Below are positions 1 through 64,000 of a stretch of 64,000 nucleotides of DNA, piece by piece. How positions within the stretch are numbered: the first letter of the stretch is position 1; every line of letters begins with the position of its first letter. Below the pieces are notes generated by a model that was given only the letters and a program-made list of their open reading frames with translations, was not told where the DNA came from and did no database searches. The DNA lies in contig NC_086097.1 of NCBI RefSeq assembly GCF_963921235.1, forward strand, positions 44,084,001 to 44,148,000, read 5' to 3'. A program made the position numbers and the translations under genes. Source of the DNA: Mobula hypostoma (lineage: Eukaryota).

Positions 1-310
1 ATTGACGTAGTCTTCCCCCCTGTGCCTAAAGGAGGTAGCATCCAGCTCATTGGACCCTCAGAACCCAAGACACGCCCTCTTCTCATTACTACCGTTCAGG
101 AGGACCCACAGTCAATAATTCTGGAGCAGCTTCTTCCCGCCATCATCAGATTTCTCAAAGATCCGTGAACCCATGAACACTACCTTATCGTTCCTTTTCT
201 TTTGCACTGTTTATTAATTTTGTAATTTACATTTTTGCAGTGTACTGTTGCAATAAACTGCAAATTCATGTCATATATGACAGTTATAGTGAACAAGATC
301 TTGATCCTGA
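1..310 (+). mobile_element. Rex1/Babar-type LINE 3' end fragment
   Basis: Resembles the better-preserved copies at 19030-19621 and 47270-47810 (cacgccctcttctcattactacc, ttcttccc..ccatc, gaacccatgaacactacc) and has a degenerate tail near 300. Confidence 0.6.
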
Positions 311-540
311 ATCCTTTCTTGAGGGAAAAATGTCTTATAATGCAACATGTCCCCAAAATTGCTTTCTGTGTGTCATTTGAGTCCAAGATAATGTTGCAAT
401 GTTGAAGTTTTGAACTAAGCCAATTGATGCCTCAAAGGTTGTGGAATAGAGTTAACAATAAAAAAGGATCTAGTACTTTCCTGGTGTATATGACAAACAA
501 AATCATCCCAGGCTTCCAGCTGGGTACGAATATTGATTAT

Positions 541-600
541 AACCAATGTTTCAATGACAAACTCTGCCAACTTCATCCAGACTCTGCTCTCTTTATCAGG
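541..600 (-). ncRNA. Degenerate hammerhead-like motif of the PLE at 541-1055
   Basis: Minus strand reads cctgataaagagagcagagt-ctggatgaagt-tggca-gagtt-tgtca-tt-gaaac: a damaged CUGANGA, a stem II and GAAAC, with an apparent ~20 nt tandem duplication. Confidence 0.35.
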
Positions 601-1055
601 GATGATATCTGGGCATGTCTAGTCTGGTGGTATTTATACCCTCATAATCCTTCCTTTCAAATTAGTTCGTCCTCACCCAATCAGGTTTCCACTCTCCCAA
701 CTTGCTTACAAATGAATTCCAGTTCCTACTTAGAGCGGGACCTTCGTCTTCGTTAAAAATTTTTTCCCTTGGTTTTATTTCAATGGCTTCCTTTACCAGG
801 TGGTCCCAAAAGCCATTGGCACGGCACAGTAGTCTTGTGGTGTCGAAGTAAATCCTATGGCCATTGCAAACTCAGAGTTCTGCTACCACCGATTTCTCCG
901 GGTAACCCAAACAGATACACCTTCTGTGCTCCTTGATCCTGTGCTGCACCCTGTGTCCCGTCCGGCCGATATACGCTGCTCTGCGTTCACAGGGAATCCT
1001 GTAAATGCTAGCGATGTGAGTCCCAGGTCATCCTTGACCCGCATAACAGCTTAAC
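541..1055 (-). mobile_element. Penelope-like element (probably Penelope/Poseidon type): GIY-YIG endonuclease remnant plus 3' region
   Basis: Minus-strand translation reads IYRIPCERRAAYIGRTGHRVQHRIKEHRR...FDTTRLLC...LVKEAIEIK...NFNEDEG, with an in-frame stop. These are the GIY-YIG, R..EH, E and N motifs of PLE endonucleases. Confidence 0.75.
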
Positions 1056-2334
1056 AATGTCCGTCAGCAAAAACTATTGTAGCAGCTAAGCATTCTTCCT
1101 GGTGTCTCGGTGAAGTAGAAGATCAAAGGGTTCTCGAAATATACAGTTAATCCATAAGTTAGCATGGCAATAATAAAAAAAAGCAAACATTTTAATTTAT
1201 TTCCAGCAGATGTTGGGGAGTGATAGTAAATCTGTCTGAAATTTAGTTATACCACATTTAGAGTAAGGTGTACAGTTCTAGTTGGCCATGTTGATACAGA
1301 AACACTGGAACAAGCGCAAGGATGATACCAGAAATATGAAGATATTGATAACGAAGAGAAAAGGGCAGAGAGGTGATCTAACAGAGGTCTCTGAAATAAT
1401 AGAAGTACTCTTTCTGTTTTTATAAGACTCAAAGCAGAAAGAATATTTATACTTGATCAAAGCTTTTATTCAGATAAACAAGAGTTATCAGTGGCTTTAC
1501 ACATGACATCAGGTCAACATTACAGTCAGTGACATGAACGGAAATTAGAAACCAAGAAATAATTAAGCTTTTAAAAATCAGGTAACCTAGCCTTAGGAAA
1601 GCCATTTAACAAGGGATGGCATAGAGACTTCATAATACCCTTTTTTTATAAGGTTGCTCTATATGAACTGGTACAGACATTTTGGGCTGAATGACCTGCT
1701 TTATGCAGTAATAATACAACAGTCTATTACCAAACTTGCTTTGTCTGCATCTGAAGGTAAAGGAGATGAAATCTCTTCTCGTGCATGGAGTTTAACTGAT
1801 CTCTCTAAAGCTGCTGTGAGCATTAAATAGCTGTGGCAAGGATGGGGAAGTGACCTCAATGGGTGAAATAGTCAAAGCACACATGCAAGGTTGTATTTGG
1901 GGAATTACTGATCTCAGCGATCAGTGTTATCTCTTTAAATAGCATGGTTTCAGGGAAACATGGCTGGTAAAATCTGGTTGTTCCATGAATAATTAAGAGC
2001 TGGTGCTCATCAGAGCAGCGAGGTAGAAAATTCCACAAATTTTGTTTCTTATATTGCTGTTCGTCTCTGTGCTATCTTTTGAAAGAGCATTATATCCTTT
2101 CAAAAAATAAGGAGGCAACTCAGTTTTTAACAGCATAGCACCTCTAATACATATCATCTATTTTCTGAAGTCTGTTGAGTACAAGAATTAAGAGTACGTA
2201 TATAAAAGTTATGAACTTCAGGAGAATGCTCAGCTTCAATGGGATATGGTCTGAAATGAAATATCAACCTCTCAAGCACACACACAAAATACTGCTGAAC
2301 GCAGCAGGCCAGGCAGCATCTCGAGGAAGAGGTA

Positions 2335-2372
2335 CAGTCGACGTTTCAGGCCGAGACCCTTCGTCAGGACTA
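2335..2372 (-). ncRNA. Minimal type I hammerhead ribozyme motif (intact core)
   Basis: Minus strand: tagtc CTGACGA agg-gtctcgg-cct GAAAC GTC gactg. This gives stem I, the core, stem II, a loopless palindromic stem III (ACGT) and a GUC cleavage triplet. Confidence 0.75.
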
Positions 2373-2898
2373 ACTGAAGGAAGAGTGAGTAAGGGATTTG
2401 AAAGTGGGAGGGGGAGGGGGAGATCCAAAATGATAGGAGAAGACAGGAGGGGGAGGGATGGAGCCAAGAGCTGGAAAGTTGATTGGCAAAAGGGATACAA
2501 GGCTGGAGAAGGGGGAGGATCATGGGACAGGAGGTCTAGGGAGAAAGGAAGGGGGAGGGGAACCCAGAGGAAGATGGAGAGCAGGCAAGGTGTGATTGTG
2601 AGAGGGATAAAGAGAGAAAAGAGAGAGAGAGAGAGAAAAAAAGGAAAAAAATAACAAACAAACAAACAAACAAACAAATAAATAAATAAGGGATGGGGTG
2701 TGAAGAGGAGGTGGGGCATTAACGGAAGTTAGAGAAGTCAATATTCATGCCATCAGGTTGGAGGCTACCCAGACGGAATATAAGGTGTTGTTCCTCCAAC
2801 CTGAGTGTGGCTCCATCTTGACAGCAGAGGAGGCCATGGATGGGCATATCAGAATGGGAATGGGACGTGGAATTAAAATGAGTGGCCACTGGGAGATC

Positions 2899-3333
2899 CT
2901 ACTTTCTCTGGTGGACAGAGCCTAGGTATTCAGTGAAATGGTCTCCCAGTCTGCGTCGGGTCTCGCCAATATATAGAAGGCCACATCGGGAGTACTGGAC
3001 ACAGAATATCACACCAGCCGACTCACAGATGAAATGTTGCCTCACCTGGAAGGACTGTCTGGGACCCTGAATGGTGGTGAGGGAGGAAGTGTAAGGGCAT
3101 GTGTAGCACTTGTTCCGCTTACAAGGATAAGCCGGGAGGGAGATCAGTGGGAAGAGATGGGGGGTACGAATGGACGAGGGAGTCACATAGGGAGCAATCC
3201 CTGTGAAAAGCAGAAAGAGAGGGGAGGGAAAGATGTGCTTAGTTGTGGGATCCTGTTGGAGGTGGCGGAAGTTACGGAGAATAATATGTTGGACCCGGAG
3301 GCTGGTGGGGTCGTAGGTGAGGACAAGGGGCAC
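2899..3333 (-). pseudogene. Cys-rich linker plus GIY-YIG endonuclease of a Neptune-type PLE (fragment)
   Basis: ORF reads PLVLTYDP...PCKRNKCYTCPY...FICESAGVIFCVQYSRCGLLYIGETRRRLGDHFTEY. A Cys-rich segment before the endonuclease is typical of the Neptune group. Confidence 0.85.
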
Positions 3334-4038
3334 CCTATCCCTAGTGGGGTGGCGGGAGGATGGGGTGAGAGCAGATGTATGTGAAATGGGAGAGACGTGT
3401 TTGAGAGCAGAGTTGATGCTGGAGGAAGGGAAGCCTCTTTCAGTCCTTCCAGGTGAGGTGACACTTCACCTGTGAGTTGGTTGGTGTGACCATTTCACTG
3501 AACACCTACACTCTGTCCGCCAGAGAAAGCAGGATCTCCCAGTGGCCACACATTTTAATTCCATGTCCCATTCCCATTCTGATATGTCAATCCATGGCCT
3601 CCTCTACTGTCAAGATGAAGCCACATTCAGGTTGGAGGAACAACACCTTATATTCAATCTGGGTAGCCTCTAACCTGATGGCATGAGCATTGATTTCTCT
3701 AACTTCCGTTAATGCCCCTCCTCCCCTTCTTACCCCATCCTTTATTTATCTATTTATTTATTTATTTATTATTATCCCTTCCCCCCCCCCTTTTCTTTCT
3801 CTCTCTGTTCCTCTCACAATCACTCCTTGCTTGCTCTCCGTCTTCCTCTGGGCTCCCCTCCCCCTTTCTTTCCTCCCTAGGCCTCCCGTCCCATGATCTT
3901 TCCCCTTTTCCAGCTCTGTATCACTTTTGCCAATTAACTTTCCAGCTCTTAGCTTCACCCTTCCCCCTCCTGTCTTCTCCTATCATTTTGGATCTCCCCC
4001 CTCCCCCTCTCAAATCTCTTACTATCTCTTCTTTCAGT

Positions 4039-4076
4039 TAGTCTTAATGAAGGGTCTTGGCCCGAAACGTTGTCTG
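4039..4076 (+). ncRNA. Hammerhead motif copy with mutated core
   Basis: tagtc TTAATGA a ggg-tcttgg-ccc GAAAC GTT gtctg, homologous to 2335-2372. Confidence 0.55.
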
Positions 4077-4649
4077 TACTTCTTCCTATAGATACTGCCT
4101 GGCCTGTTGCGTTCCACCAGCATTTTGTGTGTGTTGCTTGAATTTCCAGCACCTGCAAATTTTCTCATGTTTGCGTTTTTAATATCAACCTCTCCTTTGT
4201 TTTAGACCACATATTTGATCAGTCTGGATAATTTATGTAAAATATCTCCTTCCAAGATTATCATGCAAAAATGCAGAAAATCTCTTTGTGATCTTCCATT
4301 ATTAGTTGGTTAAATCAACAATTTATTGATCTTTCTACAAGAGCATGAAATTGTGAATTGGCCACCAACTTCACAAACTGAACTTTAGTTTTCTTGACGT
4401 GTCATGCTCCCGAGGCTCCTGAAGAAGTTTGAGACCCCCCGATAATGGCCTCACCACCTAATCTCTGACTTTTAGCTTTCTCTCTCCATGTTTCCACCAT
4501 GCCCCAATTCACTGGTTCAATTTAATTCAGATAGCCACCATCTTCCCCAGGCCCACATCCACAGCCAGAATTTTCATGTCCTCCACTTGTAGTCCAGTGG
4601 AGCCCACATTGGGCTGATAATCTTCTCCCTTGACAGAGTTCAGGACAGA

Positions 4650-5672
4650 GTGTCTGGTTCAGGATTTTGGTAACTAGTGGTGTTCACGGGGTTCAGTGTT
4701 GGGACCACTTCTTTTCACTTTATGCGTCAATGATATGGATGGTGGAACTGATGGCTTTGTTGCCAGATTTGTGGACAATACAGAGATAGGTGGAGGGGCA
4801 GGTAGTATTGAGCAAGCAGGGAGTCTGCAGAAGGACTTAGATTAAGAGAATGAGCAAATAAGTGGCAGATGGAATACAGTGTAAGGAAGTCATATAATTT
4901 GGTGAAAAGGATAAAGACTTAAACTATTTTCTAAATGGGGAGTAAGTTCAGAAATCAGAGGTGCAGAGGGACTTGGGAACCTTGTGCAGGATTTCCTAAA
5001 GGTTAACTTGCAGATTGAGTCAATGGCAAGGAAGGCAAATGAAATGTTAGCATTCATTTCAAGAGAACTAAAATATAAAAGCAAGAATGTAATGCTAAGG
5101 CTTTATAAGGCATTGATCAGACTGTACTTGGAGTATTGTTAGCAGTTTTGGACCTTGTATCTAAAAACGGATGTGCTGGCATTGGAGAGGGTCCAGTGGA
5201 GGTGAATGAGAATTATCTAAGGAATGAAACGGTTAACATATGAGGAGGTTTGATGGCTCTGGGCCTGTATCGCTGGAGTTTATGAGAATGAGGGAGTCTC
5301 ACATTTATATCTGTGGTATATTGAAAGGCCTCGATAGAGTAGACATGGAGAGAATGTTTCCATTACTGGGAGAGTCTAGGACCAGAGGGCACAGCCTCAG
5401 AATAGGACATCCCTTTTTTTTTTAACAGAAATGAGGCATTTCTTTACCCATAGGGTAGTGAACCTGTGGAATTCATTGCCACAGACTGCTTGTAGGCCAA
5501 GTCATTAGATATATTTAAAGTTGAGGTTGATGGATTCTTGATTAGTAAGTAGTTACAGGGAGAAAGCAGCAGAATGGGGTTGACAAGGATAATAAATCAG
5601 CCATGCTGGAATGGCAGTGCAAGCTTAGTAGTTTGAATGGCTAAATTATGCTTCTATGTCTTATGGTCTTAT
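4650..5672 (+). mobile_element. CR1-clade LINE, 3' part of RT through 3' end
   Basis: Decayed [14 protein letters not shown] and FADD-like motifs, SRTRGHSL near the C-terminus, and a tatggtct tandem tail. Confidence 0.85.
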
Positions 5673-5765
5673 AGTCTACTGGCATACCAATGATCAGTCT
5701 ATACAGTTAACTGAAAGCAACCAGGGATTCCTTCAGAGGGATGTTGGTCTGGGAGAGGTGCTGAC

Positions 5766-6000
5766 ATAGACCATAAGCCCTTAAGACATAGGAGCAGAAT
5801 TAGTCCATTTGGCCCATCGAGTCTGCTCCGCCATTCAGTTATGGCTGATCCTTAATTTATTCCCCTCCTCAGACCCACTCCCTGGCCTCCCCGTAATGTT
5901 TGATGCTGTGTCCAATCAAGAACCTATCAAGCTCTGCCTTAAATACACCCAACGACCTGGCCTCCACAGCTGCATGTGGTAATAAATTCCACAAATTCTC
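5766..6000 (-). mobile_element. CR1 LINE 3' end
   Basis: agaccataag..gacataggagcagaattag..ccatttggcccatcgagtctgctcc matches the 3' end of the copy ending near 13793. Confidence 0.7.
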
Positions 6001-6029
6001 CATGTTATCACTTGAATTTGAAGGATGTT

Positions 6030-6680
6030 GCAGAGAAAGCATTGGTGTTATTTTCCTAGTCCCTTGAGATGCCAGCTATTGCTATTTCAGGTCGCAGAAA
6101 AAAATTGGAGGAATGATATCTCTGTTGCCAAGTGGCCTATCAGTGGTGAAGTTCATCATCAATTACTGCCCCTGTCAAGAGATGGCCCTCAAGATAGGGG
6201 AATCTGTCCACATTTTCCAAGATCTTGCATTAACATTAGTTGTCAGAAGGTGGTGTGATACAGCAGGGGAAGACTGCCTTTCAGATATTGGGTGTCTCCA
6301 GCTATCAAAGTCAACTATTCCTTGGAGCTTGTCAACCAAGGATGCGTAAGTGCAAGCGCCATCTGCTATTGCATGACCTGAGAACTGGAGTAAAGCCTGA
6401 ACAATTTCCTATTAGTTCTGAAGATTAGATCCATTTCCACTGGAACTTTGATGGAGTTGATGTGTTATATTGTAGTAAGAAAGACTGAGAAAAGTATTGG
6501 GTCAATGAGGCAGCCTCGTTTGACACCATTCTTTGAGGATGGTGCTGTTGTAGATCCACAGAGCAATTTCAAGACTGACGTGCCTCTGCAGAGCAAACAG
6601 AAGGTGGTGATGAGTTTTTCTAAACTACTCACTAAACCTTTTGACTCCATCAATTAGGAGGCACCGTGGAACAATCTCAA
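6030..6680 (-). mobile_element. Decayed RTE-clade LINE RT fragment
   Basis: KNGVKRGCLIDPILFSVF resembles the RTE motif GVKQGCVLAPxLF. Confidence 0.55.
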
Positions 6681-7569
6681 ATTGCATAACGTAGTGCACA
6701 AACTACAAACGACATTTGGATCTTCTGTGCTTCAAACATGTTTCCCATATCACTCCATTCCTATTTACTTCTCAGCCAAGGGGCCCTTAATCTGACCAGT
6801 CAGCCCTGTTCCTTTTCCCACAGATGTATTCTGAGCTACTATTCCCTATATTTTCTGCTTTTATTCTGTTTATGTCCATTTACCCTGTATTCTTTAGTGA
6901 ACTCATGATGTTTAATTAGCTGAGTAACACCCACCATCTGTTCCACCTACCTAGCTTAAACATTCTTTCAAATATTACTGTTAGGATAAAATAGTAGATT
7001 ATTCTAAGGAGGGTTGAGTGTTGTCATGTTAAGCTAAGCAGTCATAATGCTTCTTTGCAGCAGTTTATTAGGCTAATGTGATATAAAACTACTTTTGTTT
7101 AAGTGAAATTGTATGTGGTTGGGATACGATATATTGCTAAAACATTACATTATCTAAAAGTGAAACTCTTAGATGTGTTTTGGAATGCTTATGTCAATTA
7201 TTTCAACTTCATCTTTAGACTTGAGGGAGACAAAAATAAAAGCCTGGTTTTATTTTATTTGGGCAAGTGTCACCCATGTTATCTGCTGTTACTGTGAAGC
7301 TCAAATGGGGAGGGAAAGAGGGGACTGGATTTCATGCTGGGCCTGCATAATTCAAATTGTGGCTGAATCTCTTAAATAAGATGGTAACTTATAAATTCTC
7401 AATTATTTTTAAACATGTGCTGAAACGATATTATGTAAGGAGTTTAAGTCAGATTTCGTTGAAGCCCTGAGGCTTTGATATTTTATCAAGCACAACGGGC
7501 ATACACCAGAACCGAAGTACTTAAACGCGGAACCAAGTTCATCAAAGGTTGAAAAAGAAACTAGAAAGC

Positions 7570-7792
7570 TCATGATTACATTGAGCTGGATTGAATATGC
7601 TGGCTCTTATGACTTTGTGTTTCATTTTCTGTGTTTCTTGTTTTTTTGTTGCCTTTCACACGATTTGCGTTTTTTGCGCGTGGGGCTGTGGGGATGATGT
7701 TTTTCTTTGTTTCCTGGCTGTCTGTGGGGAAGGCAAATCTCAGCATTATATACTGCATACATACTTCGATAATAAATGTAATCTGAATCTTT
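7570..7792 (+). mobile_element. 3' portion of a non-autonomous LINE/SINE-like repeat
   Basis: Homologous to 36050-36304 (tatactgcat...gataataaatgta plus a tgaa-type tandem tail). Confidence 0.5.
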
Positions 7793-7999
7793 TGTCTCCA
7801 CGAATTCTGAAGCCAATGATAAAAGGTGAGAATATTTTGTTGACATCCAGCAAAGATTGTCTTGAATTTCTATTTCAAGAACACAATTATTTGGAGAAGC
7901 CCAAGAAGCATATTTTCAATTAACTTATCTTTTGAAAGATTATCACATTTTAAACATGGCATACACAATAGACAATTTATTTAGAGATTGTTATTGCAA

Positions 8000-8330
8000 C
8001 AGCCTCTTGGTTCCAGAGACCCAGATTTGATCATGAATGCAGATGCATTTTCTATGCAGAGTTTGCATGTGTTCCCTGTGGTCCTCTTTTATCAGTTTTC
8101 CTCTTTTATCCAATATCCTGCCACATCCCAAAGGTGTTCTTATACGTTAATTGACTGCTCTAAATTACCCCTACTGTACATCAGTGGCAAAAACATCTAA
8201 GAGGAACTGGTGGTTATGTGAAAGAACATGACTTCAGCAAAATAAAGTGAGAGGGAATGGGACTTACGAGATTTTTCCAGAAGGAGCATACATAGACCCT
8301 ATAGCCCTAATAGCATTCTTCTGTGTCATA
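8000..8330 (+). mobile_element. Decayed V-SINE/HE1-like SINE
   Basis: gagtttgcatgtgttccctgtgg resembles the V-SINE core, and taaattacccct..tgt follows downstream. Confidence 0.45.
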
Positions 8331-8639
8331 GTAAATAATTAAGTAAATAACTTCATCATTCCAAAGACATAACGAGCAAAGAAAGTCCTTGTTGGCCTTA
8401 TTTTGGGATATAAAAAAGATTGGGCTAGACATTTAGTTGCACCCACAAAAGTGTGACAATGATAGCGTAAGCATTCAATTTGACGTGGACCCATGGGTCA
8501 ACTGGAATATGTTCACTGTTTATTACAATGGCTCAATCATACATGTGTTTTACCAACAGAAATGATTTTGTCTGTATAGTGCACATTCTGAATGGACGTG
8601 CATTCTAGCTATGGAATAAATAAAAACGTAAAAACAGAG

Positions 8640-10500
8640 ACCACCCATAGGGTGAAATTGTCAGTTCCTATGGATACAGGGACGTCACTGTGAAACACTT
8701 GCTGTTCTCCAATAGCAAGTGGTGGATGGTGCTCATCATTGAAAACACGAGGAACAAGTCAAAGTAGTGGTGGTCAAGCAGTGTCCAAATGGAATAGAAA
8801 CAATTACAGTAGAAAACCAGAGAAGTGGGGGCTAACATAAAAATGAAAATGTAAATGAAAGGTATGTTGCAAGGTGCACAGTTTACACAGCCACCCACAA
8901 TGGAAAGAAAAAAAGTTCAACAATTTCAAAATTAAAGCCCGATAATTGAGACACCTGTATAAATATTGATGCAGCTCCCAAGGGAAGAGATACAATGACT
9001 GAAAATATATGAAGAACAAATTCTATTGCGGCCTCAAGAAGATAAGGGCAAATAGAATGTTTCATCTTCCATAATGGGCAAAAACAAAGCTACCGATTAT
9101 GGTCGATGATTACGTGAGCAAATCAACTCTCGTGAGAAGGTAGTTGAAAGAGTTAAGAAACAAATATTTAAAGAAGCTTTTGGAACAATTAGAGTTCATT
9201 TGTGGACATAAATGGCTGTAACCCAACCCAGATGGCAAACTGATCCAATATAAAACTAAACTGCTTGACAGACCAGAAGAGTTTGACAAATTAGAGCAAC
9301 ATGGTGCATTGGTGAGAGTTACAGAGAGATTGGTTCAGATTTACTGTGGTGGTACAAAACAAGATACGATCACGCAGCTCTGCAGGGATTACAAACTGAT
9401 CCCAAACTGCATGATGAAAATTGTTCTCTGTCCATGTCTTAAGAGATTTTTTTTCCTGAATTGACTGGGGGTATTTACTGAATTAGAGTTTTTCAAAGCC
9501 TCCCTCACCTTACTTGAAATTTAACTCTCTCAGAATGATTGCACTTATAAATCAAGCTACCACATGGAATAAAACATTGCTAAAAACATTCAAGGTGACT
9601 GTAGATAAGTTGTTTTTAGGAGTTCAGCACTTTTATTAGCAGTCAGAATTCTAAACACCACAGCCATGGAGAAGGGAAACCTTTACATGTTTGAGGAAGA
9701 GTTAAGTTATACTTCAGCTCTGTGAGCATATGAAACAGGTTATTTCAAAAGAAAGCTGAGATAGAAAATGGGACAACTTGACTGAACTCTGGAGATGATC
9801 AATGCGACCTCAGAAGTCTACATTTCTCCTCATACTGCTGAGTCAATCATTAAAGAAAGGTAAGTCATAACATGAGAAGAATGATCAGCAAAGTGCATAC
9901 AATCATTGCAAGAATTTTCCCTTTTCCTTTTGGTGCACTATAACAGCGACTTTCTCTAAAGCTTGCTTGTGGTGCTTCTAAGTGCTGATTAGCCATCTTG
10001 TGGCTATTACTTAAGACTACAAAGGCGTTTTACTTACCACAGGTCTCTCCTGGCCATTATTCAATGGACGTTCGCTATTCCTATGATTGTAGGTCAAGAA
10101 TAGACAACTAGGTACCCCTGCTGCATTGATACAACAATAATATTGAGTATAGTACATCCAAACAAAATGTTCTGCCTTATATTTTATCAAGACTACCCTA
10201 CGAAGAAAACTTGGAAAATGGAATTTCTATTCAATCAAAATGGCACCTGCTTTCATGCTGTATTGGTGGAAATGGATAGAACTATTTAAAAAATCCTCAA
10301 TGCTGAGGAAACTATTACAGGTATGGAAGATGGCATAAAATAATTTCATTATGGAAATTATGATCTGGCTCCCAGTAATGATGGTATAAAATGGTGATGA
10401 TAGCAAAGGGTGTTTATGGAAGAACTCCATGCCAAAGGCATGGAATAGTGAATAGTGAAACTCCATATTTTGTGGGAAGAATTCTAGAATTTATGGATTT
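8640..10500 (+). mobile_element. Very old Gypsy pol remnant
   Basis: Residual LCRDYKL (~9378), KLPHGI (~9554) and LACGAS (~9963) appear in RT-RNaseH order. Confidence 0.4.
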
Positions 10501-11019
10501 TTTGGAAGATAATTTCCATAGCCATATCTTTTAAAACCTCGAGATACAGGTCAACAGATCTTGTATAAATTGTATTAATTGCCCTAATGGAATATATTTT
10601 ATTGTTGCTAATTTCATTCATCTTCTCATTCTTTCTGAACCTATTACTCTCCACTTTTCTCCCCGCCTTAGTCTTGAGGTTTTGCTAATATTTTCCTTTA
10701 TAAATCACTAATGAAGCTTTTACGGCATGCCTTTAGGCTCCCCACTAGATTACTTGAATATTCTGCTTTCTCTTACCTTTTCAACACTTTGGTCTTACTT
10801 TGCTGAATTCTGAATATTTTCCACTTTCTTAAACCACATTTTTGGATATATAATGCCTTCTATCATGACACAGGATGCAAAGAGGTGACATTCAATCTGC
10901 ATGATATGACCAGGTAGGTCAAAGGTTACTTAGGTCAAAAGTGAGAAGATTGAACATTGGGGGAAGAAAGTGGAAGCATATTGTTTTAGAAATCTTCTTA
11001 CTGATTGGTGAGAAATTCA

Positions 11020-11420
11020 AAAATAGGTTGGACAAAACCTGTATTGTTCTCTAGAGCATTGGAAGCTGTGGAGAGACCTGTTGGAAGTTTATAAAATTAT
11101 ATGAGGTATAGGTAAGGTAAAACAGCCACAATCTTTTTCTCGTGGGTCAAAAATATGGAATATCAGAGGATGTAGCTTTAAGCTGAGGGAGGAGGGAGGG
11201 GAGTATAAAAGAGCTGTGCAAGTCAAGTATTTTTTAAAGACAGAGAGTGGTAGAAATGCCTGTAGCAGCTTACAAGATCTGGTGGTGGTGTTCAAGAGGC
11301 TTTTAGATACACATATCAAATGGAGGAATAGGGATCATGTGTAGGCTGAAGGCATCAAGCTCCGCATCAAAAACGTAAGCCAAAGCGCCTGTTCCGGTGG
11401 AATATTGTTCAACGTTCTAG
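11020..11420 (+). mobile_element. CR1 LINE 3' end
   Basis: gagacctg..gaagtttataaaattat...agaggatgtagctttaag...cagagagtggtagaaatgcctg, the CR1 C-terminus and 3' UTR. Confidence 0.6.
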
Positions 11421-12694
11421 GACACCATGGAGAATAGCAATGAGTACAGCAGGATCAAAGATATTCCCAAGGTGAATCCCACAATTGTTCAAGAAGAACC
11501 ATTACATATTCTTGATGTGACCCAAAGGTGAAAGCCTATAGGCAGAAGGTAGTCCTGCAGCACAAGTAACATCAGTACTAACGTGAAGAGTTACGAGTAC
11601 ACAAACCTGCTATTTGTAAATGCTTTTCTACAAAAAAACTTGGCAGCAGTGCTGTAATGTGTAATTTTATCTGCAAACAATGCTGTCTTTCCTATAAGGA
11701 CTGCTTGCTGGACTGCAAAAAATAGGAAGTTTATAAAAAGTTCTGGAGACCCACTGAGAAAGGCCCTTGAATAAGGTATGTTCTCCTTCCATCTCATATC
11801 AATGAGCCTGTGCTTACTCCTAGGGATTTCATTAGAGGTGAAGAATCTGCTGAGCACACATACTTTACAGTATCTGAAAACTGGATAAATGACCATCATA
11901 TCATCCAGCCTCTAGGCTGTTGCAATTAGACCAAGCTGATTAATATGCCATATGCTTAGTCCTTTATAAACTTGTAAAGGAAACAGGTTTCTCCTTGCTT
12001 TTGTCATACTTTGGTGCCGATATTTTCATTAAACTCATAAAGATTTTCAACAAAGATCTTTGTCTTAATATTGCAATTTACTTCAAAACTTGGATCCAAA
12101 GCTGGGAAGACTTATTATCCTTCTGTATGGGACAGATTGCATCATATCTGCAATTTGTTGAATCTGAATCAGACTGTGATGAATTTTAATTATCCTATAG
12201 TTAATAATTTTGCACTTAATTGCAAATATATGAAAGTTATGTGCTTAACTGAAAGCATAAACATATTAAAGCAAGAGTGCCATCTACAGCTAGAACATTT
12301 GTATATTTTAATAATTTAAAGATAAGATATTTCATGCAGAAATTAAATTTCTAATATTGTTGTTTGAATGGCTTTGGACCATTGTTAATGAACTCAACAT
12401 GTGCACTTATTTAGTCAAAAATCATTCTGGATCTGAAGTATGAAAACACAGCATAAGTAGACTTTAACTGAGAAAAGGAACATGTCTATGAACAGCTGTA
12501 ACTAATACACTGAGTTCTGATTTAAAAATTTATGTATATTGGAATTTGGACAGTATATACCACTATCAGAACAAAGAATAAATATGGAGACACAGTATAG
12601 CTGCATTCCTCTGACCTACAATTATGCAGGGAGAACACTCTCCAATCTTCACTAAGTTGACATACTCTCTTGAGCATCAGGTGAAGATCAAAGA

Positions 12695-12805
12695 AAAAAC
12701 TGCAAGTGCTGGAAAACAGAAATAAAAACAGCAATGATTTCAGATCTGATGAAGCTCCTAAGCATGAAACATACACTGTATCTCTTTCCATAGTGCTGCC
12801 TGTGT
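12695..12805. mobile_element. Old PLE terminal remnant with hammerhead-like core
   Basis: cagat CTGATGA agctcctaagcat GAAAC ata cactg...tgctgcctg on the plus strand, directly after an inverted terminus-like tgcaagtgctggaaaa. Confidence 0.4.
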
Positions 12806-13792
12806 GATGAGAGATGTGGGTGAGGATGGTTAGATCCAAGTGCTGGAGTCTCCAAGGCTGAAACTGAGACACGCTGCAAGACTGAAATGAGGACAGAATA
12901 CTAAACTAGACAACAGGCGATAATCCAAGTTGAACTGATGACTGAGCACCGAACCTCCATTCAGGTATTCCTTAAATATTGAATCCAGGAGCCAAAACAT
13001 GGCTGCCAATTCCTGAATCCTTAAAGGGGATGTGCCAGCTATCCATATTCCGGAGAGTTAGAGTGTCTGAGCTCCGGAAGCTGGAGTGGTTGGGTGCATA
13101 TCATAACAGCCTGATCCGCTTAGTTTTTCCAGTATTTTCTCTTCTTATTGTTTTGAGCATTCTGTTCAATAGATGATGAGGCTGCATCAGAGAATAATTG
13201 AACAAAATGATAAATAAGTGATAAATATTATTTGCATTTTTATTTGAAGTCTCCATTATTTCTTGTTATCAAGATCTGGCTTATTCATGTTGAGAGTCTA
13301 CATAATATGATTAAAAACTAGAAAAATACTTTCATGTTAAGCTCAAATAGTTTCAACAAAGCTCACCCTGTACTGTAATTTTACACATATTTTCTTGGCT
13401 GAGCATCTCCAACCTGACCATCTCCCCAAATTTGTTCATACCAGGTTTGGATACAGAAGGTATCCCATGACACAGCATCCCGGGAATATAGTGGCATGAT
13501 CTAGATAGTGGCAGGGTTTTTGTAGCACACTGAGGAAACACTACTCTATTTGAATAAAGTGCCTTCTCCTGCCACTCAGCCAGACTTTCCTTGTGATCTG
13601 TATCCGAAGAGGACATGTGGCACATAGCTACGATCATGTGAATGACTGGAAGATGTAATAAGTCAGAATGTTACAGTAATTTGACAATTTATTAAAAAAA
13701 ACTGCAGATACTGGAAATCTAAAATCACTGAAGGCTTTGACACACATTTGTCAGTTAACAAAATTGTTAAGGTAATATAACAGTTTTGAATG

Positions 13793-16700
13793 TCCATAAG
13801 ATATAGGAACAGAATTAGGCCATTCAGCCCATCGAGTCCACTCCACCGTTTCATCATGGCTGATCTTGGATCCAATTCAACCCCATACACCTACTCTCTC
13901 ACCATATCTCTTGATGCCCTGACCAATCAGGAATCTATCAACTTCTGCTTTGAATATACCCACTGACCTGGCCTCCACTGCAGTCTGTGGCAGAGCATTC
14001 CACACATTCACCATTCTTTGGCTAAAAATATTCATCCTTACTTCTGTTCTAAGAAGTTGGCCCTCAATTTTGATGTCCTCTCCACATCCACCTTATCTAG
14101 TCCTTTCAACTTTCAGTAGGTTTCAATAAGATCCTCCCGAATTCTTCTAAATTCCAGTGAATACAGACCTAAAACTGCCAAATGCTTCTCCTATGCTAAC
14201 CCCTTTATTCCCAGAATCATCTTTGTGAACCTCCTCTAGACTCCCTCCAATGACAATACATCCTTTCTGAGATATAGGGTCCAAAACTGTTGACAATACT
14301 CCAAATGTGGCCTGACTAGTGTCTTATAAAGGCTCAGCATTATCTCCTAGCTTTTATATTCTATTCCTCTTGAAATAAATGCCAACATCGCATTTGCTTT
14401 CTTTATCACAGATTCAACCTGCAAATCAACCTTCTGGGAGTCTTGCAGAAGGACTCCTAAGTCCCTCTGCACCTCTGATGTTTGAATCTTCTCCCCGTTT
14501 AGATAGTAGTCCACACAATTGTTCCTTTTACCAAAACGCATTACCATACATTTCCCAACACTGTATTCCATCTGCCACTTTTTTGCCCATTCTTCCAATT
14601 CGTCTAAACCCCGCTGCAATTACATTGCTTCCTCAGAACTACCTACCCCCCCACCTAGCTTCATATCATCTGCAACCTTTGCCACAAAGAGATCAATTCC
14701 ACTATCCAAATCATTGACAAACAGTGTGAAAAGTACTGACCCCTGAGGAACACCACTAGTCACTGGCAGCCAACCAGAAAAGACCCCCTTTAATCCCACT
14801 GACTGCCTCCTGCCTGTCAGCCATTCCGCTATCCATGCCAGTATCTTTCCTGTAACACAATAGGATTTTATTTTGTTAAACAGCCTTGTGTGTGGCACCT
14901 TATCAAATGCCTTCTGAAAATCTAAGTAATGACATCCACCGTCTCTCCTTTTTCCACTCTGCTTGTTACTTCCTCGAAGAATTCTAACAGATTTGTCAGG
15001 CAAGATTTCTTTTTCAGAAACCATGCTGACTTTGACTTATTTTATCCAAGTACCTGAAACCTCGTCCTTAATAATGAACTCCAAAACTTTCCCACTTCTG
15101 AAGTTAGGCTACCTAGCTTATAATTTCCTCTCTTTTGTCCTCCTCTCTTCTTAAATAGTGGAGTGACATTTGCAATTTTCCAGTCCTCCGGGACCATGCT
15201 AGAATCAAGTGATTCTTGAAAGATCATGACCAATGCACCCGTTATCTCTTCAGCAATCTCTCTCAGGACTTTGGCATGTAGTCCATCTGGTCCAGGTGAC
15301 TGATCTACCTTAAGACCTTTAATTTTGCCTGGCACTTCTTCCTTTGTAATAGCAATGGCTATTCACTCACTCATGCTCCCTGATACTCATGGTCCTAGTG
15401 TCTTCCACAGTAAAGCAAAATACTCATTAAGTTCATCTGCCATTTCTTTGTCCCCCATTACTACCTCATCAGCAACATTTTCCAGTGGTCCAATATCAAC
15501 TCTGTCTTTTTTTTTTGTTTATATAACTGAAAAAACCTTTAGTGTCCTGCTTTATATTATTGGCTGGTCTGCCCTCATATCTCATCTTTTCCCTTCTTAC
15601 AGCTTTTTTAGTTGCCCTTTGTTGAATTTTAAAAAGCTTCCCAATCATCCAACTTCCCACTCACTTTTTCTACCTTATATGCCCTTTCCTTGGCTTTTAT
15701 ACGGTCCTTCACTTCCTTTATTAGCCCTCGGATGCCTAGCCCTGCCTACTATTTGAAAACTTCTTCTTCTGTGGGACATATCTATCCTGCACCTTATGAA
15801 CTATTCTCAGAAACTTCAGCCACCTCTGCTCTGCCATCATCCCCACCATCTTCCTCTAATCCATCTGGGCAAGCTCCTCTCTCATGCCTCTGTAATTCCC
15901 ATTATTCTATTCTGATACTGATACATGTGACTTATGCTACTCCCTCTCACACTGCGGTATGAATTCAATCCCATTATGATCACTGCCTCCTAAAGGCTCC
16001 TTTCATAGAGCTGACTCATAAAATCTGGGTTATTACACAACACCCAATCTAAGATAGCCTTTCCCCAAGTAGGCTCAAGCACAGGCTGCTCTGAAAAGCC
16101 ATCCTGTAGGCATTCAACAAATCTCCTCTCTTGTGATCTGACACCAACCCGATTTTTCCAATCCTCTTGCATATTGAAATCTCCCATTACAATTGTGTCA
16201 TTACCCTTATTACATGGCTTTTCCAGCTCCCTTTGCGATCTCAACCAGACATCTTGGCTATTATTTGGAGCCATTTAATGATTCCCATAATGTTTTTTTT
16301 ACCTTTGCAGTTTCTTAACTCCACCCACAAAGATTCAACATTATTTGACCCTATATCACTTCTTTCTAATGATATAATTCCATCCCTTACCAACAGAGTC
16401 ACACCATCGCCTATGCCTTCCTGCCTGTCCTTTCAATACAAGGTATATCCTTTGATGTTAAACTCCCAACTATGGCCTTCTTTCAGCCACGACTCAGTGA
16501 TGCCCACAATGTCATACCAATCAATCTCTAATTACGCCATGAGTTCGTCCACTTTATTCCAAATGCTACAGACATTTAGATACAACACCTTCACTTCTGC
16601 ATTTTATGCCCTTCTGAATTTTGCCTCTGTGGTACAACTTAACTCCTTGCTCTGTCTGCAGTTGTAGCCAATCATTGGCTTGTCCTTCCATAAATTCATA

Positions 16701-17350
16701 TTACATATTACGTCATCTACTAGTAAACCTGCTGGCTCATCCTCAGCTCTGTCATATTGGTTCCCATCCCCCTGCCATATTAGTTTAAACCACTTCCAAC
16801 AGCTCCCGCAAACCTGCCCACAAGGATATTGGTCCCTCTTGGATTCAAGTGCAACCTGTCCCTTTTTTACAGATCACACCTGCCCCAGAAGAGGTCCCAA
16901 TGATCCAGAAGTCGGAATCCCTGTACCAATTCTTCAGCCACACATTTATCTGCTACCTCATTCTATTCTTATCCTCAGTGTCACGTGGCACAGTCAGCAA
17001 TCCCGAGGTGACTACTTTTGAGGTCCTGCTTCTCAGCTTCCTTCCTAACTCCCTAGCTTCTGTTTTCAGGACCTCCTCCCTATGTTGTTGGTACCAATAT
17101 GTACCATGACTTCTGGCTGCTCACCCTCCCTTTTCAGGATATTGTGGACGTGTTCAGAAACATCACAAACCCTGGCAACCTGGGAGCCAAACTACCATCC
17201 ATGTTTCCTTTTTGTGTCCACAGAATTGCCTATCTGTCCCCCTAACTATAGAGTCCCCTATTACTGCTTCCATCCTCTTCAGCTTCCTGCCCTTCTGAGC
17301 CACAGGGCAGATCCAATGCCAGAAGCGCAGCTACTGTTACTTCCCCAGGT
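13793..17350 (-). mobile_element. CR1 LINE, long decayed copy (ORF1 esterase end, APE endonuclease, RT, 3' end)
   Basis: Motifs VHIGTN (esterase), IVMGDFN and ILDWVLCN (APE), [36 protein letters not shown] and RDLGV. Many stops and frameshifts. Confidence 0.9.
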
Positions 17351-17569
17351 ATGTTTCCAGCAGACGAGGGAAACTCATAAACTATCGAAGTTGAAGTAAA
17401 AAGTGACAATTAGTTTACAAAATAAAATGAACTAAAACAAATCCAAATCTAATAATGTTGAACTTACAGGGAATAATTAATAAAATGATCCATATTCCTC
17501 TGCATCATAATCTACAATCTCTTTGAAATCACTGGGGTCTCTGGCCCAAAATCCAAGGGACAATTTGGA

Positions 17570-18070
17570 ATTATAATTGCTTATTATTGTCATATGTACT
17601 AAGCTACAGAAAAAAGCTTATCTTGCATATTGTTCATACTTATCAAATCATTACACAGTGCTTTATGGTCCAACAAAGTTAAACAATAACAGGAAGCACA
17701 ATAAAGCGTAATTGCTGCCGAGAAAACGTGGTTCAGATCAGGTGCAAACTCGTAACGAGGTAGATTGTGAGGTCAAGAGTCCAGTTTGTTGCACTAGGGA
17801 ACTTTCAAATCGCTTTTTTACGGTGGGGTAGAAGTTGTCCTTGAGATTGGTAGTAGACACTTTCAAGCTTTTGTGTCTTCTGCCCGTTGGGAGGTGAGAG
17901 AAGAAAGGTGGTCTAGAGAGGGTGGGGTCATTGATTATGATGGTTTATCAAGGAAACGAGAAGTATAGACAGGGTCCATGGAAGGGTGTTTGGTTTCTGT
18001 GATGGGTTGAGCTGTCATGAGCACAGAAGTTGCCATGCCAAGGAGTTGTGCATCCAGATAGTATATCTTC
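17570..18070 (-). mobile_element. Rex1/Babar LINE 3' fragment
   Basis: Reverse complement of the LPxGRRxxSLK C-terminal region near 17860-17900 plus the 3' UTR. Confidence 0.5.
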
Positions 18071-18074
18071 CAGT

Positions 18075-18845
18075 AAGATGGCGGCACGTTTGGACACAGA
18101 AGCCCTTCGGGGCCAACCAAAGGTGCTTTTTTCTTTGCTAAATTTCTTGTTTATGATCGCAAGACAATGCTGGATTCCAGGAACTTCACGTATTGCAGTT
18201 CGACCTCATCATTGAGCTGCTCATTGGCAGAGGTGATGGACTGGGTGCAGACCATATTGTTGCCTGCTACTGGAAGGCATCAAAGGCATTGGAGTTGGTG
18301 CACAAAGACAATGTGCAGGTGTAACCATTGGTGACTGTCTTGGGTGTTCCTCTTGCGATTGCAAGACCCTGTTGGACATAGATAATGTAAGATGCCGCAG
18401 ACCTGTTTCCCTTATTTGGTGCAGCGACAGATGGCGGGGGAGCTATGTGGCCTCGATTGTAGCGAGACTAGGCCTCAAGCCACAGACATGCCTACTGTTG
18501 CAGCCCAGGAGAGGGTATGCTGGAGACAGTGTGGCATGGCGTCCATGCTCGGCTGGGGACTGGCCTCTCCAGTTGATCTTGCCCTTCAGTGTTTGATTGG
18601 TGGAATGATAGGCTGGATTGCACACATATCCTTGTCTGTGCACTGCCGAGACCTGCACCATCAATTTGCAGGGCACGTCGCTCAGGGACTTGGATTATAT
18701 ATACGTTGTTTTTTGCGTGATTTTTGTTTTTGCTAATTTTTTGAATGTGCTGCGTATGTTTTTCACCTTGGCCCCAGCAGAATGCTGTCTTGTTTGGCCG
18801 TATTCATGTATGGTTAGATGATAATTAAACTTGAATTTGAATTTC
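18075..18845 (+). mobile_element. Non-autonomous LINE-derived/SINE-like insertion
   Basis: Starts with aagatggcgg (YY1-like), has no ORF, and ends in a taaacttgaatttgaatt tandem tail. It appears to interrupt the flanking Rex1 remnant. Confidence 0.4.
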
Positions 18846-19029
18846 TGACGCATTGATAAAAAATAGTAAAGATCAATAGAGACGTGTTGACGTTTACTAC
18901 TAAGAACTGACAGCTCTCAACCTCAACATTGCTGATATAGACAAGAGCATATGCACCATAGTGAATGACCTGCTCTTTTGTTTTACTGACATTGAGAGAA
19001 AGGCTGTTGTCATAGCAGCATGTTAGTAA

Positions 19030-19621
19030 GACAGTGGCTATATTTCATTAGGAGTTTGAGAAGAATTTGGTTTGTCAACTAATACACTCAAAAGCTTCTC
19101 CAAATGTATTGTAAGGAGCATTCTGACTGGTTGCATCACCGTCTGGTGTGGGGTACGACTGCACCAGATCGAAGTAGGTTGCAGAAATTTGTACAATTAG
19201 TCAGCTCCATCCTGGGTACTAGCCTCCATAACATCCAAGAAATCTTCAAGGAGCGGTGCCTTTGGAAGGTGGCGTCCATCATTAAGGTCCCCCATCACCC
19301 AGGACATGCCCTTTTCTCACTGTTACCATCAGGTAGGAGATACAGAAGCCTGAAGGCACACACTCAGTGAATCAAGAACAGCTCCTTCCCCTCTGCCATC
19401 CGATTCCTAAATAAACATTGAACCCATGAACCCTACCTCACTACTTATCTTTAATTTCTGTTTTGTTTTTGTATGACTCATTTTAACTGAACTATTTAAT
19501 AGACTCAACGTATCTCAGTTTTTTCCTCCAAGTTTATTTATCATGTATTTCATAGTACTGCTGCCATAAAGTTAACGAATTTCACAACACACGTCGGTGA
19601 TATTAAATCTGATTCTGATTC
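19030..19621 (+). mobile_element. Rex1/Babar LINE 3' end
   Basis: HPGHALFSLLPSGRRYRSLKAHT and a (tctgat)n tail. Confidence 0.8.
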
Positions 19622-19624
19622 CTT

Positions 19625-20110
19625 TCTGTCCTCTAACTTGTTGTTATTTCAGAAATGGCCCACTATGTTGATATCATCTGAAAACTTTTCAATGGAGTTA
19701 GAGCAGAATCTGGTCGTGTAGTCACGGTTGTACAGAGCGTAGATTAGGGGGCACAGGATGTAACTTTGTGGAGTACCAGTATTTAGAATAATCATGCCGA
19801 AGGTGCTGCTGCTTATCCGTACTGATCATGGTCTGCTGGTCAAGAGGTCAATGAACCAGTTGTGGAGAAAAGCATTGACTCCCAAGGTCTGGAGTTTGGC
19901 AATCTGTTTTCCTGGAAATAAAGTCATTAAGGTGGAGCTGTAGTTAATGAACAATAGCGCTCATTGGCCAGGTGTTTCAGAGATGAGTGTTGGGCCAGGG
20001 AGATCACATCCACCATGCACCTGTTTCAGCAAGAGGCAAATTGTAGCGTGTTGGGGTTGCTTGGAAGGTCAGAATTAATGTGGGTTATGACAAGGCTCTT
20101 GAAGCTCTTC
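19625..20110 (-). mobile_element. Rex1/Babar RT fragment
   Basis: Reverse complement shows remnants of LFINYSSTLMT (DYSSAFNT-like), TGTPQSYIL (TGxPQGCVL-like) and KFSDD. Confidence 0.55.
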
Positions 20111-20257
20111 ATGTTAGGGTAAGCGATAAGGTAATGAGTGAGAAATAATAGCAACAAGGGCTATGAACTTACAGCATGGGTCGGTAAAAGAAACTATGAT
20201 ATTTTGGCCTTTACACAGTCTTGGCTTCTGGATGTTCAGGGTTTAGATGCTCTGAGG

Positions 20258-20336
20258 CAGGGTTTCCCAACCTTTTTATGCCAGATACCCCTACCATTAA
20301 CCAAAGGGTCCGTGGACCCCAGGTTGGGAAGTCCTG
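20258..20336. mobile_element. Tiny hAT-like MITE within CR1 endonuclease remnants
   Basis: Imperfect TIRs cagggtttcccaacc / ggttgggaagtcctg. Flanks ctctgagg / ttctaagt may be a degenerate 8-bp TSD. Confidence 0.5.
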
Positions 20337-20786
20337 TTCTAAGTGAAAGAGGTGGTGGAGTGGCATTGTAATTAGGGTCAGTGTGAGTGGAAGTCAGAAG
20401 CAGGAAGGAAGCAGAAACTCTATTTGGAATATTCCATAGGCCCCACAATGGCAACAGAGACACTGAGCAACAGATTGGTGGCTGATTATGGCATTGGTGA
20501 CATATGGGCAGCCAGTTCACAAAACTGCTAGATATTCTGCTAGATATACTTCTGAATTATGGTCACTGCAATCAATAGCCCGTAAATTCCTTTTCATAAA
20601 TTTACTTCTGAACTATCTAAAAGAACTGTGATTCTTGAGAATGCAGGTACAGCTATCGCCAAGGCCCGAGAGTGGAAAACAACCCCGAGTTTGGCTCCAT
20701 TACCTCGCATCGATTGAATAAATGAGACAGATTAAAGTGTCAAGGCCCGAGAGTGGTAAGCAAGCTGGCACTCTACCTGTGTTTAA

Positions 20787-20789
<3 letters not shown>

Positions 20790-20828
<39 letters not shown>
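20790..20828. repeat. (CT)n microsatellite
   Basis: Read directly from the sequence. Confidence 0.95.
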
Positions 20829-20832
<4 letters not shown>

Positions 20833-21169
20833 CTTGCTACTACCATCAGGTGGGAGGTACAGGAATCTTGGGTCCCACACCTCCAAGTTCAGGAGCAGTT
20901 GTTACCCTGCAGCTATTGGACTCCTGGACTGACTTTATTTGCCTAGAGTCAGAGGTGGTAGGTGGTAGGGGAGGTTCTCAATGAATACTTTGCTTCAGTG
21001 AAAAGGATCAGTGTAGAACAGGCTAATGTTCTGGAACATGTCGAGGTTAAGGAAAAGGTTGTGTTGGAACTTTTGAAAAACATTAGGATAGATAAATCCC
21101 TGGAGCCAGGGGGAGATATAGACCAGTGAGGCTTACATCAATGGTAGGCAAACTATTCAAGGAAGGAGT

Positions 21170-22490
21170 TATGAGCATTTGGAGAAGCATAGGTTTGAAA
21201 AGAGCTTGGGGCATTTTGGGACTTCAGGGGGATGCAATCATCGTGAGCAGTCACTTGTCTGGCTGAGGCAGCATGAGATTTGAAAAGAGCTCGGGGTCTT
21301 TCAGGACTTTCCAGCGGGCTGCAATCATTATGGTCTCTGAGGCATTTAGTAAAGGCCAATAAAAAGAAGCAAGGTGTAAACAGAGCGGCCATTGTAGGAA
21401 CGGGCAGTGCTAGAGTGGTCAAGCTTTGGCATAACAGGCTTTGGTCAGAACAGGCAGAGTCTCTATGGAAGTTTCTAGTAAGTGTTTTTTCTCCTTGTCT
21501 ATTAGTGTAAAGCGTGTGCGCTGAGAATGGATGTAGGGTTAATGGTATGTTCTTGCTAATGGCTGTGTGAGTTGTGGGAACTCTAGGAGACCTCCACTCT
21601 CCCTGATAACTACATCTGCATGAAGCGCATTGATCTGCAACTCCTTAGAGGCCATGTTAAAGAACTGGAGCTGCAGCTCAATGTCCTTTGGTTCATAGGA
21701 GAATGAGGAGCTACAAGAAGTAGTCACCCCTAAGTTACAGGAGGCAGGTTGCTGGGTGCCTGTCTGGAGAGGGAAAGGGAATAGGAAGAGTACCCCTTTT
21801 GCTGTTCCCCTCAATAATAAGTATACTGTTAGGGTGGGGGATGACCTACCCAACCCCCAACACCAAATGGGGAGGGTGAGCAGCCAGAAGTCGTGCTATA
21901 TATTGGTGCCAATGATATTGGTAGGAAAAGGGAGGAGGCCCTGAAGAGAGAATGTAAGGAATGAGCTAGAAAACTGAAAAGCAGGACCTCCAGGAAAGTA
22001 ATCTCTGAGATGCTGCCTGTGCCACGCACCAGTGAGGGTAAGAATAGGATGGATTGGCAGATTAATGCATGGCTGAGGAATTGGTGCAGGGGGCAAGGTA
22101 TCAGATTTCTGGATTGTTGGGATCTCTACCGAGGAAGGTATGATCTGTACAAAAAGGACGGGTTACATCTGAAGCTGAGGGGGAGCAATATCTTTGCGGG
22201 CATGTTTGCTAGAACTTTTACAGAGGGTTTTAACGAATTTGGCAGGGAAACTGACTGATAGGACTGAGAATGGGGCAGTTGGTATACAAGTTGATGCAGT
22301 GTGTAGTGATACTATGAGAAAGGATCGGCTGGTGATAGGGCGCATGGGATAAGTTGAAGTGTAACATGGGGGCAAATTCAAAAAAGGAGAGAAGGTGTTA
22401 TATTTGAATGGATACAATATATGGATTAAGATAGGTGATCTTGTAATACAGTTAGAGATTGGCAGGTGTGACATTGTGGGCATCACCACG
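21170..22490 (+). mobile_element. CR1 LINE 5' part: UTR, ORF1 (Cys-rich region plus esterase), start of ORF2
   Basis: PDNYICMK, YIGANDIG, INAWLRNWC..QGIRFLD and DLYKKDGLHL (SGNH esterase DxxH), followed by YLN..DIVGIT of the APE domain. Confidence 0.8.
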
Positions 22491-22739
22491 GTAGGATTAT
22501 CTTGAAGTAGGTTAAAAAGTTGAGGTAACATTGTGAGCCAAAGGGCCGGTACTGTGCTGTACTGTTTTATGTTCTGTGATGGTAGACGTCAGAAACATTG
22601 GGCAGTAGTCATTAAGGCATTTATTGAAATACAATTCCTTTTTATTTAAAATGTACATAGAATGCACTAAGCTCATTGAGAAGGGATGTGCTTTTGTCAC
22701 TGATATTGCCCAACTTTATTTTGTAGCTCATTATAGTTT

Positions 22740-23330
22740 GTAAGCCTTGCCACAACTGACACTGGCCAGGAACTTGATTTTTGACTTGCATTGTCACTTG
22801 GCATTTCTAATAACTTTACAGAGGTCATATCCCAATTTCTTGCAAAGATAGGGGTCACTTGATTTTAATACTCCTGGACTTCAATCGGGATGCATCCCTG
22901 GTTCATCCATGGTTTCCAGTTTGGGAACATCGGAATGTGCTCTTTGGTACACAGTATTTTACACACTTGTTGATAAAATCTACAAGAGCTATGCCACACT
23001 CATTTTGGCTGGCAGCTGAGTTTCTGAACATGAACCAGCCTACCAACTCAACACAGTTGTGTAGCTGCTCACCTATTTCCTCAGCATTGTCCAACTTCCT
23101 GTACCGGATCCTCTCATTTCTGCTTCTGTTTGCAAGCAGGGACCTGGTGGTCTGATAGACCAAAGTGTTGACAGAGTGACTCACAATGCACCTTTGATGG
23201 TTGTAAAGCAGTGGTTGGGGATGGTTGAGCCCCTGGTGGGACAGAAGACATCCTGGTAGAATTTTGGTAACACTATTGAAGTTGGCCTGGTTGAAGTAAC
23301 TGGCAATAATGAAGAGGGTATCCTAATTTT
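22740..23330 (-). mobile_element. Rex1/Babar LINE internal fragment
   Basis: VDFINKCVKYCVPKSTFR...NQxPW and IIASYFNQANF (DFNxA-like) remnants. Confidence 0.5.
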
Positions 23331-25709
23331 GAGAAGTTTAACTATTGTTTCTCCAATGTAAACACTGAAGTATCTCAGACAAACTGGAGCTTGTTAGTAA
23401 AATGATTTGACAGACTCCATACTCTGAGCCTGACTGTAGCTCTGATAATTCTGTTTATCATGATGTGTGTACAGAAGTTCTAGAATCGCCTATCTAAATG
23501 CAACCTATTAGTTCATGTGCACTTGTCAAAGAATACATAAAGGATGTGGTTTGTTAATAATGAAACAATAATTTCTGTTCAGTTTCCAAAGAAGAGCTGT
23601 TTAGATAATATTTATAGTCAGGAGGTCATGAAGACATAGTTGAGTGTTTCAACAGTAGATGATTGAGTCAGAGTTAGTGATCTTAGTAATGGTACAAATA
23701 TGTCGTTGGAGGTTCATTTGAGGTCAAAACAATACCAATTGCTAGAAGTTTGTTCTCATGCTAAACTAACAATACAGAATTGAAGAATGCATTTTAAATG
23801 CTTTGTGCAACATGGACTAAATGATTCTTTTTACAATTAACAATATTATTTATATTTTCTGGAAAAATACCGGGCCTGTCTTATTTTGTGACAGCAAAAC
23901 AACAGCTATTTAGCCAATGACCTGCCTCTATAAACTTCTGATTATGACAAGGTTTAGGACAACTGAAAGGAAAACAAGATAAGTGAAACAATGATTAAAG
24001 GAAAATAGTTAATGGCAGAGGATGAACAAATAAAATTAATTACAGGACTATTTTGGAAAATATTATCCATAAAAGAGAAAATGAGAATATAATTTTAAAA
24101 AAAATCAAGATAGAAACAATTGTTGGAAAAGACTAGTGAGCAAATGCACAAGGCCAGAATTAATGTGAACATTTGGCACTAAAGTAAAAGCTGACAACCC
24201 CTTGGGTTTTTAGTACAGCTGCAGTGAACTCATTTACCTCTACAAACATCTGCAGGCTAATCATGGAGAAAGTACTCAAACTAATGAGAAGGTGTACATT
24301 CTACTGATCAAAGAGCCAAAGGGAACACAACAAAGGTGAAGTCAAAGCTGTCCAAATATAATTGTTTCCGTTGTCCCTGTCTATGTGTTGAAATTTAGAG
24401 TTAGGTGGCTAGGGACTGTTTTTTTCGATAAGAATAGTATTCTGTCACTGTTGAAGTTCCTGTTTCCCATCAGTTAAACAGTAACGCACAGGGGGGCTGT
24501 TAACAGTTTGGCGCAGAATCGTAATTGTTTGTTAAATGGAATAAAACCCAGCATAACGTTGCAGCCTTTGGCAAAAATAAACTAACTAAAGAAAAGACTT
24601 GTAATGGTTTGCCATTACCAAATTAAAACAATAATGGAAGAGGAAAGTAAGAGACAAGATTCAGCTGAACTCCAGCTACTGCTTGTGTGGAATTCAATTA
24701 AATTAATGAAAAGAAATGTCACTACAACTGATTTACTTTCCATTTGAATCTTAAATTTGATTCTCAAGAGAGATTCATTACTTAAATGTGAGCAATAGAG
24801 ATGTATAATGAGTGTCCAGATCTTTATATCTAGACCATATTATGAGAAAAAGAATAGTTCTTCAGTTATGTCATACTCTTATGGCTGAAACTCCATAAAG
24901 TTAAATAGAAACGGCTGCGAAGTGTTCAATTGCTTGAAAATATCTGTTGCAAAACAAAAATGTAATTTCCCAGTAAATCCTTGCAAGGATTGACGAGGGC
25001 AATAAGAAATGTGGAACGCACATTATTTGTGAGTGAGGACAACTACTTGGCACAACAGATCTGAGTGTGTATCCACCTTCATTCTTCTCTCAGTGGATCT
25101 CCTACTTCAAAGGAAACTACAAAGAGTAAATAACCTGAGATTTCCACTAAAATGCACTGCTCAGAATTGCTGGCTTTTATCTTCCTAACTGTGTGGAACT
25201 TCATGAACCCTGCACAAGTCTACATAAATACACTTCCACATGAACCTTTCCCAATTATACATTGATATTAGGTTACCCACATAATCCTTAGTGGAGTGTG
25301 AGATTCTGTAGTTTTCCTCCATTTATGCTGGATAATTTACCCATGTCAAATCTGGTAGCCTTTCCAGGCCATTACTTCCTCCAGAGTGAAACCTAACATC
25401 GTGACTAGCTGGGATGCTTCACTCCCAGATCAGCTCAATGCTCGGAAAACCTGTGCCAATCAACTGGCAGGAGTATTCGAGGACATCTTCAACCTCTCAC
25501 TGCTGCAGTCGGAGGTTCCCACCTGCTTCGAAAGCGGGACAATCAAATCAGTGCCCAAGAAAAGCGGGGTGAGCTGCCTTAACGACTATCACCCAGTGCC
25601 ACTCATGTCTGCCGTGATGAATTACTTTGATTCTAGCCATGGCCAACCTGTCAAAGTTCAAAGTAAATTTATTATCAAAGTACATACATGCCACCATATA
25701 CAATCCTGA

Positions 25710-26302
25710 GTTTCAAGGTTGTCAAGCCGAGGAGTGGTAGTGGGGACAAGCTCCCACTACCTAAAAGTGCTCCTCACGGCATGCACCTCAAATAGCCTCT
25801 GACAACCAAGTCCAACTCCTGGCCTTCTCGTGTGGCTGAGCCTCTAAGCCCGGCAGATCTGTTTCTGCTGACAGGAGAAGGGGCAAAGGTGGGTCCTGGC
25901 GCCTTAAAACTAGTGCTTCGGGTAGATGGAGCTTGTCAGCCTGGGAAGGCAGTCTGTCTGAGATAGGGAAAACTTTGATTTCAAACCTCCGCTGCCTTGC
26001 GGTCATACCCACTCATGGGAAAGGCTTTGGGAGTAAACCCTGAGGACAAATCTGGAGCTGGAGTCCCTAAGGCAGTCCGACGTTGCCTTCAACCTCGTTC
26101 TGGCAACTCCTGCGACGACACTGGTGCCGAGCTGTATCGGCCCTTGCCCTTACCTTGGACAACGTCGGTGTCGTGGAGAGGGGAGACTTGTTGCATGGGT
26201 CTCCCATACAATCTTGCCCAGGCCTGCACCCTGGAGAGGACACTCCAAGCAAAACTTTCCGGGTGTAGATCCATGGTCACGCGAGACTAACGGATGCCAC
26301 CA
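25710..26302 (+). mobile_element. Non-autonomous, probably RTE-related short element
   Basis: 10-bp TSD acaatcctga (25700-25709, 26303-26312). GC-rich with hairpins, and an RTE-like 3' end ggtcacgcgagactaacgg. The family call is inference. Confidence 0.6.
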
Positions 26303-26508
26303 ACAATCCTGAAATTTGTTTTCTTCTGGGCATACTCAATAAATCTATAGAATAATAACCATAGCAGAATCAAAGAAATACCACCCAACTAGGACTTTCA
26401 GCCTGCAGGCAAAAGACAACACACTGCACAAATGGAAAAAGAAGAAATAATAATGTTAAATAAATAAGCAATAAACATCGAGAACTTGAGATGAAACTGA
26501 GTTCATTG

Positions 26509-27274
26509 TGTCACACAGGTGAGAAACTGCTAGAAAGTTCAGCAGTCTAATGAACAAGGAGACAATTAAAAGAGAGAGAGAGTACGGCGCGAGCTGAGAC
26601 ACGAGCTGGGAAGTCACCATGGTAACAGCACAGAGCGGTTGAGCTAATGGACGCTGGAATTTTGGATGGATTATAAAAATTGATTCTTCCGTCCGATAAT
26701 GGCGGAGGAGACACTACACGAGAGAACTGCAGAAGCTACCCAAGAAACCACTGGTGGAGTTTAAGACCACCACGAAGGTGGATGCGACAGACTGATTAAT
26801 TTCGACCCGTGATTACCAGTGCAGGTAAGAGCTTGTCTGTGGGGGTCTGCTGGTGGTGAACCCGTGCCGTGGGTTAGTAGACCGTTCCCTTGAAGGGGCT
26901 CTGTCCATCTGTGTCTGTGTGGGGGTCACATGAAGTGACTCTGAAGACTTCGGAAGCAAGAACAACTAAAGCTGCCAACTTGAACATCAACTCAATTAAC
27001 TCTCTCTCTCTTCATCAATTCAACTCGACGCAACACGAAGTGAACTGAACTTACCTGACACCATAAGACTGATATATACCTCCTGGACTATTATTTTTGT
27101 ATCCACACACACATTTACAGATATATATAATAGTTTATAACCTGTGTTGTATTATTCGGTTTAATGATATTAATTCACAGTAGTAATAAATATAGTCTTA
27201 ATTTATAGTAAACCAGACTCCAGGTGTGTTCCATTTCTACTGGTCCTTACCAACCCGTCACGGGGTTCATGACA
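26509..27274 (+). repeat. 5' LTR (766 bp)
   Basis: tgtcac...atgaca, a direct repeat of 32145-32933. I count 8 substitutions in the first ~150 nt. Confidence 0.95.
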
Positions 27275-27277
27275 AAA

Positions 27278-27297
27278 TTGGGGCCTGTGTCCGGGAT
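27278..27297 (+). promoter_or_regulatory. Primer-binding site, tRNA-Pro-like
   Basis: tggggcctgtgtccgggat just after the LTR resembles the PBS-Pro consensus tgggggctcgtccgggat. Confidence 0.7.
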
Positions 27298-27397
27298 CTG
27301 AACAAATTTAGTTGGAGCCAATTTTCGAAATTGTGTGGGGGTTTGTATTGATTGGGGAAATCCCTTGTAATTAATCTGTGTGTGGAAAACAGCAGAA

Positions 27398-30300
27398 ATG
27401 GAGGCTAGTGAATTTATAGAGAACCCTACTCCTCTGTTTTTGAGGAGTGCCAGAAAGGACGTTCTATGTTCCATTGCTAAGAAATGGAAACTTCCTGGAA
27501 TACAGAAAAGTATGACGAAGGCAGGAATTCAGAGGAAAATAGCTGAATACTGTAAACAACAGGAATTCTGCAGATGCTGGAAATTCAAGCAACACACATC
27601 AAAGTTGCTGGTGAACACAGCAGGCCAGGCAGCATCTCTAGGAAGAGGTGCTGCCTGGCCTGCTGCGTTCACCAGCAACTTTGATGTGTGTAGCTGAATA
27701 CTGTGTTGGGATAGAGTTATCTGAGGAGGAGTCGCTACAGGAGTTTCCGATAGGTGATGAGGAGACCCCGTTACGACGAGAACAATCAAGAATGGAGAGA
27801 CTTAAGTTTGAGGCTGCAGAGGCAGAGATACAGAGGGAGTTGGAGAGGGAGGTGCGGCATCAAGAGGGTCAAGTGTCAGGCCGTGGTGGCGAGTGAGGTG
27901 TATCAATTAATGTCAGTAAGGAAATTAAGTTGGTACCTCCGTTTGCTGAAGAAGACGTTGATAGGTACTTCCTACATTTTGAGAAAGCAGCTCAGAATAG
28001 GAAGTGGCCAAGGGTGGACTGGGCAGTATTGCTGCAAAGTGTGTTAAAAGGCGCAGCAAGCATATTCTGCCTTATCTGTGACCGAGTTGACTAATTATGA
28101 TACTGTGAAGGAGGCTGTGCTTAAGGTCTATGAAATGGTGACAGAAGCATACCGACAGAAGTTTCAGGGTTTGAGGAAGTCTGGCTACCAGACATATATA
28201 GAGTTCGCCAATGAAAAGGAGAGGTACTTTGATTGGTGGTGTGCCTCGAAAGAGGTAGACGAGGTAGAGTGTGTCCCTAGTGAGATACAGACGTACGTAG
28301 AAGAGAAAAAGGTTAAGACCCTTTCCGCGGCCGCTAGATTAGTGGATAAGTTTGCCCTGACTCACAAGATTAAGTTTTTCCCGAGCAAGGTTTATCAGAA
28401 GAGTTACCGGGATAATCCGCCGAGTAAAACAGAAAACAAGGCAGGGGTTAGTGACAGAGGTAAAGAGGAGGGGAAACCGACCAAAGATAAGTTTTCCAGT
28501 TTTAACTGTTACTACTGCAGAAAGCCTGGCCATGTGGCATCTAACTGTCTTATTCGGAAGAAAGAAATGGGAAAGGAGAAGGGGAAAACCCCCGAGGCGT
28601 GTGCGCCGGCGGCTGAGACCACACGAAGGAAGGTGGGGTCTGGCCGAGTTCAGGAAGGGATTGAGTGGTTTATTATCAAGGGTTTTGTGTCCATGAAGGA
28701 GGGGTCACCCCTAGTTCCAGTGAGAATCTGGCGCGATACTGGAGCCTTTCAGTCACTGATATTAAGTGATGTCTTAGAATTTGGTGATGAGACAAAAACG
28801 GACTGAGTGAATATTCTGGAAGGTATTGGCAAGGGAACAGAGGTCGTACCTTTGCACAAAATAATTTTGAAATGTGATTTAGTGTCTGGACCAGTTGAGA
28901 TAGGGATACGACCTAAATTACCGATAGCTAACGTGGACGTCTTGTTGGGAAATGACCTGGCAGGAAAAGATGTATACCCGGGGTTACAGCTAACAAGCCA
29001 GCCTGCTGTTAGTGAGACAAGCACAGACAGTGAACAGTGAACTTTATCCCGCATGCGCGGTCACAAGAAGTATGACAAGGAAGTCTGCAGAAGTGAAGCG
29101 ATCTGGATGGGAGGGGTCAGGTGCCCGCGATAGCAAAGACAGGGGTATGGATCCTACTGGCTTATCTGAAACTTTTCTACCGTCTGTGTTCGACCAGGAC
29201 CCAGGTAGTGAGGCGGATAGGAGGGGTTTGTCATTGTCCAGGCGGAAGCTTGTGGAAGAGCAGGATAGGGATCCTGAGGTTGCAGTTTTAAAAGAGACAG
29301 CTCTTTCTGAGGACGAAATTCAGAGGGAGTCAATGAGTTATTATCTGAAGGATGGGCTATTAATGAGGAAGTGGAGGCCACCAACACTACCTGCCGATGA
29401 GGATTGGGCCGTGGTGCACCAGGTGGTGGTTCTGAAGGGTTACTGTACAGAAATTTTAAAGATGGCTCATACAATGCCTTTAGGGGGACATCTTGGAGTT
29501 GGAAAGACAGGGCACAAGATTATGAAAGAATTTCATTAGCCGGGTATAAGAAAGGATGTGGCGTTTTTTTGTAAAACTTGTCACACATGTCAAGTGGTAG
29601 GAAACCGAATCAGACTATCCCAAAAGCGCCACTTCGCCCCATACCAGCTTTTGGCGAACCTTTCTCCAGGGTCAATGTGGATTGTGTTGGTCCACTGCCA
29701 AAGACTTCAGGTGGCCACCAATACTTGTTAACCATTATGTGCACTGCCTCTAGGTTCCCAGAAGCAATACCCCTCAGGAACCTAAAGGCTAAAACAGTGG
29801 TGAAGGCACTTATTAAGTTCTTCACGTTAGTGGGTCTGCCCAAGGAGATACAATCAGATCAGGATAGTAATTTTACATCAGGTGTATTCTAATGGATAGT
29901 TAAGGAACTGGGAGCGAAACAAATTTTATCCATGGCATACCATCCGCAATCCCAGGGAATGATAGAGAGGTTTCAATCTACCCTCAAAACCATGATTAAA
30001 ATGTGCTGTATGGAAAACGAAAAACATTGGGATGAGAGTATACTTTTACTCCTATTTGCAATAAGAGATTCGACCCAGGAATCGTTGGGGTTCAGTCCGT
30101 TTGAGCTCGTGTTTGGTCATAGGCCTCGAGGACCTTTGACCTTACTGAGAGAGCAATGGTCTGATAAGGAAGCGCGAATTGGTGTATTGGATTATGTCTT
30201 AGAGTTTCAAGACAAGCTGAGCAGGGCTTGTGACCTTGCGAAACACAATCTGCAAGACTCTCAGGCTGATATGAAGCGCTGGTATGACAGACAGGTGAGG

Positions 30301-32017
30301 GAGCGAAGCTATGAGGTTGGAGATAAGGTCTTGGTTTTGTTTCCCTTGGAGAATAACCCTCTCCAGGCTCAATTTAGTGGACCTTATGAAATAATGAGGA
30401 AAATTGATGAGTTGAACTATGTTATCAGGACACCTGGTAGAAGGAAGACCACTCAATTAGTGCGTGTGAACCTAATCAAACCTTATTTTAATTCTAAATC
30501 CATATCAGTTGGGGTCACGACCAAACAAGACCCAGCTGCAAAGACTAGCCCAGAGATAACGGGGGAGTGTAATGAGCAGTGTCTGGTTTCAGCTCAACTC
30601 AAGAATGCTAGTGTTTTGGAGAACATAGACAGTAAAATTAACCACCTGGAACCGAAACAACAGCAACAGATAAAGGAGCTAATTGGCAAACATTCCGATC
30701 TATTCCCAGATACACTGAGGCCGTGTAGTATAGCTACCCATGATGTCATTGTGGGGCAGGCTGATCCAGTGAAACAGCACCCCTACAGGATGAATTTAGA
30801 ACGTAGTAAAGTAGTGGAACAGGAAATCGAATATATGTTGGCCAATGGTATAATCAGGCCAAACACCTCTGCGTGGGCTTCCCCGTGCGTGATAGTTCCC
30901 AAGCCCAATGGTACAATGAGATTTTGCACAGATTATAGAAAGGTCAACGCAATAACCAAAACAGATGCTTACCCTGTTCCCAGAATAGATAACTGCATCG
31001 ATAGGATGGGAAAGGCTAAGTACCTAACAAGATTTGACCTGCTAAAAGGGTACTGGTGTGTTCCCTTAACAGATAGGGCTCGAGAGATATCGGCATTCGT
31101 CACCCCCTCGGGGTTGTACGAGTATAATGTGATGCCTTTCGGGATGAAGAATGCCCCTGGGACATTCCAACATATGATAAACTCTGTGATTCAAGGCTTG
31201 AAGAATACTGGGGCCTACATTGACGATTTAGTCGTATGGAACGACATGTGGGAGGAACACATTGTAACAGTAGAGAAGTTATTTGATCAGCTCTCTAAAG
31301 CTAATCTGACAGTGAACCTTGCCAAGAGTGAGTTTGGTCATGCCAGGGTCACATATCTTGGTTATGTAGTGGCCACGGTCAACTGGCTCCTGTGAAAGGG
31401 AAAGTTCAGGCTATCGCTGATGTCCCTATTCCAGCAGGTAAGAGTGCGTTGAGAAGGTTTTTAGGTGTGGTGGGGTATTATTGAAAATTTTGCAAGAACT
31501 TTGTGGATATTGCCCCTCCACTGACAAGACTGTGAGAAAGAGTGAACAATTTGTGTGGGATAAGCGTTGCCAAGAGGTGTTCGAACAGTTAAAGGGTATT
31601 CTGTGTCACCATCCAGTGCTAAAGGCACCGGACTTCACTAAGCCGTTCTCCCTAGCAACGGACACTAGCGATGAAGTTGCAGGGGCGGTGCTATTACAGA
31701 GAGGAGATGATGGTATTGAACATCCGGTGGCATACTTTTCCAAGAAGTTTAATGTGCACCAGAAAAATTACTCCACAATAGAAAAGGAATTGCTGTCCCT
31801 CATTTTTACATTATAACATTTCGAGATTTACATTAGTCCTGCACAAAAGCCGTTAGTGGTGTGCACTGACCACAACCCTTTGGTGTTTTTAGATAAGATT
31901 AAAGATCAAAATCGGCGTTTATTAAACTGGAGCCTGTGTTTACAGCAGTTTGATATCGAGATAAGACACTGAAGGGGTACAGACAATGTCATTGCGGATT
32001 GCCTATCCCGCTGTTAA
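27398..32017 (+). pseudogene. gag-pol: gag-pol polyprotein remnants (CCHC, protease, integrase, RT, RNase H)
   Basis: CYYCRKPGHVASNC (~28507); RDTGA (~28732); H..GGHLG, CxxC, DCVGPL, SDQ and HPQSQGMIER (integrase, ~29460-30000); FCTDYRKVN, MPFGMKNAP and YIDD (RT); DTS..GAVL, EKE and TDH (RNase H). Several stops and frameshifts. Confidence 0.92.
27554..27690. mobile_element. 137-bp fold-back insertion of PLE 3' terminus inside gag
   Basis: TSD tagctgaatactgt (27540-27553, 27691-27704). A 48-bp stem (27592-27639 / 27644-27691) has 2 non-Watson-Crick positions and an agga loop. Confidence 0.9.
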
Positions 32018-32131
32018 AAAAGCTGACGAATTGTGTAAATGCTTAAAGTACACTCTGTGAAGTAGAATGTAGTGCTTGGTGTGTAGAGTCTGTGAGTGAA
32101 CAAAATTTTGCTTCAAGATCAACATTTTCCC

Positions 32132-32144
32132 AAAAGGGGGAAGG
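32132..32144 (+). promoter_or_regulatory. Polypurine tract
   Basis: aaaagggggaagg abuts the 3' LTR. Confidence 0.85.
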
Positions 32145-32933
32145 TGTCACGCAGGTGAGAAACTGCTAGAAAGTTCAGCAGTCTAATGAACAAGGAGGCA
32201 ATTAAAAGAGAGAGAGAGTACAGCGCGAGCTGAGACACGAGCTGGGAACTCACCACGGTAACAGCTCAGAGTGGTTGAGCTAACGGACGCTGGAATTTTG
32301 GATGGATTATAAAAAGTTGGTCCTTCGGTCCGATAACGGCAGAGGAGACACGACACGAGAGAACTGCAGAAGCTACCCGAGACACCACTGGTGGAGTTTA
32401 AGACCATCACGAGGGTGGAGGCGACGGACCGATTAATTTCGACCCGTGGTTACCAGTGCGGGTAAGAGCTTGCCTGTGGGGGTCTGCTGGTGGTGAACCC
32501 GTGCCGTGGGTTAGTAGACCGTTCCCTTGAAGGGGCTCTGTCCATCTGTGTCTGTGGGGAGGGTCACACGATGTGACTCTGAAGACTTTGGAAGCAAGAA
32601 CAGCTAAAGCTGCCAACTTGAACATCAACTCAATTAACTCTCTCTCTCTCTCCGTCAATTCAACTCGATGCAACACAAAGTGAACTGAACTGCTTAAACT
32701 TACCTGACACCGTAACATTGATATCTACCTCCTGGATTATTATTTTTGTACCCACACACACACATTTACAGATATATATATATATAAAATAGCTTATAAC
32801 CTGTATTGTATTATTCTGTTTAATGATATTAATTTGTAGTAGTAATAAATATAGTCTTAATTTATAGTAAACCAGACTCCAGGTGTGTTCCATTTCTGCT
32901 GGTCCTTACCAACCCGTCACGGGGTTCGTGACA
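32145..32933 (+). repeat. 3' LTR (789 bp)
   Basis: tgtcacg...cgtgaca 7-bp terminal inverted repeat, with AATAAA near the end. Confidence 0.95.
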
Positions 32934-34396
32934 ATTGGTTGTGGGAACATTTCAATGATGGGGTAAGTGAAGTTGAATGGTTATCTCCTTTGGTTTCAGA
33001 GCCTGATGGTTGGGGGTTAATAACTGTTCCTGAACCTGGTAGTGTGAGTCCTGAGGCTCCTGTACCTTCTCCCTGATGGCAACAGTGAGAGAGAGGACGT
33101 TCTGGGTGATGGGACACCTGCCTAAGCAAGAACCTGGACCTGCTGCAAAGTGCCTATCACCACAATAGATGTAGCGTGAATGCAATCTCACTGGCTCTCC
33201 ACTTGGCCCTGGATTGTCTGGACGATAGTAATACAGCTCAGTGTGTAACACAACCATGCCCTCAGTTCTAATCAACAAGCTCCAAAACCTGGGCCTCTGC
33301 ATCTCCATCTGCAACTGGATCCCTTAACCTCTTCACCAGAAAACCACAGTCTGTGTGGATTGGAAATAACATCTCCTTCTCACTGACAATCAACCCTAGC
33401 GGCCGTCAAAGATGTGTGCTTAGCCCACTGCTCTAGTCTCTCTACATCCATGATTGTGTGGCTAGGCAGAGCTCACACAGCTCAAACACCATCTATAAAT
33501 CTGTCAACGACACAACTGTTTTTGGAAGAATTTCAGATGGGTCCCGGAAGAAGATGATGCCAGCAGACAACACGACCAAGGGCGACATCCTTCAGACAGG
33601 ATGGTCTGCTACTGTTGGAGCCTGTGATCTACATTTTGCTTGTGTATTTTCGGGCTGATTGAGCAATCTGGTGCTTTTATGTCTCCGAGGGAGTTCAGCG
33701 AGGTTTTGAGCAGAGGTCATGGCCTGGAGGCCAAGAAGCCTGGAGACGGGGCATGAGCCCATGACTGCCTCCATTTCTTGTTGATCCCGCCGATTAAAGT
33801 GTCGAGAAAGGTTGAAATCAAGAAGGACGAGAGCAGTATGTGGGGCTGTTCCATACCATATACCTGCATATGAACAGTTTCACTCTCCCTCTCACCTGCT
33901 ACTCCCGGAGGAAGGTTCCTTCATACTATATAAATGGTCTTTCCCTCCCTCTCTCTCACTCGATGCTGCTGGTGTTCATGGGTCTTAGGCGAGGTTTAAT
34001 TGATGCGGTTTGTGGATTGAACTTTGTAGCTCAATCCACAAACTACCATCAACGCTGCCCTCATCCGCGTCTCTTACATTTTTCACACATCTGCCCTCAC
34101 CTCATCCTCCCACCACCCCACCAACGATAGGGTTCCTCTTGTCCTCACTTACCACCCCACCAGACTTCATCTCCAGCACATAATTCTCTGTAACTTCTGC
34201 CACCTCCAACAGGATCCCATTCCCTAAACAACACCCTTATCCATTCATCCCTCCCCCACTGATCTCCCTCCTGGCACTTATCCTTGCAAGCGGAACAAGT
34301 GTCACACCTGGCCCTACATCTTCTCCCTCGCTACCATTCAGGGCCACAACAGTTCTTCTGGGTGAGGCGACAATTCACCTGTGAGTCTGTTGGAGT

Positions 34397-35238
34397 TGTG
34401 ACGAGAATACACATAAAATTAAGATGTTTGCTGGCCTGGGCTAGCATCAGTGGCATCAGCAGTTGGTCTGCCACCTGCCCTCAGGGGAAGGAGAGATAAG
34501 GAACAATGGAGCAGCGTCTGGAGATGTGTAATGAAGGGACGTGGGAGAGAGAGCTGTCTGGAGCGGCTCCCCCTTTGAACCCTGAACTGTTTGAAGTGGT
34601 GGACAGGCGATGCCCCAGCAGGGGGATAAAAAGGGACAGGTTCGCTAAGGCAGACACACGCCACCCGAGGTAACGAGACCCTGGAAGCGGTGCGCCTCTC
34701 ACGAGTGGGTGAGAAGTACCAGACAACGACCAGGGTGGAAAGGTACGATCAGCGGGAACCCGTTGTGTGTCCGCCCTTGCCTGGGTGCCGGGTTCACTGC
34801 AGAGGATCGACTGCATCTGGAGGAGGGGTCACAGTTGGTGACCTCAGGTGACATCACCAAGGACCTGCCCAAAAGTTGCTTGTGAGCAATCTCGCCGGTC
34901 TGTGAGTGAAGCCGTTCTGAATGATCAGTTGTTCCTGTTCTATCTCTCTCTTCCCCCCCACGTTGTCCATCGCCATGGCAATGATTACTGCGAACTGAAC
35001 TTTGAGACACTTTGAAATTTGGTCATTTACCCCTAGACAACGATAGAGCTTGATTGATGCTGTTATCTTAATTCTGTGCACATGTGTGTTTATCATCGCT
35101 GAACTGTTGCATTTATTATCCTTTCGATTACTGTGTTGCTTGTTTCTTTAATAAAACTTTCTTAGTTCTAGTAATCCAGACTCCAACTGAGTGATCCATT
35201 TCTGCTGGTTTGGCAACCCAGTTACGGGGTACGTAACA
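34397..35238 (+). mobile_element. Solo LTR (842 bp), Gypsy/Gmr1-related
   Basis: tgtgac...gtaaca termini and 4-bp TSD gagt (34393-34396, 35239-35242). It has a TATA-like gataaaa (~34625) and AATAAA (~35150), and its 3' end resembles the Gmr1-like LTR. Confidence 0.85.
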
Positions 35239-35786
35239 GAGTCATATACAGTATCCGGTGCTCCTGATGTGGCCTCCTGTATATCACTGAGCAGCTACAC
35301 GCCATCTGCCAAAAAAAGTGGGATCTCCTTGTGGGCACCTATTTTAATTCCACCTCCCATTCCCATTTCAACACGTCAGTCGATGATCTCCTCTACTGTC
35401 ACGATGAGGCCACACTCAAGTTGGAGGAGCAACACTTTATATTCTGTCTGGTTAGCACCTGATGGAATGAACATCAATTTCTCAAACTTCCAGTAATGGC
35501 CCCCCTAACTTCACCATTCCCCATTCCTGTTTCCATCTCTCACCTTATCTCCTTGCCTGCCTACCACCTCCCTCTGGTGTTCCTCCTCCTTCCCCTTCTT
35601 CCGTGGTCTTCTGTCCTCTCCTATCAGGTTGCCTCTTCTGCAGCCATTTATCACCTTCACCAATCAACTTCCCAGCTCTTTACTCCTTCACCCCTCCCCC
35701 TCTCCTGGCATCATCTATCACCTACAACCTTATACTTCTTCCTCTCCTCCCCCCACCTTCTTACTCTTACTTCTCCTCTTCCTTTC

Positions 35787-35824
35787 TAGTCCCGATGAAG
35801 GGTCTTGGCCTAAAACGTTGACTG
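35787..35824 (+). ncRNA. Hammerhead motif copy, mutated
   Basis: tagtc CCGATGA agggtcttggcct AAAAC GTT gactg. Confidence 0.5.
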
Positions 35825-37664
35825 TTTACTCTTTTCCATGGCTGCTGCCTGACCTGCTGAGTTCCTCCAACATTTCGTGTGTCTTGCTTTGGATTTCCAG
35901 CATCTGCAGATTTTCTCCTGTTTGAGTTCACATTGTGATACGTTTCTGGTTTCTAGTCTCTCCTTTTATTTGTTGCTATTTTGTGTGATTTTGAATGGGG
36001 CAGTCCAGCGCTTGTGCCTGCAGATTGCAAGAGACTTGGCGCTGAATTGAACTGAGCTGAGTTGAACTGAATATACTTGGACTCTTTCAATAACTTTTGT
36101 GATTTGCTGTTTTGCATTCTGTGTTTCTCGCTTGTTTTTTTGCGGTTTGTGCAGTTTGTTCTTTTTTTTGCGTGTTGGGACTTTGATGTTTTCCATTAAA
36201 AGGGTTCCATGGTTTTCTTTGTTTTGTGGCTGTCGGTGGGAAGATGAAACTCAGGGTTGTATACTGCATGAATGCTTTGATAATAAATGTACTTTGAACT
36301 TTGAAGGCATGAAGGAGCTGGTTGAGTGGCGTTGCAGCACAACTTTGTGCTCAACATCAACAAGACCAAGGGATTACTTGTGGACTTCTGGAAGGGGAAG
36401 CCGAGGGAACACACACCAGTCCTCATTGAGGGATAAGGACTGGAAAGAGGGAGCAGTTTTAAGTACCTGCATGTCAACATCTCTGAATGTCTATCCCAGG
36501 CCCGACATATTGATGCAATTACAAAGAAGTCACGACAGCAGTTATATTCCATTGGGAGTTTGAGGAGAATTGATATGTCACCAAAGACACTTGCAAATTT
36601 CTACAGATGTACTATTCTAACTGGTTGTAACGCCTTCTGGCTTGGAGGGGCCACGGCACAGGATTGGAAAAAGTTACTGAAAGGTGTAAACTCAGCCAGC
36701 ACCATTATGGGCACTAGCCTCCCTTCCATCATCAAGTTTCTGAATGAACATTGAAGCCATAAACTATTTTTTTCCCTCTTTTTTTTGCACTACGTATTTA
36801 ATTTAATTTTGTTTTTATATCCCTTTATTGTAATTTATAGTTTTTATTATTCTGTATTGCAATGTACTGCTACTGCAAAGCAATACATTTCATGACATAC
36901 TGTTTGCCAATGTTATTAAACCTGATTCTGATTCACTAAGCTTTGTCCTGGATGGACTTTCAATCATAGCTATAGGGCAGTGAGAATATAAGTGAGTTAT
37001 GTTTTCTGACTAAACTGAGTTAAGGCTTTTAAACGGGATCTAGTATATGTGTGTGTGTTATGTTTTTTAATTAATATTTTAATGGTTCTTGAATGCTTTT
37101 CAAAGTTAGAGATAAACTGTGTTTAATTTAATGCATGAGGCTTAACAGGAAAGGCTGAAGAACTAAGAACATGAATCTGTGGTTCCTTTTTTGAATTATG
37201 GAACAGCATTGGCTCCTTGCCTGTCCGCCAGGATCTTGTCTGTGGCTAGAAAGGGCACAAGGATAATGGTCAAGGCAACAGCATTCTGTTCCGTTGCCAT
37301 TCTCAGTTACATGGATATGTCCCCTCAGGCCATGGGGACTTATCATTTTGTGTCAGAGTTATCTTATGTACAGATACTACTGTCCCTAAACGCCACTTTG
37401 TGAACATACAATCAGTCTATTTATATAAGCTAATCTTATGTATTTATATTTATTGCAGTTTTATTGTTTTTTGTTCTATAGTGGTTTTTATGATCATCTG
37501 ATTCCAAGTTGCAATCATTTTGTTTTCCTTTACACTTGTGTACTGAAAAATGACAATAAACAATCTTGAACCTTAAAACTGTGTAATTTAAGGATATTTG
37601 GAAGCCATCACAAATATGAGAAAGATATTCAGAGTGTCATAGCAGAGTATTTCTATGCATGAGC

Positions 37665-37855
37665 TGTTGCGTCTATGCACAACTACATATCAATTAAATA
37701 AAAGCATGCACATGGGAGATAGCTTTAACTGGTGTATTCACATTGCAATGAGAGCGAGAGAGAGAACAATATGCATACGTAGACAACATATCAATACGTG
37801 GTGCTAAGGGGCGGGGAGGATCATTGCTCTGAAAGAAATAGATCAATACGTTACA
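37665..37855 (-). repeat. 3' LTR (191 bp)
   Basis: TG...CA termini, adjacent to a PPT, homologous to 41957-42157. Confidence 0.85.
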
Positions 37856-40800
37856 CTTCCTCCCCGTTTATATTAATGTAACGTAAAACCGTACATGTAC
37901 AAAACATTCAATTTCCCTTTCATTAACCCATATTCCATCTAATCATGCTGTCACAAAAACAGTCTGTAACTAATCTCACAGTTCTAAAGATTCAGTCTTT
38001 TGGGTGGCAATTTGCTTCTTTCAGGATAGCAGCTCTGGACCTGTGGAGTGGCATCAGGTTTGGCAGGTGACTTGTCTAAGACAACATTCTTCATTTTTGG
38101 TGTCACTTTGCTGTCAGTGACATGATCACCACCGAGAGGTAAGTCCGGTGACTGTAATGTATCCGACATCTTGAATCCAATCGACTCGGTATGTTCTTCA
38201 GTTGAGCATCCAGTATCTGGTCCACATGATGTCTCCATGTCTGATCTCCAACATCCACTGTGTACATCAGTGGTCCAGTTCTTGTGTCTATCCTACCTGA
38301 TGATGATTTGTTTTCTCGGTAATCACATGTTAGGACATGCTGTCCAATCTCAAAGCTCTTTGTTGCTTCACTTGGCAATTTGCTGATCTGTTTATTCTGC
38401 ATCTCCCTCCGTAGATCTGGTTTCAGGAGATCTATCTGAGATCACAGATACCTACTCATGAACAGTATTGCAGGTGTTTGATTTATCCTTGCATGAACAG
38501 AGTTCCGATACACAGAAAGGAAACTGTCCGCCTTGTGCTGTAGAGAAAAGTCCTCCTTGTCCATCAGTTTAATGGACTTCTTGAAGAGTTGGATAAACCT
38601 TTCAGCTAACCCATTCGTCGTTGGGTGATGAGGAGTTGACTTGAAATGTCTGATGCCATCTTTCTTCGAGAACAGTCGGAATTCTTCTGATGTGTATTAT
38701 GGTCCGTTGTCACTCACTATTTGTTCTGGTAAGCCGTTTCTGGTGAAGATAGACCTCAGAGCAGAGACAGTCTCTGCTGAGGTGGTTGACTTCATTGGTA
38801 TAACCTCCGGCCACCTTCAAGGAGCATCCACAGCAACCGGAAACATAGAGTCCATAAATGGCCCAGCAAAGTCGATATGTACTCTTTACCATGGTGAAGA
38901 CGGCTGTTCCCATGTGTGTAACGGTGTCTGTGGGGGTGTATTTTGAACACTTTGGCATCCCAAACAGTTTTTAGGCAAGTCTTGAATCTGGTTATCTATT
39001 CCCAGCCAACACACATAGCTTTGGACAAGATTCTTCATTTCGACTGTAGCCAGGTGTCCTTCGCACAGATTTTCTAACATTCTGGTCCGCAGTTTAGAGG
39101 GAACCACAACACAAGATCCACATATCAGCGCTCTTTGACATGCCAACAGTTGGTCTTGTCTCACTGAGAACTCTGGAAACACAGAGTTATCATGAGCAAG
39201 TCATCCTTGCATGGTGATCTCATTGACTTCTGACAATGTCGGGTCATTCCTTGTATCCCTTTGTATTTCGGAATCTGTTACCGGCAACTGGTCCATGAAT
39301 GCGATGTGGAACGCCTCTGCTGGGTCACAGTATGAAAACTATTTTTCATTTGCCAACAGTGGAAGACATGACAAGCCATCAGCATTGCTGTGTTGTCTGT
39401 TACTCTTGAGCTCTATGTATTAAGAGTGGGCTCCTAGGAATAGTGCCCAACTGGGTAGCAGTCGTCACTGGAATTCCCTTCTGGGATTGAAAATGATCAC
39501 AAGGGGCTGGTGACCTGTCACTAGTGTAAACTTTTGTCCATACAGGTAGTGGTGGAACTTCTTTATTCCCAAACTAGACTAAGGGCTTCTTGGTCAATCA
39601 GTGTATAGTTGTGTTCTGCACTCATCAGTGATCTTGAAGCAAACACAATTGGGTGTTGAGGTCCATCTTTCATAATGTGTGACAAAACAGCTCCAATGCC
39701 ATAAGGGGATGCTTCGCACGCCAGTCTGATGGGCGGGGTTGGGTCATAATGGGTGAGCAGTTCATCGAATGTTTTTAGTCTCTTTGTTTCCTTTTATGCT
39801 CTTTCACATCTTTCTGACCAATCCCACTTTGCTCCTATCTGTAACAGTGCATTCAATGGATGCAGCACTGTAGCAGTATTTGGGAGATATGAGATTTCAT
39901 TCTTGAAAAACTCACATTTCTCTCTGTTTGCATGCAGACTATATTCATTCAGCCTGGTAAGCACTTTACCAGGGTTCTGGAGGTGCTTTTCATCATTTTT
40001 GCCAGTCACGATGATGTCATCAAAGTAACACTGTGTTCCTGGGATATCTTGGAGCATTTGGTCCATTGCTCTTTGCCAAATTGTTGGAGCTGATGCGACA
40101 CCAAAGATGAGACAATTATTCTGGAACAGTCCCTTGTGAGTGTTGATTGTGAGGAACTTCCTGCTTGACTCCATTTGCTGATAGGCTTGTGACAAGTCAA
40201 TCTTTAAAAACCTCTCCCCGCCTGCCAAAGATGCAAAAATGTCTTCTATTTGTGGCAGAGAATACTGTACAGTACGCAGCACTGGGTTGAAGCTCACCTT
40301 GTAATCCCCACATATGCAAATAGCTCTGGCCTTCCCTTTCTTGATCACCGGGACAATGGCCATCGCCCAACCGCTCCATTCAGCCTTGCAGAGAATTCCA
40401 GATGTCTCCAAGCTCTGCAGTTCAGCATCCACTTGAGGACATTGTGGGTAAGACACTGGACACACTTTATGGAATCTTGGTGTTGCTGTTTCATCCAGTT
40501 CAATTCTGGCCTTCATGCCTTTGAGTTTAACAATCCCCTTCCCAAACAGCTTCTCATCAGCATTAAGCAGCTGTGCCAGTCTCCGGTTAGTGCTACCATT
40601 TGGGCTGCTGTCTCTTGTTGATGTCACACTGAGAGCTTTGACTGAGAGCCAGTCTAGTTGGATTTTTCTCAACTATTCACGTCTGAAAAGTGCTGACCCT
40701 CCTCTTTTCAATACATAAAGCTCTAACTGTTGTGTTTGACCTCCATACATCATATTTACTTCCAGTTTGCCTTTGGGAGACACTTCATCACCGTGTAAGT

Positions 40801-41956
40801 TTTTAGCATCACTGAGGTTTTCTCTAATGGTACCTTAGAAAACAGTCTGTTGCAGTCAGCCTCTGGAATTATGGACAAAGCTGATCCTGTATCCAGCTCC
40901 ATTTTCATTTTAAACCAGACAAATCTATTGTGTTCCAGGTGATGTTGTGATCTGCTTCAGTTATACTATGCAGTTCTAGGCATGGCAGTTCACCTTTGTC
41001 AGACATTGTATTGTCTAATTCTGTTCTACATTTGGTAACTTTATGCATTTGTTTAGTTCTGTGTTTGAGACTTTTCACTTTGTTGTTCTTTCTGGCTGCC
41101 TTGCACACTCTCTCTATGTGACCTTGTCAGTAGTACTCTCTGCAGACTTTTTCTTTGAACCAACGGTCATTTGCATCATGGGAGGATTTGCCACATTGAT
41201 AACATCATCAGCTTTTTGCACTGTTCAGGGACATTTTGTGAATTTCACATTCTAGCTTCCTTTACTGTAGTTCTGCTGCATCCTTTGCTGCAGTCTCTAA
41301 CGATGTTGCAATGGTCAATGCCCGTTCTAAGGTTAGGTCTCTTCCGGATAATAGCCTCTTTTGAGTTCTTTGACAATGCATGCCACATACAAGCCTGTCC
41401 CTAATGTAGCAGAAATCCATCTCTAAAGTCAGAGTGCTGGGAAAATTTGTGCAGTTCTGTGATGTGTTCAGAAATGCTTTCATCTTTTGACTGTTTCCTT
41501 TTGTAAAATCTAAATTCCTCAGCTGTTACTAGCAGTTTAAGGCTCAAGTTATTTTGTAAAATTGTAACTATTTTATTGAACGTCTTGCTTCCTGGCTTTT
41601 CAGGGGTTACTAGGTTGTGTAAGAGACTATGTCCTTTCAGCCAGTAAGCTAAGAAGTGTAGGGGCTTTCTTTTGCTCCTCCATGTTGTTCGTGTTACAAT
41701 ACAGTTCAACCCTCTCAATATATGACTCCCAGCCTTCATTAGCACTATCAAATTCATCAACTTTCCCAACTGAAGCCATCACTACATTATTTTCACTTTC
41801 AGTTCAGTGCATCTTTCACTGTTACTCACACGTTCCTTTGTTAGTTTCTGTGACAGCCTTCCCATGCTGTTTAACTCTCGCTCTTTCATTCCATAACTGT
41901 CAGTGCTGTTGGTTGGTGATATTCTCTGACATTCAGGTTTGTACTCGTCGGCAATT

Positions 41957-42039
41957 TGTTGTGTCTGTGTACAACTACATATCAATTAAGTAAAAGCAAG
42001 CACACGGGAGATGGCTTTAACTGGGGTATTCACATTGCA

Positions 42040-42081
<42 letters not shown>

Positions 42082-42157
42082 ACAATGTGCACATGCAGAC
42101 AACAGATCAATACGTAGTGCTAAGGGGGGGGACGTCATTACTCTAAAAGAAGTGATC
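41957..42157 (-). repeat. 5' LTR, outer end truncated, with expanded (GT)n(GA)n
   Basis: Homologous to 37665-37855. Microsatellite at about 42040-42080. Confidence 0.8.
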
Positions 42158-42994
42158 TTTGAGTCATGCTGTTATGGAAGGCAGAACAGAAATTGAGGTG
42201 ATTTAACCCAATAAATCCATGCTGGCTCACTCCAGTCAATCCAATTCCCACTCCATCTCCAGTGACCTTCATATTTATTTCCCTGATTCATATTCCATTT
42301 GAAATAATTGATTGTCTCGGCTTCTGTTACCCTTGTAGACAGAAAGTTCAAGGTCGTTTTCATCCATTGGGTAAAAAATAGACTCTCTCCCTTCTTCCCT
42401 GCATTTCCCCTGCACTGCTTGCCCAAAAGCTTAAGCAGTGTCCTTGAACTCCTCTCATGGGAGCAGCTTTTGGCCACCTTATATAAACCTGTTATAATCT
42501 CGTATACATTTTAAAAATTTCCTTTCAATTGCCGATAATACAACTTTAACTTCTCCAGCCTAACCTTGCAACTTGATCTTCCTCCCTGGAACGATTCCTG
42601 TAAATCTGCTCAGCAGTCTTCATACTCTTCTTAGAATGTGCTGACCACAACTGGCTGTGGTAAACCTATCCACCTCAATAACTTTGCTTATGAAGCTGAG
42701 GATCCCATATGTTTTGCTAAGCACCTTTAAAAAGACAGACCTAGAGCAGAGTTACTGGGTTAGTAGTTCAGAAGCCTGGAACTAATGACCTCTGGAGAAT
42801 TTAATACAGAAGCCATTGTGGCAGTGGGGGAATTTAAATTCAATTAATTAATGATGACCATTATGTTAATAAATTGCTGTAAAAATCCTTTCTTTGAAAT
42901 TGTGGTCTTCACTTGCTGAGTCTGTATACGCATAGGAAGGTGACTAGCTTTTCAGTGCCCTCTGATGCCATTCAGTTCAAAGGAAATGCTAATA

Positions 42995-43737
42995 CAGGTC
43001 GAGTACTCCTTGTCCAAAATTCCAAAATCCAAAAACCTCCAGAATCTGATATTTTAGTGGAAAGTTGCAAAAGGCACTGGGGAGTTTCCAGGCAATGAGC
43101 ATGTTTCAGCACACCACAAACAGTTCTGAGAAGTGACCACACATTTGTAACAAACAGAACTTAATGAAAAATAGAAAAACATTGCATGAAGTGAAAAATG
43201 AGGATCTCAGTCTTGAATTGGAAGAATGGATTCATCAGCATCGGAGTAAACATATGCCACTTAACGATATGCTGATCATGAAATGAGCAAATATCCATCA
43301 CGGCAAGCTGAAAATTGAATGTAATTGTTTCATACACAAAATTATTAAAAATATTCTATAAAACTAACCCCCGCTCCTGTTGTAGTTGTTGTGGAGTGGG
43401 TGGCGGTTTGAAATTGATGGCAGATATGAAGTCCATTGCTGTGCTGGAACCTGGTAGAAGATGTGGTGGGGGAGGGGGGTGGTCATTCAACTCTGACAGT
43501 TTGTGGAGAACCCAGTTCCATCCATCCTGAGGTTCAACTGTGGATTGTTCATTCTGTGAGCTTCACACCAGCTGTAAATAAGCTGCATATGTAATGTAAA
43601 TGGAGCTTGCGTTTAGACTTGGCTCCCATCCCCAAGGTATCTCATTATTTAGATGCAAGTAACTCAAAATCTGGAAAATTCCAAAATGCAAAACACTTCT
43701 GGCCCCAAGCATTTTGAATAATGGAAGCTCTGTCTGA
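42995..43737 (+). mobile_element. Tigger/pogo-like DNA transposon deletion derivative
   Basis: ta|caggtcgagtactcc..tccaaaattccaaaatcc terminus, a CENP-B-type HTH remnant LEEWIHQHRSKHMPLNDMLIMK, and a degenerate right end. Confidence 0.65.
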
Positions 43738-45008
43738 TTTACTGAGAAACAACTCTTGTATGGCAGCAGTGACTATAATTCAAGATTGTTTATTAGTAAT
43801 GAAATACGAACAGCTGTCATAAAATAATTATTTTTCTAAAGGTATGTTAGGGCTTGTCCAAAGAGAAATGACTTAAAGGAGAGCAAGTGGAAAGATAGAA
43901 AGATATAGAGAATGAGTTCAAGAGATTAATGCATTGGCATGGCCATAGTCCTCTGAGGTAATGTTCATCACATAAAGGAGGCACAAGAACCAGAGCTAGA
44001 GCAATTTCTCATTCTTGGAGAAAGTTTCAGAGGAAGGGAAGTGGGAACCTAAAGCGGGGTCAGAACATAAAACTTTTAATTTGAGTTAGTGTTGGACTTC
44101 AAGTTGATATTAGAGCACAGGAGTGACAATACGAATAGGACTTCACGTTAATTAGTATACAGGCACCAAAATTCTCAATAAGCTCATATTTGAGTAATTA
44201 TATTTTCTCCATAAGTGCTTGTGTAACAATGTGCTTCCTAATAGCATCAGCCATAGACCACCAGTAAGCCATACAGCAGTGTGAACGGTGGTAGGATTGT
44301 ATGTTTTATGATAATGAATGTGCACAACTGCCTGAGGAAATACCAGAGCACAGTGAGAGAACAACACCTACGGGTAGTTGGCTCGGAAAGGTTAGAACAA
44401 TTTGAGGAAACAAGTTTACCTAGAGTCAGAAATAGCAAATCAAGGAAGAGAATGGTACTAGATATTAAATTGCAAAGTGGACAAAAAACAAATTGCCAAG
44501 CTCAGTGAACACTGCAACATCAAAGCCTACAGTTTACTTAGAAGTGTAATGGCTCCAACTAAACCAGATGAAATGAGCTTTGCTGATATTGTGAACATAA
44601 TGCAGGAACATTTAGAACCAAAACCGTTGTTGATTGCAGAACACTTTATGTTTCATACGTGCAATTAAAGGAAGGGAAGTCTATTTCAGCTTAGGTGGCT
44701 GAATTAAATAAATTGTCCAAGAATTGCCATTCAGTAATGGGTTTAATGAGATGCACTGAGAGATTGTTTAGTTTGTGGAATCTTGCAAGAAAGCATTCAA
44801 AAATGGCTCCTAACTGAAGCTCAACTCACATTTAAAAGAGCAGTTGAAACCACTGTATCAATACAAACAGCAGCTAGAGATGCAATTGAGTTGCAATCAG
44901 GAATGAAAGTGAGCATGAACAAATTGTGTTACTGTTTTAGCAGGGGCTCACAGATTTTTAAAGGCAAAGCTTGCAGAAAATGCAACAAAGTAAGCCACAT
45001 ACAAATAT

Positions 45009-45888
45009 TGTAGCCTGGGGAAAAATACACCCGCAGGACAACAAATACTTTTTCGGGTCTTAAATTCCTTTATCTGTTTTAGATGTTTTATTACAGAAAG
45101 AGGATATCAACATAAAAACAACAAAATAAATTTTTAAAAAAACAGTTCCCACCATTACAATCTCAGTTTAACTTCAGACAACACCCTTGTTACGTATGCA
45201 GTATGAAAATAACTAAAACAAAATATACAAAACCAATACAGTATTGGCAATTCTAAAAAAAACAATACAAACAATGTTAGAATCCCACCAAACCTGTACA
45301 CAGTATCAAAAATATGAATAAATACATCTCATCTCAACTAAGAAATACTCACATTTGGCACACACGTGCTTAACTTCCAAACACATAGGCTAGACCTTGA
45401 ATGTGTTCTCCTCACTCATGCTACGTGAACAGACATTAGCACATTCACATTACTTTGTTACATTCATACTCAGTCATGAAACAATAAAGAAAGACAAATA
45501 AACTTTTACAATATATTGCCTTGTAGTCGAATTACTAAAAAGACTAACCTAGTAGGCCAATTAAGGAACTTCGCAATCAAGCTATCCAGCACTGATCACC
45601 CACATATATAACACGCCAGATTACTGATATTCAAGATTTACAAGCAAGTATAAATGAATTTACATGGATATTAGCAAATATGATTTACCTTTCCTCACCA
45701 AACCTGGGAAAAGCATTCAAATGTCATTATTTCTAGAAAATGGCAACTATTCATGATACTCCACCCATGCAAAATGACATCACTGTTTTCTCTTAAAGGC
45801 ACAGGCAGCTACTTCAGCACTACCAAGGAGAATACATAAGCGCATTTTAACAATAAAAAATTATATTCAATGGCCACCTGGTTAAACA
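45009..45888 (-). mobile_element. Candidate solo LTR inserted in Gypsy gag
   Basis: An 880-bp non-coding block with tgt...aca ends interrupts the zinc-knuckle codons. Flanks aatat / aaaat are an imperfect TSD. Confidence 0.5.
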
Positions 45889-46109
45889 AAAATCATGTCA
45901 GGCAGACAAAAATAAATGGACTGCACAGAGAAGATAAAAAGTCAAGTTAGTTTCAAAAGTAGCTCTAATCTGCATGTGATTAATGAAAAATCTGATAAAG
46001 ATGAGAGTGACACAGGACTAGCTAGCCTTGAGATTTATAATGTGAAAGCCAATAAGAGACAAGCAATATGGTTTACAGCAGAAATGAATGGCAAACTTGT
46101 GTGGTAGGT

Positions 46110-47104
46110 CAGGTTTAACAAATTTATAGAGTTTTTTGAGGAGTTTTTCGGTGCTGGGTACTTTGTTTTTTGTCATTTAAATCGATGATCTGGATGATAA
46201 TGTGGTTAACTGGATCAGCAAATTTGCGGATGACACCAGGATTCGGGGTGTAGTGGACAGTAGGAGGATCTGCATCAGCTGGAAAAATGGAAGATTGAAT
46301 TTAATGCAGACAAGTGTGAGGTTTTGCACTTTGGTAGGACCAACCAGGGTAGGTCTTACACAGTGAATGGAAGGGCACCAAGAACTTTGGCAGAACAAAG
46401 GGATCTAAGATACAGGTCCATAATTCTTTGAAAGTGGTGTCATGGGCAGATAGGGTCATAAACAAAGCTTTTAGCACATTGGCATTCATAAATCACTGTG
46501 TGGAGGACAGAAGATGGGATGTTATTTTGAATTTGTATAAGACGTTGGTAAGACCTAATTTGAAGTATTGTGTGCAGTTTTGGTCACCTACCTACAGGAA
46601 AGATGTAAACAAGGTTGAAAGAGTGCAGAAAAAATTTACAAGAATGTTGCCTTGTCTGAAGGATCTGAATTACTGTATAAGGAAAGATTGTAAAGGTTAG
46701 GACTGTATTCTTTAGGATACAGAAGATTGAGAAGACATTTTATAGTGGTATACAAAATTATGAGGGGTAAATGCAAGCAGGCTTTTTCCACTGAGGTTGC
46801 GTGAGACTACAACCAAGGGTCATGGGTTAAGGGTGAAAGGTGAGAAGTTTAAGGGGAACATGAGGGGAAACTTCTTCACTCACGGGCCTGTGAAAGTGTG
46901 GAATAGGCTGCCAGCACAAGTGGTGCATGTGAGCTCGATTTCAACATTTACAAGAAATTTGGATAGTTATATGGATTGTAGGGGTATGGAGGGCTATGGT
47001 CCCAGTGCAGGTTGATGGCAATAGGCAGTTTAAATGGTTTCAGCATGGAGAATGGGCTGAAGGGTCTACTTTGGTGCTTTACTTCTCTGTGACTCCATGA
47101 CTCT
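46110..47104 (+). mobile_element. CR1 LINE 3' part
   Basis: KFADDT, LYKTLVRPNLKYCVQFWSP, TKGHGLRV and a gactccatgactct tail. Confidence 0.85.
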
Positions 47105-47269
47105 AAATTGATTAAAAAGGAATAGTCAGACACTGTACTCACACATTATGATCCACACCATCCAGCGAAGCTCACCTTACAGTATAGATACAGTCATGTC
47201 ACACGCTATGAGTGATGGAAGTGAACACCACAATAATATTTGCATCACGTTCCCTTACCACTGCAGAGA

Positions 47270-47810
47270 AAACACATGCATGGAGAGCATTCTGACAGGC
47301 TGCATCACTGTCTGGTATGGGGAGCTACTGCACAGGACTGAAAGAAGCTGCAGAAGGTTGTAAATCTAGTCAGCTCCATCTTGGGTACTAGCCTACAAAG
47401 TACCCAGGACATCTTTAGGGAGCGGTTCTCAAAAAGGCTGCGTCCAATATTAAAGACCTCCAGCACCCAGGGCATGCCCTTTTCTCACTGTTACCATCAG
47501 GAAGGAGGTACAGAAGCCTGAAGGCACACACTCAGCGATTCAGGAACAGCTTCTTCCCCTCTGCCATCCGATTCCTAAACGTACATTGAATCTTTGTACA
47601 CTACTTCACCTTTTTTTTATATACAGTATTTCTGTTTTTCTGCACAGTTTTAAAATCTATTCAATATATGTAATTGATTTACTTGTTTACTTATTTTATT
47701 TATTTTTTTTTCTCTCTCTGCTAGATTATGTATTGCATTGAACTGCTGCTGCTAGGTTAATAAATTTCACGTCACATGTCGGTGATAATAAACCTGATTC
47801 TGATTCTGAT
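47270..47810 (+). mobile_element. Rex1/Babar LINE 3' end
   Basis: ESILTGCITVWYG, HPGHALFSLLPSGRRYRSL and a (ctgatt)n tail. Confidence 0.85.
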
Positions 47811-50800
47811 ACTTGAGTCTGGTTTGGGGTGTAAAACATTTCAGCCAGTACTTTTATGGGAGAGTTTACCCTCATCACTGATCTTCAACCACTACTGTCC
47901 ATTTTCAATCCACAGAAGGGAGTTCCACTAACAGCAGAGACACAAGTGCGGAGGTGGGCTCTGTTTCTTGGAGAACACAACTACAAGGTTGAATTCAGGA
48001 GGACAATTAATCATGGAAGTGCTAATGGATTGTTTGGTTTACCCCTTGAAAAGTAAATAACTGAAAAAGTTACAAAAGAGGACACTCCTCTTGATGCATT
48101 CCCCCTAATGCAAATTGAAAGTCTCCCTTTTACGGCAGAGATAATCTATAGGGAAACCAGCAAAGACCCTGCACTATCTCAGGTCTTCATGCCAACCCAA
48201 AATGGCTGGAACGTGCAGTAGAAATTCCAGTTCCCCCATTTTCACTAGCACTGTAATGAACTTGCACTTGAGAGAGGTTGCCTTATGTGGGGATTGACAG
48301 TTGTACCATCCAAGCTGAGAGCTATATGTTCCATGCTGGTCATCTAGGTGAGATCAAAATGAAAGCATTGGCTCGAAGCTTCGTCTGGTGGCCACAGCAG
48401 ATCGAACAGCTTGGCATACACTGTTCAGAATGCCAACACATCCAGAAGATGCCAGGAGCAGCACTCCACCCTCCCTGGGAATGGTCTGCATTCTCTTGGC
48501 AGCAGATTCTTGTGGATTTTATTGGACCTTTCATTTGCACAAATTTCTTGGTAGTAGCGGATGCAGCTACAAAGTGGCCAGAAGAGTTCCCAATAGCCTC
48601 CCCTACGGCCTCACACACTGTTGGTGTGTTGAGAAGCTTCTTTGCAAGGACTGGTGTTCTCGAACACTTAGTCGATGACAATGGATCACAGTTTGTGGTG
48701 GAACAGTTTCAGTCATTCCTGAAAATGAATAGAATAAGACAAATTACATCTGAGGCATACCGCCCGGCTACAAATGCTGAAAAGGTTTGTCTAGAGTCTA
48801 AAGAACGTACTGTGAGCAACGTCAGCAGAACACACTGCATGACACCGAATCAGAAGCTCGCCAATTTCTTCCTTGCATATCACAATGTACCACACTCCAC
48901 AACCAACACCTCACCAGCTCTGCTGTTCCTGGCTCGTCCCTTACACTCACGCTTGGATCTCCTCAAACCCAATCTCAGGAGGAATATGCAGGACAAACAG
49001 CTGAGGCAAATTGAGGGCTCCTCAAACAAAGAGGTTCGATGTTTCACACCCAGACAAGCAGTCCTAGCAAGCGACTACGGAGCTGATCAAAAGTGGGTAC
49101 TTGGAAAGATTAGGGACAGAACTAGACCATTTTCCTATACAGTGGAGATTGCGTATAATGTCATCTAGAGGCGATACATCGAACAACTGAGGAGAGCAAC
49201 GTCAACTGTTAGAGAAGAAAGGTGTCTAAGTATCGACTTTTGTTCATCTCCACCTTGCCAGAGATTTATCTATCCTCATACGTTTTACCTTCATATATTA
49301 TTCTGTCTGAATGTCCATTCTTTGGATTGCAGATGAAGGATTAATTTGTGTCTCTTTCAGCAGGTACTTCCTCTCCTCCTCTCTTTTTATTTCTGATTTC
49401 CTCTATCAACTGTTCTTGATTTTCACTTACAAGATTCAATGCCTATACAAATAAAAAATTGTTCACAAACAAAAGTTGGTACAGGACAGTGACAAAAAAG
49501 AATTTAGTTCGACGAACATTAGGATAAATTACGGCACTGGCGAAGTTTCAGTATTTCGGACAATACTCCACATTTACCTGAAACCAAGTAGCACTTCGAC
49601 ACAATTATAACGTGTCCCAGGTAAAAAAGGGATCAATATCCATGAGAGAGACTGAGGTCATCCACAATGGTGTGACAACTTTTGATTGTGTCATACTGCA
49701 TGATTGAAGACATCTGCCATCATCTTTATAAAAACAGAAGTGTTCAAACCATTGAAAGCACAATAAGAAGTATTCTGAGCATTTGTGTCAGAATTATTTT
49801 GGGAGGTAAAAAAAATGGCTATGGATTTTTATTCTGACGTCCTGTTGAAGGGAAAATGTCTAGTTTAAGCATTTTCTTTCTGTCTTTTATGTTGTTGGAC
49901 TGATGAAACAAAATCTACTTTCTCCTTAAAACCAGAGAAATAGCATCCGCAGCATTTAAATATGTGAATGTTTGGATTAATCAGATATTTGCTGCCTGTT
50001 GTTCTCAGACAAAAGGTGTGTGGAGAACTCTGTGCTTCAGCAACAAAGAGAGTATTCACTTTTTGTATTGCGAGTACTTAATACTTCACAAAGCCTGAAT
50101 GATTCACAAAGATCTCAAATTTTAATGTCCTCTCCTGCTTCACACACATGCACAGTTGAAATAACTGAAACGTTTGCTTAATAATAAATTGCTATAATTA
50201 GCTGTATTAATAATGAATTGCAGTGTTTAGCTGCATTGATTATATGGGTCTTAATCAAATTGTTTTTGCATATTCAGTGGATAATGCTTTGTTCCTGTTT
50301 TATTTAAATAGTTTTTATGGGCTAGACAGGCTTGGGAAAGGAGCAGCTTTGGGACTTAATTTAACTTGGCAAGCATTACAGTCTTAAACAGCTGCCAAAT
50401 AATCTGTATCCTACCAGACAGCCGGACCAATTGGACTAGTAAATGAAGCGAGAAGCTCCTGTAAATTTCTTACAAGAAGAAGATTGAGAGCACACTGCTT
50501 TCTTGTCCTTTCCCAAAGAAAAATAAACAACTTCTATGACCGTTCAGCTTTTTAAGATGATGACCCCTGTATAATTAATGCCATCATAACGCTGGCTTTG
50601 CTTTAGTGGTAATAGTTTTGTCTCTTTATCAAAAAGTTGTGGCTTCAAGACAAAACCTAGGTTTAGGCTGAGTAACCCTCTATGACACTTTTGGGTGATG
50701 TGATCACTTCTGCCTTCTCTAATGTCTCATGGCTGACAAATATATCAAAGATCTGAAGAGTTCTTCTACTTTCCTTGCTTATATTCATTGTGCTGTCTAC

Positions 50801-51785
50801 ACTAGATAATAAAAGTTTTGTGGCTGATTGTAGTCTTGTCACAGACCTCTGCATTCACCAATTTAAAAACTATTACCATGCTTTAACATTAATAATGCAA
50901 ATCCTGCAAGATATGTTAAAATGAAAGATATGAAAAATTTAACATATTGGCAATATTCAACAAAATGTTAATACAACCTCTAGTTAGAGTGTTTTCTGGG
51001 ATTAGCATATGTAGCAAACAACTTCAGCAACTGACTTCAGCCACCAGTCTTCAGATCTGAGTATGAACTGTGGATTAAATCTAAAATGTAGCTCTGAACA
51101 ATGGGTTCTTAAGATCTGTGAACCACGGTTAATTGGAAGATCAGACAATGCTGATTTAAATTTGCTATTTGGGTGCCTGCAGGCAGAGTGCGAAGAGGGA
51201 GATGTGAGAGCGGTGTGTAGTTAAAGGAAGCATTGTAAATATGGAATTGTCATGAATTGTCCTTTGATCTTTAGCACATAAAACGTCATGTAGTCTTGGG
51301 TCAAGTGGACTTTCTTCCGTCAAATGGGTCTCTTTTCTGCCTGCTGTTTCAGTTTGTCAAATAAGGAGACTGCCTCATATCTACCAGTACTTCTCTCTGG
51401 CGACTGTTCATGTGACAACTCCTTTGACATTTGGAAATGGGTTTGTAGCATCAAAGAAAACTTACAAAACAGAAGAAGCTGCTGTGTCTAATGAGATGTT
51501 GGATTGATGATAAAAATATGTAGAGCAAAGAGATGTATTGTTAAAATATGAAACAGAATTAAGCTTACATGCAAATCACAATGCACTGAGCCAAGAAATG
51601 ACATCTTCCTCAAATCAAGAGTTGGATAACATACACACAGTGCAGATCTATTTGCAAAGTTCAAAGAGACTCAGAAAGTCTGGATAGTAGCTACATCTGT
51701 AAATAGTATAATTATGTAAATCACCCTTTCAAAAAGACAAATGCAATCTGTAGTGTCACATAAATGTGCAGTGTATTATGATATA

Positions 51786-51985
51786 CACTTAGTGGTCACT
51801 TTATTAGGAACATCTGCAAGCCTGCTCGTTAATGCAAATGTCTAATCAGCCAATCATGTGACAGCAAGTCAATGCAGAAAAGCATGCAGATATGGGCAAG
51901 AAGTTTAGTTTTTGTTCACATGAAGCATCAGAAATGACTGTGGAATGATTGATAGTGCCAGGTGGGGCTGTTTGAGTATCTCAGA
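51786..51985 (+). mobile_element. Tc1/mariner-like terminal fragment
   Basis: ta|cacttagtggtcactttattagg terminus followed by taatcagccaatcatgtg, typical of fish Tc1-like left ends. Confidence 0.55.
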
Positions 51986-52274
51986 CGTCTCTCACGTATA
52001 CACCCGACTATAGACCATCTTTAGTCCTTTCCTTGCCTTCCTCCTTTACGTGTCTCCATCTTAATGTCCAGTAAAACTAACTTTTCCAGTTTTGATGAAA
52101 CATTATGAATTTGAAACAATTTTGTTTCAATCACCAAATATGCCTGCTCGTCTGCTGAGCGTTATTTCATCTAAACCAAAACAGTCTATTAATTATTTTC
52201 ACAAATAAAAAAATAATGTAATCCTTTGCAGATAACTCTGAAAAGGGCTAGGTTACAGATATCTAATTTAGTTC

Positions 52275-52575
52275 TAATACCGGAGAGCATGCACTTAAGG
52301 TGAAATTTCTAAAAGAGACATGAGGGGCAAGGTTTTACACAGAGAGTGGAGGGTACCTGGAATGTGCTGTCTGGGCTGCTGGTAGAGGCAAATACATTAG
52401 AGACTTTTAAGAGATGTTTAGATAGGCACACGAATGTGAGGGAAATGGGAGAATATGGACGTGGTGTAGGTAGAGGGGATTAGTTTAGTTGACCATTTAA
52501 TGACCAATTTAATTGGTTCGGCGCAACATTGTTGGCAGAGGGGCCTATTCCTGTGCTGTAATTTCTATATTGTAT
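52275..52575 (+). mobile_element. CR1 LINE 3' end
   Basis: ttttacacagagagtgg..cctggaatg...tttagataggcaca...gggcctattcctgtgctgta. Confidence 0.65.
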
Positions 52576-53049
52576 CCTGCTTCAATTTGCTTCAACTAGG
52601 TAATTTTTATATTTTGAGAAAGATAAAAATGGATTGAGGTTCACTTTGCTTAACACCTCTGGAAATTTTATCTTCATGTATACTTTAGTAATAAAGTTAA
52701 TTTGGCTCCAGTCTAACTTCAGTGAAGTCTGGTTTCTGAAGTAACACGGCTTGGAATTCGTATCACACAACTAACCAAAAATAGTACAGTAGAAAATCAT
52801 CTTAACTGAGATTAGCAGTTATTGGCAGTAACTGACATTACATCCATATTACTTCAAAATTACATCTATTCCTGGGCCTCTTTATGCTGTTATGAAGCCC
52901 TTTACTTTCAGAAGGTTGATTGTGTTACTTATGTCACTTTTGCACGAGTCTCATCCAAATTACGTCAACAGTAAATTCAAGCTTGAATTTAAGAGGTAAT
53001 TTTTAAATTAACTAGCACTCCCCCCCTAAAATGATCATTCTTATTTACT

Positions 53050-53673
53050 CAAACATGAGGAAATCGGCAGATGCTGGAAATTCAAGCAACATACACAGAA
53101 AATGCTGGTGAACGCAGCAGGCCAGGCAGCATCTCTAGGAAGAGGTACAGTCGACGTTTTGGGCCGAGACCCTTCGTCAGGACTAACTGAAGAAAGAGTC
53201 AGTAACAGATTTGAAAGTGGGAGGGGGAGGAGAGATCCAAAATGATAGGAGAAGACAGGAGGGGGAGGGATGGAGCCAAGAGCTGGAAAGGTGATTAGTA
53301 AAAGGGATACGAGTCTGGAGAAGGGAGAGGATCATGGGATGGGAGGCCTAGGGAGAAAGAAAGGAGGGGGAAACCCAGAGGATGGTCAAGGAGTTATAGT
53401 GAGAGGGATAGAGGGAGGAAAAAAAAGGGTACCCTTTCTTTCTCCTGTCCCATGATCCTCTCATGTCCCTTTTGCCAATTACCTGTCCAGCTCTTGGCTC
53501 CATCCCTCCCTCTCCTGTCTTCTCCTATCATTTCAGATCTCCCCCTCCCCCTCCCACTTTCAAATCTTTTACTATCTCTTCTTTCAGTTAGTCCCAAAAC
53601 ATCGACTGTACCTCTTCCTAGAAATGCTGCCTGGCCTGCTGCGTTCACCAGCACTTTTTGTGCATGTTGCTTG
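53050..53673. mobile_element. 624-bp fold-back insertion of PLE 3' region
   Basis: TSD attcttatttact (53037-53049, 53674-53686). The inverted arms meet at the palindrome aaagggtacccttt (~53424-53437). Confidence 0.9.
53148..53185 (-). ncRNA. Hammerhead motif copy (GAAA mutated to AAAA)
   Basis: Minus strand: tagtc CTGACGA a ggg-tctcgg-ccc AAAAC GTC gactg. Confidence 0.6.
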
Positions 53674-55504
53674 ATTCTTATTTACTAACAGAATAACAGA
53701 TTCTGCCAGTTTTGCCTTAAACTGGACTTTGAAAGGTTCAACACTCAAACTGCACTCTTTGTCCTCACTGTGACTTTGATTCCTTTCATGTATGCCTGGT
53801 CTGTTTTGCCTGTAGAAGTCATGGTCACTCTATGTTTCCTAGTCTCAGGGCCATTGATCTCTACTACATCAAATAGTTCGCTACTCACTGTTACATTAAC
53901 AAGGTCACCTAAACACCATCTGTTTTTCCTTCTATCCACAGAAGCAGAGAGCACCTGTACAGAGACTGACAGAATTGCAGTCTCCCCCACAACCCAGGCA
54001 TTCATATACAGCAGTCATAATAATAGTACCTATTAAGACTTCCCTGCCATCCTCCTACAAGTGGGACATTATTGTAGCTGTGGAGGGTCTCTACGGTTCC
54101 CTTGCACAAAAATATGCATCTTGTGGGCATTGTTCTCCATTAGCCTGTTCAAGAGCACATTGTTCTTCACTGGCCTGATCAAAACCTACAGGCCCCATCG
54201 ACCTCCCATCGTTACAACATCCAATCAATAAATAGCTTCATTCTAAATTAGCCGGTAAATGGCAATGAGAAAAAAGAAGGCTATGTAAATAAGGTTCTCT
54301 CTGTCAGTGCAGAGCTTTTATATCGCTCCACATTTTGAACCATGGAGTCTGAGACCCTTGTCACCACAGGCTAAAGCTTCCGAAAACCTTTTGCTCTTTG
54401 ACAAACACAAAGTAAATCCTGATGAGGTGTGCAAAGACAGAGTGATGCCTAACTGGGTCACCTTTTCCTCCATCCCTGTACCCAATTCAGTGCCAAATGC
54501 ATTCCTTGTACTCAACTAAGTTGATCAAATGTGCAACCTTGATGTTTGGACATAGCCTTTGCTTAGGCCTGATTCCAAGAGGAGACACTCTAAGATCACT
54601 CTGCTCTGTAAATATAATATGAAAGGTAGTGTGTTGCAATTCTCTGATCATGGGAAGGACTGGATCCTTCTGGTTAACTAGTGCCTAACTTAACTTGGGA
54701 AGCTTTTAACTAATAAATTGCTAACCTATCTTGCTCCTTTGGTTTTGGTAAGTACTTAGAGCTTGTAGTCTTCGCTTTGTGCGAACTAAATCCATTGCAC
54801 CAGACAAACGAGCAAAAAGAAAGAAGATACCAGCTTTCTGATAGGCTGATTGGAACTTCAAAGGCAGGTGCACTGAACTACGAACCACAGATGATCAACT
54901 ACACCCACCATTGAGCTAGAATGGACTTTGACCCTGGATGGTCATTGCACTGTTCCTACATAACGTAAGGCCATGATAATGAATCACTAAAGGAAAATTA
55001 TTTCCTATTCATCAAGCAGGACAAAGAGTTAGGAGGAAACAGATAGGCATCACTGTGATGAACTCACTGCTCTTGATGATAGGATCCTAAGTAGATCAGT
55101 TATTCTACCTGCCTCTTAACCAAGGTAGGGTCAATAAACATAAATATCTATGCTTCAGCACCATGCTGTACCATAGGGATCAAAGTTGGAATTTGTCATT
55201 GCCATCAGAACTATCCCTTAGACAGACTGGGGAATTAGCGGTACTGTATCATGAAATATGGCTACTATGCCCTTAAAATCATGAAATTGGAAATATGTAT
55301 AGAAATGGAGACAACTTGAGCTATTCTGCTACGCTCTTTTTCTGGACAAGCTATACAATAAGGCGGCTTAGAGATATCCAAGTTCAGAAAATTGGCACCA
55401 GTTGGTTCTGGTCGTTACTATATTTGACTATCCTAATGGGATCCTGAAGATGTACGATTATTGCCGTGCTGACGTGGCATAGATCACTCTCTGTTGTACA
55501 CAAA

Positions 55505-56238
55505 GTCAGGTGGCAATGAGGAGGCATACAGGAGTGAGACAGATTGACTGGTTGAGTTCCTCACAACAACAGCTCAGCGTTAGGAAGATCAAGGAATTGA
55601 TTGTGGATTTCAGGAAGGAGAAGTCAGGAGAACACACACCAGTCTTCATTAAGGGGTCAAGAGTGGAAAAGGTGAGCGGCTTTAAGTTTCCGGGTGTCAA
55701 AGTCACTAAGGAGACACCATTGGCCCAACACAATGATGCAATCACAATGAAGGCACTCCAGCAGCTCTACCTCATTCGGAGTTTGCTGACATTCGGTCTA
55801 TCATTAAAGGCTCTTGAAAATTTCTGTAGATGTACAGAGGAGAGCATTCTGACTGGTTACATCACAGCCGGGGTCACAGGAGGCTGCAGCGGGTTGTAAA
55901 CTTGGCCAGCTCCAACACAGGCTGAAGAAATCTTCAAGAGTCAGCGCCTCTCGAAGGCAGCATCCATCATTAAGGATCCTCTCATCCAGTACATGCCCTT
56001 TTTTTCGTTACTACCAAGAGGGAGGAGGCACAGGAGCCGAAAGAACCCACACTCAATGATTCAGTAACAGCTTCTTCCCTTCCATCATCAGATTCCTGAA
56101 CAGTTCATGAACACCAGCCAACTATTCTTTTTTTTTGCATTTGTTATTTATTTTGCAATTCATAGTAACTTTACATCTTTGTACAAAATAACAAATTTCA
56201 CATCATATAAAATGGTGATAATAAACCTGATTCTGAAT
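55505..56238 (+). mobile_element. Rex1/Babar LINE 3' part
   Basis: KIKELIVDFRK, VEKVSGFKFPGV, ESILTG and a cctgattctga tail. Confidence 0.85.
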
Positions 56239-56454
56239 GCTCCCCTTGAAGCCTTTCCATCTGAATCCAAAAGGCTATCCCTACGACCATATCAGCCAAA
56301 CAGCCCACAGGAAAATTAAACTTTAGTTCCTTGTTTCCATTGCATAGTCACCAGCATTCCTGTACAGAGGGCAGGAGCAATTTAAATGGAATCTGAGACA
56401 CTATTTACAACACAGCACTTTCACTATGATAAGCAATAAACCGTATGATTATTT

Positions 56455-57705
56455 TAATAAGCATATTAGTTTAGTGAGCCACGTCATAAAAATTCCACTT
56501 AGAATCATCACGCTCAGAATAAGAAATAAAATTAAACCAGAGATCAGTGAAGAACAGTGCGGCTTTGTCAAAGGCAAGGGAACATCAAACGCCACTTATA
56601 TTCTCAGGAATATTATAGAAAGGTCAATAGAAGTACAAGACCTATACTTCTGTTTCATTGACTACACAAAAGCCTTTGACACAGTGAAACACCAAGTCAT
56701 CATGAAAATGCTTAAATATATTAATATCAACGGAAAAGATCTAAGAATAATCAGGAATCTCTACTGGCAACAAAGTGCAGCCATACGGATAGACAACGAG
56801 ATTGGTGAATATCAGCCAATAAAGTGAGGAGTCAGACAGGTTTGTGTTCTATCACCAGACCTGTTCTCCCTGTACAGTGAAAACATCATGAGAACCATAC
56901 AAGACCTACCTGAAATAAGTATAGGAGGATAAAATATCAACAACCTCCGCTATGTGGATGATACAGTACTGATAGCAAACTGAAGTAAATTTACAGAAAC
57001 TGGTATCTACCATCAACACAGAGAGTGAAAGACTTGGCCTAACCTTAAACAAAAAGAAAATAGAAGTAATGGTAATATCAAAGAAACCTGATAGCCCAAA
57101 CTGTAGGATCGAATTGGGAAATGAAATCCTGAAACAAGTTCACAACTTCAAGTACCTTGGATCATGGGTAACATCTGATGGCAAATGCGAAACAGACATG
57201 AAAGCAAGAATAGCAATGGCAAGAACAGCATTTACAGAAATGAGAAACATTCTAACGAACAAGAAAATAGCAATTGACATCCGCCTTAGAACTCTCAGCT
57301 GCTACATTCTTCCTATATTGATGTATGGCTGCGAGTCATGGACCATCACAAATGCAGTGGAAAAAAAATCACTGCAGCAGAGATGTGGTTCCTCAGAAGA
57401 ATCCTATGCATATCGTATATGGACAGGATAATCAATGAAGAAGTTCTACAGAGAATGAAAACAAAACGTACATTACTTAAAAAAAATCAGAAAACAGCAA
57501 TCAAAATTCTTTGGACACATCATGCGAGGAGAGACATTGGAACATTTAGTTACAACTGGAAAGCTGGAAGGAAAATGAAGCAGGGACAGACAGAGAATGA
57601 AAATGATAGATGGAATAACATCATGGTTAGAAACAGAGGAGGCAACAACTACAATTCAGAGGGTCAGGGACCGTGATGGATGGAGAGACATGATCATCGA
57701 CACTG
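56455..57705 (+). mobile_element. RTE-clade LINE, RT through C-terminus, 5'-truncated
   Basis: ISLVSHV, EEQCGF..G, CFIDYTKAFD, GVRQVCVLSPDLF, NLRYVDD, FKYLGS, YGCESWT and AEMWFLRRIL. A few stops and frameshifts. Confidence 0.9.
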
Positions 57706-58429
57706 AATGGATGCAAAGCCAACATCACTTTTGTAGCTTTTGTCATAGAATTCAAATACGTTTATTAGCTGAAAGGGAGACCCAAACTCAGTGATTCTAA
57801 ATGCATTAAGAGGAGCTCAGACTGAATTCTAATAGACTGTTAGATGCTTGGCCACTGTTTACTGAGTACAGCATTGTGAGAGCATCCAATTTTCCTCTGA
57901 CACATCGGGGAGAAAGAGGTGGAAAACTGGCTGGAATTATTCTGTTGAAACCAATCAAGCATGGGAATCCTGCTTTCTATCAGAATCTGCTTCATCATTT
58001 CTGTTTCTACTGCATGGAGGGTTTGTGCTGCAGGATAGGCAGAAGGCAAAGATCATGATAACAACAGTGACCACTGCAGATGTAACAACTAGCAAGGCAG
58101 TCTCTGCTAAGAATCATTAGAAAAGCATGTGCCCATATCCGGGTGCTGGTCTTGGATGAACATATTGCCCAAATTCCAGAGCGGTATTAGAACCAGGAAA
58201 TCAATTATCACCAGGATTTTCAGCAATTGCATTGCGTTTACTGGTGTGAGTAGAGACATTTGGCCATCTGCTGGAGCTGTTCAACGTGATCCATTAATTC
58301 ATGACAACATGGGGGGGGGTGAAATTCTGGTTAAAAACTGTTGATGACTACAGAAATGAAAATTAAACATTTTGTCAATGAAGTAATTATGATAAAACTT
58401 GAACTATAATTATTATTAATAATAATTTT

Positions 58430-58570
58430 GAGTCATAGAGTTGTGTAGCGTGGGAATGCCTCCTTTGGTTCAGCATGTCCACGCTGACTTTTTTTCATTT
58501 ATGCTAATCCCATTTGCCTGCATTAGGACTGCACCCTTCTATGCCTTGCATATTTAAATGGCTGTCAAAA
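58430..58570 (-). mobile_element. CR1 LINE extreme 3' end
   Basis: agtcatagag...ctaatcccatttgcctgcatt, in inverted orientation. Confidence 0.5.
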
Positions 58571-58599
58571 CTGCTTGCTCTACTATGCCCCCGATGATA

Positions 58600-58745
58600 G
58601 ATCATTCCTTCAGTCCTGATGAAGTGTTTTGGCCCGAAACATCGACTGTTTACTCTTTTCTATAGATGCTGCCTGGCCTGCTGAGTTCCTCCAGCATTTT
58701 GCATGCATTACTTTGATTTCCAGCATCTGCAGATTTTCTCTTGAT
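58600..58745 (+). mobile_element. PLE 3' terminal fragment
   Basis: Hammerhead motif followed by gatgctgcctggcctgctg...ccagcatctgcagattttctc. Confidence 0.75.
58611..58648 (+). ncRNA. Hammerhead motif copy (core intact, stems II and III damaged)
   Basis: cagtc CTGATGA a gtg-ttttgg-ccc GAAAC ATC gactg, with a perfect 5-bp stem I. Confidence 0.6.
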
Positions 58746-59118
58746 TGTAAATCTATGCTCTCTTGTTTTTGGTACTATCACCATCGGAAAATGATTTTGA
58801 TCATCTACCCCATCTACACCTTTCATTATATACTTCTATCAGATCACCCAATGTTTCCTTTTGACCTTTCATCAGAATTAGTAATAGATACAAGAATTAA
58901 TACAATGAATTTTTGAACTAATGTAATAACTCTTTTGTCCAATTGAAAGGCCAGACAGGGTTTTGATTCAATAACTTCTGTAGAAGATGTCATGTCTGAC
59001 AGTAGAATGTCAGCCTTGCCTTTGTGTTTGTGTTTTTGAAGGGATTTGAATTTAAAAAATCAAATAGGGAATTCACAAAAACAAATTTTAATCTAGTCTT
59101 TGGTGATAGTGTGGAAGC

Positions 59119-59500
59119 ATCATCATCATGTGCTGTGTCATACTGATGTTGATGATCACGGTCCTAATCATGACCATTTTTGCTCTTGGCAAATTTTCCT
59201 ACAGAAGTGGTTTGCCATTGCCTCCTTCTGGACAGTCTTGTTACAAAATGGGTGACCCCAGCCATTAGCGATACTCTTCAGAGATTGTCTGCCTGATGTC
59301 AGTGGTCGCACAACCAGTACTTGGTGATACGCACCAGCTGCTCATATGACCATCCACCACCTTGTCCCATGGCTTCATGTAACCCTGATTGGGGGGCTAT
59401 GCAGATACTACACCTTGCTCAAGGATGGCCTGCAGGCTAGCAGAGGGAAGGAGCACCTTGCACCTTCTTTGGTAGAGATGCATCTCCAACCCGCCACCCA
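59119..59500 (-). mobile_element. RTE-associated SINE-like fragment
   Basis: A (cat)n tail at the left end and gtggtttgccattgcctccttc, which resembles the inverted central motif of BovB/Sauria-type elements. Confidence 0.45.
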
Positions 59501-59753
59501 TTGTGGAATATTTTATCAAATTGAACAGTTGGATTTGTCCTCATTAATTTATTTAAGGTGAATACAGGAGGGATTACAGAATACGTTGATAAGATGAGTA
59601 AAGTAGAATCACTCTTTTTATATGAACACTGTCTTAGACCTGGACTAAGAGGATAGCATTTGTGCTTAACTCTGTGTCAGGTGAACAGAGCATTAGGAAG
59701 TTCAGAGACCTCGCATGACACTAATCTGAAATAAACTGTTGGGCAGGAATTGT

Positions 59754-59785
59754 TCTGCCATCTAGTGTACAATGAAAAGATTGCA
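59754..59785 (-). promoter_or_regulatory. Candidate CTCF site with upstream motif
   Basis: Minus strand tgcaatctt-ttcat-tgtacactagatggcaga: a core-like cactagatggcag plus a TGCAA upstream motif at plausible spacing. This is a motif match only. Confidence 0.3.
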
Positions 59786-60797
59786 ATTATAACTCAATGC
59801 ATGTACAATGGTAATATAGATAAAATGATAATAAATTGCAAGTTTATATTGTTAACCAAGGGAAATCTTTAAGTTTATGGGGAACTTTTTATGATCTTAG
59901 GATATTATTTGCTATAAAGTGTTTTAAGAAGTATATTGTTATAAAGTGAGAGATGTGTCAGCAATGAAATTATGATCAGGTAACTATGAAGGATAATTTA
60001 AACCAGAGCTCCAGTAGAACTATCCCACCCTTTGCTTTTGAATTAATATAGTTTGTTTGCCCACTTGAAAGTCCAGAGGTTTTGATTCAATGACTCATTC
60101 AGAAGATGGCATGTCTGACAATAGAGAGTTTTTGAAGAGGTTAGAAAGTATCCAATTTTTCCATATTTTCCATCTGTCCTGATCTTTATTTATAAGGTCA
60201 GTGATCTGAAGGGTGATGAAAAGAACTGAAGCATTCCCACAATATTGATTTAATTTGCTACCACTTGCTAAGTTGCTAAAATTTACTATTTTTTGCATTA
60301 ACTATTTAGGAAAGAGAATTAGTCATTGTTAAAATAGGTAAGGCGAGTACAATCAAGGCAGTGGAATAATTATCACTGGTCTGAGACCCCCATCAAAGTT
60401 AGGCAACATTTCATTCCGCCTGCATGCTGTGTAATAGTTTGAAGCAGTAAATTCTGCTGATGAACTGTTTTGTTTCAACAGACACTTCCAATTGTTAGCC
60501 TTTATAGAAAGTCCACTTGATTTAGGATAATAAATAAAAAAACAGACCGGTTATGGTTTACAAGGAAATCATGGGTGATAATGAATAGGCATGTATGTGA
60601 AGTTCCTGAGATCAGGTCATCCAAAATATTATTGAATGCCAGAGAAGGCTTACAGGACCCAAGGTCTGCCCCTGCTTCAGTTCCGGTATTCTTGTTGGTT
60701 TAATTACAACCAACATTTTGAGAACTGATCAGTCATTTTCGGGTTTGTTTTTGTAAGATGGAAGTCACAAAAAAAAAAGTTACATTGCCTATGAATC

Positions 60798-61282
60798 TAT
60801 CAAAGCGCTGGAGCAGGGATCCAATCACAGACCCAGTACTGTGCACACGGTGATTTTAATTGAGTAACAAATCCTGAGGTGCAAACAAAGTCGTCGTCAA
60901 AGTTCAGGCTGAAATCAAAACACTCAGAGAAATCCAAAAACCAGAATTGGGAACAGGTAGAGTTGATATTCAGACAGACAGAGTACAGATACAAATGCTG
61001 GAAAGACTCAGGAAAATTCACTGGCACAATCTGGCAACAGACAGGTGAAAACACAGGACTGAAATACACTGAGCAATAAACAGAGAGGCAGATGATAGGT
61101 GGAGCACAATGAGACACAGGTGGGAGCAACACAGGTAATAATGAAACAGGTGAAAGACAGAGTACTCAGTAATACAGGGGCTGGAGTAGAGCAGGAGAGG
61201 GGACAGGAGCACGTGGCAATACACAGACTGACAGCTAGAGGGAAAAACACAAAAAGACAGAGCTCAACTGGAGGTACTGACA
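60798..61282 (-). repeat. 3' LTR of the chromovirus
   Basis: Begins tgtca after a G-rich PPT and ends tgata (probably a mutated tgaca). The partner LTR lies outside the window. Confidence 0.7.
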
Positions 61283-61369
61283 GTAACTCCCCCCCCACCA
61301 CAGATGTCTCCTGGCATCACAGCAGGTAGTGCTGGGTGCTGGCAATGAAAGTCCCTGATGAGAGAGGGG

Positions 61370-61485
61370 TCCAGGTGGGGACCCAGTACCTCTCCTCAGG
61401 ACCGTAACCCTCCCAGTCCACAAGGTACTGGAGGCCACAGCCCCGGTGACAAACATCCAGCAGTCGATGCACCATGAAGGCCTCT
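61370..61485 (-). pseudogene. Integrase C-terminal chromodomain
   Basis: Minus strand reads [32 protein letters not shown]. Confidence 0.85.
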
Positions 61486-64000
61486 GACCCATCGATGAAC
61501 CGTGGGGGGTGGGGGGGTTTGGGAAAAGGACACGGGGGTGGCTCATGAAAGGCTTGATGCAGGACACATGGAAGATGGGATGAATGTGGCAGAGAGTGGA
61601 GGGGAGCTTGAGACAGACGGCAGCAGGGCTGATGACTTTAGCATCAGCCCCTTTTCCATTGAAGTGAGGGGTGAGCTTGCGGAAATCCACCTTGAGAGGC
61701 AAGTCTCGGGTTGAAAGCCACACACGCTGTCCCTGGCGGTAACGCAGGGCCTTGGAGCAATGGCAGTCAGCTTGATGCTTGATCCTAGCAGGGGCACGAA
61801 GAAGGGCAGAGCGAGTGCACCTCCACATTCACTGACAATGGCGGATGAATGCCTCGGCAGATGGAATGCCAACCTCCTCCTCCTGGGCAGGAAACAGTGG
61901 AGGTTGGCAGCCAAGGCAGCACTCGAAGGGGGTTTAGGTAAAGGAATGAAGTGTACAGACTTGGAGAAATGACCAACTACTGTGAGAATGGTGGTGTTAC
62001 CATCTGATGGGGGAAGACTGGTGAGCAAGTCCAGGGCAATGTGGGACCAGGGTCTCTTGCGGATAGACAGGGGTTGTAACAGACCAGCGGATGATCGGTT
62101 AGAATTCTTGCCTTGAGCACGGACCGAGCAGGCTGAGACAAAGTTGCGGATGTCATCTCTCATGGAGAACCACCAGAACCGCCGACTGATGAAGGCCTGA
62201 GTACACTTGGTTCCAGGATGACAGGATAACCGGGAGGAATGATCCCACCGCAATACTTGTGAGTGGACAGAGCTGAGAACATAACCACGGTTAGTGGGGC
62301 ATTGACTAGGGGCTGCCTCGCTCTGTTGAGCAGCTTGCACAATGGATTCAATGTCCCATTGTGCTGCACCCACAAGCAGGGAGGATGACATTGGGTACCT
62401 CAGGGGTCTCAGAGGAGGGAAATCTTCGGGAGAGGGCATTAGGTTTTCCATTCTTGGAACCGTGGCCAAAGGACAGAGTAAAATTGAATCTTGAGAAAAA
62501 CAGGGACTACAAGCTTGATGGGAGTTGAGATGCTTGGCAGGACGGATATATTTTGGATTCTTGTGTTCAGTCCAGACCAAGATTGGCACCTTGGCTCCTC
62601 CAGCCAATGCCTCCAATCCTCCAGAGCTAGCTTCACAGCCAGCAGCTCCCAGTTTTTGACATCTTAATTCTGCTCTGTGGGAGTGAGGTGGAGAGAGAAG
62701 GCAGCACAGGGGTGTACCTTCTCATCCTTGGCCGAGTGCTGAGAGAGAACAGCTCCTACACCGATGTCAGATGCATCCACCTCCACAATGAACTGCCGGT
62801 TGGTGTCGGGTTGAATCAGGACAGGGGCAGAGGTGAAACGTTCCTTCAGGTCAGAGAATGCTTTTTTAGCAGCAGGGGATCAGGAGAATCTGACAGATCA
62901 GGTAAGAGCAGAGAGTGGTGCAGCCAGTGTACTGTAATCACTGAAGTAGCGACAGAAGTTATCGAAGCCCAAGAAACGTTGCAACTCCCGACGAGTCAAA
63001 GGTTGGGGCCATCCGACTATCGCCTTAACCTTCTATTGGTCCATGTGAATGGAACTGCCTGAAATTACATACCCCAGGAAGGAGACGGTATTGCAATGAA
63101 ACTCACATTTCTCAGCCTTCACAAAGAGCTGGTTCTCCAGAAGGCACTAGAGAACTCTGCAGACGTGCCCTGTGTGTTCAGCAAGGGACTTAGAAAAAAA
63201 ATCAAAATGTCGTCGAGTTACACAAAAACAAATTGGTTCAGCATGTCCCTGAGAATGTCATTTACCGGGGCTGGGAAGACGGCGGGTAGACCGAATGGCA
63301 AGATCAGATACTCACAATGGCCTGAAGTGGTGCTGAAGGCCATTTTCCACTCGTCCCCTTTGTAGATGCGGACAAGATGGTAGGAATTACGGAGATCAAG
63401 CTTGGTGGAAACTGAGGCTTCTTGCAGTAGTTCAAATGCTGAGGTCATGAGCAGAAGAGGGTAACGGTTCTCAACAGTGACTTCATTCAGTCCCTGGTAA
63501 TCAATGCATGGACGCAAGGAGCCATCCTTCTTTTCAACAAAGAAAAAAGACTAGCACCAGCAGGGGAAGAAAATGGCCGGATAATGCCTGCAGCCAGAGA
63601 CTCTTGAATATACTTTTTCATGGCTTCTGTTTCAGGTACAGACAGGGAGTACAGGCTGCCACTTGGGGGAGATATACCAGGCAAGAGGTCAATGGTACAA
63701 TCATATGGACGATGAGGCATCAGGGAAGCGGCCCAGGACTTGCTGAACACAGCCATGTATTCAGGAGGGATGGCACTAAGGTCTGGAAATTCCTCGGGAG
63801 GATCTGGGCTTGGAGACAAGGGGATCTGAGCATGGCGGAGGCAGTGAGAGTGACAGAATGGGCTCCAGCCTACAACCTTGTGACTGAGCCAGTCAATGTG
63901 GGGGTTGTATTTAGCTAACCAGGGATGGCCCAGGACAATGGGAGCTTGACTGTTAATGATGGTTGCCAGATAAACTGAGACTCATCGGGGCCATGACATG

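What the first reader, a model, noticed from the sequence alone, without database searches (positions are those of the whole stretch)
2260..53686. Three PLE fold-back insertions share one architecture: outward-facing 3' ends, 13-14 bp TSD and a one-sided 32-41 nt tail
Seen: inserts 2274-4180, 27554-27690 and 53050-53673 each consist of the same PLE 3' region in both orientations, flanked by perfect TSDs of 14, 14 and 13 bp. In each, one arm reaches the full terminus. The other stops within the same ~10-nt window (gtgttgcttga), leaving about 41, 38 and 32 unpaired nt. The short end shows 1-2 nt or looser microhomology to the TSD. Known: PLEs form inverted arrangements with a short unpaired tail in invertebrates. 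Inference: both nicked target strands prime DNA synthesis at two stereotyped positions near the RNA 3' end. That would give a retrotransposition pathway producing MITE-like palindromes from 0.1 to 2 kb. This is the strongest candidate for an under-described system in the window.
Basis: partly seen in the sequence, partly recalled or inferred. Interest (0 to 1): 0.8.

Follow-up and report, generated by a model that had tools for sequence, protein, structure and literature searches.

The report
Head-to-head Penelope insertions in a ray
These are three real, dead insertions of a Penelope-type jumping gene in a ray genome, each made of two back-to-back end pieces inside one duplicated target site, a layout already described for these elements; the largest shows that neither half was copied from the other, so both cut DNA strands likely started their own copy from RNA.

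Summary
Observation confirmed. The three inserts carry exact TSDs of 14, 14 and 13 bp (0 of 3000 random pairs reach 13), outward-facing 3' ends and one-sided tails of 41, 39 and 33 nt. Two have empty sites: C in a related species, B in paralogous Gypsy copies. Contigs show both termini recur across the genome. The family is an endonuclease-bearing Penelope-like element, probably Neptune, in a myliobatiform ray. It is not under-described: inverted copy, TSD and one-sided 30-40 nt tail are the published PLE unit (PMC3846280, PMC8557442), and nicking and extension of both strands from two start sites that define the tail was shown in vitro (PMC11167929). What the window adds: in A each arm holds sequence the other lacks, which excludes snap-back copying of one arm from the other and favours two separately primed cDNAs; A's arms may come from different RNAs. 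An explicit dual-priming model for the inverted unit was not found in seven searches. This scan noted the same structure before, in this genome and at least 13 genomes. 'MITE-like' is not supported. New member of a known kind; interest 0.3.

The parts
2260..2273 (.). A: left TSD copy (14 bp)
   Evidence: exact repeat of 4181-4194
2274..3441 (-). A: tail-less arm, 1168 nt; 3' end faces left; reaches from RT thumb region through linker and GIY-YIG endonuclease to the 3' non-coding part
   Evidence: 78% identity to P0001 residues 130-384 over 3441-2677
2340..2367 (-). A: minimal hammerhead ribozyme core motif (only intact core in the three fold-backs)
   Evidence: pattern match with a recalled core motif; no Rfam hit at gathering score
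3441..4180 (+). A: tailed arm, 740 nt; lacks the first 384 nt and an internal 65 nt held by the other arm; 1-nt overlap with it at 3441
4140..4180 (+). A: unpaired tail, 41 nt
4181..4194 (.). A: right TSD copy
27540..27553 (.). B: left TSD copy (14 bp), in the internal region of a Gypsy LTR retrotransposon
   Evidence: present once in paralogous Gypsy contig
27554..27649 (-). B: tailed arm, 96 nt; tail 27554-27592 (39 nt)
27649..27690 (+). B: tail-less arm, 42 nt; 1 exact shared base and 5 of 6 matching bases at the centre
27691..27704 (.). B: right TSD copy
53037..53049 (.). C: left TSD copy (13 bp)
53050..53429 (-). C: tailed arm, 380 nt; tail 53050-53082 (33 nt)
53424..53437 (.). C: 14-bp perfect palindrome across the centre, with 2 bases (53430-53431) belonging to neither arm
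   Evidence: sequence
53432..53673 (+). C: tail-less arm, 242 nt, with three small internal deletions
53674..53686 (.). C: right TSD copy
   Evidence: present once at the orthologous site of organism D

Best explanation
A, B and C are single, 5'-truncated insertions of an endonuclease-bearing Penelope-like retrotransposon, likely of the Neptune clade, each with two outward-facing arms inside one 13-14 bp target duplication, and they likely formed when both nicked target strands primed their own reverse transcript from element RNA. Steps: (1) the GIY-YIG endonuclease nicks both strands 13-14 nt apart leaving 3' overhangs (inferred from TSD geometry; two-strand cleavage shown in vitro for the lizard element PAc). 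(2) One 3'-OH starts near the family's far terminus without base pairing; the other starts 33-41 nt further in, helped by 1-2 or more paired bases (two termini shown here; start-site meaning shown for PAc, inferred here). (3) Both cDNAs stop early at unrelated points and are joined head to head through 0-1 exact shared bases (junctions shown; joining inferred). (4) Host repair fills the second strands and fixes the TSD (inferred). The stretch between the two start sites is left as the one-sided tail. Whether one RNA is read twice or two RNAs are used is open; A leans to two, B fits either. The copies are dead remnants.
For: Exact TSDs, 0 of 3000 by chance. Empty site of C in organism D: one contig joins 53024 to 53674 with 13 letters between (12 expected) and the TSD once; both C junctions are present in organism B. 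Empty site of B: contig of depth 43.9 joins 27539 to 27691, 14 letters fit either side. Long terminus recurs with unrelated flanks: 543, 540, 551, 689 contigs at 53050 in four runs, 514 and 405 at 27554. Short terminus recurs: 249 contigs in run X3 continue about 11 element bases past 27690 and then run into unrelated sequence (median 255 letters, agreement 0.42). Other head-to-head joints with varied centres: 12 of the 15 joints shown of 49. A's arms are not nested: the tail-less arm has 384+65 nt the other lacks, the other has 41 nt it lacks. Family: homologues with RT YIDD motif, CX4CxxC linker and GIY-YIG. PAc cleaves and extends both strands and starts at two sites that bound the tail; predicted dimer (PMC11167929).
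Against: No activity was tested. B and C short arms are nested in their long arms, so they alone do not exclude fold-back copying, and C has a palindrome at its centre of the kind read as self-priming in PMC3846280. A, the decisive case, has no empty-site test. One long plus one short end in 3 of 3 has probability 1/8 under free choice, and PAc showed no start-site difference between strands. The short terminus was among the six rows shown for X3 but not among the six for X13 (351 rows hidden), so its spread is not measured. The two copies of the more distant family are single-armed without TSD.
Confidence: 0.68

Rival explanations
1. Snap-back or self-priming: one cDNA (or an antisense template, as proposed in PMC3846280) folds back and copies itself; the tail is left by endonuclease resolution of the intermediate (as suggested in PMC8557442).
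For: 14-bp palindrome at C's centre; B arms 40 of 41 identical and nested; published readings.
Against: A's arms each hold sequence the other lacks; A and B centres have no palindrome; short ends show primer-like overlap with the TSD in 3 of 3 (p about 0.02); A's tailed arm has 3 clear and 1 alignment-dependent older-family states absent from its partner.
Confidence: 0.15
2. One TPRT event whose second arm was made by a DNA-level template switch or later gene conversion from another genomic copy.
For: Unequal arm divergence in A (6 vs 24 private changes) fits a different donor; copies are very abundant (87,839 contigs laid in one run).
Against: A DNA donor has no reason to stop at the same two termini or to leave an exact TSD; head-to-head joints are common.
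Confidence: 0.1
3. Two independent insertions at one site at different times.
For: Arms of A look like different lineages.
Against: One TSD encloses both arms and no second duplication lies at any centre; empty sites of B and C lack both arms.
Confidence: 0.04
4. MITE-like non-autonomous palindromes that move as whole units (by a transposase or by retrotransposition of a hairpin RNA).
For: B and C fold into long hairpins.
Against: Ends are not flush, every centre differs, TSD length matches PLE use; no one-strand A-to-G excess in A's tailed arm (2 of 33 changes) or C.
Confidence: 0.03

Closest known systems
Typical EN+ PLE insertion unit, e.g. Pen2a_Av and Pen2_Av of Adineta vaga (PMC3846280; passages and Discussion read) and Fig. 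2 legend of PMC8557442 (passages read)
   Same: Adjacent inverted 5'-truncated copy, head-to-head, one TSD round the whole insert, 30-40 bp tail at one end only, microhomology junctions and deletions, palindromes at some centres.
   Different: TSD 13-14 bp here against 8-10 bp in Adineta; here both arms are 5'-truncated and no direct pLTR remains; vertebrate host with very many copies; that paper favours self-priming, which A contradicts.
PAc, Poseidon of Anolis carolinensis, in vitro (PMC11167929; abstract and main results read, supplements not read)
   Same: Both strands cleaved and extended; two adjacent RT start sites whose interval is the tail; hammerhead upstream of the start sites; AT-rich targets.
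   Different: Poseidon clade lacks the linker zinc finger found here; the paper does not discuss inverted insertions or TSDs and saw no strand difference in start site, whereas 3 of 3 units here pair one long with one short end.
LINE-1 twin priming (recalled, no call)
   Same: Two target 3' ends each prime a cDNA; one TSD; microhomology at the internal join.
   Different: In L1 the two cDNAs copy different, non-overlapping parts of one RNA; here both copy the same 3' region, so the RNA is read twice or two RNAs are used.
MITEs (recalled, no call)
   Same: Short, hairpin-forming, high copy.
   Different: No flush terminal inverted repeats, variable centres, retroelement coding remnants, 13-14 bp TSD.

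Membership tests
EN+ Penelope-like element | C-terminal GIY-YIG endonuclease after RT in one ORF | tested here: met
   Window 3441-2677 is 78% identical to P0001 130-384; P0001 and P0003 match Pfam GIY-YIG at E 0.0005 and 0.001, just under the curated cut-off, with the RT YIDD motif upstream. The window's own fragment had no Pfam hit.
EN+ Penelope-like element | [quoted passage not shown] | tested here: met
   Homologues carry both cysteines and downstream histidines; in A one cysteine is mutated, copy D keeps both; definition from PMC8557442.
EN+ Penelope-like element | Minimal hammerhead ribozyme near the end | tested here: met
   Core motif intact in 2 of 6 arms tested (A tail-less arm, copy E), decayed in 4 (recalled motif; class described in PMC4209133). 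No Rfam hit. Cleavage not tested.
EN+ Penelope-like element | Inverted 5'-truncated copy, TSD, one-sided 30-40 bp tail | tested here: met
   3 of 3 fold-backs; tails 41, 39, 33 nt.
EN+ Penelope-like element | Direct pLTR / partial tandem in full-length copies | tested here: inconclusive
   No full-length copy in the window; one contig in X13 goes back 92 bases head to tail.
EN+ Penelope-like element | RT phylogeny sister to telomerase | not tested
   RT core is not in the window; no tree built.
Neptune clade | CX2-5CxxC linker zinc finger between RT and C-terminal EN | tested here: met
   CX4CxxC in A and in homologues; shared with Nematis, absent in Penelope/Poseidon.
Neptune clade | RT groups with Neptune rather than Nematis | not testable with these tools
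   No named reference set at hand; only Neptune and Poseidon were reported in vertebrates in bioRxiv 10.64898/2026.07.22.740005 (passage).
MITE | Flush terminal inverted repeats | tested here: not met
   One end overhangs by 33-41 nt in 3 of 3.
MITE | Many copies of one unit with the same interior | tested here: not met
   Three different centres in the window; varied centres among joints shown; most joints were hidden, so rare amplified units are not excluded.

The most novel reading that the evidence does not exclude
PLE integration is an asymmetric double target-primed reaction: a two-protomer complex nicks both strands 13-14 nt apart and one protomer starts at the far site while the other is forced to the inner site, each able to use a different RNA molecule, so that one insertion can fuse two subfamilies; in addition the inner site may itself be an insertion target, which would explain contigs that join a long end to a short end tail to tail (8 contigs). 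These ray fold-backs would then be a large natural record that makes the unresolved second half of the PLE cycle testable.
Probability: 0.35. Interest if true: 0.58.

Novelty: new member of a known kind. Interest (0 to 1): 0.3.

Why it matters
The architecture is known, so the finding is not a new system. Its value is as evidence on an open point: how PLEs make inverted insertions. Published readings were self-priming (PMC3846280) or endonuclease resolution (PMC8557442); in vitro work shows both strands extended from two start sites but does not connect this to inverted units (PMC11167929). A non-nested pair such as A is a simple genomic test that favours two primed cDNAs. Short 13-14 bp TSD-flanked fold-backs with verified empty sites are also usable presence/absence markers for ray phylogeny, and they would be mis-annotated as MITEs by hairpin-based finders.

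Tried and rejected
Summed contig depth is not a copy number and was not used as one. Two scans of metagenome contigs for further copies found 0. Rfam: 0 hits. Folding of the terminal 141 nt and of hammerhead stretches was not better than shuffles (z -0.15 to -1.50), so the predicted terminal stem-loop is not evidence. Four-arm test of sisterhood was uninformative: 4, 3 and 1 sites for the three groupings in 232 columns. Relative-rate tests were mixed: A arms 10 vs 33 (p 0.0006) and 6 vs 24 strict (p 0.0014) against C's long arm, but 5 vs 11 (p 0.21) against C's short arm and 10 vs 5 (p 0.30) in the endonuclease part against copy D; C arms 5 vs 19 and 4 vs 15 against A's tail-less arm, but 7 vs 10 and 9 vs 10 against A's tailed arm; the significant A and C tests are not independent. 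Perfect TSDs beside diverged arms (p about 0.03) are only a hint, since C's arm divergence (9.5%) is within the flank divergence to organism D (103 of 1035), which bounds its age. RNA-editing scar: not seen. The clustering of joint positions at 27649 and 53627 was set aside as a probable alignment effect. Loose-end piles at 53097, 53147, 53184 and 27598 were read as subfamily differences, not termini. No TSD or second arm for copies D and E.
Full report
Observation. Exact direct repeats flank them: 2260-2273/4181-4194 (14 bp), 27540-27553/27691-27704 (14 bp) and 53037-53049/53674-53686 (13 bp). In 3000 random position pairs at the same spacings, with a more generous search window, the longest repeat was 12 and 0 reached 13. 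Each insert reads, on the + strand, as an antisense arm then a sense arm of one element 3' region, so both 3' ends face out. One arm in each runs 41 (A), 39 (B) or 33 (C) nt further than the other. The short ends lie within 7 nt of each other on the element, the long ends within 8 nt. The TSD overlaps the element's continuation at the short end by 2, 1 and 1 exact bases, and in B by a looser gapped match over about 10 bases; the chance of at least one base in all three is about 0.02. The long ends show no overlap. Arm identities are 86.7% (694 columns), 97.6% (41) and 90.5% (241).

What the element is. The A arm at 3441-2677 (minus strand) is 78% identical to residues 130-384 of P0001, one of 10 hits, all from Mobula hypostoma or Hypanus sabinus records; the host is therefore a myliobatiform ray (inference). 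These homologues carry the RT motif YIDD, a CX4CxxC linker and a GIY-YIG domain with two internal cysteines (Pfam score just under the curated cut-off). By the definitions in PMC8557442 (passages) the linker finger excludes Penelope/Poseidon and points to Neptune or Nematis; a 2026 preprint reports only Neptune and Poseidon in vertebrates (passage). No tree was built. A minimal hammerhead core (recalled motif) is intact in 2 of 6 arms tested; Rfam gave nothing. A profile search found two more copies with a 3' end, 34036-35925 (split by a solo LTR) and 58612-58747; they are 65-80% identical to A-C, single-armed, and have no TSD of 7 bp or more. So 3 of 5 such insertions in the window are fold-backs, all from the younger family.

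Single events. No genome is held, so I laid contigs of public runs. For C: in organism D one 1711-letter contig covers 52400-53024 and continues at 53674 with 13 letters between, against 12 expected if the TSD is present once; both arms are absent. In organism B (runs X6 and X8, one sample) contigs enter the insert from both flanks, so C is shared; flank differences are 22 of 1279 to B and 103 of 1035 to D. For B: it lies inside a Gypsy element, and a contig of depth 43.9 in run X3 joins 27539 to 27691 with 14 letters fitting either side, i.e. paralogous Gypsy copies hold the TSD once. A was not tested. X3 may be the sample the window came from.

Two termini across the genome. Contigs with long unrelated overhangs pile up at the long end: 543, 540, 551 and 689 at 53050 in four runs; 514 and 405 at 27554 plus 169 and 186 at 27561. 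At the short end, 249 contigs of X3 continue about 11 element bases beyond 27690 and then run into unrelated sequence (median 255 letters, agreement 0.42). This row was not among the six shown for X13, and 351 rows were hidden, so the spread and the ratio of the two ends are not measured. Of 49 joints, 15 were shown and 12 of these are antisense-to-sense joins with different centres; one search lists 388 joints, 15 shown, 9 of them joining the left arm to the right arm. Head-to-head units with varied centres are therefore common.

Mechanism. The geometry fits two nicks 13-14 nt apart with 3' overhangs, each 3'-OH extended into the element's 3' end. The decisive anatomy is in A: the tail-less arm holds 384 nt upstream and 65 nt internally that the tailed arm lacks, and the tailed arm holds 41 nt that the tail-less arm lacks. 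Neither can be a copy of the other, so simple snap-back fails there. B and C are nested and do not discriminate; C's centre is a 14-bp palindrome with two unassigned bases, the feature that PMC3846280 read as self-priming (Discussion). Centres of A and B share one exact base between arms. One RNA or two: B's arms differ at one CpG only. A's tailed arm carries 3 clear and 1 alignment-dependent states of the older family that its partner, B and C lack, and has 33 private changes against 10 (6 against 24 after dropping CpG and near-gap columns, p 0.0014) with C's long arm as reference; but the test is not significant with C's short arm (5 vs 11) or in the endonuclease part (10 vs 5), and a four-arm test gave 4, 3 and 1 sites. 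I put two different RNAs for A at a little over even odds. No editing signature was seen.

What is known. PMC3846280 (passages) calls this the typical Penelope structure, also seen in flies and fish: an adjacent inverted pLTR, a 9-10 bp TSD, and a 31-bp tail on one inverted end. PMC8557442 (passages) draws it for all endonuclease-bearing clades and ascribes the tail to endonuclease resolution. PMC11167929 (abstract and results read; supplements not read and they may bear on this) shows that the lizard element PAc cleaves and extends both strands, starts at two sites whose interval is the tail, and is predicted to dimerise. Its main text never discusses inverted insertions or duplications, and it saw no strand difference in start site. 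Seven searches found no paper stating a dual-priming model for inverted PLE units or describing this ray family; the library lacks most subscription papers and Repbase. LINE-1 twin priming and MITE features are recalled, not read.

Earlier notes of this scan (unchecked) describe the same structure in this genome and in at least 13 genomes. One claims 89 of 91 pairs have the tail on one arm only, which I could not test; others disagree on one versus two templates. They are not counted as support.

Verdict. A real, well-supported set of insertions of a known kind. The residual novelty is the genomic argument from non-nested arms, the possible strict pairing of one long with one short end (3 of 3 here, probability 1/8 by free choice), possible use of two RNAs, and an unexplained tail-to-tail joint between long and short ends in 8 contigs. 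Interest 0.3.

Noticed in passing
contigs of run X3 laid on window 27400-27850, joint 27554 to 27587: Eight contigs (depth 63.7) join the element's long 3' end to its short 3' end on opposite strands, tail to tail; one listed joint (27588 to 27554) has only 6 terminal element bases between. Could be insertion into older copies at the inner site, tandem fold-back units, or one amplified junction. Absent from X13's row.
   Followed up: no
loose ends at 53050, 27554 and 27691: Flank consensus is T-rich downstream of both the long and the short end in each arm's own sense, which a shared TSD alone does not predict.
   Followed up: no
53183, loose ends behind: 287 and 308 contigs (X3, X6) break off with long unrelated AT-rich overhangs just upstream of the hammerhead core, suggesting a favoured 5' boundary that gives units of about 134 nt; copy E (58612-58747) has about that extent.
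   Followed up: no
26508-32934: Gypsy LTR retrotransposon with two LTRs (4.3% different outside CpG) that hosts insertion B; about 10-fold contig depth suggests several paralogues.
   Followed up: partly
34036-35925: Older single-armed PLE copy split by a solo LTR (about 34399-35237) with a 4-bp duplication; its 5' junction has a 13-bp perfect inverted repeat (34009-34045) that may be a templated copy of the flank.
   Followed up: partly
13697-13723 and 12740-12802: Small, weak fragments resembling the element's terminal region.
   Followed up: no
3488-3489 and 53444-53450: Internal deletions in the second arms of A and C are bounded by 2-4 base microhomologies; could be template jumps during synthesis or later repair.
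   Followed up: partly
39794-48272 and 61235-63981: Further broken LTR-retrotransposon coding remnants, and LINE RT remnants near 14620-15036 and 56348-57431, judged by eye from ORF translations.
   Followed up: no
one search hits P0005, P0006, P0010: Ray gene models named for host genes (chitinase domain, kinase, mucin) include this PLE's coding region, probably annotation chimeras.
   Followed up: no
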